DNA from: Candidatus Curtissbacteria bacterium
Lineage (GTDB): Bacteria > Patescibacteriota > Microgenomatia > Curtissbacterales > GWA2-41-24
Assembly: GCA_030688205.1 (NCBI GenBank)
Contig: JAUYIQ010000012.1
Coordinates: 1-38,807 of the forward strand
DNA length: 38,807 nt
Direction of reading: 5' to 3'
The translations under genes were made by a program, and so were the position numbers. Position 1 is the first letter of the stretch, and every line of letters begins with the position of its first letter. Under the pieces are notes generated by a model, which saw only the letters and a list, made by a program, of their open reading frames with translations, was not told where the DNA came from and ran no database searches. This document shows positions 1 through 38,807 of the stretch, piece by piece.

Positions 1-268
1 ACTCCCTCCAAAGTTTTTCCACATCTTCTTTTAAAACATCAATATTTTTAATTTCTCCTTTTGAAAGGACATAGTTTAAAATTTGATCATGGAGAATCGG
101 AGTGGGTGTAAATGTTCTTTCAACACCCGGTGTCGGATTGACAAACGTGCCCGAAAAACCGATTACTTCTATTTCTGAATCGGCTCCGCAAGCGGCAAGA
201 CCTAAACCCAACCCGATAGGCGCAACTATTTTAAATAACTTGCCCCGAATTCGCCAGTCTATTTCCAC
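1..268 (-). CDS. Partial hypothetical protein whose 3' end runs off the left window edge (absent from the supplied ORF track)
   Basis: Hand translation of the minus strand is stop-free from an in-frame TGA at 314-316 down to base 2. Candidate starts are TTG 289-287 or GTG 268-266; there is no ATG. Translation: ..EIDWRIRGKLFKIVAPIGLGLGLAACGADSEIEVIGFSGTFVNPTPGVERTFTPTPILHDQILNYVLSKGEIKNIDVLKEDVEKLWRE. Composition is protein-like, but I do not recognise the family. Confidence 0.3.
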   Translation of the reverse strand, partial: MEIDWRIRGKLFKIVAPIGLGLGLAACGADSEIEVIGFSGTFVNPTPGVERTFTPTPILHDQILNYVLSKGEIKNIDVLKEDVEKLWRE

Positions 269-368
269 AAAAAGCCTTCTTCGGCACAATTCTGCTCTTT
301 TTGAAAAATCTTGTCAAGAAACTATATCAAAAGAGGTAATACAGACTAAGAAGTAGATCGTTTGCAAT

Positions 369-977
369 TTAGTATTCCGATTCCCGCTTATCGCTTCTCT
401 CTTCCAATACATACTTATAACTAAACCACCAGAAAAAAGCCAGCCAAAACATGCTCAAAAGTACTGCACCGTATTTATGGGTTAAATCGGTAGCAACTCC
501 ACCGAAATAATAAAGTATTGCCAGAATTAAAGCTATCCTGATTACGTTGAAGATAAAGGTTCCCAAAAAGCCGATAAGAAGGACTTCTATTTTGGAAAAC
601 CTCGTATATTTCTTAGAAAATCCTCCCCATAAGCTTATCCCTAAAATTACAAAAGACTGCCAGCCGATACAATTCCACGAAATATAAGTCTTCAAACTTT
701 GGCCGTTTTTAATAACCTCAACCGTCCCCTCAAGAATCGGCACTCCCGCAAGCTTCAAAAGTGTTCCTACAAGAACCTCCTCATACGGAACAAGGACATT
801 CTCAATCACCCTGAAAAAGAACGTTTGTTCTGCAATCTTTGCAAACAGGTTGTCCAAAGTCAGAAACAAGGGCAGGAATAAAAAGATGAAAAACAGCGGT
901 AATACAAGGTGGATTACCAGCCATCGTGATACTTCGTAAATTCTAGGATTTATTGTTGAACTGTAAATTTGCTTCAT
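369..977 (-). CDS. Exosortase/archaeosortase-family membrane protein (paralog 1)
   Basis: 202-aa ORF that is hydrophobic throughout, with about 6 predicted TM helices. Motifs are VPYEE, ISWNCIGWQS (Cys), FNVIRIALIL (Arg), THKYGAVLL (His) and FWWFSYKYVLEE. The Cys...Arg...His order matches the conserved core described for exosortases/archaeosortases. It is a clear paralog of 22929-23471 and 29182-29763. Confidence 0.7.
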   Translation of the reverse strand: MKQIYSSTINPRIYEVSRWLVIHLVLPLFFIFLFLPLFLTLDNLFAKIAEQTFFFRVIENVLVPYEEVLVGTLLKLAGVPILEGTVEVIKNGQSLKTYISWNCIGWQSFVILGISLWGGFSKKYTRFSKIEVLLIGFLGTFIFNVIRIALILAILYYFGGVATDLTHKYGAVLLSMFWLAFFWWFSYKYVLEERSDKRESEY

Positions 978-1043
978 AGTTAACCTTCGATATGACTACA
1001 AATAGGGTACCATATTAGGCTAAATTTTTAATATAAACCGCCA

Positions 1044-1072
1044 TTGCAAATCGTCTATTAATCGTCTACAAT
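1044..1072 (+). promoter_or_regulatory. Candidate sigma70-type promoter of the Fic gene (TTGCAA-17 nt-TACAAT)
   Basis: TTGCAA at 1044-1049, an exact 17-nt spacer, then TACAAT at 1067-1072. The ATG at 1081 is only 8 nt downstream and has no Shine-Dalgarno sequence, so the mRNA would be leaderless or nearly so. Confidence 0.35.
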
Positions 1073-1080
1073 ACGACTAT

Positions 1081-2118
1081 ATGTTTTCTCCTAAATATAC
1101 AATTACCGATACGCTTCTTGCCAACATCAAGCGAATTAATACTCTTGTTAACGGGCTAAACAACAGGAGATTTGCAAATGTTATTTTGTTGCAGCTGGAA
1201 AGGACCGCCAGAGAGGTTTCTAGCTATGCCTCAACGAGTATTGAAGGCAATCCTCTTCCCCTAACAGAAGTAAAAAAGATCCTTAAATCTAAACCGACCC
1301 ATATAAGAGAAAGTGAAAAAGAAGTTCTTAATTATAACCAAGCCCTGCAAGGACTAAACAAAAAGCTGGAAGAAGGTAAAGTAAAACTGTCACTGGCATT
1401 AATATTAAAGATCCAAAAACAAGTCACATTGGGACTTCTTCCTTCTTATGAATCCGGAAATTTAAGGCAAAAGCCAGTCGTAGTGAATGATCCGCGAACC
1501 GGGCAAATTAAATTCCTTCCGCCGGATGTAAAAGATGTTGAAACATTGATAAAGGATTTAATTAAGTATGTTATCAAAAACAGAGAAAAAATTGACCCTT
1601 TAATTTTAGCCGGTATATTCCATAAACAAATGGTTTTAATCCACCCGTTTACTGACGGCAATGGCAGAACTACCCGTTTGGCTACAAAAGTCTTAATGGC
1701 ACAGATGGGATTAAATACTTTTAGCTTATTCAGCTTCGAGAATTATTATAACCAAAATGTTACAAGGTATTTCGAAAAAGTGGGAGAATTTGGAAATTAT
1801 TATGATTTAGTTTCCTATGGAATTGATTTTACCCCTTGGTTAGAATACTTCACGGAAGGAATCATAGATGAACTATTAAGAGTGCAAAAACTACTTCCCG
1901 AAGAAACTACATCGCCACAGACAGGACTTCAACTCTTTCATTTTAGGATATTGGATTTTATCAGGGAGAAAGGTTTTATCACCAACCGGGATTATTCCAA
2001 ATTAGCAGACCGCGCGAAAGCCACAAGAGCAATTGATTTTCAAAAGTTGATAAAATTAGGCCTGATCGAAAGAAAAGGTAAGGGTAGGGCAACTTATTAT
2101 GTCTTAAAGGAAAAATAG
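1081..2118 (+). CDS. Fic-family protein (AMPylase-type) with N-terminal inhibitory motif and C-terminal winged-helix domain
   Basis: Canonical Fic motif HPFTDGNGRTTR (HxFx[DE]GNGRxxR). An upstream STSIEGN fits the (S/T)xxxE(G/N) intramolecular inhibitory helix. The C-terminus RAIDFQKLIKLGLIERKGKGRATYYVLK looks wHTH-like. Confidence 0.9.
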   Translation: MFSPKYTITDTLLANIKRINTLVNGLNNRRFANVILLQLERTAREVSSYASTSIEGNPLPLTEVKKILKSKPTHIRESEKEVLNYNQALQGLNKKLEEGKVKLSLALILKIQKQVTLGLLPSYESGNLRQKPVVVNDPRTGQIKFLPPDVKDVETLIKDLIKYVIKNREKIDPLILAGIFHKQMVLIHPFTDGNGRTTRLATKVLMAQMGLNTFSLFSFENYYNQNVTRYFEKVGEFGNYYDLVSYGIDFTPWLEYFTEGIIDELLRVQKLLPEETTSPQTGLQLFHFRILDFIREKGFITNRDYSKLADRAKATRAIDFQKLIKLGLIERKGKGRATYYVLKEK

Positions 2119-2139
2119 ATCCCCATTTGAAAATTGTCC

Positions 2140-4740
2140 TCATCCCCCGTTTTTTCTCCGCCTCCTTCCCAAAACCTTTCTTAATCGGTTAAACCCAAGA
2201 ATTCTCAAAAACCACATTGAAAATTGAAAATTGCTTGCCCTCCAAAACTTTAGTGAAGGAGGGAAAATTGAAAGTGTTCCCTGCCGAATACTTCTAATAA
2301 TCTTCGGAATCCCAAACGCAAACGGAGCCAGAAGAATCGAATATTCGGGAACTGGATCTCCGCCCTCGGTGTAGGTAGCGTAGATGGAGTATTTATTGGT
2401 CGTATGGGTGAAGGTAGCTGGAGATGTTAAATAGGCATTAGCTTGGGAATGCCCCTGGTCTGCACTTCCAGTATCATATTTATAATAGGCATTAACAAAC
2501 TTTGCGTATGCGTGTGCGAGAGCTAAGACGTAATCAACTGCCTCAATAGTTGGTGAAGTAGCAAAAGCGAAATCAACCCAACTATATGAAGTTCCTACAG
2601 ACACTTCATTAGTTGCTCCGTTAGTTATCAATGTTGAATCACTATGAGTATAAATTCCACCTTTAGCATTTCCTGCAGTGAGCCTTTTAGTATAGGCAGT
2701 AATCTTTGTGGCTGTTCCTGCAGCGCCTGTAAAAAGGCTTCCTCTTGTGGCCGCTCCATATGCGTACAGATCAGCTATCTCCTCAGTGCCCCCCGCCGTC
2801 TCGTACCCAAAAGTCGGGTCGACTGTGACGGGGTATTGGGCTTGGGCAAGCCAATTTTGATCGACAGTAACTGTTAATTCTCCCTTAACGGTATCAACAT
2901 TTAAATTTCCCCAGGTCGAATTATTGTTTGCGTCGGTGATTTTCGGCCGGTAAATATGGAGGGCTTTCCCCGTCTTGTAGTTTTTTCCGCCAAGTTGGGA
3001 ATAATCACCGGATTTGCCATCTTTGTAATAAACGGCATACGAGCCGACAACATTTTCCGGCCGGAAGATTGTGATGTGATTTTCTTTATCGCGGCACTCA
3101 GTCAGAGTACATGTTAATTCCGGATCCTTATTCTCCTCATTCAAAGCCGGCTGGTAGAAAAAATCCAAGTTCTTGGAATTAATGTCATAAGCAAAGACAT
3201 TGCTTTCCGGTTTTTCTTTAAGAAGTAAGTCAAACTCAAATTTGCCCGAGCTTCCGTTTTTAGCACTACCCGGCTCAGTGATTTTTTTGAAATAAAGATC
3301 CTGCTTCAGATCTTTCCAACTGATAGCATTGTTTCCTGTTTGAACCACAGCATCGGCACCTACCGGGTAGCTAATCTTCATTGAGGCTTCACCATCCCAG
3401 TTAGAAACAAGTACTTCCGGCTTGAGTTTTTTCGAATCGTTTCCGCCTACTGTAACGTTAGGAATGTCAGGGAAGTTATATGCTGCCTGTACGAGCCAAC
3501 CTGCATTCTTGCTTTCATCAAAAACCAACTTTCCTTCCTTGATGAACTTAATGGGTTCTACCAAATAAAATTGGGGGTAAATATCTTGTGCTTTTAAGAA
3601 GTATGTAAGCTCATGTACTTCTCCCTTCTTCCAATCAACTGTCCAGGTGAGCAGCCTTTGATACCCAACCTCAGTAAAGCCAACAACCGATTCCCTGCCT
3701 TCTACAACGGTTGCCGAATAGCCGGTTGGACTAAAACTTGCAGGCAAGGTTTCTGTGATTTGACCCCTAAAGTCTTGGTTTGCAACTACAGTAAGTTTGA
3801 CATCATAAGGTGAAGGTTGATAAATTCTGGTCGGGTAAGAAGTACGTTCAATATCAAAAGGTACGGATTCTTTAACCTCAAAGTAGCTTGTCGTGCTTCT
3901 TTTTCCTTCTTTTGATTCTACGATCAGGTCAAGTTTGTATAATCCCGTACCTTGAACCTTGAAGACTGCAGTGTAATCCGCGCTGTTTGTAATATTTTGC
4001 GGTCCGCACTTCCCGCTCGGCTTGATCCCCCCGTTTTCTGTGCTTAACTCTTCTCTAACTTGTAACTTGTCGCTTGTAACTTGTAACTTCAACCTGGCAT
4101 CACAAACTGCCTTACCCTGATCGTTTAGTACCCCGAAGCCAAGTTTCGCTTCTTCACCTGGTAAATAGATGCTCTTGTTGGTATTGATTGCAAGTGTTCC
4201 CCATCTGAAATCCTGAGTGGAAACGTAGTTAGCTCCTGTTGCATCCGTCCATTTGGCAGAAAGTGTGTATTTGCCGGGTTTGACTCCGGAAATATTCGAA
4301 AGCGTTACTTTAAATCCGCTGTCTTCACTAGCAATTTCAGGCTTAATATCCAATACTTCATGACCGGCATAATCCAATATAGAAGCTTCAGCTTTGGGTT
4401 CTGCAGCTTCCACCCTGCCCAATGAAAATATCCGGTCAAGCGTACTTACCTTGTTTTCGCTTCTTAGATAAAACTCCGGTTGACTTCCATTTCCAAACGT
4501 GTCGGTAACTGTTTCGATCTTTCCCCAGCTGGCAAGAGAGCCCAGTCTCGGGACCATGTCAAACAAACTCTCGTTAAAACTCAGTGCATTCAAAAGAATC
4601 GTGAATATCAAAAGAAACACCAGAAAACTAAGACCTTTTCGTCCTTTTCTTCTTGGCTGTATCCTCGGCGGATATTCCACCCAGCCGAAAGCCACTTGGT
4701 TTTTTGGTCTCAATCTGTTTCTAAAGAGTAAAATCTTCAT
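2140..4740 (-). CDS. Secreted surface protein with Ig-like/beta-sandwich domains and a PVPE C-terminal sorting signal (cargo 1)
   Basis: The ORF track gives 2140-4899. The likely start is ATG at 4740 (MKILLFRNRL...), which is followed by a signal-anchor helix LSFLVFLLIFTILLNALSF. Upstream codons overlap the HTH gene. Sequence stretches resemble MG/CARDB/DUF11-type sandwiches (FRWGTLAINTNKSIYLPGEEAKL, TWTVDWKKGEVHELTYFLKA). The C-terminus is DPVPE-YSILLAPFAFGIPKII-RSIRQ plus 46 extra residues. Confidence 0.7.
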   Translation of the reverse strand: MKILLFRNRLRPKNQVAFGWVEYPPRIQPRRKGRKGLSFLVFLLIFTILLNALSFNESLFDMVPRLGSLASWGKIETVTDTFGNGSQPEFYLRSENKVSTLDRIFSLGRVEAAEPKAEASILDYAGHEVLDIKPEIASEDSGFKVTLSNISGVKPGKYTLSAKWTDATGANYVSTQDFRWGTLAINTNKSIYLPGEEAKLGFGVLNDQGKAVCDARLKLQVTSDKLQVREELSTENGGIKPSGKCGPQNITNSADYTAVFKVQGTGLYKLDLIVESKEGKRSTTSYFEVKESVPFDIERTSYPTRIYQPSPYDVKLTVVANQDFRGQITETLPASFSPTGYSATVVEGRESVVGFTEVGYQRLLTWTVDWKKGEVHELTYFLKAQDIYPQFYLVEPIKFIKEGKLVFDESKNAGWLVQAAYNFPDIPNVTVGGNDSKKLKPEVLVSNWDGEASMKISYPVGADAVVQTGNNAISWKDLKQDLYFKKITEPGSAKNGSSGKFEFDLLLKEKPESNVFAYDINSKNLDFFYQPALNEENKDPELTCTLTECRDKENHITIFRPENVVGSYAVYYKDGKSGDYSQLGGKNYKTGKALHIYRPKITDANNNSTWGNLNVDTVKGELTVTVDQNWLAQAQYPVTVDPTFGYETAGGTEEIADLYAYGAATRGSLFTGAAGTATKITAYTKRLTAGNAKGGIYTHSDSTLITNGATNEVSVGTSYSWVDFAFATSPTIEAVDYVLALAHAYAKFVNAYYKYDTGSADQGHSQANAYLTSPATFTHTTNKYSIYATYTEGGDPVPEYSILLAPFAFGIPKIIRSIRQGTLSIFPPSLKFWRASNFQFSMWFLRILGFNRLRKVLGRRRRKNGG
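2281..2355 (-). other. PVPE + TM helix + basic cluster sorting signal of cargo 1
   Basis: CCA GTT CCC GAA (PVPE) was verified at 2344-2355 on the minus strand, followed by YSILLAPFAFGIPKII and RSIRQ. Confidence 0.6.
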
Positions 4741-5191
4741 AGCTAACTCCTTTCTGCTCGGCCTCAAAAATGATCTTCGTGGTAAAAAGCGCCGCGCCGA
4801 ACAAAAACGCTTTTTCCTGTTGCCATAGCTGTCGTTTTGAGTGGGTGTTAAGTGCAAGACGACTGAGGATATTGCGGACTCCCTTTTCGGAAATCGCAAA
4901 ACATTCGTTAGTTATCAATTTGGCGAGCTTCTTTGTGGAAAAATGCGGATTTTGCAAAACTTTCTCGAGAACTGTCTGTTCCCTGAATGGGGTCGCTCTT
5001 CGCGGGTGGTTTAAAATTTGCGCTTTTTTGGGTTTTACTGAGGACTTCTTGCCTGTGTAACGCTTATTTAGGCGGTAAAAAATTGTTCTGGAGATTCCGT
5101 AGAGTTTGCACCCCAAAGTTACAGAGAGTTCACCTCTTCGAACTCTTTCTATTAATTCACAGCGTTTCTTCTGGGTTAATTTCGGCGCCAC
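4721..5191 (-). CDS. Small HTH DNA-binding protein resembling the N-terminal domain of IS481/IS630-type transposases, with no catalytic domain
   Basis: 156 aa. Motifs are LGCKLYGISRTIFYRLNKRY (HTH), NHPRR, and a second HTH-like segment STKKLAKLITNECFAISEKGVRNILSRL. Its stop overlaps the cargo-1 start by 20 nt. Confidence 0.55.
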   Translation of the reverse strand: MAPKLTQKKRCELIERVRRGELSVTLGCKLYGISRTIFYRLNKRYTGKKSSVKPKKAQILNHPRRATPFREQTVLEKVLQNPHFSTKKLAKLITNECFAISEKGVRNILSRLALNTHSKRQLWQQEKAFLFGAALFTTKIIFEAEQKGVSYEDFTL

Positions 5192-5349
5192 GTCGGAAGA
5201 AATTTAAACGCCCTATCAGTTAAATTAATGTTAACATCACATGGACGACAGGTGTCAACAGCCAAACTCAAACCTAATCTATTAGTTAGTATTAAGTATC
5301 ATTTTGATCACATCTTAATTTTGCTAATGCAAAAGCGACATATGTCAAA

Positions 5350-5378
5350 TTGAGCAATACACTCAGGTGAGATATAAT
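5350..5378 (+). promoter_or_regulatory. Candidate sigma70-type promoter of ABC module A (TTGAGC-17 nt-TATAAT)
   Basis: TTGAGC at 5350-5355, a 17-nt spacer, then TATAAT at 5373-5378. The element TATAATCTCCG recurs upstream of the paralogous ATPase at 13638-13648. Confidence 0.4.
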
Positions 5379-5384
5379 CTCCGC

Positions 5385-6110
5385 GTGTACAATCCAATCC
5401 TTTCCGTCTCAAACCTCTCCGTCTCCTACCAGAATGAAAACAAAAAACTTCACGTACTTAAAAACATAAATTTTCAATCAAAAGAGGGGGAATTTATCTC
5501 AATTATCGGCCCCTCAAGTTGCGGGAAAACTACACTCCTAAAAAGTATTGCCAAACTCATTGATCCTTGTTTCGGACAAATAAATACAAACGGTAAGCTT
5601 ACTCTTGTTTTCCAGGACTATTCCAAGTCCCTCTTCCAATGGAAAACTGTAAGACAAAATATAGAATTTGGCTTTGAAAGGAACGGAAAGACGGGCAACT
5701 TTCAAAAACTAATAAACCTGGTTGGCCTAAAAGGGTTTGAAAACTACCACCCTTACCAGCTATCCGGAGGAATGCAGCAAAGAGTAGCCATTGCAAGAGC
5801 GATTGCTTACGACCCCCAAATAATTTTGATGGATGAACCTTTCGGATCATTGGATTCGCAAACCAGACTAAGGCTTGAAGATGAACTTTTAAGAATTTGG
5901 GGCAGGCTGAATAAAACAATTCTGTTTGTAACCCATGACGTAGAAGAAGCAATATATCTTGCCGACAGAGTTATCGTTCTAAGCTCGAAACCGGCTAAAA
6001 TCGTCTCCGATGTCAGAATCAACCTCGCAAGGCCAAGAAACCAGATAGGAACCAAAAAAAGCAAGGAATATATACGCTTGTGGGACAAAATTTACAAATT
6101 TTTGCAATGA
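5385..6110 (+). CDS. ABC transporter ATP-binding protein, NitT/TauT (nitrate/sulfonate/bicarbonate) type, copy A
   Basis: Walker A GPSSCGKTT, signature LSGGMQQRVAIARA, Walker B ILMDEPFGSLD, H-loop VTHD. The track start is GTG 5367. I prefer the in-frame GTG at 5385 because the conserved -10-like box lies at 5373-5378 and the paralog aligns from there. Confidence 0.9.
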   Translation: MYNPILSVSNLSVSYQNENKKLHVLKNINFQSKEGEFISIIGPSSCGKTTLLKSIAKLIDPCFGQINTNGKLTLVFQDYSKSLFQWKTVRQNIEFGFERNGKTGNFQKLINLVGLKGFENYHPYQLSGGMQQRVAIARAIAYDPQIILMDEPFGSLDSQTRLRLEDELLRIWGRLNKTILFVTHDVEEAIYLADRVIVLSSKPAKIVSDVRINLARPRNQIGTKKSKEYIRLWDKIYKFLQ

Positions 6111-6874
6111 AATCCGAACACAAAATCTGGGGGTACGTTTTTATTCTTTTCCTTATTCTGGTCTGGGAAATACTTTCTGGCGCAAACATTATCGAAAAGC
6201 TTTTCCTTCCACCCCCGTCGAAAATAGCCGTATCTTTTTATAAACTTTTACTATCTTCCGATTTCTGGATAGATCTCACGTCAAGCCTCTACCGAATGTT
6301 TTTTGGATACGCGATTGCCGTTATGTTGGCAGTTACTCTCGGAATCCTCATGGGTTCATTTAAGCTACTTTATAATTTGCTGGATCCGCTGATCGAATTT
6401 TTAAGACCCCTCCCTTCCGTTGCCATCATTCCCGCAGCCATTCTTTTTTTGGGGATTGGAGACGTTATGAAAGTATTTATAATAGTCTGGGCTTCGACCT
6501 GGCCGATTTTGCTAAATACAATAGACGGAATCAGAAACGTTGACCCTGTACAGATCGACACAGGAAGAGTATTCGGGATGAATAAATTAGAGATTACAAG
6601 AAGCATAAAAATTCCTAACGCAGCCCCCAACATCGCAACGGGAATGAGAATAAGTCTTGCCATAGCCCTTATTCTGACCATTACCTCCGAAATGGTTTCC
6701 GGAACAAATGGTATAGGCCTTTTTATCTTGAACTCCCAAAGGTCATTTAGAATTCCCGAAATGTATGCGGGAATAATAACAGTTGCGGCAATCGGTTTTT
6801 TGCTAAACTTAATTTTTGTCAAACTGGAGCGAAAATTACTCAAGTGGAATAAAGAAGCAACAAGACAGACCTAA
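6107..6874 (+). CDS. ABC transporter permease (SsuC/TauC-like), copy A
   Basis: Polytopic protein of the binding-protein-dependent transport family, paralogous to 17052-17819. The ATG at 6107 overlaps the ATPase stop (ATGA at 6107-6110). The track start is GTG 6080. Confidence 0.85.
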   Translation: MKSEHKIWGYVFILFLILVWEILSGANIIEKLFLPPPSKIAVSFYKLLLSSDFWIDLTSSLYRMFFGYAIAVMLAVTLGILMGSFKLLYNLLDPLIEFLRPLPSVAIIPAAILFLGIGDVMKVFIIVWASTWPILLNTIDGIRNVDPVQIDTGRVFGMNKLEITRSIKIPNAAPNIATGMRISLAIALILTITSEMVSGTNGIGLFILNSQRSFRIPEMYAGIITVAAIGFLLNLIFVKLERKLLKWNKEATRQT

Positions 6875-8104
6875 ATGAATGCAGTTCAATTCAAAAAAAT
6901 TAAAACCACCCTCGATTTTGTCTTAAAAAGCAAAATATCCGATTTTTACCGAAAGAAGTATTCAGATGAAAAATTACGGCTAAACTCTCCGCAAGACTTT
7001 CTAAACATTCCCTTTTTAACCAGAGATGAAATAGCAAAATCTCCTCCAACCGCAAGACTTTTTGTTCCTCAAGAAGAAGTTAAAACTTGGATAACTACGA
7101 GTGGAACTACATCGAAAGAGCCTCTTATAATCCCTGCTTCTCCTCTCAAACAGGATTATCTGCAAGTTCTTGCCCAAAACTTAAAAAAGTACAGCGTAAA
7201 ACGGATCATGCTTTTAAAACCTTCAGGATACGCGAATTTGCGAATATTGGATTGGAATTCACATCCCAAGCTCTCCGGCTACCCGCTTATCTTCGGGGAT
7301 TTAAGACAACTTGAAACCACCGCAAGTTTGGCAAAACTCCTAAAAATTGATGCGCTTGAAACAACCCCCACGGCTTTGCACTTTTTTATTCCGTATTTAA
7401 AAGAAATATACCCTCTCTCAAACATAAAATACATAATTTTGGGAGGAGAATACACTTCAGACCAAAAGTACAAATTTTTCAAAACCTATCTTAAAAATGC
7501 ATATTTCGACTTTACATTTGGGGGAACCGAAACAAGGGGCAAAAAAGGGCTGCGATGCGACTATTTAAACAGAACACGCGAGCCGCGGTTTTTCCATCCG
7601 ATATCCAACCTTTTCCACTTTGAAGTAACAGGCGAAGGCGAACTCATCCTGACAACCCTTTTCAAAACCCCCTTTCCTCTGATTCGGTACAAAACGGGAG
7701 ATATGGTCTCAATCACAAAGAATTCATGTCCCTGCGGAAGAAAAGAACAAATGGAGGTTTTTGGCAGGGTCGGCTACGATTCTGTCCGAATCGGGGGCAT
7801 TACAGTTCACAGGCATTTGGTTGAAGTTGCATTGCCGAAATTCAACGGCGATTGGGAAATGCACCTCTTTGAGGAAGTAAACAACAAGCGCCTTATGCCA
7901 AAACTTGTTTTGCATCTCTCAAAAACCTCAAAAAAAGAAGCGGCTTTGATTGCCGAAAGGGTTCAAAGGAATTTAAAAGTAGGTCCCAACCTTTACCTCA
8001 AAAAACTGGTCGATGATGAGATTTTCCTACCTCTGAAAATCGAGTTGGTTAACAGTTTTGAAGAAAAATACAAACGAGCTAAACTGGTTTCGCACATCAA
8101 GTAA
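6875..8104 (+). CDS. Adenylate-forming enzyme of the phenylacetate-CoA ligase / coenzyme F390 synthetase / CapK family, copy A
   Basis: ANL-superfamily motifs TSGTTSKEPL, FGGTET, RYKTGD and CPCGRKEQMEVFGRVGYDSVRIGGITV, as in PaaK-like enzymes of about 410-430 aa. The ATG follows the permease TAA directly. Confidence 0.75.
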   Translation: MNAVQFKKIKTTLDFVLKSKISDFYRKKYSDEKLRLNSPQDFLNIPFLTRDEIAKSPPTARLFVPQEEVKTWITTSGTTSKEPLIIPASPLKQDYLQVLAQNLKKYSVKRIMLLKPSGYANLRILDWNSHPKLSGYPLIFGDLRQLETTASLAKLLKIDALETTPTALHFFIPYLKEIYPLSNIKYIILGGEYTSDQKYKFFKTYLKNAYFDFTFGGTETRGKKGLRCDYLNRTREPRFFHPISNLFHFEVTGEGELILTTLFKTPFPLIRYKTGDMVSITKNSCPCGRKEQMEVFGRVGYDSVRIGGITVHRHLVEVALPKFNGDWEMHLFEEVNNKRLMPKLVLHLSKTSKKEAALIAERVQRNLKVGPNLYLKKLVDDEIFLPLKIELVNSFEEKYKRAKLVSHIK

Positions 8105-8107
8105 AAA

Positions 8108-9127
8108 TTAAATACCGTAGCCTTCTTGAAGGTATATTTCCGCCTTTTTGTCTTCCGCAATAAATTGCAGTGGATCATAATCCTTCGCCTCGGGTATGTC
8201 TTTTTCCATTAGCTTGAGCAGCTCTCTCACAAAATCCTCCCGCGGTACAGGATCCAAATTATCCGTCCCTGCCAAAAACCCGTCATATATTTCCTGGGCG
8301 TTTTTTTGATCAACACTATAGTCGGAAATTATCATCGATATAATCTCATTTTTGCGAGTTTCTTCCCTTGCATAAGCAACCCCTTCGGCGAGCGATTCGC
8401 TAATTTTTTGAACAGTCTCCGGATTATTTTTTATTGTTTTTTCAAGAGCAAGCAATCCGACCGGATAATATGAATTTTCGCCTTCCGCCAGATCAAAGAG
8501 AACCCTGAGTCCGTCTTTCTCGAAATTCTCGCTTGATAAGCCCGCAATCAATGGAAGACCCACTACGTCTACACCGCCTTTTAAAAGTATCGGCAGCTTC
8601 CCCTCATAACCTCCTGTCGTAACAAATTCGATGTTATCCAAAGGAATTCCTGCAAGCTTCATAGCCATCACCGTTTCATAGTAATCTTCGCCTCCAAGCC
8701 TGTTAATACCCACCTTTTTTATAGAGGTGATTTCTTTATTGCTTAAAAGATAAAACTTATCTGCCCGAAGTACTGTCGAAATCCACCTTGCTTCCGATCC
8801 CTTAACATCGCTTGCCAAAAACGAAGCAAAAATCTGGACCTGGTAATCGACCTGACCGGAAGCAAGAGCATTAGCGTTACCCCCTATAAGCGCAGAGTCT
8901 TCAACATCAAGTCCGTTTTTGGCAAAAATCCCTTTTTTCTTGGTAACATTCACCGCTAAAGCATGAACCGGAACGGGAGATTTTCCAAGTTTAACTTGAG
9001 TTAATTCTTGAGGTTTTCCTGCCGACTTTGGCAATTTTTTCTCAGAAAGTTTTTGGCCACTGATTACAATAACGGCTAAAATTAAAATTACAATAAACGC
9101 TATTAAATTCTTTTTAACAAATTCCAT
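8108..9127 (-). CDS. ABC substrate-binding protein (NMT1/THI5 - SsuA/TauA-like), membrane anchored, copy A
   Basis: N-terminal helix LIAFIVILILAVIVI followed by a periplasmic-binding-protein-like sequence. Paralog of 16008-17000. Confidence 0.8.
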   Translation of the reverse strand: MEFVKKNLIAFIVILILAVIVISGQKLSEKKLPKSAGKPQELTQVKLGKSPVPVHALAVNVTKKKGIFAKNGLDVEDSALIGGNANALASGQVDYQVQIFASFLASDVKGSEARWISTVLRADKFYLLSNKEITSIKKVGINRLGGEDYYETVMAMKLAGIPLDNIEFVTTGGYEGKLPILLKGGVDVVGLPLIAGLSSENFEKDGLRVLFDLAEGENSYYPVGLLALEKTIKNNPETVQKISESLAEGVAYAREETRKNEIISMIISDYSVDQKNAQEIYDGFLAGTDNLDPVPREDFVRELLKLMEKDIPEAKDYDPLQFIAEDKKAEIYLQEGYGI

Positions 9128-9199
9128 AATTGTTGCGGCAGTATAAGAAAAAAGTTATTACTTGTCAAAATATAATTCTTGGAGTAGATTAAACACCTG

Positions 9200-10552
9200 A
9201 TGAAAAAATATTTTTCCCTTGCTCTTCTGTTTTTAATTTTTCTTGCGGGAATTTTTTATATTAGCCAAACACAGTTAAAACCCACTCAAAAAAACCTGGT
9301 TGAGGTAGAAACAATTGCCGTAGGACAAGGTAATCCGGGACTAATCGCATTTTTTACGAAAGAGAGTAACGGAAGCTTTATACGAAAGACAATTGATACG
9401 GGTTTTAGATATGTTTGGACTGTAAGGATTACGGACGGACGCGGCGACGGAAAAAACAGAATCTATGCAGGAGTCGGGAACAGTTTTTTCTCTGAACCGC
9501 ACGGGTGTCAGGTTTTAGAATTTGATTCAACAGATAATTTTAAAAAAACCGTGATAGACGATGTGGGTGATCTGCGCTGTAAAGATTTGACTGCGGGCAG
9601 TATTTATAACAACGGCAAAAATCAGCTGGTTTTGGGAACTCATGGTTTGGGAATAATCCGCGTGTACGATTACAAAGACGGAAAATGGGAAGTTGTAGAA
9701 GCCTCCAGAAATTATCTTGCTGCTTATGACCGCGAAAATAACCAAAACCACGCGGTCCCTGCCGATAAGTTACCCTATGAATTAACAGTCCAAACTGCAG
9801 TCCACACCGTCAAAATCGGTGATGCGGACAACGATGGGAAAAACGAAATTCTCTCTACGGAATCCGATCCCCTGGAAAATCCCAACAAGGACCATCTGCT
9901 TTTTATCAGGATGTATAAATGGAATGGAAAGTCCTTTGACGTTTCTACAATTGATACTTTGAAAGAAGCAATTCCTTTTAAGGCTACTGCCAGAACGGTT
10001 GACCTTGACGGAAGCGGAAAGAATAAAGTTTTGGTTTCCGCCTCACATCATCAGGTACTTCTATATGTTTATTCGGATGGCAAATGGAACCGGCAAGTAA
10101 TTGACAAAGCCGAAGGTGGAAACGAGGACAATATGAAAGGACTGTCGGTAGGAAGTTTAGACGGGAAGAATAAATCAATAGTAGTGGCAACAGGCCTTCC
10201 ACATGCAGGGGTTTATCAATATGACCTGCAAAATGGTCAATTTAATAAAAAATATCTGGTTGATATCTCCAAACTGCTGGATAAATACAGGCTATTTGAA
10301 GGTGTCGGCGACAATACACTTGATTCCGCAATAGCAGACGTTAACGGTGATGGAGCAAACGAAATTGTTGTTGCCGGCGAGCAGGATAGCGCTTTTTCCG
10401 GCGATAAATCTGGGGTTTCAAAATTCGGTTGGGAGGGAACGACAATTGGGTATACAGGAGTAATTACCCCTCAAAAAGACGGCACTTATAAAACAGAGTT
10501 TATTGACTTCAGGTCAGCATTAGGGCTGGACGTTGGGAAGATTAGTTATTAA
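9200..10552 (+). CDS. FG-GAP/VCBS-like repeat beta-propeller protein, signal-anchored
   Basis: Repeated Ca-binding-like loops: TDGRGDGKNRIYAG, GDADNDGKNEILS, DLDGSGKNKVLVS, SLDGKNKSIVVA, DVNGDGANEIVVAG. N-terminal helix LALLFLIFLAGIFYI. Confidence 0.6.
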   Translation: MKKYFSLALLFLIFLAGIFYISQTQLKPTQKNLVEVETIAVGQGNPGLIAFFTKESNGSFIRKTIDTGFRYVWTVRITDGRGDGKNRIYAGVGNSFFSEPHGCQVLEFDSTDNFKKTVIDDVGDLRCKDLTAGSIYNNGKNQLVLGTHGLGIIRVYDYKDGKWEVVEASRNYLAAYDRENNQNHAVPADKLPYELTVQTAVHTVKIGDADNDGKNEILSTESDPLENPNKDHLLFIRMYKWNGKSFDVSTIDTLKEAIPFKATARTVDLDGSGKNKVLVSASHHQVLLYVYSDGKWNRQVIDKAEGGNEDNMKGLSVGSLDGKNKSIVVATGLPHAGVYQYDLQNGQFNKKYLVDISKLLDKYRLFEGVGDNTLDSAIADVNGDGANEIVVAGEQDSAFSGDKSGVSKFGWEGTTIGYTGVITPQKDGTYKTEFIDFRSALGLDVGKISY

Positions 10553-10557
10553 ATTAC

Positions 10558-10845
10558 TTATTGGAAAAAGTCCCCGCAGCCGATAAAAAGACAGTCGGAC
10601 TTTTGATCTCTAGCCAAAAGCCCTTTGTCCTGTACAAGTTTTTTGGTGCAGTCCAAAACCTCAGGGTTTTCTTCAAAGTTATACTCCTCGGGAGATAAAA
10701 CCACATCTTCCTGCTGCCCTCTTAAACCTTTAAACCTATCAGAATTACCTATATAGTAAATCCCCAAAATAACGGCAACAAAAATTGCAAAAAGTATGAG
10801 GTATTTTATTGTTTCTTTATTAGAAATTTCTTTTTTTGAGGCCAT
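10558..10845 (-). CDS. Small membrane-anchored protein with conserved C-terminal DC[LI]F.GC..FF motif, copy A
   Basis: 95 aa with a basic N-terminus and one TM helix (YLILFAIFVAVILGIYYI). Conserved elements are LDCTKKLVQ and the extreme C-terminus DCLFIGCGDFFQ. Paralog of 15712-15984. Confidence 0.5.
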   Translation of the reverse strand: MASKKEISNKETIKYLILFAIFVAVILGIYYIGNSDRFKGLRGQQEDVVLSPEEYNFEENPEVLDCTKKLVQDKGLLARDQKSDCLFIGCGDFFQ

Positions 10846-10894
10846 CTAATTGCTTTAAATCGATTATACACTAGTGTAGAATCTAATCCACTTC

Positions 10895-13615
10895 ATGAAT
10901 AAAAAAATTCTCCTGCTTTTAATATTACTCTCACTGGCAACCCTAAATTATTTAAAAACATACAGACAGAATTCTCCTTACAAATTAGACAGTTTCATCT
11001 ACCAACACATCTTCTGGCAATTAAACGGCAATGCTTACCAGCAGGCAAAAGAAAAAGTTTTCGAAAACAAAAGAGTCGTGACCGATGAAACCGTAAGAGA
11101 AATTGTTGGCAACGAATCTGTTTATAAAAATTTGTACGATCTTTTCCCGAAAAGGCCCCTTTATCCAGCCGCCGCATTCATAATCAACTTCATAACAGGC
11201 AACCCAACTCTTGCTTTTGCCTTGCCCCCATTTGTAGCTTATCTGGGATTTATCACCGTCTTCTATTTTATCTGCCCACCAGGTTCTCTCTTCCTTGCCT
11301 TTTACAACCCTTTAGTTCTCTCCTCCGCCTCTTTTATGCCCGACACAATTGCCGCCTTTTTCTGGTTGTTAAATTTAGTTTTTATCCTAAAATATTTCAA
11401 AAGTGGAAAAAAACTTTGGCTATTTTTATTTATAATTTTCGACGTTTTGTCTCTTTTTGTAAGGGAACAAAGCCTTTTAATGCTGCCCTTTTCCCTGATT
11501 CTTCTTTTCTCCTTCAGGTTTTCTTACAAAAATAAACTTTTATTGAAAAGGTCTCTGAATATTGCCCTTTTCGCAGCATTTGTTACAATCGTATATCACA
11601 TTCTCCTCTATCTTTTTTCTCAAAAGACTTTTGTTGACACCATTCTTTATCTTCAAAGTGGATACGGCTTGCGCGAGCAACAATATTCATTGGCGCAAAC
11701 TCTGCAGTTTTATTTTGTTTCACTCATAAAATCCCATATCGTTTTTCTGCAGGTTTTGATAACATACCCCTGGCGTCTTCTGTTTTTTCTTTTAGCTTTA
11801 CTGGGAGTAAGAATTGCTATCTCCGATTCAAAAAATCGACTCGTCAACTATGTAATGTTTACTTCGGGTGCAGCTTCTTATCTGGCGATTTTTGCATACC
11901 CCGCTCCCAATCCCCGTTACTTTTTCGCTCTTGTTGCTTCGATTATTTACTTCGCAGTATATTTTGTCGCCAGCTTAAGATCAAAAGGCAACTTCAAACC
12001 TATTTATATGGTTATTGCCGTTTTATTGGCAGGTGCTGTCATGATTTTTTCCTCATTATTTAAAAGTGACCAGATAAAGCTTGAAAAATTACTTAGAGGT
12101 GTTGATATCGCTAAGTTCCAGTCAAATAAAAATCAGGACCAAACCGCTGTTTTGCGACTTGCCGCTTTCTATCAATGGAACAAAGAAGATCCCCTCTTTA
12201 CGAGCCCGGATTTTGATACTGAAGCCTTCAAAAATTCCATTGACTACCTAATTAACGAGCAGGACATTCTTCTTAAATTTATCAATAAAACCGACCACGT
12301 TTACCCCATCGATTTCCTCACTGCAATGGCAGAAGCTGCAAAAGCTCAGGAAATCTTTATGAATCGTCCTACTTCTGAAAACGGGAAGACTCTACTGGAA
12401 AAACAGCTCGAAGCAGCTCACCTTTACAAAAAAGAGGCCCGAGATTTAATTAGACCAATTTCAGAAGCAAAATTTTATTCCCCGATTCTTTACAACATCA
12501 CCACAAATAAAGACGTTGCAATAAGCGATCTCAAATTGATTGCCGAAAACGGCGATAAACTCATAAAGGAAATCGAGAACAGAAAATCCTGCCTCGAGGG
12601 TTCAGACAACTGCGAACGGCCATCTTTAGAATTCAAAACCCCGAAAATCAAAAAGTTTTTGGACCCAAACCTCCCTTTACTTTCCAAAGACTTTGTCTAT
12701 TATGACGAGGAAAAAGTTGATATCAAAGGCCCTTACGTGGCAAATACTCTTTGTTTTGGATATGGCAAGAATCTTTCCTATCCCACCCATTATTTTTATC
12801 TTAAGAATCTGGAAGAAGGCTTTGATTACATAAAGCCCATCGCCGACATCAGGCTGGCAACGGATATGTACTTTGAACAAATTACCCAAGATACCAATCT
12901 TTATTACAAAAAGAAACTATGGGGAAAAGGAATTCCTTATGCGGTTGTCGATTCCACAATCCCCTATAAATGCCCTTATCTTGGATATCTTTCGGAAGTT
13001 TTAGCTTTGGATGAATTTTTAAAAAAACATAAACCAATTCTAGAAAAACTCGAAAGCGATACCAAATTCGTTGAAGAAGTGAAAAAAACAGAAGCAGAAT
13101 TCTTTGAAAGAAAATATCCTTCATACGAAGAAGCAATACAGCTCGCCCAAATTTACGGTTATCTTTACAACTCATCCCAGGCTCCGACAGATTTCAAAGA
13201 TGAGCTTTTAGAAAGAAAGCTCAAAATTGAGCGGCGACTTTTAAGTTTCGACGGTTTGTTAAATTATCTTACGAGGTTTGTAAGGTCTACCAGAATGTAC
13301 GAGGAGGTGGAGCTGAAAGCGGGTTCTGACCATGCAAAGGAAATCCTCTATCCTGAATTTGCCCAAAACACTGTCTATCCGCTGAGATCGTATTATTCCA
13401 TAATGTTTTTACCGTTTTCCAGCTCTGTCTGGAGACTGGACGAAAAACCCCAATATGCCGAAAAGAAAATAATAAAGGGACTCGTAGGTTTTGACAGCGT
13501 AGTTGTCAATTACCAACTGGCACTTGAGCACTACTCACCTGAAGAAATCAAAAGATGGCTAATTCCAAGGTGGGACTTACTCTCAGATTGTGCTTTTAAA
13601 GACATATGCGACTAA
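10895..13615 (+). CDS. Fusion of a GT-C-like (ArnT/PMT-type) polytopic membrane domain with a ~500-aa uncharacterised extracytoplasmic domain
   Basis: The first ~390 aa are multi-TM, with KRPLYPAAAFIINF typical of PMT_2/ArnT-like proteins. Residues from about 400 onward (nt ~12095 on) are homologous to the separate 585-aa protein at 21158-22915 (EDPLFT.P.FD, NR..CLE....C.RP, KGPY......CFG.G.N). The function call is tentative. Confidence 0.5.
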   Translation: MNKKILLLLILLSLATLNYLKTYRQNSPYKLDSFIYQHIFWQLNGNAYQQAKEKVFENKRVVTDETVREIVGNESVYKNLYDLFPKRPLYPAAAFIINFITGNPTLAFALPPFVAYLGFITVFYFICPPGSLFLAFYNPLVLSSASFMPDTIAAFFWLLNLVFILKYFKSGKKLWLFLFIIFDVLSLFVREQSLLMLPFSLILLFSFRFSYKNKLLLKRSLNIALFAAFVTIVYHILLYLFSQKTFVDTILYLQSGYGLREQQYSLAQTLQFYFVSLIKSHIVFLQVLITYPWRLLFFLLALLGVRIAISDSKNRLVNYVMFTSGAASYLAIFAYPAPNPRYFFALVASIIYFAVYFVASLRSKGNFKPIYMVIAVLLAGAVMIFSSLFKSDQIKLEKLLRGVDIAKFQSNKNQDQTAVLRLAAFYQWNKEDPLFTSPDFDTEAFKNSIDYLINEQDILLKFINKTDHVYPIDFLTAMAEAAKAQEIFMNRPTSENGKTLLEKQLEAAHLYKKEARDLIRPISEAKFYSPILYNITTNKDVAISDLKLIAENGDKLIKEIENRKSCLEGSDNCERPSLEFKTPKIKKFLDPNLPLLSKDFVYYDEEKVDIKGPYVANTLCFGYGKNLSYPTHYFYLKNLEEGFDYIKPIADIRLATDMYFEQITQDTNLYYKKKLWGKGIPYAVVDSTIPYKCPYLGYLSEVLALDEFLKKHKPILEKLESDTKFVEEVKKTEAEFFERKYPSYEEAIQLAQIYGYLYNSSQAPTDFKDELLERKLKIERRLLSFDGLLNYLTRFVRSTRMYEEVELKAGSDHAKEILYPEFAQNTVYPLRSYYSIMFLPFSSSVWRLDEKPQYAEKKIIKGLVGFDSVVVNYQLALEHYSPEEIKRWLIPRWDLLSDCAFKDICD

Positions 13616-13655
13616 AGCAAATATTTAATATCTGCGTTATAATCTCCGAACTTTG

Positions 13656-14414
13656 ATGTCTTCACAACCAATCATAATAATCAATAACCTCTCCTTCTCC
13701 TACGCTCTCCCTTCCCAAAAACAACTTGAGGTTTTAAAAAATATCACCTTATCCGTCGATCCCGGCGAATTTGTTTCAATAATAGGACCTTCCGGCTGCG
13801 GAAAAACCACCCTTCTTATGAACATTAAGAGACTTTTAAAAGGAAACGAGGGTCAAATTTCTGTGGACTCGAATAAAATATCAATGGTTTTTCAGAACAG
13901 TTCACTTTTCCCTTGGCGCACAGTTGAAGAAAATGTTGCATATGGACTTGAAATTAAGGGTGGCCTGACCAAAACCCAGAAAGAGAATACAGTTAAAAAA
14001 CACGTTAAACTTGTAGGTCTTTCGGGTTTTGAAAAGTTTTATCCGGCAAAGCTCTCAGGCGGAATGAAACAGAGGGTAAATCTGGCAAGGGCTTTAGCTG
14101 TTGATCCTGACATTATTCTGATGGATGAACCATTCGCCAGTCTTGATGCCCAAACAAGAGAGCTGATGCAGGAAGAACTCCTAAAAATTTGGACAAAACA
14201 AAAAAAGACAGTAATATTTGTAACTCACCAAGTAAGTGAGGCCGCGTACCTTTCCGACAGGGTGATCGTTTTAACTAAACGGCCTGCTGCCATAAATGCT
14301 TCAATTGATATAAATTTAAAAAGGCCAAGAACAAACGGTCTAAGAACATCTAAAAAATTCGTCGACTATGAAAAACAACTCAATAGATTGATAAGAAAAG
14401 AGTCCCCAAATTAA
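13656..14414 (+). CDS. ABC transporter ATP-binding protein, NitT/TauT type, copy B
   Basis: GPSGCGKTT, LSGGMKQRVNLARA, ILMDEPFASLD, VTHQ. ATG at 13656 (the track's TTG at 13653 is one codon upstream). TATAATCTCCG lies at 13638-13648. Confidence 0.9.
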   Translation: MSSQPIIIINNLSFSYALPSQKQLEVLKNITLSVDPGEFVSIIGPSGCGKTTLLMNIKRLLKGNEGQISVDSNKISMVFQNSSLFPWRTVEENVAYGLEIKGGLTKTQKENTVKKHVKLVGLSGFEKFYPAKLSGGMKQRVNLARALAVDPDIILMDEPFASLDAQTRELMQEELLKIWTKQKKTVIFVTHQVSEAAYLSDRVIVLTKRPAAINASIDINLKRPRTNGLRTSKKFVDYEKQLNRLIRKESPN

Positions 14415-14431
14415 AAGTTAATTAAAATATT

Positions 14432-15715
14432 ATGGACGATATAAAAAATATCAGGAGCATTTTACGGTTTGTCTATAATAACCATTACTCCGATTTTTAC
14501 AGGAAAAAATATCAAAATTCAGCCGTCAATCCGTTAAAAATCCGCACAATCAGCGACTTCAAAAAGCTTCCTTTTCTGGAAAGAAACGAGCTTTTGGAAA
14601 CAGAACCGCTAAAGAGGATTTTTATATCCGAAAATAAGCTGTCAGGAGCTTCCACCACCAGTGGCACCTCCAAAAAAGGCAGTCTTATTATTCTCAGAAA
14701 AAAGGAGGATATCGAACAATATTATTTTAAGGAGTTAAAAAAAGCAGGTATAAAAAAGCTTATGTTTTTAGTATCAGCAAATACAGTCAACAGGTATGTC
14801 AACGATACCCTGCCCTCTGATTTGTTTACGGTTTTTGTTGATTTTTCCAACCTAATTCTAGCAGCAGAACTTGCCGCAGGTGCAAAAATCGAAGCGCTTT
14901 ATACGAGTCCCACACCGCTTTATTTTTTCATTCCTTATCTGGCAGAGCGCTACGACTTAAACAAAATTCGCGATATTCACCTTTCCGGTGAATTTTGTTC
15001 TCTCACACAATTTAAAATTCTAAAAAGTTTTTTCCCTAAAGCTGTCTTTAGGTTCAATTACGGCTCTGCTGAAGTCCAAATGGTCGGCTGGCAATGCAGA
15101 AATTTAGTTAATGCTAACCCCTCTGTTTTTCATTTTTCCCGCTTTATCTATCCGGAAGTTATTAACCCACAAACCTTAAGTGATATTAAACAGGACCGAA
15201 CGGGCGAGCTGGTTTTAACAGCACTTTCTAAAAAAGCATTTGTAGCTATCCGATACAAAACAGGCGATGTGATAAAAATTTTGACAAAACAATGCCGGTG
15301 CAAAAATAAAAAACCGCTTTTTGAAATATTGGGGAAAGCAGGCACAGACTATATTTCTGTTGCAGGAACAAGGTTAGTCAAAAACGAATTTGAAAGGGTT
15401 TTATCTACAGACAAAAAAGTCTCTTTGGATTTTAAAGTCTATATATACGAAAAGTCTACAAATTCTAAACTTGTCTATTATGTAGAAGCTCATCTTTTAC
15501 CTAAAAACAGGAAGCTTCTGGGCAATTCGGCATTTGCAGTGAAGCTGGCAAAAAAACTTCAAACAAACTTAAAAGTTTCACCCACTTTAACTTTTGAAGA
15601 TTTGGTCGAAAAAGGAATATTTTCCCCGCTTAAAGTTGTTCTGGTAGAAAAACTCCCGCTTGAGACTAAAAGGAAAAGTTTTGAAATGATTGCAGACAAA
15701 CCTAACTCAACTTAG
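14432..15715 (+). CDS. Adenylate-forming enzyme of the PaaK / F390 synthetase / CapK family, copy B
   Basis: Motifs TTSGTSKKGSL, YGSAEV, RYKTGD and CRCKNKKPLFEILGKAGTDYISVAGTRL. Paralog of 6875-8104. Confidence 0.75.
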   Translation: MDDIKNIRSILRFVYNNHYSDFYRKKYQNSAVNPLKIRTISDFKKLPFLERNELLETEPLKRIFISENKLSGASTTSGTSKKGSLIILRKKEDIEQYYFKELKKAGIKKLMFLVSANTVNRYVNDTLPSDLFTVFVDFSNLILAAELAAGAKIEALYTSPTPLYFFIPYLAERYDLNKIRDIHLSGEFCSLTQFKILKSFFPKAVFRFNYGSAEVQMVGWQCRNLVNANPSVFHFSRFIYPEVINPQTLSDIKQDRTGELVLTALSKKAFVAIRYKTGDVIKILTKQCRCKNKKPLFEILGKAGTDYISVAGTRLVKNEFERVLSTDKKVSLDFKVYIYEKSTNSKLVYYVEAHLLPKNRKLLGNSAFAVKLAKKLQTNLKVSPTLTFEDLVEKGIFSPLKVVLVEKLPLETKRKSFEMIADKPNST

Positions 15716-15984
15716 AAGAAAAACTGACTGCAGCCTGTAAAAATGCAGTCTTCAACCGAAACTTTATCATTTAGCATATTTGCCAGAAAATCATCTCTTT
15801 TCTGAACAAATTTTTCCTGGCAATCAATTGTTTCCGGCACTTGATATACAACCCTGCTAATTTTTCCCAAGACTCCGTTTCTATTTGTTTTACCTTTTAG
15901 TGAATAGACAAACGCTCCAATTAATATCAGGATAATTACTGCAAAAAAGAGAAGTTTTTTACTTTTAGCTTTCGACTCACGCAT
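15712..15984 (-). CDS. Small membrane-anchored protein with conserved C-terminal DC[LI]F.GC..FF motif, copy B
   Basis: 90 aa with a basic N-terminus and the TM helix LLFFAVIILILIGAFVY. Conserved elements are IDCQEKFVQ and the C-terminus DCIFTGCSQFFF. Confidence 0.5.
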   Translation of the reverse strand: MRESKAKSKKLLFFAVIILILIGAFVYSLKGKTNRNGVLGKISRVVYQVPETIDCQEKFVQKRDDFLANMLNDKVSVEDCIFTGCSQFFF

Positions 15985-16007
15985 GCCTTACGCTGTCAGC
16001 TTAACAG

Positions 16008-17000
16008 CTATTCGATCTTTGCGTCAACAATCTCCTGCTCCGGGAAGTTTTTCTCAATGTACCCGTACTGGACAAAACCATCAATTAAAGGCTGCAGATC
16101 ATTGCTTCTTATTACCGTATCAAAAAAAGGCAATATCATTTTGCTACTCGTTTCCACCTCTATTTTTACGTTCTTGGAAATAATTGAGGGCAGCTCTTGG
16201 GGATTTTCGTTTACATATTTTGTCGATTTTTCAATTGCTTTGTTAAACGAGTTGATAAGCTGAAGATTTTGGTCAATCCATGATTTTTTGGCAAACCACC
16301 CTGAAACCATAAATCTATCTGCAATCGAGCTAAGGGGAGCATCGTCCAGAACCCTCGCTACACCTCGGGAAATCGCAAAAGTCGCATAAGGTTCAACGAA
16401 ATTTCCTGCTTCGACTTGTTTGTTTTTTAATGCAGCTTCCATTTGAGGAAACGGCATTTCCATAAAAATAATCTTGTCGATATCTACCCCGTTTTTCTTT
16501 CCCCAAGCCTCCAGAAGCAAACTTGGAAAGCCTGTCTTGCTTTTGTCATTTGTAGCAAACTTCCTGCCCTCCAAATCCTTGGGAGACTTAATGTCTGAAT
16601 CAGCCGAGACTAAGAATTGCTGAAAATCAGGAGTAGGTTTATTAAAAGTACCTCCTCCAAGCATTTTAAAATCAAATTCCCTGTCATGTGCCTGAATAAT
16701 AGAACCTGTAATAGACCAACCTATGTTAATGTCTCCGGATGCAACGGCGGGGGCAATAACGGCACCTCCCTGCATCGGAATTGCCTCAACTTCCAGCCCT
16801 TCTTCGGTAAAATACCCTTTTTCTTTCGCGACATAATAAGGCAGAAGACTTACTGTCTCAATTATCCCTATCTTTAATTTTGTTAGTTTTACAGGAGAAG
16901 ACGTCGGATTAACAACTGTTTTTTCCGCAAATTTTGGTAAGAAAAAAATAGCTAATATACCAATTACAAGCAGGAGCAAAACGGGTAGCAACTTCCTCAT
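16008..17000 (-). CDS. ABC substrate-binding protein (NMT1/THI5 - SsuA/TauA-like), copy B
   Basis: N-terminal helix LLPVLLLLVIGILAIFF followed by a binding-protein-like sequence. Paralog of 8108-9127. Confidence 0.8.
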   Translation of the reverse strand: MRKLLPVLLLLVIGILAIFFLPKFAEKTVVNPTSSPVKLTKLKIGIIETVSLLPYYVAKEKGYFTEEGLEVEAIPMQGGAVIAPAVASGDINIGWSITGSIIQAHDREFDFKMLGGGTFNKPTPDFQQFLVSADSDIKSPKDLEGRKFATNDKSKTGFPSLLLEAWGKKNGVDIDKIIFMEMPFPQMEAALKNKQVEAGNFVEPYATFAISRGVARVLDDAPLSSIADRFMVSGWFAKKSWIDQNLQLINSFNKAIEKSTKYVNENPQELPSIISKNVKIEVETSSKMILPFFDTVIRSNDLQPLIDGFVQYGYIEKNFPEQEIVDAKIE

Positions 17001-17051
17001 TTGTATAAGTGTTTATATCAAAATAAAAATAATTAAACAAGAGTACTTCAA

Positions 17052-17819
17052 ATGCTATACTTACAGCCATCTATGAGGCGTTTTTCTTCTTTTTCCGGCT
17101 TATTTGCCATCTTTTTTCTGCTTGTCATCTGGCAAATTTTCGCAACATCGGGAATTATCAATCCGTTCTTCACCAGCTACCCAACTAAGATACTAAGTTC
17201 ACTAATTAACTTATTTTCTTCTGGTTTTATTTACAAACACCTCACAACAAGCGCGTACGAGTTTTTCTTGGGCCTTCTAATCGGTGTTTCTCTGGGAATA
17301 ATTTTGGGCATCGCAATCGGATGGTATAAAACAATTAATAATCTCGCAAATACTTTTGTTACCATTTTTTATGTCACTCCGGTTATTGCCCTTATCCCCC
17401 TTTTAATAGTCTGGTTCGGTGTAGGTGTGACGACAAAAATCGTCGTGGTTGCCCTTGCGACATTTTTCCCCATGGTTATAAACGTTCGCACAGGGATAAG
17501 AAATGTCAACCCCGAGCATGTCCGTGTGGCAAAGTCGTTTGGGGCAGGAGACTTTCAAATTTTTTGCACCGTAGCTCTTCCACACAGTCTTCCCTACATA
17601 CTTTCAGGTCTTAGGCTTTCTTTGGGAAGAGCCCTTGCCGGAGTAATAGTCGCAGAACTCTACGGGGCAAGGAGCGGACTTGGATACCTAATGACTCTTT
17701 TCTCCTCGACGTTTGCGATAGACAAACTGATGGCAGTTATTTTAATTTTTATTGCAACAGGAATCACGCTTACTCAAATTATCCATTTTGCTGAACAGAG
17801 ACTTAAGTACCGCTTATAA
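17052..17819 (+). CDS. ABC transporter permease (SsuC/TauC-like), copy B
   Basis: Polytopic, homologous to 6107-6874 (for example VNPEHVRVAKSFGAG versus VDPVQIDTGRVFGMN). Confidence 0.85.
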   Translation: MLYLQPSMRRFSSFSGLFAIFFLLVIWQIFATSGIINPFFTSYPTKILSSLINLFSSGFIYKHLTTSAYEFFLGLLIGVSLGIILGIAIGWYKTINNLANTFVTIFYVTPVIALIPLLIVWFGVGVTTKIVVVALATFFPMVINVRTGIRNVNPEHVRVAKSFGAGDFQIFCTVALPHSLPYILSGLRLSLGRALAGVIVAELYGARSGLGYLMTLFSSTFAIDKLMAVILIFIATGITLTQIIHFAEQRLKYRL

Positions 17820-19209
17820 TGTAATCGAAAATCCCTTTGATATCTTCTTCTAATGTTGACTTTTGATCTGTATTTTCCTCTTTAAATCGCAACATCAACT
17901 CTAAAAGCTTTGTTTCCTGTTCTAAATTATTTCCGGCGAGGTTGTTTTTTTCCAAAGGGTCCGACCGCATATCATAAAGTTCTTTTTTCCCGTTTGTGTT
18001 ATCGGCAATCAGCTTCCATCCGTTTTGCATCACACTTTCCCTTGTTATCGGCGCCTCCGCACCCCTGATTTTAAGTGGAATTGAACGCACTTCGGAGTAT
18101 ATCCTATCCAGATACCGGTTTACGGTCGAAACATTGCTCGTTTGGGCATAAACAACGTGGTCTTGCCCAATATTCCGCAGTGATGTACCTTTAAACTCGA
18201 CCGATTTTTGTAAACCGACAAGGTCTAAAATTGTGGGTGCGATATCAACAATAGAAGCAGGTTTTTCCTCCCGTCCCGGATCAAAATTCGGAGCTTTTAT
18301 AATAAGCGGTACTCTTATCAGTTCATTGTAAAGGCTATACGAATGTACTCCCCAATTACCCCTTTCGCCGAATTCCTCTCCATGATCAGCAGTAACAATT
18401 ACAATCGTTTTTTTGTCTAGATTGAGTTTCCCAAGAGTTTTAAAAAGTTCACCAAGCATATAGTCTGTAAAAAGAATTTCGCCGTCATAAAGACTGACAA
18501 ATCTTTCCAGCTCTTCAATTGGAAGGACTTTTTCACCTCTATTATTTTTTGCAATCATATTAACATCAACACATTTGGTTGCACTGGGCAAATCCCCTCC
18601 AAACTGATCAAATTCGCCAGGGGGGCAGTAAGGATCGTGAACTTGAAATGTATGCAGGAACATGAAGAATTTTTTACTCCGGTTGTTCCCAAGCCACTTC
18701 ATTGCCTCCGGTATTATCAAATCTATATCCTGATGATTTTCTTTTGGCTCAAAGGAACGAAAGCTGTCAAAACCTTGGGAAAAGCCTCTTGCTTTTGAAA
18801 CGAATGTAGCGCTGTTGATACCGACAGTTTCGTATCCATTTTCGTTTAGAACTTCCGCAATTGTCGTATATTTTTCGGCTAAAACATCAGTTCCTATCTG
18901 CATCTTTATATTTTGCGGATAATCAGACGTGAATAATGATGCAAAGGAAGGAAGAGTCCATGGGGCACTGGAATAAAAGTTTTGATAAACTCTCGCATTT
19001 TTTGCAAATTCGTCCAGATTAGGCGATGTCTTTCGCCCGTATCCATAAAGACTCAAGTGGTCCTGCCTTAAAGTGTCCACCGATATCAAAACTACGTTAC
19101 AACCCCTACACGCACTAAAATTTTCGCTTCTAGGTAGCTTGCCTGCGGTTTTACCAATAAACAGAAAGAGTATTACCAGAACAAAAACCAGAAGTATTCT
19201 TTTTACCAT
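17803..19209 (-). CDS. Sulfatase-fold (alkaline-phosphatase superfamily) enzyme, signal-anchored, with Thr in place of the Cys/Ser nucleophile
   Basis: NVVLISVDTLRQDHLSLYGY matches the metal-binding N-terminus of sulfatases. At the CxPxR position it reads WTLPSFASLFTS. Other motifs are VTADHGEEFGERG and a single N-terminal TM helix. Confidence 0.75.
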   Translation of the reverse strand: MVKRILLVFVLVILFLFIGKTAGKLPRSENFSACRGCNVVLISVDTLRQDHLSLYGYGRKTSPNLDEFAKNARVYQNFYSSAPWTLPSFASLFTSDYPQNIKMQIGTDVLAEKYTTIAEVLNENGYETVGINSATFVSKARGFSQGFDSFRSFEPKENHQDIDLIIPEAMKWLGNNRSKKFFMFLHTFQVHDPYCPPGEFDQFGGDLPSATKCVDVNMIAKNNRGEKVLPIEELERFVSLYDGEILFTDYMLGELFKTLGKLNLDKKTIVIVTADHGEEFGERGNWGVHSYSLYNELIRVPLIIKAPNFDPGREEKPASIVDIAPTILDLVGLQKSVEFKGTSLRNIGQDHVVYAQTSNVSTVNRYLDRIYSEVRSIPLKIRGAEAPITRESVMQNGWKLIADNTNGKKELYDMRSDPLEKNNLAGNNLEQETKLLELMLRFKEENTDQKSTLEEDIKGIFDYIISGT

Positions 19210-19232
19210 TTTTTTGGATTATACAATCCTTT

Positions 19233-21104
19233 TTATTCAATACCAACCACGGGTATTTTTAAGTCTATATATTTTTGGGCAAGGCTTCTGTTTTGTTTTA
19301 AGAAGACTACTACGTCGGGCGCAAAACCGTCTGAAAGCTCCTTTGTCGGGTTTTGTACGTCAACATGTTCAATCCTAACACCAAGTCTCTCATGCCCAAT
19401 AATAGCCCACAAGGGATATTCAAAATCGAAACTTTGCTCCTCTAAAAATAGCCCGACATTTTTGTAGTTATTATCGCGAATAAGCTGGGCTATTTGACGA
19501 TACGGTTCATACAACTGGGGCCTCAAAATAAAGTACTGCTGCTCTCTGCTTTTTTGGAAAAAAGGCTCATTGGAAATTACGGGCTTGGCGATATTGAACA
19601 AAACAAAATAAAAAGACGTCGACAGAATTACCACAAGAAGCAAATTTACTGCCAAAGGCTTTAATTTACCTAGCGAAATTGCAATTGGCACCGACCAGAG
19701 GACAAAAAGAGGCAGATGAAACCTCGAGCTACTGCTTTGCCACCGGAAAACCGCGCTAAAGAGAAAAAACGCAAAAAACGAAGCCAAAAGAAAATATTTT
19801 AAATCCCTATACCCCTTCTTTTTCATCAGCAAAATCACACAAAGAATCAAAAGTAGAAAATGTATCGTATTTGGGGCTTTGTATTCATTTGCGCTGATCT
19901 TGAAAATCACAAACTCCCTGCCTAACCAGTTGAAATTTGGACTATCCAAAGAAACTCCCGCAAATTGATGTAATTTACCAACCGAATCATAAACAATCTT
20001 ATTTATTGGCTTTATAGGTGTAGATAAATGCACACTGATATTTTTAACCGAACCTAAAACAAAAGACTTTGGCCCAACCGGACGGTTAACATAGTCATCT
20101 CTGAGACTGAAAATTGGCAAGCCCGAAAAAGTATAGTTCCGCCAAAAAAAACCTGTATTGACAGAAAATGCAATTACCAGTGTAGCCAAAACGTAAAATA
20201 CGGCTTTTCGATACCCAAACCGTAATAGATAACCCGCAAAAAACCAAAGCATAAAAGGCAGAAAATATACATAAGCAGTATGCTTGGTTAAAAATGCAAG
20301 ACCTAGAGATATTGCAGAAACGAAAAGAAAAATATTTCTCTCTGTTTTAAAAAACGCGATCCCAAAATAAACAAAAGTCCCAAAAAAGAAAGCAAGAATA
20401 TAATCTTCCCCCGTCGACGATGCCTGAAGTATGCCAATTGGAACAGAAAGAGCTATAAAACCGGCAAGAATCTGCGTTTTTAAATCAGCTCTTAAGCGAT
20501 ATGCAATTAGCGTAACCGAAATAAAACTTCCTATGGCAAAAAGCCACTGGACAAGATTTGAATAAATATCGCTGCCCGCAAGAGCAAGAGCGTGCAAAAA
20601 CGCAAAACTCGCCAGTGGCGGCTGGTAAAGCTGCCATGTTATATGGGTTGGATAATACGCAAGGCTTGCGTTCTGAAGCCAATGCATGGGGCGGGCAAGC
20701 CAAAGGCTGGCAGCGTCGATATTATTTGGGGCAGATGTCAGTGACAAAATAAAGGTTGAAACAGCTACAATTAGTAACCCTATTATCGAAATTTTGGCAT
20801 CAGTGTTTTTTTCCCAAAGGATTGTCAAGTTTCCTAAATTGGGTAGAATATTTACTTCTTTAAAAGATTTTTTGACAGAAAAAGCAGTCGCCAAAGTCAT
20901 AAAACTCCAGCAAAAACCAATAGCTTCCGGGGTCAAAAGATGAAAAAAACTCAACACTTCGGTAATTACGACTAAAAGCAGGGAGAAAAGTACGATTGAT
21001 ACCAATAATCTTTCCCGCCAAAGCAAACCTTTGAATTTGCCGGAAATCGCAAGAAAAATTAGGAAGAAAGCAAAAACAGGAAGCAAAATCAGCATCTTAA
21101 GCAC
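19233..21104 (-). CDS. GT-C-like (ArnT/PMT-type) polytopic membrane protein
   Basis: 623 aa with more than 10 hydrophobic helices. QLYQPPLASFAFLHALALAGS resembles the PMT_2/ArnT first-loop region. It is the counterpart of the N-terminal half of 10895-13615. The function call is tentative. Confidence 0.45.
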   Translation of the reverse strand: MLKMLILLPVFAFFLIFLAISGKFKGLLWRERLLVSIVLFSLLLVVITEVLSFFHLLTPEAIGFCWSFMTLATAFSVKKSFKEVNILPNLGNLTILWEKNTDAKISIIGLLIVAVSTFILSLTSAPNNIDAASLWLARPMHWLQNASLAYYPTHITWQLYQPPLASFAFLHALALAGSDIYSNLVQWLFAIGSFISVTLIAYRLRADLKTQILAGFIALSVPIGILQASSTGEDYILAFFFGTFVYFGIAFFKTERNIFLFVSAISLGLAFLTKHTAYVYFLPFMLWFFAGYLLRFGYRKAVFYVLATLVIAFSVNTGFFWRNYTFSGLPIFSLRDDYVNRPVGPKSFVLGSVKNISVHLSTPIKPINKIVYDSVGKLHQFAGVSLDSPNFNWLGREFVIFKISANEYKAPNTIHFLLLILCVILLMKKKGYRDLKYFLLASFFAFFLFSAVFRWQSSSSRFHLPLFVLWSVPIAISLGKLKPLAVNLLLVVILSTSFYFVLFNIAKPVISNEPFFQKSREQQYFILRPQLYEPYRQIAQLIRDNNYKNVGLFLEEQSFDFEYPLWAIIGHERLGVRIEHVDVQNPTKELSDGFAPDVVVFLKQNRSLAQKYIDLKIPVVGIE

Positions 21105-21157
21105 TCGTTTAAATTCGAATCACAGTATAATACAATTCGAAAGAAAGTTTTAACTTC

Positions 21158-22915
21158 ATGAAACTTCACATTAAAATTATCCTGTTTCTCCTTTTCGCCC
21201 TTCTTCTTTTCTTCCTTGTCTCCCCGGAGCACAAATTCTGGCAAAAATACTTTAAGACTCCTGTCAGTCAGGACCCACAGGATAAAGAAAAGATTTTAAT
21301 GAACCCAAATGATATCGCAGACCTTACCCTTAATTTCATCCTGGATAACCAAAAATACAGTTTTAACAAAGGGGAAATTAGCTTGAACGGCCAAAAGATA
21401 AACAACCCGAACGAACGCCAAAAAGCCCGCTCCTTCGTCTTCTTCTATCAAATGACACTCGAAGATCCCCTTTTCACTGCCCCATATTTTGACCTTGAAG
21501 GATTTAAAAAAACAATTGAAATTTTAAAATATGCCCAAGACCAGTACAACGCGGCAATTGGCAAAAACGAACAATTTTTCCCTTTATCCTTTTTACAAAA
21601 AATCCCTGATGTTTACCCTGCTGAAAATGAATTTTTGACAAACCCTACAGATAAAACTGCCCAAAATCTGCTTTCTGTCTATAACCTAACAGCCGAAGCC
21701 TACAAAAATGAAGCCGGTCAATTTGTAAATACAATCAAAACGAATGAAGAAAAAATTCCGGGAACTAATTATGTGGCGATAAACAGTACCACTACCAAAA
21801 AGGTGATTTTTTCCGATCTGGAAAAACTAATTCAAAATTCAGATTTTCTGATTTTAGAAGTAAAAAATAGGCAAAACTGTCTTGAAAAAGCCCTGAACTG
21901 CAAAAGACCCTTTTCACTAATTCAACAACCACAAACTACCCGGTTAATTTCCGAAGATTACGAAAAACCCCTGCCTCTTCCGTCGCTTTTCCCCGGCCTT
22001 CCAGCCAAAAGATACTCTAATCTAAAAGGTCCCTATGCAGTGCCTACCTCCTGCTTCGGCTGGGGAGAAAATTTTACAAAAAAAACCCACCTTTTTTACT
22101 TTCTTACGAGTCAATTCGAAATAATTGAAAGGCAGGATTTGGGCACAATATCTAATTTCAGGATCAAATTGGCAAATAATAATTTTTATAGAAAAGTAGC
22201 AAAAGAAAGCTTCGAAGCGGATTTTCAAACCGATCTCGAGTACACAAACCAAAAGGAAGATAATTTATATGTCTGCCGTGATTCAACTTATCAGGCACAA
22301 GCCACAACCCTAAACTTTTTCCGCGAAAATATCAAAACTAAACTTTTTGAAAAATTCGATTTATCTAAAGTCCCAAAAGATCAGGAGCAGTTTTTCCAAA
22401 ATGCACGTATCTTTGAACAGGAATTTTTCTCAACCCAACCCCCGTCCTGGAAAAATCTGGAAATCTTGTCTTCATATTACGCATACGCAGCCAAAATCAT
22501 GACAGACGAAAGCCTAACCTCCCAAAAGGCAGAGTTTATCAATCGTTACCTTCTGATAAACCGGCAGGAAGGTGACTTTGCAAAGCTAACCAACCACAGC
22601 ATAAAAGGTTTTCTTCTTCTTTCCGCCAGAGAAAAAAATAGACCGGGTACTACCACAAATAACGCCTTTTTCTACTCACAGGTTTACCTCAGCAGAAGCC
22701 TATGGAACGTTCTTTTCTTCCCTTTCTCTCCTTCTTTCTGGCGGAATCCCGAAAATCTCGAATATCTGGAGAAAAGAGAAGTAATAAGCGTTGGGCCTAA
22801 CGGGCCTTATCTCGACACAAAACTTGCCACGGAAAAATTCTCACCCGAGATAATCGAAAGAATGCATTTTGAAACTTGGGAATATAACAAAAGCTTACTG
22901 GAAGAAGAACCTTAA
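21158..22915 (+). CDS. Signal-anchored extracytoplasmic protein of unknown function, homolog of the C-terminal domain of 10895-13615
   Basis: N-terminal helix IILFLLFALLLFFLV. Blocks shared with the 906-aa protein: LEDPLFTAPYFDLEGFKKTIE, VKNRQNCLEKALNCKRP, KGPYAVPTSCFGWGENFTKKTHLFYF, FFPFSPSFWR. Confidence 0.6.
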   Translation: MKLHIKIILFLLFALLLFFLVSPEHKFWQKYFKTPVSQDPQDKEKILMNPNDIADLTLNFILDNQKYSFNKGEISLNGQKINNPNERQKARSFVFFYQMTLEDPLFTAPYFDLEGFKKTIEILKYAQDQYNAAIGKNEQFFPLSFLQKIPDVYPAENEFLTNPTDKTAQNLLSVYNLTAEAYKNEAGQFVNTIKTNEEKIPGTNYVAINSTTTKKVIFSDLEKLIQNSDFLILEVKNRQNCLEKALNCKRPFSLIQQPQTTRLISEDYEKPLPLPSLFPGLPAKRYSNLKGPYAVPTSCFGWGENFTKKTHLFYFLTSQFEIIERQDLGTISNFRIKLANNNFYRKVAKESFEADFQTDLEYTNQKEDNLYVCRDSTYQAQATTLNFFRENIKTKLFEKFDLSKVPKDQEQFFQNARIFEQEFFSTQPPSWKNLEILSSYYAYAAKIMTDESLTSQKAEFINRYLLINRQEGDFAKLTNHSIKGFLLLSAREKNRPGTTTNNAFFYSQVYLSRSLWNVLFFPFSPSFWRNPENLEYLEKREVISVGPNGPYLDTKLATEKFSPEIIERMHFETWEYNKSLLEEEP

Positions 22916-22928
22916 AACAACCCTTCAT

Positions 22929-23471
22929 TCATTCCTTCCTCTTTTCCTCTAGAACAAACGTATATGCAAACCACCAGAAGGCCAAAAACCAAAGTATCGC
23001 AACGAGAGTCGCCAGGTAATTATGGAAAACGTAGGCCCCGCTCTTACCAAACGAAAGAGCAAACAAAACCACAATAATGATCCTAAAAATGTTAATTAAA
23101 AATGTGCCCAACAAACCGATCAAAACCGTTTCGATCCGGGAAATTGGCGTAAATTTTCCCGAAAGTCCGGTCGCAAAAGTCAAAATAAGAAGCACTACCG
23201 ACTGCCAGCCCAAACAGTTCCAGGAGATATAAATTGATGCGTTTTGAGATATTAACCCTGTCTTTGTTATAGTCATGTCAATACCAATCAAATTCAAGAA
23301 TCCCCAAACAAGTTTCGTCTCATAAGGCACCACGTAATTTTGGATGATTTTATAAAGGTATAAATGCTCAATCACCTTCGTCATCGCCTCAGACAACGTC
23401 ATCACAGCGGGAAAAATCAACAAAATAACCGCAGCGAAGATGAAGATATTGCTGAAAACAGATGTTTTCAT
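22929..23471 (-). CDS. Exosortase/archaeosortase-family membrane protein (paralog 2)
   Basis: Motifs VPYET, ISWNCLGWQS, INIFRIIIVV, FHNYLATLV and FWWFAYTFVLEEK. The likely start MKTSVF at 23471 overlaps the cargo-2 stop as ATGA (23468-23471). The track start at 23528 would add 19 non-hydrophobic residues. Confidence 0.7.
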   Translation of the reverse strand: MKTSVFSNIFIFAAVILLIFPAVMTLSEAMTKVIEHLYLYKIIQNYVVPYETKLVWGFLNLIGIDMTITKTGLISQNASIYISWNCLGWQSVVLLILTFATGLSGKFTPISRIETVLIGLLGTFLINIFRIIIVVLFALSFGKSGAYVFHNYLATLVAILWFLAFWWFAYTFVLEEKRKE

Positions 23472-25513
23472 ACTGGTAACACCATAACAATCTTTTCTTT
23501 GTTCTTCAGTCTGCGTTGCTTTATCCATTCAACCAGCTTCGGCACAAATATCAAGGCCGGCGCGGCAAAAAGTAGAGCCTCCGGCACGGGCATACTGGAA
23601 ATCTGAATAATCAGCCAGGCGGAAGCAAGATTAACGGTATTAGGACTTGTTACGTTTTTCTGCGAATCCATTCTTTTTGAAGAAGCCGGCATATTTGCTG
23701 TAATATCACCGCTTCTTTGCCGAACATAAGTCGTACTGGCTGTCGAAACTTCCGAGCCTGTAATTGCAGATGAATCAGTATCATTTTTAAGTCGTGAATA
23801 CCCGGTACCGGCAGAAGTTTTTATCGTAGATTCAAAAAAGTAAGCCTTAGTCCCCCCGAAATTAGCGGGGACAAAAGTATTATCATAAACATCATCACCA
23901 TATATCCCGGCACATGCACACGAAACATTACTATTAGCATATTGTTGCACTGTCTCCAAATCCGTCACCCCGTTTGTCCCATCAGACTGGTTCAAAACTA
24001 TTTTTGCGTTGGAAATACTTCCGGAACACCCTCCTCCGTTACCATCGGTACATTTAACCCTTACAATATAGTTGTCATCATTGGTCGTATCCCAGTCGGC
24101 GTCCCCGTCAACGTTAGTCCCCGTCTTCAGGGTCCAGGTCGTATCGCCAGTATGGGAAACTTCTGCAACACTCGTGCTGTTGGTATTATTGTAAAGTTCC
24201 GCATGGACAGTATCCCCCGCACTGGCAATTTTTAAGGTTGCCTGGAATTCTACATCACCCGGAGAAGTAACGGGCGAAGGGGTAAAAACGCTGTCGTTAT
24301 ACTGGTAGATTTTGTAATGGGTCAAAGCAGAGTAAGTAGTATTTGTAAAAGCCGTTTGGTTATTCCCCACCTCAACTTGCGTCTGGGTATCTGTTATCCA
24401 ACCGCCTGACGACTGCACAACTTTCAGCCTGGCTGCCTTTATCTGGGCTGTACCCGAAGCATTATCGGTTTTTATCTGAACTGTATAATCCTTATCATCC
24501 AAAAACTGGGCATCTGCGGTAACGTCAACTGTCTGAAGGGCATAACCACAGTTATTGATAAGGTAAGTAACAGAAGCTACTTCTACGTCGGGACTAGAAG
24601 TTATTTCCATAAGGGTAGCCGTAGTTGTAACGGCTATCTGATCTTTTCCGGAAGTATACCCCGTATTACAAATCAAAGCCTCGAAAGTAACGGTTGAGAT
24701 ATTGGAAAACTTATCGTCATCCCAATGGATAATCCCCAATGAATAATCTGTGGGCGCCAGAGTCGTACTCGCTGTCGTGTACTCCTGATCAATCATATTT
24801 ATCTGCTGCTCGAGACTTAAAGTCATGTCTATTTGAATAACCAGCCAGGCAACATTGGTTTTTGCGGTGTTTCCAGTTAGAGCTTTATGTTCAACATCAA
24901 GGGTTTTCGAGGTTGTCGGCATGGAAAGAGCTGAACTTCTCCTCCGGGCATCCGTGGACGCTCCGGGAATGTTGATTTCCCCATTAGTGATATCAGCAGG
25001 AGTCGTCTCGTCCTTCACTTTTATCCAAGCATCAAGAAAATCTGAATCACCGTATATCTCAAAATAATAAGAAACTGTGCGTGGGGTAAAGTTTGCAGGG
25101 TCAAAAAGGTTATTGTAATTTATGCGGGCATAACTTGTATCTGTAGTTTGTATATAAGTGTTGTTATACACCTGCGTCGTTTCCAGTTTTGAAACGCCCG
25201 AGGCCGAACTCTGCTCCAAAATAATTTTGGCATTGGCAATTTTGGCGGTATTGGCAGAAGCTTTAATGCAAACAAAATAATTTCTCCCCGCAGTCGGCGT
25301 AAACGAATTACTCCTTACACGCGTGTATGTGGAATTTGTGGTTGATACTTCGCTATCTATTAGCGTACTGCACGAGGAGAATGCAAGAACAGCGTAAGCA
25401 GTTGACCCTGCATTACTGTTTGATATTGTAGCTTCAAAATAAACTGTAGGTGCCGGAGACCAAAAGTGAAGACGAAGCCGCACTGCAGGTTGTGGAAGTA
25501 GCAGTGGTATCAA
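23468..25513 (-). CDS. Repeat-module surface protein with a PVPE C-terminal sorting signal (cargo 2); probably the frame-shifted continuation of the upstream GT2 ORF
   Basis: 681 aa, rich in T/S/N/D. It contains repeated units starting EQQINMID, TQTQVEVGNN and ET.Q.Y.N and ending AWL[VI]IQI. The C-terminus is MPVPE-ALLFAAPALIFVPKLV-EWIKQRRLKNKEK. It has a TTG start, no signal peptide, and overlaps the GT2 ORF by 80 nt. Confidence 0.65.
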   Translation of the reverse strand: MIPLLLPQPAVRLRLHFWSPAPTVYFEATISNSNAGSTAYAVLAFSSCSTLIDSEVSTTNSTYTRVRSNSFTPTAGRNYFVCIKASANTAKIANAKIILEQSSASGVSKLETTQVYNNTYIQTTDTSYARINYNNLFDPANFTPRTVSYYFEIYGDSDFLDAWIKVKDETTPADITNGEINIPGASTDARRRSSALSMPTTSKTLDVEHKALTGNTAKTNVAWLVIQIDMTLSLEQQINMIDQEYTTASTTLAPTDYSLGIIHWDDDKFSNISTVTFEALICNTGYTSGKDQIAVTTTATLMEITSSPDVEVASVTYLINNCGYALQTVDVTADAQFLDDKDYTVQIKTDNASGTAQIKAARLKVVQSSGGWITDTQTQVEVGNNQTAFTNTTYSALTHYKIYQYNDSVFTPSPVTSPGDVEFQATLKIASAGDTVHAELYNNTNSTSVAEVSHTGDTTWTLKTGTNVDGDADWDTTNDDNYIVRVKCTDGNGGGCSGSISNAKIVLNQSDGTNGVTDLETVQQYANSNVSCACAGIYGDDVYDNTFVPANFGGTKAYFFESTIKTSAGTGYSRLKNDTDSSAITGSEVSTASTTYVRQRSGDITANMPASSKRMDSQKNVTSPNTVNLASAWLIIQISSMPVPEALLFAAPALIFVPKLVEWIKQRRLKNKEKIVMVLPV
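23471..23590 (-). other. PVPE + TM helix + basic cluster sorting signal of cargo 2
   Basis: CCC GTG CCG GAG (PVPE) was verified at 23579-23590 on the minus strand, followed by a hydrophobic helix and QRRLKNKEK. Confidence 0.6.
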
Positions 25514-27737
25514 AGCAATAATCTTTTTGATCGTCCAAAACTATGTAACTGGTATCAGTTTTGGTATTTTGGTCTCCCACCTCAATTTGTGTCTGGGTAT
25601 TAGTAAAGCTTGTTGCAGATTGCAAAATTATCACTCTCGCTGCTCTCACAGCCACATTTGCACCGACAGATGAAACAAAAACCTCACCTGTTGGGTAACT
25701 GCCGATGGCCGAAGTCCTAAATCTTGTAGCTGTTGTTGTACTGGCTGTGATGGTAATAGTAGTACTTGTATCGGCACTTCCCGAACCGCAGGCCGGCGAC
25801 CCACCGTTACCGCCTTTGGAAAAAGTTACGGTTTGGTCAGACCCGGCGGAATTTGTAGCCACTACTTCAAAATAATAGGTGCCGCCGGAAAATTTGGAGG
25901 TATCTACACATACAATTCCTACCGGTGCTGTCCCCGCCGCAGCTTCCTCATCAACTATATTAATCTGCTGCTCGACTTTCCGACTCCCTGCAGCAGCACT
26001 GGCATTCGGCACAAAAAATGCCAGATAATTTAGCAAAATCACAACTGTCAAAAGCCCCGCCAGAACCGATTTTGAGACAAACCGGAAATGCCTTCTGCGA
26101 CCCTCTATCTCCCTCCCCACAAGCGGCCTGTATGCAGAGGCAAAAGCGAAGGTACGCGGATTCAACTGATTAAAAGCTGATTTAGCCGAGTCGGCATAAT
26201 CGGCTGAAATCGGTTTACCCTGAGCATCGAAGGGCGGAATCGGCGAGCCACCGACCAGACGGCCGAAAAACTTTCCGAATCCTGTCCTTTCAGCAACGTC
26301 TGTAACTATTCCGGACTTTGGCGTTCTGAACCAAGGACCTTCATGAGGCTCCAGGAAACCTTTGATAGCAGCATAAGCCTGAAACGGCACGACTATATAT
26401 GAGATTAATATAAAAGATACTATTCCGGCATAGTCACGTTCGTCTGACTCCTCAAGAAAAAGCCCGACTATATTCATCAGAGGAAGCGCAAAAAGGTTGG
26501 TAAATACCAGTGACCAGCCAAAAGCTGCAGTCCAGAACGGCAGGCGGGCTCCCATCAAAGCTTCGGAAATGAACCACGCAAATGTACCGACAACAAAGAA
26601 AGCCGCCTGCAGATAGTAAAAAGCAAAATAAATAAACTCCATCTTCTCACTCAGTGTCATATTGGGAGATTTCATAATCCGGGGAAACATAACCTTGACG
26701 TTGTAGGAAGAACCTTCTGCCCAGCGCATACGCTGGCGGATTAAACGCTTAACGGTTGCCACTGCTTCGGCAGGCGCCTGAATATAAGGAGTAAACAGAA
26801 CCTTATACCCTGCCTCATAGAGACGAAGTGTAAGTTCAAAATCTTCGGTGATGGAAGTTCCCCAGCCGAATTTCCGAAGTACATCTGCACGAATCGCATA
26901 TACGCTTCCGGCAATTTGCTTCAAACCTCCATAAATCTGCTCGCTCGAGCGCTCAATAACGTAAGAACCCGCATATTCCGTACGCACTCCCCTTGTAACC
27001 CACGTCTGGGATTTATTCAGTACGTGCCACTGGTAACCCTGAACGGCAACGATGTTGCTTACTGCAGACCGCTTACCGCTTACCGCTAACTGCTCATTAC
27101 TGTCTGCTGTTTGCTGTAAGCCATCAGCATTTAGAACTTGAAACGTCTTCACAAACTGCTCGACGGTATCAGGATAAGGCACGAAGTCTGCATCCATAAC
27201 CACGATGTACCACGCTCTTCCGGAACTTCTCTCAAGCGCCTTGTGCAAAGCTGCCCCTTTGTAACCTGAACGCGAAAAGCGGTGAATAAGCTTAACTGTC
27301 GGAGCGTTAGTCTTTGTAAAGATGAAGTATTCAAGTTCAGGTTCCAGATTTCGGGTTTCAGATTCCTGTTTACCAATTTCTGGCACCTGATACCCGGTAC
27401 CCGGAACCTGAATCGTCCACCCACCATCCAAAAGCGTCTTTTTTGCTATCTCAGTCGTCTCATCATTGGAATCGTCGGCAATAATTACCTCGTAATTAGC
27501 AAACTGCTTACCGCTTACTGCATTCAGCTGTAAGCTGTCTACAAACCAGTTCTGCGACGTACATGCACGAATCAGCCTTTCAACAACCCGCTTCTCGTTA
27601 TAAAGAGCAACGTGGATGGAAACAAATGGTTTGGGTTCAATAATCTGAACCTTCTCCATGTTCATCAGAAGATGGTTAGGCTGAGACTTATCTCTGTTTG
27701 GCGAAATAACATTCTCAATAAACTTTTTTATACTCAT
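25434..27737 (-). CDS. Processive family-2 glycosyltransferase (cellulose/chitin/PNAG-synthase-like) with TM region and extracytoplasmic C-terminal repeat units
   Basis: Motifs VSIHVALYNEKRVVERL, IIADDSNDETT, GYKGAALHKAL, VVMDADFVP and QRMRWAEGS (QxxRW), followed by several TM helices. After the last helix, VEQQINIVDEE... and TQTQIEVGDQ... are homologous to cargo-2 units. Its ATG overlaps the upstream stop as ATGA (27734-27737). Confidence 0.85.
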   Translation of the reverse strand: MSIKKFIENVISPNRDKSQPNHLLMNMEKVQIIEPKPFVSIHVALYNEKRVVERLIRACTSQNWFVDSLQLNAVSGKQFANYEVIIADDSNDETTEIAKKTLLDGGWTIQVPGTGYQVPEIGKQESETRNLEPELEYFIFTKTNAPTVKLIHRFSRSGYKGAALHKALERSSGRAWYIVVMDADFVPYPDTVEQFVKTFQVLNADGLQQTADSNEQLAVSGKRSAVSNIVAVQGYQWHVLNKSQTWVTRGVRTEYAGSYVIERSSEQIYGGLKQIAGSVYAIRADVLRKFGWGTSITEDFELTLRLYEAGYKVLFTPYIQAPAEAVATVKRLIRQRMRWAEGSSYNVKVMFPRIMKSPNMTLSEKMEFIYFAFYYLQAAFFVVGTFAWFISEALMGARLPFWTAAFGWSLVFTNLFALPLMNIVGLFLEESDERDYAGIVSFILISYIVVPFQAYAAIKGFLEPHEGPWFRTPKSGIVTDVAERTGFGKFFGRLVGGSPIPPFDAQGKPISADYADSAKSAFNQLNPRTFAFASAYRPLVGREIEGRRRHFRFVSKSVLAGLLTVVILLNYLAFFVPNASAAAGSRKVEQQINIVDEEAAAGTAPVGIVCVDTSKFSGGTYYFEVVATNSAGSDQTVTFSKGGNGGSPACGSGSADTSTTITITASTTTATRFRTSAIGSYPTGEVFVSSVGANVAVRAARVIILQSATSFTNTQTQIEVGDQNTKTDTSYIVLDDQKDYCFDTTATSTTCSAASSSLLVSGTYSLF

Positions 27738-28672
27738 GCCCTACCTCCACTTTGTGCCACTCGCAAAACCATAAAAATACTTATGTAGTACTTCATGCTG
27801 AAGATAAAGAAAAATAGTCCAAAGAAAAGAGCAATAGAAGCAAAAGCTAAGCCAACCACAGATGTACCAGCTGAAGCCGAAGAAACCATTCTGAAAAAGA
27901 AGAAGGTTACAAGAAAAGGAAGAGACAAAATGGACAAAGCAGACAAACCGCGGCGAGGGTCAGTTACTATTAGCTTCGGGACAGAAGCAAAAGGCGCAAA
28001 CAAATCCCGCCACCTGTATACAGGCATTTCGGGCTGATACAGCGGAGCGACTTGGACAAAAGGCTCAACAAAAAAGGCTCCAACATGCAGCAACCTGCGG
28101 GCAAGCGTATTGAGGTTCTCACGCGACAGTAGATTTTGAATCCCGTGATGCCCGACACTGCCCCTTAACCTCTCGTGGAGACTCTTAACAGACAGGTTGG
28201 GATTGGCAAAAACCTCATCAATCACCAATCTTTCTTGATCTTTTGAAAGGGCGTTATAATGCAAACTTCCCTTTAGACGCTTACTGGCAAGGCCACCTTT
28301 ACCTTCCGCTTTATATCTTTTAAGCCACTTGTAACAAGTTTTTCTGGAAATACCGGCTTCCCTGCAAAGTTCTGCTATGCTTCCGTGACCCGCAAGTACC
28401 TTATTAACAAGAAGTGACTTGTCTCGAATGTTTAGGGCTTTAATCGACCTTCGGTCGCATTTGAATCTTTTATCTCTAAGCTTACTAGCAAGCAAATGCG
28501 GTGCAGCATCCTTATATATAGCAAGCCATTTATAAAAAGTTTTTCGGGAGATTCCAGCCTCACGGCACAATCTGGCTATTTTTCCGCCGGACCGGGCTTT
28601 TTTTATTAATGTTAATTTAGCCTCGGAAGAAAAATATGCCACAATTAAAGTGTTACCTTTATCGGGTATCAT
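27734..28672 (-). CDS. Membrane-tethered protein with tandem IS481-like HTH domains (candidate regulator), no transposase core
   Basis: Motifs ARLCREAGISRKTFYKWLAIYKD and AELCREAGISRKTCYKWLKRYKAEGKGGLASKR, plus a third HTH-like segment LSVKSLHERLRGSVGHHGIQNLLSR. The C-terminal ~90 aa are hydrophobic (LSILSLPFLVTFFFF, VVGLAFASIALFFGLFFFIF). ATG at 28672; the track uses TTG at 28678. Confidence 0.55.
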   Translation of the reverse strand: MIPDKGNTLIVAYFSSEAKLTLIKKARSGGKIARLCREAGISRKTFYKWLAIYKDAAPHLLASKLRDKRFKCDRRSIKALNIRDKSLLVNKVLAGHGSIAELCREAGISRKTCYKWLKRYKAEGKGGLASKRLKGSLHYNALSKDQERLVIDEVFANPNLSVKSLHERLRGSVGHHGIQNLLSRENLNTLARRLLHVGAFFVEPFVQVAPLYQPEMPVYRWRDLFAPFASVPKLIVTDPRRGLSALSILSLPFLVTFFFFRMVSSASAGTSVVGLAFASIALFFGLFFFIFSMKYYISIFMVLRVAQSGGRA

Positions 28673-29181
28673 AGTCAAATTTTTCTGGGGCTATTAAAAC
28701 AATAGGCCTATATAGTAAAAATGAGGCTAAAAGAGCATTAATTTTTATGCAACTATAAGTAACAAAACATACTACTATAAGATTAATATAATTAATTATA
28801 GGATGATAATTATTAATGGCTTGTCCTAATGGGCTAAACGTAAGACCTGTTTATCTCGCAGCCTATTAGCTGAATTAGCAAAATTGGTCATATCCCAAGG
28901 AGTAATGTACTCAAAAAACGCTTTAAAACCTCTTTTACAGCCTCTTGGTGGCTAATGAGAAAAAAATTGAAGATTCCTCTAGATCTATCTAGATTTTTTC
29001 ACAACTTATTGACTAAATATTTCACAGATATAATCTCATAACAAGACTCTGTAATAATCACTGATTAGCACAAATAAGATGAACATGTGCTTACTTAATC
29101 AATATATATCTTTTTATAATTTACTATAATTTGTAGAATCAGACACCAATTTCCGATACGGTCCTCTCTAACACTGTAGGC

Positions 29182-29763
29182 CTACAGCGATTTTTCCTCT
29201 AACACAAAACCATAAGCAAACCACCAGAAGAAAAACAGCCAGCCAATCACAGCTAAAAGTGAACCATAGTCGTGAACAATCGTCGCCGGCAGTTGACCAA
29301 AGTTGTAAGCCACAAAAATAACCAGCACAATTCTTAAAATATTGACCCAAAAAGTCCCCAGAGCGCCGATTAAAAAGGCCTTGAATTTGGATAAATTCGT
29401 ATATTTATTTCCCTGCAAACCAATGAATGCCGTGATGGCAAAGAAAAGAATTGATTGCCAGCCAATGCAGTTCCAGATAATCTCGGCAATAAAAGGTTGA
29501 TTATTCCCCAAAACAACATATTCACGGGTCACCGCCACCTCAACTCCCAAAAGCGCCAAAATCACTGCCGTCAGCCTCACTTCAAAAGGTACAACATACT
29601 CGCGAATCAAGTAGTAGCCTTTAAGGTTAATTACAATCCTCGTCAAAATGTCATTGAAAGTCGCCATTAGGGGAAAAAACATCAAAATTAGAACCAGAAT
29701 TAGAAAAAGGGTCACAAAGGTATTGCGGGAAACAGAAATTGTTCTAAATTTAGGCGCAATCAT
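29182..29763 (-). CDS. Exosortase/archaeosortase-family membrane protein (paralog 3)
   Basis: Motifs VPFEV, IIWNCIGWQS, VNILRIVLVI, VHDYGSLLA and FWWFAYGFVLEEK. Confidence 0.7.
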   Translation of the reverse strand: MIAPKFRTISVSRNTFVTLFLILVLILMFFPLMATFNDILTRIVINLKGYYLIREYVVPFEVRLTAVILALLGVEVAVTREYVVLGNNQPFIAEIIWNCIGWQSILFFAITAFIGLQGNKYTNLSKFKAFLIGALGTFWVNILRIVLVIFVAYNFGQLPATIVHDYGSLLAVIGWLFFFWWFAYGFVLEEKSL

Positions 29764-29765
29764 GA

Positions 29766-30431
29766 TTAAAAATTATCAGAGCTTACCATATCTTTTACCG
29801 GCCCCATAAAAGTATAACCGGTTTCATTTTTTCTGACGTCAACAGAAACGAGAGTAGTGGCTTTCAAAACCCCATCAATATATATCTTTTTACTACCTTT
29901 TCCATCATTTAAATCCCAGGAAACGCTAATACCGTGAGCAGACTCTAAGAAATTTGCGTCCAGTTCTACATCTGCTTCCCTGTGGTCATCTATACCGCCT
30001 GAGTCAAAAATATTAAAATGCACATCTTTTCCCTCTTTAATTAAAATTTGCAAAGCATTATTGTGATTCTCCAGATTAAAATTGCCTAAAAATAAAATAA
30101 GATCGGTGTTTTTTGCCCACGGTTGTGCTGCTAATTTAAAGCTGACAGTCCCCTTTTGAATGTCTATTTGCCCCTCGTTGCGATATAAATAGTTCGGCAA
30201 AGCCACAATATTTTTGAATTGACGAAGATCCAATCCTTTGTGAGGATCATTGCCGCGTAGCCCTTCTGAAGAAGCACCCTGCGGTTGTTGCACCGGCTCA
30301 ACCACCGGCTCAACCGGCTCAACGGAAAATGGTGCCGGCTTGCGATTTCTTAAATAAAAAAACCACACCGCAGCTGCAATTATCAGCAACAGCAAGGCAA
30401 TGACAACAACAAGCTTCCTTAAATTTTTCAT
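29766..30431 (-). CDS. Signal-anchored protein with Pro-rich linker and LamG/ConA-like jelly-roll domain (tentative)
   Basis: TM helix LVVVIALLLLIIAAAVWFFY and linker EPVEPVVEPVQQPQ. GTVSFKL..., LILFLGN and ISVSWDLNDGKGSKKIYIDGVLKA resemble LamG-type motifs. Its ATG overlaps the cargo-3 stop as ATGA (30428-30431). Confidence 0.45.
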   Translation of the reverse strand: MKNLRKLVVVIALLLLIIAAAVWFFYLRNRKPAPFSVEPVEPVVEPVQQPQGASSEGLRGNDPHKGLDLRQFKNIVALPNYLYRNEGQIDIQKGTVSFKLAAQPWAKNTDLILFLGNFNLENHNNALQILIKEGKDVHFNIFDSGGIDDHREADVELDANFLESAHGISVSWDLNDGKGSKKIYIDGVLKATTLVSVDVRKNETGYTFMGPVKDMVSSDNF

Positions 30432-33400
30432 AGGCGTTGTACCAGGTTCTTTTTCTTTTTCAACCTCGACATCAACCCATATGCCAGTGGTGTTGCCAAA
30501 AGTAGGTAAAGTGTCCTCTCCGGCACTGGTGCAAACTCAAAATTTGTTCCCTGACGTAAGACTACCCCAATCTGGCTGGTTCCGTAACCGGTCATAGTGG
30601 ACGAGATGTGGCCCAAATCGCCTGCCGTAAAAGCGTAAGAAGTCGAAGCACCCCAGCCCAAGAGACAAGCCGCACTGTTGCAATCGGCGAAGGTAATATC
30701 CCCATCGGTGCCGTCGAAATAGGCCACTTTGCAATCGCTGGCGGAGAGGCAATAGACACCAGGTACCGAGCTATCAATACCACCGCCAACGGCAGTATCA
30801 ATGTCTGTGATAGTTGGCGCTGAACAGGTGGCATCGTTACAATCGGCGAAGGAGACATCTTCTTCGTTCCCGTCAAAATAGACCACTTTGCAATCAATCG
30901 CTGATGGGCAATAGATCGAAGCTTGAGCCCAGAAATTACCGACAACATCGGTGTCGATGTCGTTAATTGTCGGCGCTGAACAGGTGGCATCGTTACAATC
31001 GGCGAAGGTGATATCCTGGTCGGTTGTATCAAAATAAGCGACTTTGCAATCGGTAGCTTGCGGGCAGTAGATCGAAGCATTAGCTGCGCTGCCAACATCG
31101 GTGTCGATGTCGTTAATTGTCGGCGCTGAACAAGTGGCATCGTTACAATCGGCGAAGGAGACATCTTCTTCGTTCCCGTCAAAATAGACCACTTTGCAAT
31201 CAATCGCTGATGGGCAATAGATCGAAGTCGTAGCAAAAGTACCAACATCGGTATCGACATCGGTCAAGGTTGGCGCTGAACAAGTGGCATCGTTGCAATC
31301 GGCGAAGGTGACATCTTGGTCAACATCGTCATGATAGGCTACTTTACAGTCATCGGCTGCAGGGCAGTAGATTGATGGGCGGTAATTAGAATTAACGGTG
31401 GTATCAATATCAGTAATGGTTGGCGCTGAACAAGTGGCATCGTTGCAATCGGCGAAAGTCAAATCCGTATCAGCGAGATCAAAATAGATTATTTTACAGT
31501 CATCGCCTGCGGGGCAGTAGATTGATGGTAGAGCATCAGCAAGCCCAACAGCAGTGTCGATGTCTGTGATAGTTGGCGCGCTACATGCGGCATCGTTGCA
31601 ATCGGCGAAGGTGACATCTTGGTCAGTTCTGTCAAAATAGGCCACTTTGCAATCGCTGGCGGAGAGGCAGTAGATTGAAGCATAAGCTGCACTACCCACA
31701 TCAGTGTCAATATCTGATGGAGTTGAAGTAATCATTGTCTCATCAGTTGTCTTAAAGTAGGCTTGGTCAGAACTATCCTTAATTGTATGGGCATATAAAT
31801 CGCCGTTTTCTAAGTCGTAGGTAATTGAAACCGACTCAAGCTCAGTCTCGCCGCTTGGCCAAGGAGCAGTTAGCGAACTCCAAGTGCTTCCGTTGAATTT
31901 ATAGAAGTTAGTAGCAGTCGTTCCGGAAACTGTCAACACCCATAAATTAGTATTGTCAGTGGTGACGGAATAAACATTATCGGTTACCGAAGCAATCGTC
32001 GCATTACTGGTTGTCCAACTGCTGCCGTCAAAAACTGAAGCCGAAAGATCGCCGTCCTGATAAACCATATGCAGATTGTTGCCAATGGTAACCAGAACAG
32101 GCCGGTCGCCGGCTGTCAGGCCGCTCGCGCTCGTAAAAGTAAGGCTATCCGCAAGCTCGACCCAGGGGTTGTTGTCCGTGGTCGACGTGTCGTTCTCCGG
32201 CAGGTCAGTGCCGGAGGCGTCGCCAATGCGAAGGCTAGAGTCGTGGGCAGCGGCAAACGGGTCGCCGCCCGTGCCCACCTCGATGACCAGGCGGTCGCCC
32301 GCGACGGTCGTGTAGTTGCCCGCCGCGCTCGTCGCCGTGAACTGACGGTTCGTCAGGGCGGCCGTTGACAGAGTTACGTTGTCCCGTGTAACAGCCAGGA
32401 CGGTCTTCCGGACGATGGAACCATCGGTGTTAACGATCCTGACGCCCAGGGCAGTACGCATGCCGTCCGCCACGAACGCCTTAAAGCCGCGAATCTGAAA
32501 CTTCAGCGCCTGCCCGCCGGTGATGGTCTGGCCGGGGGTGAGGGCGGCGCCCACGTACTGGCGGAAGAGGATGTCCTTGTCGGCGTTATCAGAGTCGTCA
32601 AACGCCACCGTGCTCATCGCCGAGGCGATCTTGGTCGTCACGGCGGCAAGGCGGGCAGCGATAGACACATTTTCCCAAGCTGCGTCGTAGGCGGGACTGA
32701 TGGCAGCAGCACCAGTCGAAGGTAAATAAAAACGGCTAGCACTGCCACTTTCGCCAGTAATATCAGTAAACGTACAGCCGGAAAAGGTCAGCTTAAAAAC
32801 AGCGACCTCAGTATCGGTTGAGGTATCAGAATAAGCCACATAAACAGTTCCGTTATCGGCAACGGCAACTGAAACCGTAAAACTGGTCGTGTCTATTGAC
32901 CCCTGATCGGCTGAAGTACATTTTGTTCCTAAAGTATCATTGGCGGTATTGATGGTATTAACCTCAATCGCATCGGAAGAGTCGTCAATCCAGGCAACGT
33001 AAATGGTATTACCCTCTAACCAAACGGAGGGATTGTAATTGTCGGTGTCTGTCGTATCAACTGTTTGAGATGATAGCCAAGTTGTTCCCCCATCGGTTGA
33101 CTTTTGATAGTAAATTTGACAACCGTTGGTTGAGGAACAGGTATCTCCGCTAACGCCATTGGTATAAAAAGCATAAAAAGCTCCGCCGACAGGTTTTAGC
33201 GGCACTCCGATTGTTCCCCAGTTGGCAGTGGCAGCCAAACCCCACGACATTGTTACCGTACCAGCTCCCTCCTCTGTACTACCAGCACCAGTAGCCTCAA
33301 CACCCTGCTGTACGTTATAACGCTGTGTTTGACCTGCTCCCACTGAAGAAACCGCTACAGACTCCACACCAACCGCATCTATAACCATTTCACCTTTCGC

Positions 33401-36400
33401 GCTTGTAACGTCAACTGTTACAGCATTGCTGGTTGACGTATTAGTGGCAACTGTTCCAAAGGGTGTCAGTTGATTAACTCCAGTAAAGCTCATAGCGCCT
33501 GCAGTTACTCCCTTGGAAGCAGATAGTGAAACAACTACACTATTTGTTCCGGTTGGCGGATTAACCAGTCTCCAAAGTTCAACTCGTCTGCTATTACCGA
33601 AGCTTACCCCCTGAACAAGTGATAATGAGGTGCTACTATAGGTAACCCCTGTTATGGTTGCACCCCCCGAAAGTTCAGCGGCTACACCGACGGTCAGTAT
33701 TCTATTGGCTCCGTTAGTAGTGACCGTATGGTTAAAACTTAAGCTGTTTGTAATTGCATTAGAACTGGAGGCATTATCAAAAGCAATCCCGGAATAAACT
33801 AGCTTCCTTTGCAAACCGCCGAATTGGGCTTCAACCTCTTCGGTTGAGCCACCACCGGCAACAGTTGATTTTGATCCGCCGGAGCAAGTTGCCGTCTCAC
33901 AATCAATAAATCTTAAATCACCATTAGTTACTTGATAATATGAAATCTTGCAATCGGTAACCGAAAGACAAAACATTGACGAATATTGACCGGTGTTATT
34001 GGCCGAATCAAGAGTCTGGAAGTTGTTTCCTGATGTACAATCGGTATTGCCGCAAACTAAAAATTTTAAGTCGCCAACCGTTCCTGAAGTACTGGCATCC
34101 TGGTTATCGTAATAATAGCTAATTCTGGGGATATCGGCAGCGTCAAGCCTAAGCGATGCAAAAAGCCTAATGTCAGCCCCGCTGCTAACCCGTTCAATCC
34201 TGGTCAAGCCGCTATTGGTCGAACAGGAAACATTGGTGCATCTGACAAACTTTAAAAAGTCACCGGAACTAAAAAAGTCATAATAAGCAATTCTTGAAAA
34301 GCCGTCGCTACCAATTGCTAAACTAATTCCATCCAAGCCAGCTGATCCTGTCCCATCAATGGTTTGGATGGTATCGGTTGTTGAACAAGCAGCGTTGGTA
34401 CAGTGAACAAATTTTAAAGCCTGGGGACTACCATTACTAAAATAAGCAATCTGGGCATTACCGGAAGAGTCTAATTTTATACCAATATTAAAGCTGTCTG
34501 GAAAGGCACTCACAGTGATTGTCGTATCAGGCGCATTATTGTTTCTGGCAGAACAAGTGGCATTGGTGCATTGGATGAATCTTAAGTCGTCAGTGGTCGT
34601 GTCATAATAGGAAATCCTCGCAAAACCATCAGAGCCCAAATCTAAGGCACTGCCATTACCGACATCACCATTGACCGTGCAGCCGACACAGCCGTCAATT
34701 GTAGTCGTAGTTCCGGTTGAGCAGGCCGAATTATCACAATCCCGAAAAATCAAATCGCCTGCGGTGGTATCGTAATATGAAATCTTGCAGTCAGTTGAGG
34801 AAACACAGGCCAAAGAAGGGCTGTGACCGGTATTATTAGCAGTATCAATCGAAGTAGCCGTACCGGTCGTACATTTAGCATTATCACAGTCATAAAATTC
34901 CAAATCGCCTCCGGACTGGTCGTAATAAGCAATCTTGCAATCGTCAGTCGCTACGCAATAAATAGAAGTATAGCGGCCAACATCATTGGTGGTATCTACA
35001 GCTTGAATATGAGTATGATTGCTAAATTCAAAAGCCTTGCCGCGTCTTACCACCACTCCGGATTGGGCCGTACCGGCTGCAGTTGCCGGAGAGGAAATAT
35101 GGCCTAAGTCATTGCCCACGAAGTTAAAATTGGCGCCGCTGCCTGTCCAGTCAATGGTTGTTGCATCAGAAGAATCAGCGTAAACCTGTTCCGCGCTGTC
35201 TTTGATGACATAAGCGATCAAATCGGAATTGGTTGAATCATAAGTTAAGGAAGCACTGGTTAGATTGGTTTCGCCGGAGAATGGCTGATCCAAAGTATTT
35301 GAACAGGCTGCATCGGTGCAATCAATAAAGGTCACGTCCTTATCCCAATCGTCGAAGAAAAAGACTTTGCAATCCTGGGCTTGAGTCGGCGTGCCATCAC
35401 TTGGACAAAAAATTGAAGGCCGCATATTAGCATGCGTTGCATTCTTAAGATCGTTGATGGTTGGAGCGGAACAGGCAGCGTCATTACAATCCACGAAATT
35501 AATATCCCGATCTGTGGTATCGGCATAAGAAACTTTACAGTCATCGGCCGCCGGGCAATGGATATCGACAAAGCCTTCATATTGGGCGGTTCCAACATCA
35601 GTGTCAATGTCGAACGGGCCGCCGCCGTCAAACGAACTGCAGGCTGCATTGGCGCAATCGGCAAAAGTAACATCACCATCTGTTGAGTCAAAGTAAACGA
35701 CTTTGCAATCGGCAGCAGTCGGGCAGTCAAGAGCCGGCTTGCCATAACTGCCAACGTCAGTATCAATGTCGGAAATCGCATCTCTGGTTGCACAATTAGC
35801 CGTAGCGCAATCGGCAAAAGTAATGTCTCCGGTTCCACCAACATCAGTCCCGTTATCAAAATAGACTATTTTGCAATCAAATGAGGCGCCAGCCAAACAG
35901 TCAACGGCTGAAACTGAAACAAAACCGCTTCCAACATCAGCGTCAATGTCTTGCTGGCCGCCGTTAGTCGAACAATCAACCGCATCACAATCGACGAAAG
36001 TAACATCATCATCAGTGTCGTCAAAGTAAACTACCTTGCAATCTCCCGCTCCCGCTCCGCAACTGATTGAAACCGAGGCTGAAGTACCAACGTCGGTATC
36101 AATGTCAAAAGCAGTACTGTCAAGGCTCGAACAGGCTACGTTGGCACAATCGGCAAAAGTGATGTCACCATCGGTTGAGTCAAAGTAAGCAATTTTGCAA
36201 TCAGCCGCAGTCGGGCAATCCAAATCAACCCGGGCGGTTGATCCGACGTCTGTATCAACATCATTAATCGTTGGTGCATCGCAATCTGCTCCGTTGCAAT
36301 CAACAAAAGTAATGTCACCGTCCGTTTTGTCAAAATATGCCAGCTTACAATCGTTTTGGGCCGGGCAATAGATTGAAACCGCAGCATCAGAAGTTGTATT

Positions 36401-38807
36401 GGCATCCCCGCTGGCAACGTCGGTATCAATGTCAATACTGCTCTTGCCCCAGGTACTCCCGTTGAATTTATAAAAGTTAGTAGCTGTCGTTCCGGAAACT
36501 GTCAAAGCCCATAAATTTGTGCCGTCTGTCGTAACCGAGTAGATATTGTCAGTAACTGAGGCAATCGTCGTATTGCTGGTTGTCCAACTGGTGCCGTCAA
36601 AAACTGAAGCCGAAAGATTGCCGTCCTGATAAACCATATGCAGATTGTTGCCAATGGTAACCAGAACAGGCCTGGCGCCCGTTGACGGCGCAAAAGCAAT
36701 GTTGTCAGTGAACCCCACCCAGGGGTTGTTGTCCGTGGTCGTAGTGTCGTTCTCGGGCAGGTCGCTCCCCGAGGCATCGCCGATGCGAAGGCTGGTTGTG
36801 TGGCTGGTAATTATCGGGTCGCCACCGGTGCCAACCTCGATAACAAGGCGGTCGCCCGCGACAGTCGTATAGTCGGTCGCCGCGCTAGTCGCCGTGAACT
36901 GACGGTTGGTCAGCGAGGTGGCTACCACGGTGTTGTCCCTCGTGACCGTCAGGACGGTCTTCTGGACGGTGGAGCCATCGGCGGCGATAACCCTGATTCC
37001 GATGGTCGTACACATACCGTCAGCAGAGATCGGCTGTAAAGCGCGAATCTGGAACTTCAGCGCCTGCGCCCCGGTGATGGTCTGGCCGGCGGCAAGCGGA
37101 GCGCTCACATACTGGCGGAAGAGAATGTCCCTGCTGGTGGAGTCAGCGTCAGTAAAGGCCACCGTGCTCATCGCCGAGGCGATCTTGGTCGTCACCGCGG
37201 CAAGGCGGGCGGCGATGGTCGTGTCCTCCCAGGCCGAGTCGTAGCCGGGGCTTACGGCAGCAGCACCGGTCGAAGGTAAATAAAAGCGGTTAGCAGCGCT
37301 CTCGGTAGTAAGACCGGAATACGACAACCGCTTGACTGAAACGCCAACTATCGTCCAGTCACACGAGCAAGAAGCAGTCCAGCTCATAGTAACAGTGGTA
37401 GCTCCCGGTTCGGTACTGCCTGCCTGATCCATATCGCCTTGCTCCTGATTCCAACGTTCGGTCTGACCGCCGCCAACTGTGAATGATTGTGGTTGGGCAA
37501 AAACTCCCAACACGCCATCGGCAACAATTTCACCAGTACCGCTGGAAACATCAACGGAAGCTGAGGTGCTGACACCAGAAGCCTTAGCTGCAGTTCCCAA
37601 AGGAGTCGTTTGATTGACACCAGCATAACTCATTGAACCTGCAAGTATGGCTGTATTAGCAGAAAAAGACGCTACCACATCATTTGCCCCGGTCGCGGGT
37701 GCAATCAAACGCCAAAGCTCAATTCTTCTGCCACCTACAGTTTGGCCATCAACGAAGGTAAGGCTAACACCCCCATATGTTACATCGGTGATATTAGCCG
37801 GGAAGTCATCAAAACCCACAAATACCAATAGCAAACGGTTTGAACCTGAGGTGGTATGACTATACGTTAAACTTGAGCAAGCGGTACAGGTAGAATTGGC
37901 TACAGCATCAAAAGCCAAAGTTCCTGATTCACCGGTAATATCGGTAAACGTACAGCCGGAAAATGTCAGTTTTAAAACTGCCGCTTCAGTATCCGTTGAG
38001 GTATCGGAATAGGCAAGATAGACCGTGCCGTTGTCGGCAACGGAAATGGAAACTGTAAAGCTTGCGGTATCGATTGTTCCCTGGTCGGCTGAAGTACATT
38101 TGGTTCCCAGAGCATCAGAACTTGCAGTATTTATTGTGTTTACTTCAACAGCGTCACCTGAATCATCAATCCAGGCGGCATAAATTGTGGTACCCTCAAG
38201 CCAGACCGAAGGGTTGTAGTTATCCGCATCAGCAGTATCAACATCAACGTTACTACCCCAGCTTGTTCCATTTGAGGATTTCTTGTAAAGAACATCCGTC
38301 CCGTCATTGTAAAAGGCATACCAATTACTTGAGGCATAAACTAACTTTCGCTGCAAACCTCCAAACTGGACCTCGGTTTCGGTAATGGTTGTACTTGTTC
38401 CCTGGAAAATGATAGACGGGTCAATGGAAACGGGATAAGCTCTTGCCGGGTCTGCAAGCCAAGATTGGACAGACTCGCCCAGGGTCTTGGTTAATTTATG
38501 CCCGACAACCTCCTTTTCCAATTTAAAATTAACATCATTGCTGACTTCCCCCTTACTATCCTTTAAAAATGGCTGGGAAAGTGCAAAAAATTCCTTACCA
38601 TCATCGGTATAAAAGCCAAACAACGTTGGATCGGGAGAAACAACCTTGACATCAACCGTTTTGACGGATTGTTCTATCTTATCGCCAAAATTTTTAGCCG
38701 CATCTAAGTTCTTAATAATAAATTCTTCGACTAAAAGATCGTCGGTAACGGTATATTTAAGATCAACGCCAGTAATTACCTCGTGATATATGACTTCTTT
38801 ATCTTGA
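30428..38807 (-). CDS. Giant secreted multi-propeller protein with a PVPE C-terminal sorting signal (cargo 3); 5' end lies beyond the right window edge
   Basis: The track ORF starts at a TTG at 38623. My hand translation shows the same frame stays open to base 38807 (..QDKEVIYHEVITGVDLKYTVTDDLLVEEFIIKNLDAAKNFGDKIEQSVKTVDVKVVSPDPTLFGFY..). It contains BNR/sialidase-like segments (YKKSSNGTSWG, YQKSTDGGTTW), two internal super-modules, and three 7-repeat Cys arrays. The C-terminus is APVPE-RTLYLLLATPLAYGLM-SRLKKKK. Confidence 0.8.
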   Translation of the reverse strand, partial: QDKEVIYHEVITGVDLKYTVTDDLLVEEFIIKNLDAAKNFGDKIEQSVKTVDVKVVSPDPTLFGFYTDDGKEFFALSQPFLKDSKGEVSNDVNFKLEKEVVGHKLTKTLGESVQSWLADPARAYPVSIDPSIIFQGTSTTITETEVQFGGLQRKLVYASSNWYAFYNDGTDVLYKKSSNGTSWGSNVDVDTADADNYNPSVWLEGTTIYAAWIDDSGDAVEVNTINTASSDALGTKCTSADQGTIDTASFTVSISVADNGTVYLAYSDTSTDTEAAVLKLTFSGCTFTDITGESGTLAFDAVANSTCTACSSLTYSHTTSGSNRLLLVFVGFDDFPANITDVTYGGVSLTFVDGQTVGGRRIELWRLIAPATGANDVVASFSANTAILAGSMSYAGVNQTTPLGTAAKASGVSTSASVDVSSGTGEIVADGVLGVFAQPQSFTVGGGQTERWNQEQGDMDQAGSTEPGATTVTMSWTASCSCDWTIVGVSVKRLSYSGLTTESAANRFYLPSTGAAAVSPGYDSAWEDTTIAARLAAVTTKIASAMSTVAFTDADSTSRDILFRQYVSAPLAAGQTITGAQALKFQIRALQPISADGMCTTIGIRVIAADGSTVQKTVLTVTRDNTVVATSLTNRQFTATSAATDYTTVAGDRLVIEVGTGGDPIITSHTTSLRIGDASGSDLPENDTTTTDNNPWVGFTDNIAFAPSTGARPVLVTIGNNLHMVYQDGNLSASVFDGTSWTTSNTTIASVTDNIYSVTTDGTNLWALTVSGTTATNFYKFNGSTWGKSSIDIDTDVASGDANTTSDAAVSIYCPAQNDCKLAYFDKTDGDITFVDCNGADCDAPTINDVDTDVGSTARVDLDCPTAADCKIAYFDSTDGDITFADCANVACSSLDSTAFDIDTDVGTSASVSISCGAGAGDCKVVYFDDTDDDVTFVDCDAVDCSTNGGQQDIDADVGSGFVSVSAVDCLAGASFDCKIVYFDNGTDVGGTGDITFADCATANCATRDAISDIDTDVGSYGKPALDCPTAADCKVVYFDSTDGDVTFADCANAACSSFDGGGPFDIDTDVGTAQYEGFVDIHCPAADDCKVSYADTTDRDINFVDCNDAACSAPTINDLKNATHANMRPSIFCPSDGTPTQAQDCKVFFFDDWDKDVTFIDCTDAACSNTLDQPFSGETNLTSASLTYDSTNSDLIAYVIKDSAEQVYADSSDATTIDWTGSGANFNFVGNDLGHISSPATAAGTAQSGVVVRRGKAFEFSNHTHIQAVDTTNDVGRYTSIYCVATDDCKIAYYDQSGGDLEFYDCDNAKCTTGTATSIDTANNTGHSPSLACVSSTDCKISYYDTTAGDLIFRDCDNSACSTGTTTTIDGCVGCTVNGDVGNGSALDLGSDGFARISYYDTTTDDLRFIQCTNATCSARNNNAPDTTITVSAFPDSFNIGIKLDSSGNAQIAYFSNGSPQALKFVHCTNAACSTTDTIQTIDGTGSAGLDGISLAIGSDGFSRIAYYDFFSSGDFLKFVRCTNVSCSTNSGLTRIERVSSGADIRLFASLRLDAADIPRISYYYDNQDASTSGTVGDLKFLVCGNTDCTSGNNFQTLDSANNTGQYSSMFCLSVTDCKISYYQVTNGDLRFIDCETATCSGGSKSTVAGGGSTEEVEAQFGGLQRKLVYSGIAFDNASSSNAITNSLSFNHTVTTNGANRILTVGVAAELSGGATITGVTYSSTSLSLVQGVSFGNSRRVELWRLVNPPTGTNSVVVSLSASKGVTAGAMSFTGVNQLTPFGTVATNTSTSNAVTVDVTSAKGEMVIDAVGVESVAVSSVGAGQTQRYNVQQGVEATGAGSTEEGAGTVTMSWGLAATANWGTIGVPLKPVGGAFYAFYTNGVSGDTCSSTNGCQIYYQKSTDGGTTWLSSQTVDTTDTDNYNPSVWLEGNTIYVAWIDDSSDAIEVNTINTANDTLGTKCTSADQGSIDTTSFTVSVAVADNGTVYVAYSDTSTDTEVAVFKLTFSGCTFTDITGESGSASRFYLPSTGAAAISPAYDAAWENVSIAARLAAVTTKIASAMSTVAFDDSDNADKDILFRQYVGAALTPGQTITGGQALKFQIRGFKAFVADGMRTALGVRIVNTDGSIVRKTVLAVTRDNVTLSTAALTNRQFTATSAAGNYTTVAGDRLVIEVGTGGDPFAAAHDSSLRIGDASGTDLPENDTSTTDNNPWVELADSLTFTSASGLTAGDRPVLVTIGNNLHMVYQDGDLSASVFDGSSWTTSNATIASVTDNVYSVTTDNTNLWVLTVSGTTATNFYKFNGSTWSSLTAPWPSGETELESVSITYDLENGDLYAHTIKDSSDQAYFKTTDETMITSTPSDIDTDVGSAAYASIYCLSASDCKVAYFDRTDQDVTFADCNDAACSAPTITDIDTAVGLADALPSIYCPAGDDCKIIYFDLADTDLTFADCNDATCSAPTITDIDTTVNSNYRPSIYCPAADDCKVAYHDDVDQDVTFADCNDATCSAPTLTDVDTDVGTFATTSIYCPSAIDCKVVYFDGNEEDVSFADCNDATCSAPTINDIDTDVGSAANASIYCPQATDCKVAYFDTTDQDITFADCNDATCSAPTINDIDTDVVGNFWAQASIYCPSAIDCKVVYFDGNEEDVSFADCNDATCSAPTITDIDTAVGGGIDSSVPGVYCLSASDCKVAYFDGTDGDITFADCNSAACLLGWGASTSYAFTAGDLGHISSTMTGYGTSQIGVVLRQGTNFEFAPVPERTLYLLLATPLAYGLMSRLKKKKNLVQRL
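30431..30529 (-). other. PVPE + TM helix + basic cluster sorting signal of cargo 3
   Basis: CCA GTG CCG GAG (PVPE) was verified at 30518-30529 on the minus strand, followed by RTLYLLLATPLAYGLMSRLKKKKNLVQRL. Confidence 0.65.
30828..30921. repeat. 94-nt perfect direct repeat, copy 1 (partner 31134-31227)
   Basis: Base-by-base comparison shows the identical string gtggcatcgttacaatcggcgaaggagacatcttcttcgttcccgtcaaaatagaccactttgcaatcaatcgctgatgggcaatagatcgaag. The offset is 306 nt, which is in frame. It encodes SIYCPSAIDCKVVYFDGNEEDVSFADCNDAT in blades 6 and 4. Confidence 0.9.
31134..31227. repeat. 94-nt perfect direct repeat, copy 2 (partner 30828-30921)
   Basis: See copy 1. Confidence 0.9.
32098..32734 (-). 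repeat. GC-rich domain Z, copy 2 (RFYLPSTGAAAISPAYDAAWE ... DTSTTDNNPWV)
   Basis: Hand counts give 42/60 and 44/60 G+C for lines 32221-32280 and 32281-32340, against 27/60 at 33601-33660 and 19/60 at 12001-12060. In 32153-32209, 17 of 19 codons end in G/C. It is a paralog of 36668-37288. Confidence 0.8.
33884..34999 (-). repeat. Array B: seven in-frame ~50-65-aa repeats ([SL]..C....DCKI[AS]YYD....DL.F..C....C; the first Cys pair is replaced by L.SDGF.R in the middle repeats)
   Basis: I counted seven repeats by hand: IAYYD, ISYYD, ISYYD, IAYF, IAYYD, ISYYYD, ISYYQ. Confidence 0.8.
35303..36436 (-). repeat. Array A: seven in-frame ~45-55-aa 4-Cys repeats (same consensus as array C, more diverged)
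   Basis: I counted seven repeats by hand, from IDIDTDVASGD...SIYCPAQNDCKLAYFD to ...DCKVFFFDDWDKDVTFIDCTDAAC. Confidence 0.8.
36668..37288 (-). repeat. GC-rich domain Z, copy 1 (RFYLPSTGAAAVSPGYDSAWE ... DTTTTDNNPWV)
   Basis: Hand counts give 36/60 (36781-36840) and 38/60 (37141-37200) G+C. This copy is less extreme than copy 2. Protein similarity to copy 2 is high along the whole domain. Confidence 0.8.

Follow-up and report, generated by a model that had tools for sequence, protein, structure and literature searches.

Candidate dedicated protein-sorting modules built from compact exosortase/archaeosortase family enzymes and (V/I)PE-tailed proteins in Candidatus Curtissbacteria

Little is understood about surface construction in the Patescibacteria (CPR), bacteria that spend their lives attached to other cells and are usually considered to possess a single membrane. 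The window analyzed here, a stretch of 38,807 nucleotides from a Candidatus Curtissbacteria contig (JAUYIQ010000012.1), encodes three small membrane proteins and three large proteins (hereafter cargos) that carry similar tripartite tails, raising the question of whether each small protein is an enzyme and the neighboring cargo its substrate. We consider it probable that each of the three loci constitutes a dedicated protein-sorting module, composed of an enzyme and the single substrate encoded just upstream of it.

Compact enzymes and their (V/I)PE tails

The three small proteins are encoded on the minus strand at 369..977 (mini-sortase 1, 202 aa), 22929..23471 (mini-sortase 2, 180 aa) and 29182..29763 (mini-sortase 3, 193 aa), and constitute a set of ~190 aa paralogs with 34-40% pairwise identity. 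The start of mini-sortase 2 is probably the ATG at 23471, located within a longer ORF that spans 22929-23528. The coordinates and common motifs reported for these paralogs in a first-pass annotation were verified: all three proteins present VP[YF]E, WNC[IL]GWQS, NxxRI, HxY and FWWFxYxxVLEE, with mini-sortase 1 carrying the versions WNCIGWQS, NVIRI and HKY. Their proposed membership in the exosortase/archaeosortase family is borne out by the NCBIfam signature for this superfamily (TIGR04178), which mini-sortases 1-3 pass with 32, 32.7 and 36.6 bits against a curated cut-off of 23, as do eight relatives from other clades (30-41 bits). The Cys/Arg/His core postulated in the same annotation is also conserved. 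Cys99 is kept in 55 of 56 homologs and Arg144, His164 and Asn141 are each kept in 56/56, the conserved set following the Cys, Arg, His order that the superfamily requires, and every catalytic residue is present in all three window sortases. The 164 homologs of mini-sortase 3 are named 'exosortase/archaeosortase family protein' by NCBI and JGI.

The mini-sortases are predicted to be polytopic integral membrane proteins. An AlphaFold2 model of mini-sortase 3 (pLDDT 85) is composed of six helices, with a small extracytoplasmic sheet directly before the Cys of the WNC motif, versus four segments per sortase in a hydropathy scan at the threshold used. No PDB relatives of the sortase were obtained by profile search or by Foldseek with the sortase model.

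Below the superfamily level, none of the named sortase subfamily models in NCBIfam scored above approximately one third of its own cut-off. The best scores were obtained for ArtC (32.5 bits; cut-off 100), XrtG (26.8; 102.75), ArtE (19.9; 95), ArtF (28.6; 150), XrtX (31.2; 170), CrtC (26.2; 225) and thaumarchaeosortase (24; 250), and the mini-sortases also fell outside XrtS and XrtY as defined by the NCBIfam subfamily cut-offs. When both enzymes and tails were compared to all NCBIfam and Pfam models, the superfamily signature was the only one to score above its cut-off.

The tails present a (V/I)PE motif, a helix and a Lys/Arg cluster, in this order, and map on the minus strand to 2281-2355 (cargo 1, DPVPE), 23471-23590 (cargo 2, MPVPE) and 30431-30529 (cargo 3, APVPE). 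All three had been correctly positioned in the first-pass annotation, but the tail of cargo 1 is not C-terminal, being followed by a 47-aa basic extension that is conserved in orthologs. A strict tail search of the window returned these three tails and one ABC permease (5999-6874), which was set aside as an obvious false positive. Enzymes and tails are hence equal in number in the window (three of each), and no tail is an orphan.

Analysis of 160 distinct tails revealed that the conserved core of the motif is [VI]-P-E. The original definition of the motif as a PVPE lacking the second Pro of PEP-CTERM was right in the latter respect, with position +2 occupied by N, S, K, I or R, but not in the former: an exact 'P[VILAT]PE' pattern recovered only 7 tails, indicating that conservation does not extend to the first Pro, and a [VI]PE tripartite rule was used in its place. 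Within the tails, Pro is found at position +14 in 69% and at position +11 in 40% of the sequences. A looser 'PE' rule generated many false positives in high-GC contigs, and was used solely to count GT2 content.

The three window tails yielded no matches to NCBIfam CTERM models at E<=10, in a search where HMMER filters may drop very weak ones. Among seven tails from relatives, a single sub-threshold match was obtained, between IIVPEATLLLG... and PEP-CTERM (14.5 bits; cut-off 16), and the tails were not assigned to Firmicu-CTERM, VPEID-CTERM or any other NCBIfam CTERM family. The suspicion that no named subfamily covers this pair of enzyme and motif has therefore held up on both sides. Motif and enzyme subfamily lie outside all current curated models, public annotation gives them generic names only, and two new annotation models, covering the enzyme clade and the (V/I)PE-CTERM signal, respectively, could be derived from this work.

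Organization of the three loci

Locus 2 encodes, in order, a 314-aa HTH-TM protein (27734..28678, minus strand), a GT2 glycosyltransferase (25434..27737, minus strand), cargo 2 (23468..25513, minus strand) and mini-sortase 2. The HTH-TM protein contains two transposase-type HTH domains (Pfam HTH_28, HTH_29 and HTH_Tnp_1) and two transmembrane helices (residues 244-262 and 274-292), and its gene overlaps that of the GT2 as ATGA, with GGAGG just upstream. In several relatives (L027, L066, L050 and P0125) the region matching this protein is fused to the GT2. The window GT2 ends in a transmembrane helix and a first ectodomain module. It matches Pfam GT2 families above their cut-offs (E ~1e-15) and, partially, the NCBIfam models for PgaC, CelA and NodC, and its D182xD, TED297, QRMRW335 and WFRTPK469 motifs are kept in 119-120 of 120 homologs. 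These features place it among the processive membrane GT2 synthases (cellulose/PNAG/chitin-oligosaccharide synthase-like). No equivalog-level match was found for it in NCBIfam (PgaC reaching 47 bits against a cut-off of 422), and a phmmer search of the PDB gave no match.

Cargo 2 comprises a repeat-module ectodomain and the MPVPE tail, and its stop overlaps the start of mini-sortase 2 as ATGA. Its ORF lacks both a start signal and a signal peptide, and probably continues the GT2 ORF after a frame shift. A single 1329-aa protein, P0125, matches the HTH, GT2 and cargo 2 ORFs colinearly, and the change of frame in the window occurs between 25509 and 25462, near CACTTTTGG. Because its substrate is split by this frame change, the window copy may be a pseudogene or reflect an assembly error.

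Cargo 3 (30428..38807, minus strand) is a giant protein of at least 2792 aa with a Cys-repeat ectodomain and the APVPE tail. The ectodomain contains 17 repeats of ~50-56 aa, an internal duplication judged by eye for which self-BLAST gave the identity hit only. The ORF runs off the window at 38807, and its N-terminus is therefore missing. The N-terminal residues available in the window align to positions ~1000-1400 of fusion proteins (L066, L025 and L027) in which the GT2 domain occupies positions 340-915, suggesting that an N-terminal HTH and GT2 part of cargo 3 probably lies beyond the window. Between cargo 3 and mini-sortase 3, a 221-aa single-pass membrane protein with an N-terminal transmembrane helix is encoded at 29766..30431 on the minus strand, its start overlapping the cargo 3 stop as ATGA. 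This protein has zero Pfam or NCBIfam matches, and homologs at the matching position in L027 and L012 point to an accessory gene of the sortase-3-type operon.

Cargo 1 (2140..4740, minus strand) is composed of a signal-anchor helix, an MG2-like ectodomain, the DPVPE tail and the basic, predicted cytoplasmic extension. The mechanical ORF extends to 4899, but translation probably begins at the Met at 4740; an ortholog in the related contig L085 shares the same MKILLFRN start and the same extended tail. Cargo 1 has no GT2 domain, and its ectodomain is homologous to those of the GT2 fusions P0151 and P0154. Upstream of it, and overlapping it by 20 nt, a 156-aa HTH protein is encoded at 4721..5191 on the minus strand. 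BLASTP aligns this protein with N-terminal parts of fusion ORFs from L046, L040, L032 and L066, consistent with its being the counterpart of the N-terminal module of the fusion proteins. A Fic-domain gene on the plus strand (1081..2118; Pfam Fic, E=4e-16) lies antisense in the 1.1 kb that separate cargo 1 from mini-sortase 1, and is probably context rather than part of the sorting system. L085 has the separate HTH gene, the Fic insertion and a mini-sortase 1 ortholog (88% identity) in the same gene layout. In L086, the relative of cargo 1 is a GT2 fusion whose end overlaps by 4 nt the start of a 3' sortase that is 47% identical to mini-sortase 1.

The cargos had been considered unrelated beyond their tails, and this holds for their ectodomains: possible kinship among the three was considered, and BLASTP similarity among them was limited to the tail. 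By their sequence relationships, however, all three cargos appear to belong to a single architecture, in which HTH domains, a GT2 synthase, a variable ectodomain and the tail follow each other.

Several of these features would also be expected if the three loci derived from duplicated or mobile DNA and were now decaying and non-functional. The HTH domains belong to the IS481, IS3 and IS630 transposase types, locus 2 is divided into three ORFs relative to P0125, a Fic gene has been inserted at locus 1, and cargo 2 has no start signal or signal peptide. We regard decay as very unlikely, however, given that the transposase catalytic domain is absent and that the HTH-GT2 architecture defines a large and conserved family (at least 1332 homologs). 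Furthermore, the GGAGG and ATGA overlap at the HTH/GT2 junction is characteristic of coupled genes in use, a second genome retains the divided layout of locus 1, and the three sortases preserve their full catalytic set.

Pairing of enzymes and tails across phyla

In the relatives, the usual tail-bearing protein is one giant polypeptide comprising cytoplasmic HTH domains, a processive-type GT2, a variable ectodomain and the tail. Across 80 related loci and the window, 58 of 2670 ORFs present a [VI]PE tripartite tail, and ~53 of these 58 lie directly upstream of a same-strand WNCxGWQ gene. A sortase-adjacent tail is found in 53 of the 80 loci, with many of the remaining loci cut by contig ends. 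Contigs picked via their GT2 protein (L081-L084) each contain sortase genes beside tail-bearing fusions, with two fusions and two sortases in L083. Cargo and enzyme genes are connected by ATGA start/stop overlaps, and in some relatives the two are fused into a single chain, in the order GT2-ectodomain-tail-sortase (P0311 and P0328) or in the reverse order sortase-ectodomain-tail (P0288 and P0302). The claim that each enzyme lies 3' of a tailed cargo is thus upheld as to gene order, and reinforced by adjacency across phyla and by the fusions; strict contiguity fails within the window, where the Fic gene at locus 1 and the 221-aa gene at locus 3 intervene.

Alternatively, the GT2 could form a BcsA-like channel of which the tail is simply the final transmembrane helix. 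The ectodomain would then be an insertion in the preceding loop, conservation of the tail would follow from the build of the synthase, and the neighboring small gene would be incidental. The order of elements in the fusions (QxxRW, helices, WFRTPK loop, helix, ectodomain, tail helix) fits this proposal, as we take it to overlay TM5-TM8 of the bacterial cellulose synthase BcsA. Nonetheless, the tail is also present in sortase-paired proteins devoid of GT2 (cargo 1, its L085 ortholog, P0288, P0302 and L048), it tracks the sortase clade rather than the GT2, and nearly all tails adjoin a sortase, making a purely structural helix highly improbable.

The association of tail and sortase clade is apparent in the sequences of both partners. 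All sortases sharing 50% identity or more with mini-sortase 3 (8/8) pair with 'EFxx[VI]PE' tails, and the relatives of mini-sortase 1 pair with 'VPE...PKII(R/K)SI(R/Q)QG' tails, revealing that enzyme clade and tail type are inherited together. Enzyme and tail similarity are correlated overall (Mantel r=0.80), but weakly among distant pairs (r=0.17), and this pattern is therefore indicative of co-inheritance, not of proven co-adaptation.

We also contemplated that the small protein might be a non-catalytic partner of the synthase, or be catalytic without cutting the tail, serving as a scaffold, an assembly factor or an accessory to polysaccharide export, with the (V/I)PE helix acting as docking site and permanent anchor. 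It was in exopolysaccharide loci that exosortase genes first drew attention, as reflected in the Pfam name Exosortase_EpsH, a GT2 synthase is nearly always present in the partner (30 of 37 untruncated sortase-paired cargos under the looser 'PE' rule), and the single-chain fusions are equally compatible with a stable complex and with an enzyme-substrate pair. We nevertheless deem this explanation unlikely. The near-invariant Cys, Arg, His and Asn are the catalytic signature of the family, which a mere scaffold would not need, and the sortase-paired tails of the GT2-less proteins link the sortase to the tail, not to the synthase.

The pair of enzyme and tail was identified in Patescibacteria, Dormibacterota, Chloroflexota and some archaeal MAGs, extending the exosortase/archaeosortase family to Patescibacteria, Dormibacterota and Ktedonobacteria-type Chloroflexota. 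Literature searches returned no paper naming both exosortase and Patescibacteria, and nothing relevant on CPR, Microgenomates or Dormibacterota in combination with exosortase, archaeosortase or PEP-CTERM. The Chloroflexota holders of the pair include the cultured Dictyobacter formicarum (assembly GCA_016587435.1, contig BNJJ01000008.1), in which the two genes, one of them encoding protein P0138, map to 8001-11702 and 11762-12388 of L081, and the predicted cleavage and attachment are therefore directly testable.

Proposed mechanism and closest known systems

The dedicated pairing of enzyme and substrate is supported directly by membership in the family, conservation of the triad and of the adjacency, the joint inheritance of clade and tail, and the natural fusions. 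From these we infer a model of how and where the tail is cleaved, of what accepts the cut end, and of what the GT2 and HTH modules do. With its six helices, the small membrane protein would act, as a member of the exosortase/archaeosortase superfamily, as an intramembrane peptidase or transpeptidase that relies on Cys, Arg and His. Its full substrate would begin in the cytoplasm with HTH domains, cross the membrane with two helices and continue with a processive GT2 synthase, also cytoplasmic, after which another membrane helix would lead outward to the large variable ectodomain. The far end of this ectodomain would be anchored by the tail, through the (V/I)PE motif, a Pro-kinked helix of ~18 residues and Lys/Arg residues clustered at the cytoplasmic face. 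At the outer membrane face, the enzyme Cys, predicted at the outer end of helix 4, would attack the tail at (V/I)PE, taking off the helix and the basic cluster. The new C-terminus might then be handed to an acceptor such as the amine of a lipid head group, a polymer of the wall, or water, by analogy with ArtA, for which an active-site Cys and a proposed thioester resolved by an ethanolamine lipid have been described (PMC7157517).

A more elaborate version of this mechanism, which we consider a long shot, would have the module operate as a surface-display machine. The GT2 domain would extrude a glycan, the mini-sortase would link the cut C-terminus of the ectodomain to a lipid or to this glycan as it emerges, the HTH domains in the cytoplasm would report the state of the complex to transcription, and the enzyme-tail pairs would be mutually insulated, in which case one small genome could display several different ectodomains independently. 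Under the simpler dedicated-module reading, the module would be a widespread, repeated and unnamed route for handling the largest surface proteins of Patescibacteria, joining three usually separate things: a sorting enzyme, a processive sugar-polymer synthase and a DNA-binding domain.

The closest analogue of these modules is the XrtG/Firmicu-CTERM system with its associated glycosyltransferases, found in Firmicutes, where XrtG occurs in a module with one dedicated Firmicu-CTERM target alongside and GT2 glycosyltransferases (PMC12854382). In both systems a very short exosortase (the XrtG model has 187 positions) is encoded beside one dedicated tail-bearing target, with a GT2 in the module. XrtG is also among the better-scoring named models for mini-sortase 1, and both systems are found in bacteria generally regarded as single-membrane. 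The mini-sortases, however, score 18-27 bits against the XrtG cut-off of 102.75, and Firmicu-CTERM matches were found neither for the window tails nor for the seven tails of relatives. The window GT2 gave no match to the model for the XrtG-associated GT2 (TIGR03111), on which the relative P0311 scores 22.6 bits versus a cut-off of 363.95. Moreover, the modules described here usually combine GT2 and tailed target in a single chain with added HTH domains, and the module is present several times per genome. One-to-one 'dedicated' sorting systems are an already recognised category (Haft 2023 preprint). The one-to-one pattern noted in the first-pass annotation stands, but it is consequently less unusual than implied there.

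Other members of the superfamily share more limited sets of features with the mini-sortases. ArtC, ArtE, ArtF, XrtX and XrtY provide the best-scoring named models (ArtC, 19-32 bits; XrtX, up to 31), and ArtE, ArtF, XrtX and XrtY are similarly small (models of 153-168 positions), but the scores remain well under cut-offs of 95-170 bits and the cognate signals differ. The XrtA/PEP-CTERM system (EpsH) of Gram-negative exopolysaccharide loci has in common a Pro-Glu motif core and a link to polysaccharide synthesis. In contrast to the modules described here, it pairs one enzyme with many targets in bacteria with an outer membrane, and its signal retains the second Pro that is missing in these tails, none of which matches PEP-CTERM in the window.

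The ArtA/PGF-CTERM system of Haloferax volcanii belongs to the same superfamily and follows the same tripartite logic of motif, helix and basic cluster. The same Cys/Arg/His set is recognizable in the mini-sortases by residue type and order, with Cys99 as the putative counterpart of ArtA Cys173. ArtA differs in being a considerably larger enzyme with many substrates and in targeting a PGF rather than a (V/I)PE motif, and its model gave no match to the window sortases at E<=1. According to a reference cited in PMC7157517, ArtA also processes a substrate with its tripartite signal away from the extreme C-terminus, a non-terminal arrangement that appears to parallel the extended tail of cargo 1.

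Identity of the mini-sortases

The three small window paralogs, referred to here as sortases 1, 2 and 3, are encoded on the minus strand at 369-977, 22929-23528 and 29182-29763, respectively, with the most likely start of sortase 2 at an ATG (23471) that forms an ATGA overlap with the stop of the gene upstream. Pairwise identity among the three is 34-40%, and all contain the motifs VP[YF]E, WNC[IL]GWQS, NxxRI, HxY and FWWFxYxxVLEE, confirming the paralogy reported in the first-pass annotation. Its assignment of these proteins to the exosortases/archaeosortases is borne out by matches to the NCBIfam signature TIGR04178 (32, 32.7 and 36.6 bits, against a curated cut-off of 23). None of the named NCBIfam sortase subfamilies comes near its cut-off for the window sortases, the best scores being at most 30 bits for ArtC (cut-off 100), 27 for XrtG (103) and 20 for ArtE (95), and Pfam Exosortase_EpsH is borderline for one of them (25.6 versus 25.7). 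Publicly annotated homologs carry only the generic name 'exosortase/archaeosortase family protein'.

In the alignment, Arg144, His164, Asn141 and the W-x-x-x-G-W-Q residues are kept in all 56 homologs and Cys99 in 55 of 56, in keeping with the Cys/Arg/His set first proposed. Conservation and the intact catalytic residues disfavour a reading of the loci as decaying mobile DNA. The AlphaFold2 model of sortase 3 is confident (pLDDT 85, pTM 0.71) and is composed of six helices and a small three-stranded sheet directly before the WNC motif; from the helix order, we infer that Cys99, Arg144 and His164 are placed towards the outer membrane face. Searches of the PDB by sequence profile and by fold returned no match to the mini-sortase. 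An HMM search of 1.84 billion cluster representatives yielded 664 matches at E<=1e-3 and 79 at E<=1e-30, indicative of a clade that is real but modest in size. The VP[YF]E motif of the window sortases lies at the start of helix 3 (residues ~58-61 of sortase 3), where the Pro is invariant and the Glu 91% conserved; its resemblance to the (V/I)PE of the substrates could be a coincidence or reflect a pseudo-substrate element.

Tail signals and their link to the enzymes

The large minus-strand ORF upstream of each sortase (cargo 1, 2 and 3) carries a tail composed of a motif, a hydrophobic helix and a basic cluster, at exactly the positions initially proposed: DPVPE-YSILLAPFAFGIPKII-RSIRQ (2281-2355), MPVPE-ALLFAAPALIFVPKLV-EWIKQRRLKNKEK (23471-23590) and APVPE-RTLYLLLATPLAYGLM-SRLKKKK (30431-30529). 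A rule-based scan of every window ORF of at least 100 aa recovered these three tails together with a clear false positive from an ABC permease, so that the window holds three enzymes and three tails with no orphan tails. Statistics on 160 distinct tails, selected by a rule that fixes P and E, show V (51%) or I (27%) at position -1, N, S, K, I or R at +2, and a basic cluster starting a median of 18 residues past the Glu. The conserved core is [VI]PE, and the leading Pro of the 'PVPE' motif first put forward is a local feature. The noted lack of the second PEP-CTERM Pro holds, since Pro is never common at +2, as does the Pro inside the helix, found at +14 in 69% and at +11 in 40% of these tails. 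No NCBIfam CTERM model matched the window tails; among the tails of seven relatives, one scores 14.5 bits against PEP-CTERM (cut-off 16).

To relate tails to enzymes, we compiled 80 related loci from one-genome-per-species contigs and examined how the ORF immediately preceding each sortase homolog terminates. For most loci the preceding protein is 400-2300 aa long and ends in [VI]PE, a hydrophobic stretch of ~18 residues and Arg/Lys. Across the 80 loci and the window, a tail is present in 58 of 2670 ORFs, ~53 of which lie directly upstream of a same-strand WNCxGWQ gene. Sampling from the cargo side gave the same picture: all four contigs picked through matches to the window glycosyltransferase (GT2) have sortase genes adjoining tail-bearing fusions, one of them with two fusions and two tandem sortases. 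Natural cargo-sortase fusions are also known in both orders, with P0311 and P0328 joining GT2, ectodomain, IEVPEN tail and sortase in one chain, and P0288 and P0302 following the order sortase, helix, ectodomain, tail.

Tail type tracks enzyme clade. Each of the eight sortases with 50% or more identity to sortase 3 has a partner with a cargo-3-like 'EFxx[VI]PE' tail, and the partners of the sortase 1 clade carry 'PKII(R/K)SI(R/Q)QG' tails. A Mantel test gave r=0.80, a value reached by 0 of 2000 permutations, falling to r=0.17 for pairs below 50% identity, which shows inheritance of enzyme and tail as a unit rather than established co-adaptation. Tandem mini-sortase pairs occur in four related loci (L017 1799-3131, L026 3339-4566, L054 3134-4987 and L083 19392-20710); the L083 pair comes after two GT2 fusions in a row, so which enzyme serves which tail cannot always be read from gene order.

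Cargo architecture in relatives and at the three loci

BLASTP of the window ORFs against those of related loci revealed that a GT2 region, 40-60% identical to window ORF 25434-27737, usually lies inside the tail-bearing protein, and in many Microgenomates the helix-turn-helix-type (HTH) region of window ORFs 27734-28678 and 4721-5191 is also present, more N-terminally. In L027 and L050, Pfam searches recovered HTH, GT2 and tail in that order within one ORF (1474-2313 aa), and they showed GT2 with no detected HTH in L010 (1330 aa) and in 820-841-aa versions from Dormibacterota and Nitrosotalea (L056, L064). GT2 resides in the same ORF for 30 of the 37 sortase-adjacent tail ORFs uncut by a contig end. 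A search with the window GT2 returned at least 1332 homologs under generic names only, most of them 1000-1350 aa long with HTH and GT2 Pfam domains together; among the best 120, 71 bear a strict [VI]PE tail and further ones TPE. The three cargos had been considered otherwise unrelated in fold, and the window ectodomains indeed show no detectable similarity to one another, the tails alone aligning, but the HTH/GT2 architecture usual in relatives had been missed. Further HTH-GT2 fusion genes, one encoding 3719 aa with a Laminin_G_3 domain, lie a few kb from the sampled ones (L082 11059-15888, L081 17373-19702), so several modules close together, as in the window, seem to be a common arrangement.

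The motifs of the window GT2 (D182xD, TED297, QRMRW335 and WFRTPK469) are conserved in 119-120 of 120 homologs and, with partial matches to PgaC/IcaA, CelA, NodC and MdoH, identify it as a processive-type membrane synthase. The hydropathy layout comprises two helices past the HTH, helices past the catalytic domain, a helix at 551-569 leading into the ectodomain, and the tail helix. This is consistent with HTH and GT2 parts in the cytoplasm, an ectodomain outside and a basic cluster on the inner side, the helix parity between QxxRW and WFRTPK being ambiguous from hydropathy alone.

At locus 2, a single 1329-aa relative (P0125) is colinear with three window ORFs in frames -2 (HTH-TM), -1 (GT2) and -2 (cargo 2). 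At the HTH/GT2 junction, GGAGG precedes an ATGA overlap, and the two genes look live and coupled. No start signal marks the GT2/cargo 2 junction, and cargo 2 lacks a signal peptide; the change of frame (25440-25520, minus strand) lies in a repeat module beside a T4 run (CACTTTTGG), and a single-base indel would restore a P0125-colinear protein. We read this break as a probable one-base frame change, whether assembly error, mutation or recoding.

Locus 1 is devoid of GT2. Its HTH is a separate 156-aa gene overlapping cargo 1 by 20 nt, cargo 1 starts with a signal-anchor helix, and a Fic/DOC-family gene (1081-2118, plus strand) lies antisense between cargo 1 and sortase 1. L085, whose sortase is 88% identical to sortase 1, keeps this exact layout, including a 47-aa basic post-tail extension. 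The L086 sortase (47% identical to sortase 1) overlaps by 4 nt the end of a 1356-aa GT2 fusion, whose ectodomain is of the cargo 1 kind and whose tail reads VPE...PKIIKSIRQGTLVED. On this evidence, sortase 1 and cargo 1 are cognate partners, and cargo 1 is a derived form of the common architecture without GT2. Conceivably the tail is the last structural helix of a GT2 channel, a reading disfavoured by the presence of the same tails on GT2-less proteins. The L085 Fic/DOC-family gene (6838-7875) occupies the same place as in the window. Genes for two ABC ATPases, a BPD_transp_1 permease and two NMT1/THI5-like binding proteins (5367-8104, 8108-9127, 13653-14414 and 16008-17000) also have counterparts adjoining the L085 copy of locus 1.

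At locus 3, the cargo 3 ORF (30428-38807, minus strand) is open to the window end, and its first residues align to residues ~1000-1400 of fusion proteins with GT2 at 340-915, so the HTH and GT2 portion of cargo 3 is very probably encoded past position 38807. Between cargo 3 and sortase 3 is a gene for a single-pass membrane protein of 221 aa, with homologs found at the equivalent place in L012 and L027. Cargo 3 contains 89 Cys and 17 Cys-containing repeats of ~50-56 aa (core 'DCK[IV]x[YF][FY]D') in several tandem runs; by eye, its N-terminal ~600-residue block recurs around residue 1800. The G+C content of 30428-38807 is 46-52%, versus 37-42% in the remaining window.

Known dedicated systems and proposed processing

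The 1:1 pairing described in the first-pass annotation is upheld; its presentation as unusual is not, since the Haft 2023 preprint already treats one-to-one 'dedicated' sorting systems, identified through consecutive genes, as an established category and the module concept is already known. The closest analogue is the XrtG system (PMC12854382), in which a short exosortase is accompanied by a single Firmicu-CTERM target and a pair of associated glycosyltransferases. Membership in it was rejected, as three of three model tests fail. In contrast to XrtG, the module fuses synthase, target and HTH domains in one chain, relies on (V/I)PE as its motif and is present in several copies per genome; its carriers are Patescibacteria, Dormibacterota, Chloroflexota and MAGs with Bathyarchaeia or Nitrososphaeria labels (taken as given). 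A literature search, with the 2012 founding paper outside its coverage, found no paper tying exosortases/archaeosortases to these lineages. Clade, signal and synthase-HTH-target fusion all seem to be undescribed and outside curated models. The cultured Chloroflexota carrier Dictyobacter formicarum makes the system testable.

The best-supported reading is that of a dedicated intramembrane Cys peptidase/transpeptidase, and the earlier interpretation is supported once motif, cargo nature and the unusualness of 1:1 pairing are corrected. The mini-sortase would remove the tail helix, putatively at the (V/I)PE motif, and the new C-terminus would then be passed to an acceptor, by analogy with ArtA, for which the active-site Cys is established and formation of a thioester, with its resolution by an ethanolamine lipid, has been proposed (PMC7157517). 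One rival reading makes the small protein a non-cleaving partner of the synthase. According to a reference within PMC7157517, ArtA processes a tripartite signal away from the extreme C-terminus, a precedent that makes the extended cargo 1 tail unproblematic for a dedicated peptidase/transpeptidase. A subset of tails (P0128, P0131, P0148, P0152, P0163, P0226, P0232, P0233 and window 23468-23482, where cargo 2 ends in '...KIVMVLPV') has a long cytoplasmic extension past the basic cluster, with a conserved '...(L)DELPV' or 'LPV' ending that may be a second, cytoplasmic recognition element.

Follow-up and report, generated by a model that had tools for sequence, protein, structure and literature searches.

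Exosortases of the PEP-CTERM systems (XrtA, EpsH) are described as genetically tied to exopolysaccharide loci (Haft et al., 2006, PMC1569441; bioRxiv 10.1101/2023.06.07.544157). In Haloferax volcanii, archaeosortase A is described as removing the C-terminal helix of PGF-CTERM proteins and putting a lipid in its place, and the concept of dedicated one-to-one exosortase/target pairs in consecutive genes has been described as well (bioRxiv 10.1101/2023.06.07.544157). Here we analysed a window of 38,807 nt (a Candidatus Curtissbacteria contig) and class a locus within it as a variant of such dedicated exosortase systems. The region is very probably one copy of a two-gene surface-assembly unit, consisting of a long fusion gene and a sortase gene, with the fusion gene lying in three pieces (Table 1). 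Its combination of HTH, synthase, ectodomain and sorting signal appears to be undescribed in the searchable literature.

Similar to PEP-CTERM/exosortase systems, the locus couples a protease from that superfamily, multi-pass in the membrane and with Cys, Arg and His residues, to a target whose end is a short Pro-Glu motif directly followed by a TM helix and a basic cluster, and is genetically associated with polysaccharide synthesis. It differs from them in the size of the sortase (~180 aa vs about 270-500 aa), in the motif, (V/I/T)PE followed by a helix that contains a conserved APF(I/L)P, in having mostly one gene per adjoining sortase instead of one to many, and in its hosts, which are monoderm-like CPR bacteria instead of diderm Proteobacteria; further, the polysaccharide link goes beyond a shared locus to a translational fusion. 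For a cell that lacks an outer membrane, the archaeosortase A/PGF-CTERM system offers the closest mechanistic parallel, sharing the enzyme superfamily and a large Ser/Thr-rich surface-protein target, although the signal motif and host domain differ and the target is here fused to an enzyme. In the XrtG family and the "XrtP-associated glycosyltransferase" (NF053846) systems, too, a GT2-type glycosyltransferase is genetically linked to a small exosortase, but the GT2 in the window scores 47 bits against the NF053846 cutoff of 520, and the sortase 18 bits against the XrtG cutoff of 103. To our knowledge, the glycosyltransferase of XrtG/XrtP-type systems is a separate accessory protein that does not itself carry a sorting signal.

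Table 1. Features of the split fusion gene and its sortase gene (positions in the window)
Feature	Position	Strand	Basis
Spacer, sortase 1 to HTH-TM ORF	28679..29181	-	AT-rich, 503 nt
Fragment 1: two transposase-type HTH modules (cytoplasmic), then two TM helices	27734..28678	-	Pfam, hydrophobicity, colinearity
Break 1: GGAGG, TAG, GGG run, ATGA	27734..27748	-	Sequence
Fragment 2, N-terminal part: GT2 core, TM/interface helices, signal-peptide-like TM	25989..27737	-	Pfam, motifs, AlphaFold, Foldseek
GT2 synthase core	about 26703-27629	-	Pfam GT2 families
GT2 C-terminal TM/interface helices	about 26352-26654	-	
Signal-peptide-like TM	about 25989-26105	-	RRRHFRFVSKSVLAGLLTVVILLNYLAFFVPNASA/AAG
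Ectodomain part 1, GT2 frame: beta-sandwich module starting ...VEQQINIVDEE	25466..25988	-	Model, homology
Break 2: TTTT run, one T extra	25462..25465	-	Repair, alignment, tblastn
Ectodomain part 2 ("cargo 2"), Ser/Thr-rich	23591..25461	-	ORF, alignment
Sorting signal: PVPE, hydrophobic helix (ALLFAAPALIFVPKLVEWI), basic KQRRLKNKEK, short tail	23471..23590	-	Sequence, homologues
Sortase 2: ~180-aa multi-pass exosortase/archaeosortase-family protein	22929..23471	-	TIGR04178, conserved residues

Related loci are present in GTDB species representatives (394 loci). Titles among the best 80 of the 394 are largely Curtiss-, Woese-, Davies-, Chisholm- or Gottesmanbacteria or "Patescibacteria group", while many other titles in this set are unreliable; the unit is typical of Microgenomates-type CPR bacteria, and a few Chloroflexota have it also. 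More than 100 relatives, mostly Microgenomates-group CPR, carry every part on one protein, a single chain of 1000-2300 aa in which two transposase-type HTH modules are followed by two TM helices, a BcsA/HAS/chitin-synthase-like GT2 and more TM helices, and then by a signal-peptide-like TM, a variable ectodomain, and (V/I/T)PE with a TM helix and a Lys/Arg tail. Because 100 of the 120 best homologues have the HTH module, fused to the GT2, the ancestral unit comprises a single long gene and a sortase gene, of which the window holds a split form (a linker fission and a 1-nt frameshift). The tripartite tail is found in 78 of these 120, and homologues without the HTH module or the xPE-TM-basic tail are mostly contig-truncated fragments. 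Genomes often have several paralogues, many of them two or three. The window itself contains three cassettes, and cassette C is without a GT2 altogether.

Gene order, which the initial annotation had proposed to compare among relatives, is kept in them: of 46 complete loci, 32 have a sortase homologue that starts less than 1 kb downstream on the same strand, 25 of these within +-75 nt. The pairing of fusion gene and sortase is frequent but not obligatory, since a sortase is missing next to the other 14 complete loci, and the neighbours of some sortase homologues are unrelated genes. Viewed from the sortase side, a tailed ORF lies upstream in 41 of 62 sortase loci, and all 13 complete tailed ORFs upstream of sortases carry a GT2.

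That annotation had read the region as an operon of four genes linked by overlaps. On such a model, translational coupling would yield HTH-TM, GT2, cargo and sortase as separate proteins, with the cargo exported independently and processed by the sortase. ORF calling does give four overlapping ORFs on the minus strand, and the overlaps it reported are all present, namely ATGA at 27737-27734 and 23471-23468 and an 80-nt out-of-frame overlap between the GT2 ORF (25434..27737, 767 aa) and the cargo ORF (23468..25513, 681 aa); likewise, no minus-strand terminator-like or internal promoter-like site lies between the ORFs. A separate cargo gene is nevertheless highly improbable. The cargo ORF could start only at a TTG, not at ATG or GTG, and lacks an SD sequence, a signal peptide and any N-terminal hydrophobic segment, and the ectodomain begins already on the GT2 ORF (residues ~585-757). 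Moreover, the single-chain relatives, in which the parts are fused, are colinear across the three ORFs in frames -2, -1 and -2, so that homology crosses the GT2/cargo junction in two frames and identifies the cargo ORF as the frame-shifted continuation of the GT2 ORF. The proposed covalent fusion of synthase and cargo thus holds, as one polypeptide in the relatives.

The GT2 ORF contains ADDSNDETT, DADF and QRMRW, and shares with BcsA, PgaC, NodC, hyaluronan synthase and chitin synthase the D, DxD, TED and QxxRW motifs and a GT-A domain between TM helices. D88/D89, D182-A-D184, T297-E-D299 and Q335-R-M-R-W339 are invariant or nearly so in 87 homologues. In the AlphaFold model the core reaches a pLDDT of 90+, and Foldseek matches it to BcsA, HAS, Chs and CesA at E-values of 1e-13 to 1e-10. 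Its best structural matches are among processive membrane synthases (the top 35 are BcsA, hyaluronan, chitin and plant cellulose synthases), and BcsA is also the best PDB sequence match, which bears out the processive type assigned earlier. In contrast to BcsA/PgaC-type synthases, neither a PilZ domain nor a partner of BcsB/PgaD type was observed. The full protein also departs from known processive synthases in its double HTH at the N-terminus and its sorted ectodomain at the C-terminus, and it scores far below the equivalog cutoffs. Hydrophobic segments lie at residues ~409-458 and ~551-583. Between the GT2 helices and the signal-peptide-like TM sits an invariant GPWFRTPK(S/T)G segment, and the basic n-region, h-region and AxA-like c-region of that TM were seen in 101 homologues. 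Domain content, colinearity with single-chain relatives, synteny and the synthase-type fold are observed here, and each biochemical step of the possible mechanism is inferred. The cytoplasmic GT2 domain, of the processive, self-translocating type exemplified by BcsA, PgaC, chitin synthase and hyaluronan synthase, would polymerise a sugar from a nucleotide-sugar and extrude the polymer.

Fragment 1 matches HTH_28/HTH_29/HTH_Tnp_1/HTH_23 in two stretches (residues 16-56 and 91-134). No transposase catalytic domain was found in it, and IS481/IS3/IS630 models match only partly, at the N-terminus. Its hydrophobic segments (residues ~243-307) form a TM pair bearing the family-conserved motif G..FF.(Y/F)S.KYY, and the fragment is colinear with residues 5-296 of relative P0004 and 146-359 of relative P0005. 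The N-terminal TM helices of the synthase therefore do sit on the HTH ORF, as first noted, but this arrangement reflects the fission of a normally single protein and not an exceptional relocation. A fused homologue also matches processive membrane synthases by Foldseek, with a target TM-score unchanged from that of the window GT2, so that the N-terminal TM pair may or may not pack like TM1-2 of HAS. ToxR and CadC are membrane-tethered one-component regulators with a cytoplasmic DNA-binding domain, a membrane anchor and an extracytoplasmic part. The same layout recurs here with a cytoplasmic HTH predicted to bind DNA, but this HTH is transposase-derived (HTH_28/29/32), duplicated and attached to an enzyme; the HTH head may provide DNA-binding or regulatory input to the machine. 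The spacer upstream is presumed to act as the unit's promoter/regulatory region; promoter-like matches near it on the minus strand are limited to a weak one (28697-28668, 9/12), and no convincing operator repeat was found.

Break 1 is located in the linker after TM2, where GGAGG (27748-27744), a GT2-frame TAG (27743-27741), GGG (27741-27739) and ATGA (27737-27734) follow one another, with the HTH-TM stop TGA overlapping the GT2 ATG and GGAGG 6 nt before that ATG. The stop/start overlap and the good Shine-Dalgarno sequence argue for a genuine fission, as does the same kind of split in relative L002 (stop, 7 nt, ATG), which encodes a 433-aa HTH-TM protein, a 1079-aa GT2-ectodomain protein and then a sortase. 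Break 1 is thus plausibly a real fission that would give a two-subunit synthase.

Break 2 falls inside a conserved ectodomain motif (...C-S-A-A-S-S-S-L / W-S-P-A-P-T-V-Y-F-E-A-T), and tblastn places the frame change between 25509 and 25462. Ectodomain part 1, with modelled strands at residues 587-707 (pLDDT ~60-89), is homologous to the ectodomains of P0005, P0016, P0017 and P0024. Removal of one T gives an uninterrupted 1422-aa GT2+ectodomain ORF whose junction is gap-free in the motif against P0005 (YYCFD..CSANSPTSWNPSPSVYFEAT), P0017 and P0018. With one G added to the GGG run at break 1, which joins the HTH-TM and GT2 ORFs, the repaired ORF extends to 1736 aa without a stop and matches P0005 in one HSP (residues 16-1283 vs 68-1285, 42% identity, 1309 columns). 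Ectodomain part 2 holds a second copy of a ~400-aa module, repaired residues 1280-1701 rematching P0005 900-1293. Export of the ectodomain would be co-translational, and signal peptidase may free it from the synthase at the AxA-like site.

Each break falls at a short homopolymer (GGG and TTTT), so one or both may stem from faulty assembly, and the locus would then be an intact family member. That both are sequencing or assembly errors, and the true product one ~1736-aa HTH-synthase-ectodomain-PVPE protein like most relatives, is a possibility of some weight, though we consider it doubtful. Besides the two single-nucleotide repairs and the intact sorting signal, it is favored by isolated frame breaks on other family contigs, e.g., inside the GT2 core of L052; yet no other gene on the 38.8-kb contig is broken, the adjacent ORF of more than 8.2 kb included, and break 1 is a textbook coupled junction, its stop closing the other frame, with a counterpart in L002. 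Since ~660 codons remain open after the shift, the disruption at break 2 is either recent or an artefact, and break 2 itself reflects a sequencing error, an inactivating mutation of very recent date or a site prone to slippage.

Decay of the fusion gene as a paralogue, with only the neighbouring cassette or cassettes functional, seems unlikely. The multiple cassettes here and paralogues elsewhere, and the loss of GT2 from cassette C, would fit a pseudogene, but none of the three fragments has an in-frame stop, and the catalytic residues and those invariant in the family are all retained, the TM2 motif and the sorting signal among them, so decay would have to be very recent. Least expected, on a par with the separate cargo gene, is a programmed +1 frameshift at CUU-U (tca CTT TTG g), by which a short synthase would be made by default and frameshifting would yield the fusion of synthase, ectodomain and sorting signal. 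The prfB site has CUU_U as its slippery element, and if the P-site tRNA-Leu slipped +1 from CUU to UUU, the product would read ...SSSL-WSPAPTVYFEAT, exactly the conserved sequence. However, the A site holds UUG, not a stop or an obviously slow codon, no SD-like stimulator lies 3 nt upstream, and the relatives examined read straight through, none being frameshifted at that position. A real T insertion would leave the expressed synthase without the sorting signal and most of the ectodomain, and sortase 2 without a substrate from the fusion gene.

In the two-gene unit that we favor, the fusion protein ends in a tail with the family consensus P-[TS]-[ILV]-T-[VI]-P-E-N-V-[IL]-L-L-[LI]-x-x-A-P-F-I-P-x-x-V-L-W-x-K-K-R-R, which no sorting-signal model of NCBIfam matches. 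The small ORF (199 aa) is an exosortase/archaeosortase, as had been supposed, scoring 32.7 bits against the TIGR04178 cutoff of 23; it reaches the cutoff of no named subfamily. From homologue alignment, sortase 2, a dedicated cysteine protease by family, likely starts at the ATG at 23471 that overlaps the cargo stop. Its invariant residues are the Cys of WNC(L/I)GWQS, the Arg of N..R and the His of H(D/N)Y. The sortase would cut at VPE and exchange the C-terminal helix for another anchor, as ArtA does on PGF-CTERM proteins. The best partial HMM similarity of the sortases in the window is to archaeosortase C.

Searching the proteins of the metagenome collection with the GT2 ORF gave more than 1367 matches, and most of the best 120 are 1000-1340 aa long and carry HTH Pfam domains and GT2 on the same protein. 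The window HTH module was found by phmmer in 100 of the 120, and a tripartite C-terminal tail (an xPE motif, a TM helix and a Lys/Arg cluster) in 78, the remainder being mostly contig-truncated fragments. Among twelve proteins inspected there is one architecture, complete in the homologues P0005, P0017, P0024, and P0033 and partial in the other eight. Its N-terminal half runs through two HTH modules, a TM pair with FFLYSLKYY, GT2, TM helices, and GPWFRTPK(S/T)G, and its C-terminal half through a basic stretch with a TM helix and an AxA-like segment, a variable ectodomain, and a terminal (V/I/T)PE motif, TM helix (..APF(I/L)P..), and K/R cluster.

Seven single-chain proteins are each colinear with all three window ORFs in tblastn, where the matching frame switches from -2 to -1 near 27740 and returns to -2 between 25509 and 25462. 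Judged from these alignments, the separate HTH-TM, GT2, and 'cargo 2' ORFs of the window correspond to one gene in relatives. The initial annotation had described a four-gene operon; the single-chain relatives point instead to one long gene in three pieces followed by its sortase. All the sequence features it listed are present, namely the minus-strand ATGA overlaps (ggcATGAgta at 27737-27734 between HTH-TM and GT2, gtATGAaa at 23471-23468 between cargo 2 and sortase 2), the 80-nt overlap of the GT2 and cargo ORFs in different frames, and the ADDSNDETT, DADF, and QRMRW motifs. Its boldest part, a covalent synthase-cargo fusion, is right and is the norm in the family. We found no terminator-like or internal promoter-like sites on the minus strand between the ORFs, such as would have separated the genes. 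A 503-nt AT-rich spacer lies 5' of the unit, and the interval 28640-29200 contains weak, imperfect AT-rich operator-like repeats and nothing stronger. As a whole, the earlier interpretation is partly supported.

Features of the three cassettes and the gene lying within one of them (positions in the window)
Feature	Position	Strand	Remark
HTH-TM ORF	27734..28678	-	314 aa
GT2 ORF	25434..27737	-	767 aa
Cargo 2 ORF	23468..25513	-	681 aa counted from TTG
Sortase 2 ORF	22929..23528	-	199 aa
Giant ORF (cargo 1)	30428..38623	-	as listed; open up to window end
N-terminally anchored protein	29766..30431	-	221 aa
Sortase 1 (paralogue)	29182..29763	-	TIGR04178
HTH-only ORF	4721..5191	-	156 aa
Third cargo ORF	2140..4899	-	919 aa; likely start MKILLF near 4740
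Fic/DOC-family gene	1081..2118	+	Pfam E 4e-16
Third sortase homologue	369..977	-	hmmsearch E 1e-47

The downstream break in this gene (break 2) is an extra T in a TTTT run. The GT2 frame there reads ...DYCFDTTATSTTCSAASSSLLVSGTYSLF* and the cargo frame ...HFWSPAPTVYFEATISNSNAG, and the same region reads YYCFD..CSANSPTSWNPSPSVYFEATL in P0005 and YYCYATETDTGTTCSTDDESTVWSPTPTATFSATV in P0017. Deletion of one T from the run (25465-25462) gives ...CSAASSSLWSPAPTVYFEAT... and an unbroken 1422-aa ORF, with the peptide ...SSSLWSPAPTVYFEATISNSNAGSTAYAVLAF... across the repaired junction. An additional G in the GGG run at 27741-27739, combined with the T deletion, produces a 1736-aa ORF. Its match to P0005 is one continuous HSP (16-1283 vs 68-1285) at 42% identity over 1309 columns, and P0017, P0024, and P0018 align in the same manner. 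The ectodomain already begins on the GT2 ORF (predicted beta strands at 587-707, after a TM helix at 552-575), and the cargo ORF lacks an ATG or GTG to start from, a Shine-Dalgarno sequence, and a hydrophobic segment at its N-terminus; 'cargo 2' is therefore the GT2 gene continued in a shifted frame.

From the shift onward about 660 codons are open, with the sorting signal undamaged, so the disruption is an artefact, very recent, or bypassed. A programmed +1 frameshift of the prfB type could make use of the slippery CUU_U that is present at break 2; however, the A-site codon is UUG instead of an in-frame stop, no SD-like stimulator accompanies it, and the relatives do without any shift, so the site does not have the makeup of a prfB-type signal. 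We also considered a programmed frameshift at TTT_TGA, where the GT2 ORF stops, and rejected it: it would remove the conserved WSPAPTVY, whose coding sequence lies upstream in the other frame. In a search for a second assembly of the strain, the exact pattern around the T-run, with three to five bases allowed in the run, had no match in the metagenome collection, and the protein database contains no relative with more than 72% identity.

The upstream break (break 1) falls in the variable linker after TM2. A GGAGG stands 6 nt 5' of the ATG, the stop codon overlaps the start codon, and a TAG shuts the GT2 frame two codons upstream. The homologous locus L002 (P0006) is split in the same linker, with a 433-aa HTH-TM ORF, a stop, 7 nt, the ATG of a 1079-aa GT2-ectodomain protein, and a sortase overlapping by 4 nt; the window and L002 are alone in this among about 80 loci. 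We favour a genuine fission, giving a two-subunit enzyme, slightly over an error (a missing G). Two other contigs are also broken, L052 (4801-8253) by a split inside the GT2 core just past QRMRW, and L053, where the protein ends shortly past GT2 and the sortase lies 2.1 kb downstream. Frame breaks are therefore not unusual in the family, be they errors or pseudogenes.

The HTH-TM ORF carries two transposase-type HTH modules (HTH_28, HTH_29, HTH_Tnp_1, HTH_23, and HTH_32 in Pfam), followed C-terminally by two hydrophobic helices at approximately 243-307. Matches to the IS481/IS3/IS630 transposase models of NCBIfam are limited to profile positions of about 4-112 of 284, at 80 bits vs a cutoff of 224, and no catalytic (DDE) domain was found in the ORF with these models, which leaves it short of a full-length transposase. 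A transposase or IS identity was ruled out, given the missing catalytic domain and the joining of the HTH to GT2 in most of the relatives. The modules are better described as domesticated heads, predicted to bind DNA.

The GT2 ORF matches GT2 families in Pfam, and it contains the D, DxD, (T)ED, and QxxRW motifs of processive synthases, with DDS 88-90 (D88/D89), D182-A-D184, T297-E-D299, and Q335-R-M-R-W339 invariant in an alignment of 87 sequences. None of the named synthases is reached at equivalog level (bits/cutoff: PgaC 47/422, CelA/BcsA 37/699, NodC 21/550, MdoH 23/829), and a partial similarity to the 'XrtP-associated glycosyltransferase' is likewise far under its equivalog cutoff. The best PDB match by sequence is BcsA (E about 1e-3, residues 277-479). 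We modelled the GT2 protein with AlphaFold2 from an 87-row alignment (mean pLDDT 75.6, GT core 90+); helices at 362-462 are predicted after the GT domain, with two more on the HTH-TM ORF. Foldseek ranks 1-35 for this model (E 1e-13 to 5e-10) are BcsA, the hyaluronan synthases of Chlorella virus (Cv-HAS) and Xenopus (Xl-HAS), plant CesA, and chitin synthases of yeast, Candida, and Phytophthora (Chs1/Chs2, PsChs1), and non-processive GT2 enzymes such as TarP and WrtF come in at rank 41 and below. A clustering with non-processive enzymes, named at the outset as evidence against the earlier reading, is accordingly not what was found. The fused homologue P0004 gave the same result; its TM2 is modelled with pLDDT 85-90, and with the N-terminal TM pair included the target TM-score is no higher than that for the window GT2. 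Motifs and predicted fold together indicate a processive-synthase-type enzyme that is the equivalog of no named synthase.

In 101 homologues, the TM helix before the ectodomain resembles a signal peptide, with a Lys/Arg-rich n-region, an h-region of 15-20 residues, and a c-region ending in ..V-x-A|T/S.. (VPEVLA|TNP and VREVQA|SPW are examples; the window has FFVPNASA|AAG). The ectodomain may therefore be freed from the synthase by signal peptidase I, which would make 'cargo' an apt term. No family hit was obtained for the cargo ORF. In the repaired ORF, the ectodomain (window 23591-25988) consists of two copies of a module of about 400 aa, as residues ~860-1283 and 1280-1701 both match P0005 900-1293, and this duplication makes the window copy longer than most relatives. 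A blastp self-comparison of the repaired ectodomain gave no internal repeats; the duplication is seen through double matches to P0005, P0017, and P0024.

The window protein ends in PVPE-ALLFAAPALIFVPKLVEWI-KQRRLKNKEK, a complete tripartite signal, and its tail WLIIQISSMPVPEALLFAAPALIFVPKLVEWIKQRR is close to that of P0017, WLIIQLQSIPVPEIAIFALPLLIFLPKIVKWFKARK. It shares this design, and its adjacency to a sortase, with the PEP-CTERM-like class, but matches no curated model: with 53-residue tails and E <= 5, no relevant NCBIfam match was found among PEP-CTERM, PGF-CTERM, PEF-CTERM, VPXXXP-CTERM, and other sorting-signal models. Several homologues (P0008, P0011, P0032, P0043, P0051, P0106, and others) have a longer cytoplasmic tail past the basic cluster that ends in ...(L/E)(D/E)ELPV, and two loci of this long-tail type (L018 and L034) have no sortase alongside. 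The window cargo ends in ...MVLPV (23471-23479).

Scores against TIGR04178 (cutoff 23) are 32.7 bits for sortase 2, 36.6 bits for its paralogue sortase 1, and 29-34 bits for the sortase neighbours of relatives, which places the sortases in the exosortase/archaeosortase superfamily (TIGR04178, PF09721). There are four to five hydrophobic segments, as in a multi-pass membrane protein, and C86, R130, and H150, in the contexts WNC(L/I)GWQS, N..R, and H(D/N)Y, are invariant in the sortase alignment. Cys, Arg, and His form the proposed catalytic triad of the exosortase/archaeosortase family (10.1101/2023.06.07.544157). Within this superfamily the window sortases fall outside every named subfamily (ArtC, ArtE, XrtG, XrtX, XrtY, XrtM, CrtC, and thaumarchaeosortase), with best scores of 18-30 bits vs cutoffs of 95-250, and they would represent a subfamily without a name.

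Gene order in relatives was assessed for 46 GT2 ORFs, each followed by 1.5 kb or more of sequence. A sortase homologue begins within 1 kb downstream on the same strand in 32 of them, 25 of these within +-75 nt, and the conservation of gene order expected from the initial annotation thus holds for the synthase-sortase pair. Viewed from the sortase side, for which JGI metagenomes gave 455 confirmed matches and the best 80 were inspected, a tailed ORF lies upstream in 41 of 62 loci, and all 13 complete tailed ORFs carry GT2. Some sortase copies are orphans, located beside housekeeping genes or in tandem.

The domain order, its conservation, and the sortase adjacency are directly supported. By analogy with the named families, the HTH head and GT domain would be cytoplasmic, the synthase would polymerise a glycan and extrude it, and the ectodomain would be exported and retained by its C-terminal helix; the sortase would cut at or next to VPE and swap the helix for another anchor. 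The acceptor could be a lipid, the wall, or glycan made by the synthase itself. In the case of archaeosortase A, PGF-CTERM proteins lose the helix and acquire a lipid, and dedicated one-to-one sortase/target pairs are a known concept (10.1101/2023.06.07.544157). The literature that could be searched, which is incomplete, yielded no account of a target that doubles as the polysaccharide synthase and bears a double HTH head, and no paper on exosortases, archaeosortases, or PEP-CTERM in CPR, Patescibacteria, or Microgenomates, or on HTH/GT2 fusions.

Exosortases are associated with EPS loci. To our knowledge, since 2006 this link has consisted of co-occurrence alone, and the bacterial attachment partner of the substrates is not established. 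A widespread family whose sorted protein is physically part of a polysaccharide synthase, with the sortase encoded alongside, would tie the two processes in one polypeptide and make the link testable. Going further, the unit might be a self-contained maker of surface glycoconjugates in which the neighbouring mini-exosortase joins the ectodomain to the nascent polysaccharide, a reading we put forward as speculative and rather improbable. The ectodomain, released by signal peptidase yet held via its VPE helix, would then have its new C-terminus transferred by transpeptidation to the growing polysaccharide or to its lipid-linked form; the translational fusion would ensure that protein and polymer reach one site in a 1:1 ratio, and the membrane-tethered double HTH would signal the state of the machine to the chromosome. 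If true, this would give a first direct handle on what exosortases attach their substrates to, and hypervariable ectodomains and multiple paralogues per genome would make a diversifying adhesin or coat system for episymbiotic CPR bacteria. The significance of the unit rests on the family-level architecture and not on the window copy, which is possibly damaged. The cell-surface biology of Microgenomates-type CPR bacteria is almost unexplored, and the family would represent a large, multi-copy, hypervariable surface system in them. For annotation of such genomes, ORFs called 'HTH transposase-like', 'glycosyltransferase family 2', and 'hypothetical' that stand in a row should be checked as pieces of one gene.

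A search of the genome collection (GTDB species representatives) gave 394 related loci. The best 80, looked at by title, are largely Curtiss-, Woese-, Davies-, Chisholm-, or Gottesmanbacteria or 'Patescibacteria group', with a few under the label Chloroflexota or Bathyarchaeia. Many (L004-L006, L011, L017, and others) are titled 'uncultured Gammaproteobacteria bacterium' and two 'Bathyarchaeia archaeon'; such MAG titles look like submission or binning artefacts, as the gene content is CPR-typical. One locus (L080, BNJJ01000008.1, 213858-227559) belongs to Dictyobacter formicarum, a cultured Ktedonobacterium that could serve as an experimental model. It encodes P0018, a 1233-aa GT2-ectodomain-TPE-tail protein, and, 60 nt downstream, a sortase homologue with 39% identity to sortase 2 (E 2e-46). 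Immediately 5' of P0018 is a DDE transposase gene, and P0018 itself begins inside the first TM without an HTH, which suggests that an IS insertion took away the HTH head.

Ectodomain types are shuffled among genes. The window GT2 gene has the 'EQQINIxD / YFEAT' type, while in P0006 and P0015 GT2 is joined to Cys-rich 'DCK(I/V)SYYD' repeats like those of the giant ORF, whose tail type (..VVLRxxxNFEFAxVPE) recurs in L004, L023, and L065. The giant ORF belongs to a second minus-strand cassette (29182-38807) and terminates in APVPE, a TM helix, and KKKK. Its opening residues align with HTH-GT2 protein ectodomains (P0004 957-1027, P0012 923-1039), and 'cargo 1' is therefore probably the tail of a synthase-fused gene as well, truncated at the contig end. 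The N-terminally anchored protein and then sortase 1 follow 3' of it; in L004, L023, and L065 a homologue of the former likewise separates cargo from sortase.

A third minus-strand cassette (369-5191) is without GT2, and no GT2 remnant was detected in it. Its HTH-only ORF, homologous to the HTH module of the family, overlaps the third cargo ORF, which has a basic stretch and TM, an ectodomain, and the tail GDPVPEYSILLAPFAFGIPKIIRSIRQ. A Fic/DOC-family gene on the opposite strand stands between this cargo and its sortase and breaks the usual cargo-sortase adjacency.

Follow-up and report, generated by a model that had tools for sequence, protein, structure and literature searches.

A single extra nucleotide very probably interrupts what was ancestrally one gene in a Candidatus Curtissbacteria bacterium. 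It lies within C-TTT at positions 25466-25463 on the minus strand of the window, the whole stretch of 38,807 nucleotides analysed here. Upstream of it is a family-2 glycosyltransferase (GT2) synthase, downstream an ORF termed cargo 2 that ends in a sorting signal. A sequence-only reading of this DNA had proposed that both are parts of one polypeptide of about 1,400 aa, and uninterrupted ORFs in relatives bear this out.

All genes of the locus are encoded on the minus strand. The operon opens with a gene (27734..28678) for a helix-turn-helix (HTH) protein (Pfam HTH_28/HTH_29/HTH_Tnp_1) with two C-terminal TM-like segments at residues 244-262 and 274-292. This gene and the GT2 ORF overlap in ATGA, and GGAGG lies 6 nt upstream of it. 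The GT2 ORF as encoded (25434..27737, 767 aa; Pfam Glycos_transf_2 / Glyco_trans_2_3) comprises a family-2 glycosyltransferase of the processive type with its TM helices, followed by repeat unit a and the initial third of unit b. The motifs DDS88, DAD182, TED297 and QRMRW335 are present, and over the TED/QxxRW region the family profile matches BcsA (structures 7lby, 4hg6). The last TM helix of the synthase (25989..26099) is signal-peptide-like, with RRRHFRF, a hydrophobic core and ASA-AAG, and ends 7 residues ahead of the EQQIN motif of the surface domain. The same layout is found in P0009 (VEA-A), P0011 (TAA-A) and P0013 (AQA-T), while in the free-standing homologs P0003, P0008, P0012, P0017 and P0019 a genuine signal peptide stands at the N-terminus, equally far from the motif. 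Judged from its residues, this helix resembles an internal signal peptide that includes an AXA site. The Ser/Thr/Asn content is 32% in the cargo versus 16% in the GT2 part. Cargo 2 closes with a C-terminal sorting signal (23468..23599), SSMPVPE-ALLFAAPALIFVPKLVEW-IKQRRLKNKEK, consisting of a motif, a hydrophobic stretch and a basic cluster, followed by the stop. Its stop codon is overlapped by the ATG (ATGA) of a gene for an exosortase/archaeosortase-family protein of 180 aa (22929..23471; NCBIfam TIGR04178, 33.1 bits, cut-off 23) with conserved WNC[IL]GWQS, N-x-x-R-I and H-x-Y. ATGA overlaps thus mark the two genuine gene junctions of this operon, but not the frame break.

The frames, stops, coordinates and T4 run given for the break by the sequence-only reading were all correct on the minus strand. 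The frames of the GT2 ORF (27737..25434) and cargo 2 differ by +1. The GT2 ORF stops with TGA at 25436-25434, the cargo 2 frame is open from 25540 and ends at 23468, and both are open over 25434..25540. Within this interval the T4 run at 25465-25462 is read as tca ctt ttg in one frame and cac ttt tgg in the other. In a codon-by-codon DNA alignment with the uninterrupted relative L001, the window has four nucleotides, CTTT (25463..25466), between the Ser codon TCA (25469-25467) and the Trp codon TGG (25462-25460), where relatives have one codon, AGA in L001. On both sides the match is codon for codon with near-identical flanks, and the excess is exactly 1 nt. The L001 protein, P0009, reads ...YCFDEDEDSADNAVCDGRTTSRWSPAPTVYFEATI uninterrupted across the position of the break. 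In the window, the GT2 ORF ends with nine out-of-frame codons (LVSGTYSLF) and the stop; the Leu just before them, where the extra base lies, is compatible with both frames.

The downstream piece lacks the features of an independent gene. As had been claimed, it has neither an ATG start nor a signal peptide: the only candidate starts are TTG 25513 and GTG 25483, and about 200 codons pass before a Met codon appears. No Shine-Dalgarno sequence or promoter-like site was found for it, and no promoter-like or terminator-like sites were found on the minus strand near the break. Neither were long DNA repeats found that are able to cause misassembly. By ORF layout, no further gene in the window was conspicuous as broken; the Pfam scan took in 14 of the other ORFs. 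The window is tightly packed, with long ORFs adjoining one another.

The break falls inside a repeated module. The proposed a-b-c units carry the motifs as described, VEQQINIVD / TQTQIEVGD / ETTQVYNN / AWLVIQI in module 1 (24815..25976, read in two frames across the break) and LEQQINMID / TQTQVEVGN / ETVQQYAN / AWLIIQI in the intact module 2 (23600..24814). At the DNA level only short repeats are seen at the first two unit motifs (31 nt at 87%, 25 nt at 92%). Repaired module 1 matches module 2 end-to-end (blastp E 5.5e-30, 30% identity, composition-corrected). Each half also matches alone, which confirms the proposed homology of the GT2 C-terminus to the cargo 2 units: module 1 residues 1-156, in the GT2 frame, match module 2 residues 1-173 (E 5.6e-9), and residues 172-382, in the cargo frame, match 177-405 (E 2.3e-22), so that the two matches adjoin in the intact copy at residues 173/177. 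Without composition correction the halves score 38.9 and 90.1 bits versus maxima of 30.4 and 27.3 in 100 shuffles per half. The homology of the modules is far above chance and collinear across the frames. The structure check suggested by the earlier reading agrees. AF2 predicts repaired module 1 confidently (pLDDT 84.8, pTM 0.86) as three all-beta domains that follow module 2 (pLDDT 87.6) strand for strand, with the strand pattern agreeing at 85% of aligned positions and 88% within unit b. In this model the break maps to residues 165-168, a loop of low confidence joining strands of unit b, and leaves three strands on one ORF and the remaining strands on the other.

Orthologous loci contain the GT2 domain, TM region, surface domain and signal in one uninterrupted ORF: L001 (P0009, 1417 aa), L002-L003 (P0013, 1231 aa), L004, L005, L006 and L009. 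In L025, whose 5' end is off-contig, all parts from the GT2 domain onward are in one ORF. Except in L002-L003, a sortase homolog lies directly downstream in these relatives. In 65 of 79 relatives the HTH part is N-terminal within the same stop-to-stop ORF as GT2; in the window and L002/L003 the two are separate. We extended the comparison to a census of complete genes of the GT2 subfamily (n=48, mostly from Microgenomates) in species-representative genomes. GT2, a variable extracellular domain and an x-P-E/hydrophobic/basic signal share one ORF in 42 of the 48, and 30 of these 42 are closely followed by a small exo/archaeosortase gene. Of all 48, 32 have a sortase homolog no more than 2 kb downstream, and 30 have both this and the signal. 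The expectation that a synthase which is itself a sortase substrate would be unusual was therefore mistaken: the synthase-cargo fusion is the rule in a large and widespread Microgenomates family, and the window is the exception. Three other family members are disrupted: L050 has a frameshift, and L049 and L072 each contain a TAG in frame. A same-species copy of the locus was absent from every collection searched. In clustering at 90%, the window's GT2 and cargo each remain singletons, an exact-sequence look-up of its GT2 returned nothing on record, and two metagenome scans gave nothing close.

The sequence-only reading had left the mechanism between a 1-nt indel and a programmed frameshift. 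The extra base relative to L001 speaks for the former. For the latter, peptidyl-tRNA-Leu would slip from CUU to UUU at CUU-UUG-G, so that the unaltered locus gives the full-length fusion, perhaps with its ratio to the short synthase under regulation, and a junction peptide ...SSSLWSPAPTVYFEATISNSNAGSTAYAVLAFSSCSTLIDSEVSTTNSTYTR or ...SSSFWSPAPTVYFEATISNSNAGSTAYAVLAFSSCSTLIDSEVSTTNSTYTR would be expected. The frame change is indeed +1, the site holds CTT-T, at which the P-site slip of prfB, from CUU to UUU, is formally possible, and the downstream ORF, its sorting signal and the coupled sortase are intact. However, prfB-type frameshifting involves an in-frame stop, an upstream Shine-Dalgarno-like stimulator and ortholog conservation, none of which this site has. 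No in-frame stop or rare codon occupies the A site (TTG occurs at 17.3 per 1000 codons), no known stimulator is present, and the ORFs of the window contain 128 in-frame instances of CTT-T. No relative changes frame at this site: P0009/L001 reads through, its nearest module-bearing relatives L004, L005, L006 and L025 have GT2 and module in one unbroken ORF, and L050, the sole other frameshifted member, breaks elsewhere. Programmed frameshifting is thus very unlikely, and the extra base is presumably not a recoding device.

Nor do we give much credit to a contingency switch, in which slipped-strand changes of the T-run would toggle display of the surface array in the population. Variable surface proteins are a class often switched on and off, about 3 of some 50 family members in MAGs are disrupted, and loss of one system would be tolerable since the window holds at least three paralogous sortase/cargo systems. 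Yet tracts that slip at useful rates typically have 7 or more residues, far above a run of four T; long homopolymers are absent from this position in relatives, and the disruptions in relatives differ in site and kind. Scarcely credible is an evolved, functional two-gene arrangement, with the synthase keeping a short extracellular stub and cargo 2 initiating at TTG 25513 or GTG 25483 for separate translation and export. Gene fission is known in the family and in this very operon, as seen for HTH and GT2, and free-standing cargo homologs exist (P0002, P0003, P0008, P0012). But the break lies within a beta-sandwich and not in a linker, the N-terminus of the downstream ORF, MIPLLLPQPAVRLRLHFW, is not a signal peptide whereas all free-standing homologs have canonical ones, and the real fission between HTH and GT2 is equipped with GGAGG and an ATGA overlap, which cargo 2 is not.

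We therefore return to the 1-nt insertion in an ancestrally single gene. Since the downstream 2 kb are open and the signal and sortase coupling intact, it should be either very recent or an assembly or sequencing indel. A very recent mutation, forming a null allele in the sampled population, is about an even prospect; an assembly or sequencing indel is somewhat less probable but a serious candidate. The disruptions in L050, L049 and L072 may point to some biological tendency to switch off these genes. From the locus as written, the synthase would carry a cut-off unit b unable to fold, and cargo would not be exported.

The intact layout resembles several known systems. Patescibacteria are generally thought to be without an outer membrane. 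PEP-CTERM/exosortase (EpsH, XrtA) sorting is found in Gram-negative bacteria, the species being described as outer-membrane bacteria (Haft et al. 2006, PMC1569441). Shared features are the tripartite C-terminal signal (P-E-containing short motif, hydrophobic helix, basic cluster), a Ser/Thr/Asn-rich cargo, a polytopic membrane enzyme with the exo_archaeo signature and a genomic link to polysaccharide synthesis. In contrast, the enzyme here is of about 190 aa and reaches no named Xrt subfamily cut-off, the signal lacks the second Pro and matched nothing in NCBIfam, PEP-CTERM models included, and the cargo forms the C-terminal portion of a GT2 synthase that spans the membrane several times. Archaeosortase A/PGF-CTERM (Haloferax volcanii) and archaeosortase C/PEF-CTERM share a single-membrane envelope, a tripartite C-terminal signal and, probably, an outcome of cleavage and re-anchoring; for ArtA this is lipid attachment, as given in summary form (PMC11980579) and in part as general background. 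Archaeosortase C (TIGR03762) is among the best-scoring named subfamilies for the window's sortases but below cut-off (best 29.9 bits, cut-off 100). Here, however, the hosts are bacteria, [VIT]-P-E takes the place of PGF or PEF as the motif, and the substrates are fused to a glycosyltransferase.

A GT2 gene adjoins an exosortase-family gene also for the XrtP-associated glycosyltransferase (NF053846) and for XrtG, which has a neighbouring GT2. The window's GT2 matches NF053846 partially, with 47 bits at a cut-off of 520, and is thus not a member. To our knowledge, GT2 and sorted protein are separate proteins in such systems, whereas here they share one ORF. Like the processive synthases BcsA (cellulose), PgaC/IcaA (PNAG) and NodC, the window's GT2 has GT-A with D, DxD, TED and QxxRW followed by TM helices, but it reached no equivalog cut-off. 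Its family has in addition an HTH domain at the N-terminus and, C-terminally, one more helix of signal-anchor type and a large extracellular array of jelly-rolls that closes with a sortase signal.

An intact member would thus consist of a cytoplasmic HTH domain with two TM helices (in the window an ORF of its own with translational coupling), a BcsA/PgaC-like GT2 synthase of the processive type, a last TM helix that may double as internal signal peptide or signal anchor, a Ser/Thr/Asn-rich extracellular array of predicted jelly-rolls (in the window two a-b-c modules, six domains) and the tripartite signal x-P-E, hydrophobic helix, basic tail. Immediately downstream would lie its dedicated exo/archaeosortase homolog, about 190 aa long. 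We suggest that the synthase threads the surface domain outward via its last helix, whereupon the sortase would cut at P-E and re-anchor the new C-terminus. A further cut, by signal peptidase at the AXA site, may release the cargo, and with such an internal signal peptide the synthase and cargo halves may separate after translation; topology and signal-peptidase cleavage are predicted from residue patterns. No named NCBIfam subfamily matches this family architecture, and we found no paper describing it. The frame break itself is ordinary, but the joined-gene design is widespread in Microgenomates and, as far as we found, undescribed.

The GT2 ORF (27737..25434, minus strand) encodes 767 amino acids and ends with the TGA at 25436-25434. 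The frame of cargo 2 is +1 relative to it, open from 25540, and ends at 23468 on the same strand. Start codons near its top are limited to a TTG at 25513 and a GTG at 25483, where the public gene call P0001 (671 aa) begins. A run of four T's lies at 25465-25462 (minus strand). The sequence-only reading had taken the two ORFs for one polypeptide split within a repeat domain, and its frames, stops, starts, T4 run and motifs all proved correct on rechecking. Deletion of one T gives a conceptual protein of 1422 aa containing two copies of a module of three consecutive domains (units a, b and c), module 1 spanning the break and module 2 lying intact inside cargo 2. Module 1 (residues 588-974) aligns end-to-end with module 2 (residues 975-1379) at 30% identity (blastp with composition correction, E 5.5e-30). 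The half in the GT2 frame (module-1 residues 1-156) matches module-2 residues 1-173 (E 5.6e-9), the half in the cargo frame (172-382) matches residues 177-405 (E 2.3e-22), and the two matches abut within the intact copy. Without composition correction the halves score 38.9 and 90.1 bits versus maxima of 30.4 and 27.3 among 100 shuffles; chance similarity is ruled out, since each score exceeds all 100. The proposed homology between the GT2 C-terminus and cargo 2 is thus confirmed for the whole module and for both halves. At the DNA level the modules share two short repeats, one of 31 nt (87%) at EQQIN and one of 25 nt (92%) at TQTQ-EVG.

The nearest relative sharing local sequence is L001, the locus encoding protein P0009, whose DNA can be aligned codon for codon with the window on both flanks of the break. 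The window reads tgc agt gcg gct tcg tct tca C-TTT tgg tct ccg gca cct aca gtt tat ttt gaa gct, and L001 at the same place tgt gat gga aga aca act tca AGA tgg tct cca gcc cca act gtt tat ttt gaa gct. Because four nucleotides in the window face one codon in L001, a single surplus base is located within 25466-25463, flanked by the Ser codon 25469-25467 and the Trp codon 25462-25460. A peptide reading across the break would take the junction form ...SSSL/FWSPAPTVYFEATISNSNAGSTAYAVLAFSSCSTLIDSEVSTTNSTYTR, and the GT2 ORF runs out of frame into the tail LVSGTYSLF.

A search with the repaired surface domain returned 19 proteins, several of which combine GT2 Pfam domains and surface modules in a single protein. 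P0009 (1417 aa) shows the order HTH, two TM helices, GT2, TM helix, one a-b-c module and the tail '...SSIPVPEIAILALPAMFALPKIVAWWRANRGRRRE', and is unbroken across the break point of the window ('...YCFDEDEDSADNAVCDGRTTSRWSPAPTVYFEATI'). Its gene (3874-8127 in L001) is directly followed, with a 4-nt overlap, by a 191-aa exosortase-like gene (8124-8699). P0013 (1231 aa) consists of GT2, TM helix, module and the tail '...SSLQTPENLFPFLPLLIFLPKIVEYIKKRR', and P0011 and P0006 are overlapping contig-end fragments of a still longer fusion (tail '...SAMQIPEMVIWVLPLAIFMPFIVKWYRLRK'). A scan with the family alignment, taking one genome per GTDB species, yielded 77 loci, nearly all from MAGs of Microgenomates or other Patescibacteria (Curtiss-, Woese-, Davies-, Chisholm- and Gottesmanbacteria) and a minority from a few Chloroflexi or contigs labelled as other taxa. 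Several loci are labelled 'uncultured Gammaproteobacteria', 'Dehalococcoidales' or 'Bathyarchaeia', yet their genes resemble Microgenomates loci; the labels may therefore be wrong or the contigs misbinned.

A census of stop-to-stop ORFs over 80 loci (L001-L080) found 79 ORFs with a near-full GT2 domain, 65 of them with an HTH in the same ORF. The 3' end lies inside the locus in 48 cases. Forty-two of these 48 end in x-P-[E/D], a hydrophobic stretch and a K/R cluster, as called by a detector that also gave hits in 14 of 158 other long ORFs (11 of them real-looking cargo tails on visual inspection, 3 spurious). A sortase homolog is present within 2 kb downstream on the same strand in 32 of the 48, and signal and sortase together in 30. 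The six ORFs without a detected signal comprise three at scaffold gaps (L012, L021, L062), one with a visible signal missed by the regular expression (L014), one GT2 gene without a sorting signal (L069) and one with a genuine-looking frameshift at a position other than that of the window (L050). L012 was rejected as a second frameshifted example, its interruption being a scaffold gap of Ns. Since 42 of 48 GT2 genes end in the signal, the fusion is the norm of the family and the window the exception. The view that GT2 and cargo 2 are one polypeptide, for which a single uninterrupted ORF was to be sought in orthologous loci, is supported by the census and by P0009/L001, P0013, L004, L005, L006 and L025, in all of which GT2 and module share one unbroken ORF.

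In many loci (e.g. L006, L009, L067, L005 and L061), two or three paralogous HTH-GT2-cargo genes stand next to several sortases. In L050, from a Gottesmanbacteria MAG, the frame changes between GT2 and cargo at 7332-7377, within T-rich DNA that encodes the last TM helix; the 713-aa ORF downstream retains its P-E signal, and a sortase follows at 9474. In-frame TAG codons occur inside the GT2 domain of L049 (6913-6915, at a conserved Tyr/Phe position, EKLEVV*LSPYYLQ) and of L072 (640-642, replacing the Phe of ITEDFELTLRLY).

AF2 models were built on a 20-sequence alignment of module copies. Repaired module 1 (pLDDT 84.8, pTM 0.86) and intact module 2 (pLDDT 87.6, pTM 0.88) are both predicted as three consecutive all-beta domains. 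Agreement between their strand patterns is 85% over the aligned positions and 88% in unit b, the two models not being independent, as they share one alignment in which each includes the other copy. Repaired unit b is thus predicted to fold like its intact counterpart. In the model the break falls in a low-confidence, lineage-specific loop (residues 165-168) between the unit-b strands 'DYCF' and 'VYFEATISN', so that about three strands of the sandwich close the GT2 ORF and the rest lies in the other ORF. Foldseek matched the module model generically to jelly-roll or CBM-like sandwiches (global TM-scores around 0.2) and gave no specific match or function.

None of the features of a functional gene boundary is present at the break. 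We found no ATG, Shine-Dalgarno sequence, same-strand promoter-like site or signal peptide at the start of the cargo 2 ORF. The two genuine gene junctions of the operon differ from this: the HTH/GT2 junction has an ATGA overlap (27737-27734) with GGAGG six nucleotides upstream, and the cargo/sortase junction an ATGA overlap at 23471-23468. HTH and GT2 are separate genes here versus one ORF in 65 of 79 relatives. Because the two TM helices that precede GT2 in the fused relatives sit on the separate HTH protein, the membrane part of the synthase is divided over two polypeptides. Upstream of the HTH gene lies a 500-nt AT-rich gap (28679-29181, GC about 0.30 versus 0.42 for the window) containing a weak sigma-70-like match (28697-28668, minus strand); this gap probably holds the promoter of the HTH-GT2-cargo-sortase operon.

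An ordinary insertion of one base, not a recoding signal, accounts for the break. A 1-nt indel and a programmed frameshift had both been considered from the sequence, and the alignment with L001 supports the former. A programmed +1 frameshift of the prfB type could use the CTT-T at the break, formally a prfB slip. However, this site has no in-frame stop or rare codon (the A-site TTG is common, 17.3 per 1000 codons) and no upstream SD-like (GGAGG-like) element, 128 other in-frame CTT-T sites occur in the window, and no ortholog shares the shift, P0009/L001 being uninterrupted at the aligned position. With neither a stimulator nor an ortholog with the shift, programmed frameshifting is not borne out and appears most improbable. 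Phase variation at the T run deserves equally little credence: a tract of four T's is too short, and the relatives are disrupted elsewhere and in different ways. Repeat-driven misassembly is excluded, because the DNA repeats are motif-sized and do not exceed 31 nt.

The origin of the insertion is more evenly balanced. A real recent insertion has about an even chance and an assembly or sequencing indel a somewhat smaller one, which leaves us with a slight lean towards a real allele. Since 2 kb downstream are still open and the module, the signal and the coupling to the sortase are intact, the event is either very young or not real. The remainder of the 38.8-kb window consists of long ORFs packed tightly against one another, none of which stood out as broken (14 other ORFs Pfam-scanned); this layout disfavours a generally error-prone assembly but is compatible with a single error. 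When the 767-aa GT2 was looked up in public assemblies by exact sequence, no record was returned, and the DNA pattern over the break (12 nt + N{2,5} + 12 nt) had no match in metagenome contigs. The sole match of a protein-guided metagenome scan with module 1 was marginal (29 residues), and no same-species sequence was present in any collection queried.

Pfam assigns the GT2 protein to Glycos_transf_2 (57.5 bits), Glyco_trans_2_3 (56.7) and Glyco_tranf_2_3 (43.6), all above cut-offs. It carries the motifs of processive synthases (DDS88, DAD182, TED297 and QRMRW335), whose D, DxD, TED and QxxRW columns are invariant in alignment A1. A family profile matches BcsA over a block comprising TED and QxxRW; a phmmer search of the single GT2 against PDB sequences gave no match. 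Membership in the GT2 equivalogs searched (PgaC, CelA, NodC and XrtP-associated GT) is not indicated, the best score being 47 bits versus cut-offs of 422-700 (92 versus 422 for P0013). Source annotations are generic ('hypothetical protein', 'cellulose synthase/PNAG synthase-like glycosyltransferase'). By hydropathy only, TM-like segments are found in GT2 at residues 410-428, 439-457 and 551-569, with two more on the separate HTH protein. The helix before the surface array (25989-26099) is laid out like a signal peptide, with the basic stretch RRRHFRF, a hydrophobic core and ASA/AAG, seven residues ahead of EQQIN. At the same position P0009 has VEA/A, P0011 TAA/A and P0013 AQA/T, with the AXA site 5-7 residues before EQQIN. 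In the free-standing homologs P0003, P0008, P0012, P0017 and P0019 an ordinary signal peptide stands at the N-terminus, its AXA site equally far from the motif. Signal peptidase may cut the fusion, which would then be a polyprotein.

The exosortase/archaeosortase signature domain (TIGR04178 / PF09721) is recognised in all three sortases of the window, with TIGR04178 scores of 32.7, 36.6 and 32.0 bits versus a cut-off of 23 (33.1 for a 180-aa version); the orthologs in L001 and L004 pass as well. WNC[IL]GWQS, N-x-x-R-I and H-x-Y are invariant across the three paralogs, and the conserved Cys, Arg and His presumably correspond to the catalytic centre proposed for ArtA and EpsH. No model of a named subfamily (XrtA-Y, ArtA-F, CrtA-C, thaumarchaeosortase) reaches its cut-off for these proteins (artC 25.6-29.9 versus 100, XrtG 18-27 versus 102.75, CrtC 18.6-32 versus 225, XrtY 23 versus 160). 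The tail of cargo 2 is tripartite (SSMPVPE, ALLFAAPALIFVPKLVEW and IKQRRLKNKEK), a pattern also seen in the other two cargos of the window. The three tails matched no sorting-signal family of NCBIfam at E up to 10, searches with such short models having low power. Ser, Thr and Asn account for 32% of the surface part versus 16% of the enzyme part.

The second system of the window (369-5191, minus strand), which is complete, comprises a sortase of 202 aa (977..369), a cargo of about 866 aa (4740..2140) with the tail 'GDPVPEYSILLAPFAFGIPKIIRSIR', and a small upstream HTH protein (5191..4721). It has no GT2, and the association of HTH, cargo and sortase therefore holds even without a synthase. The third (29182-38806, minus strand) comprises a sortase (29763..29182), an ORF for a single-pass membrane protein of 221 aa (30431..29766) and a giant ORF that spans at least 2793 codons and is still open where the contig ends. 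The giant ORF contains numerous Cys-rich repeats of the 'DCK[IV]AYFD' type and has the tail 'FAPVPERTLYLLLATPLAYGLMSRLKKKK'; the N-terminus, off the contig, is possibly another HTH-GT2. The GT2 operon is flanked by an ORF of 585 aa (21158..22915, plus strand), which starts with a hydrophobic segment and matches no Pfam family, and by a 623-aa polytopic protein with weak similarity to PMT_2 and Agl23-like GT-C glycosyltransferases (21104..19233), an enzyme that could glycosylate the Ser/Thr-rich cargo.

In the intact system, as judged from sequence features, the last synthase helix would act as a signal anchor that exports the surface array, with possible cleavage by signal peptidase at the AXA site of this helix. 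The C-terminal helix would keep the P-E motif at the outer membrane face, where the adjacent sortase would cut at the signal and re-anchor the protein. As a matter of speculation, the synthase's own glycan is an attractive candidate acceptor given the arrangement in cis. A far-reaching version, to which we assign a low probability, has the sortase ligate the P-E-terminated array onto the nascent polysaccharide of GT2 or its lipid carrier rather than merely anchor it to lipid; a single gene product would in this way make a surface glycan, export it and decorate it with protein in cis, frame breaks such as that of the window acting as on/off alleles at the population level. If true, this would supply the physical connection between exosortase-type enzymes and exopolysaccharide synthesis that has long been sought.

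The fusion family works like exosortase/archaeosortase sorting and employs an enzyme of the same superfamily, but it fits none of the named subfamilies or described signal models. Its surface part shares the Ser/Thr/Asn bias of PEP-CTERM proteins (Haft et al., PMC1569441). Classical substrates have a signal peptide at the N-terminus and no TM segment before the tail (PMC1569441), whereas here the surface domain follows a multi-pass GT2, and the signal peptide is replaced by an internal TM helix that bears an AXA site. A GT2 beside an exosortase is known from the NCBIfam family 'XrtP-associated glycosyltransferase', for which the window GT2 scores 47 bits versus a cut-off of 520. XrtG likewise has a neighbouring GT2. 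To our knowledge, exosortases and archaeosortases are linked to polysaccharide synthesis by gene neighbourhood only, and no attachment target is known for the substrates of bacterial exosortase systems. We know of no description of a sorting signal on the synthase polypeptide itself. Full-text literature searches retrieved no relevant paper on exo- or archaeosortases in Patescibacteria, CPR or Microgenomates and no report of GT2-cargo fusions. The conserved HTH-GT2-surface array-P-E signal polypeptide and the mini-sortase dedicated to it, which are widespread in Microgenomates, appear to form a variant of exosortase-type sorting not described before.

The main interpretation drawn from the sequence is supported and its observation confirmed. 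The frame break itself is a matter of annotation: the two ORFs are to be called as a single disrupted gene, or corrected if reads show an error. Beyond this, dozens of Microgenomates species carry a sorting signal and a processive glycan synthase on one polypeptide, often with a DNA-binding domain, followed by a minimal sortase of 190 aa. Such a compact three-part system could make the relationship of enzyme, substrate and glycan directly testable in a heterologous host. The envelopes of CPR bacteria are poorly understood, and the fusion family may be a major route of cell-surface display in these organisms.
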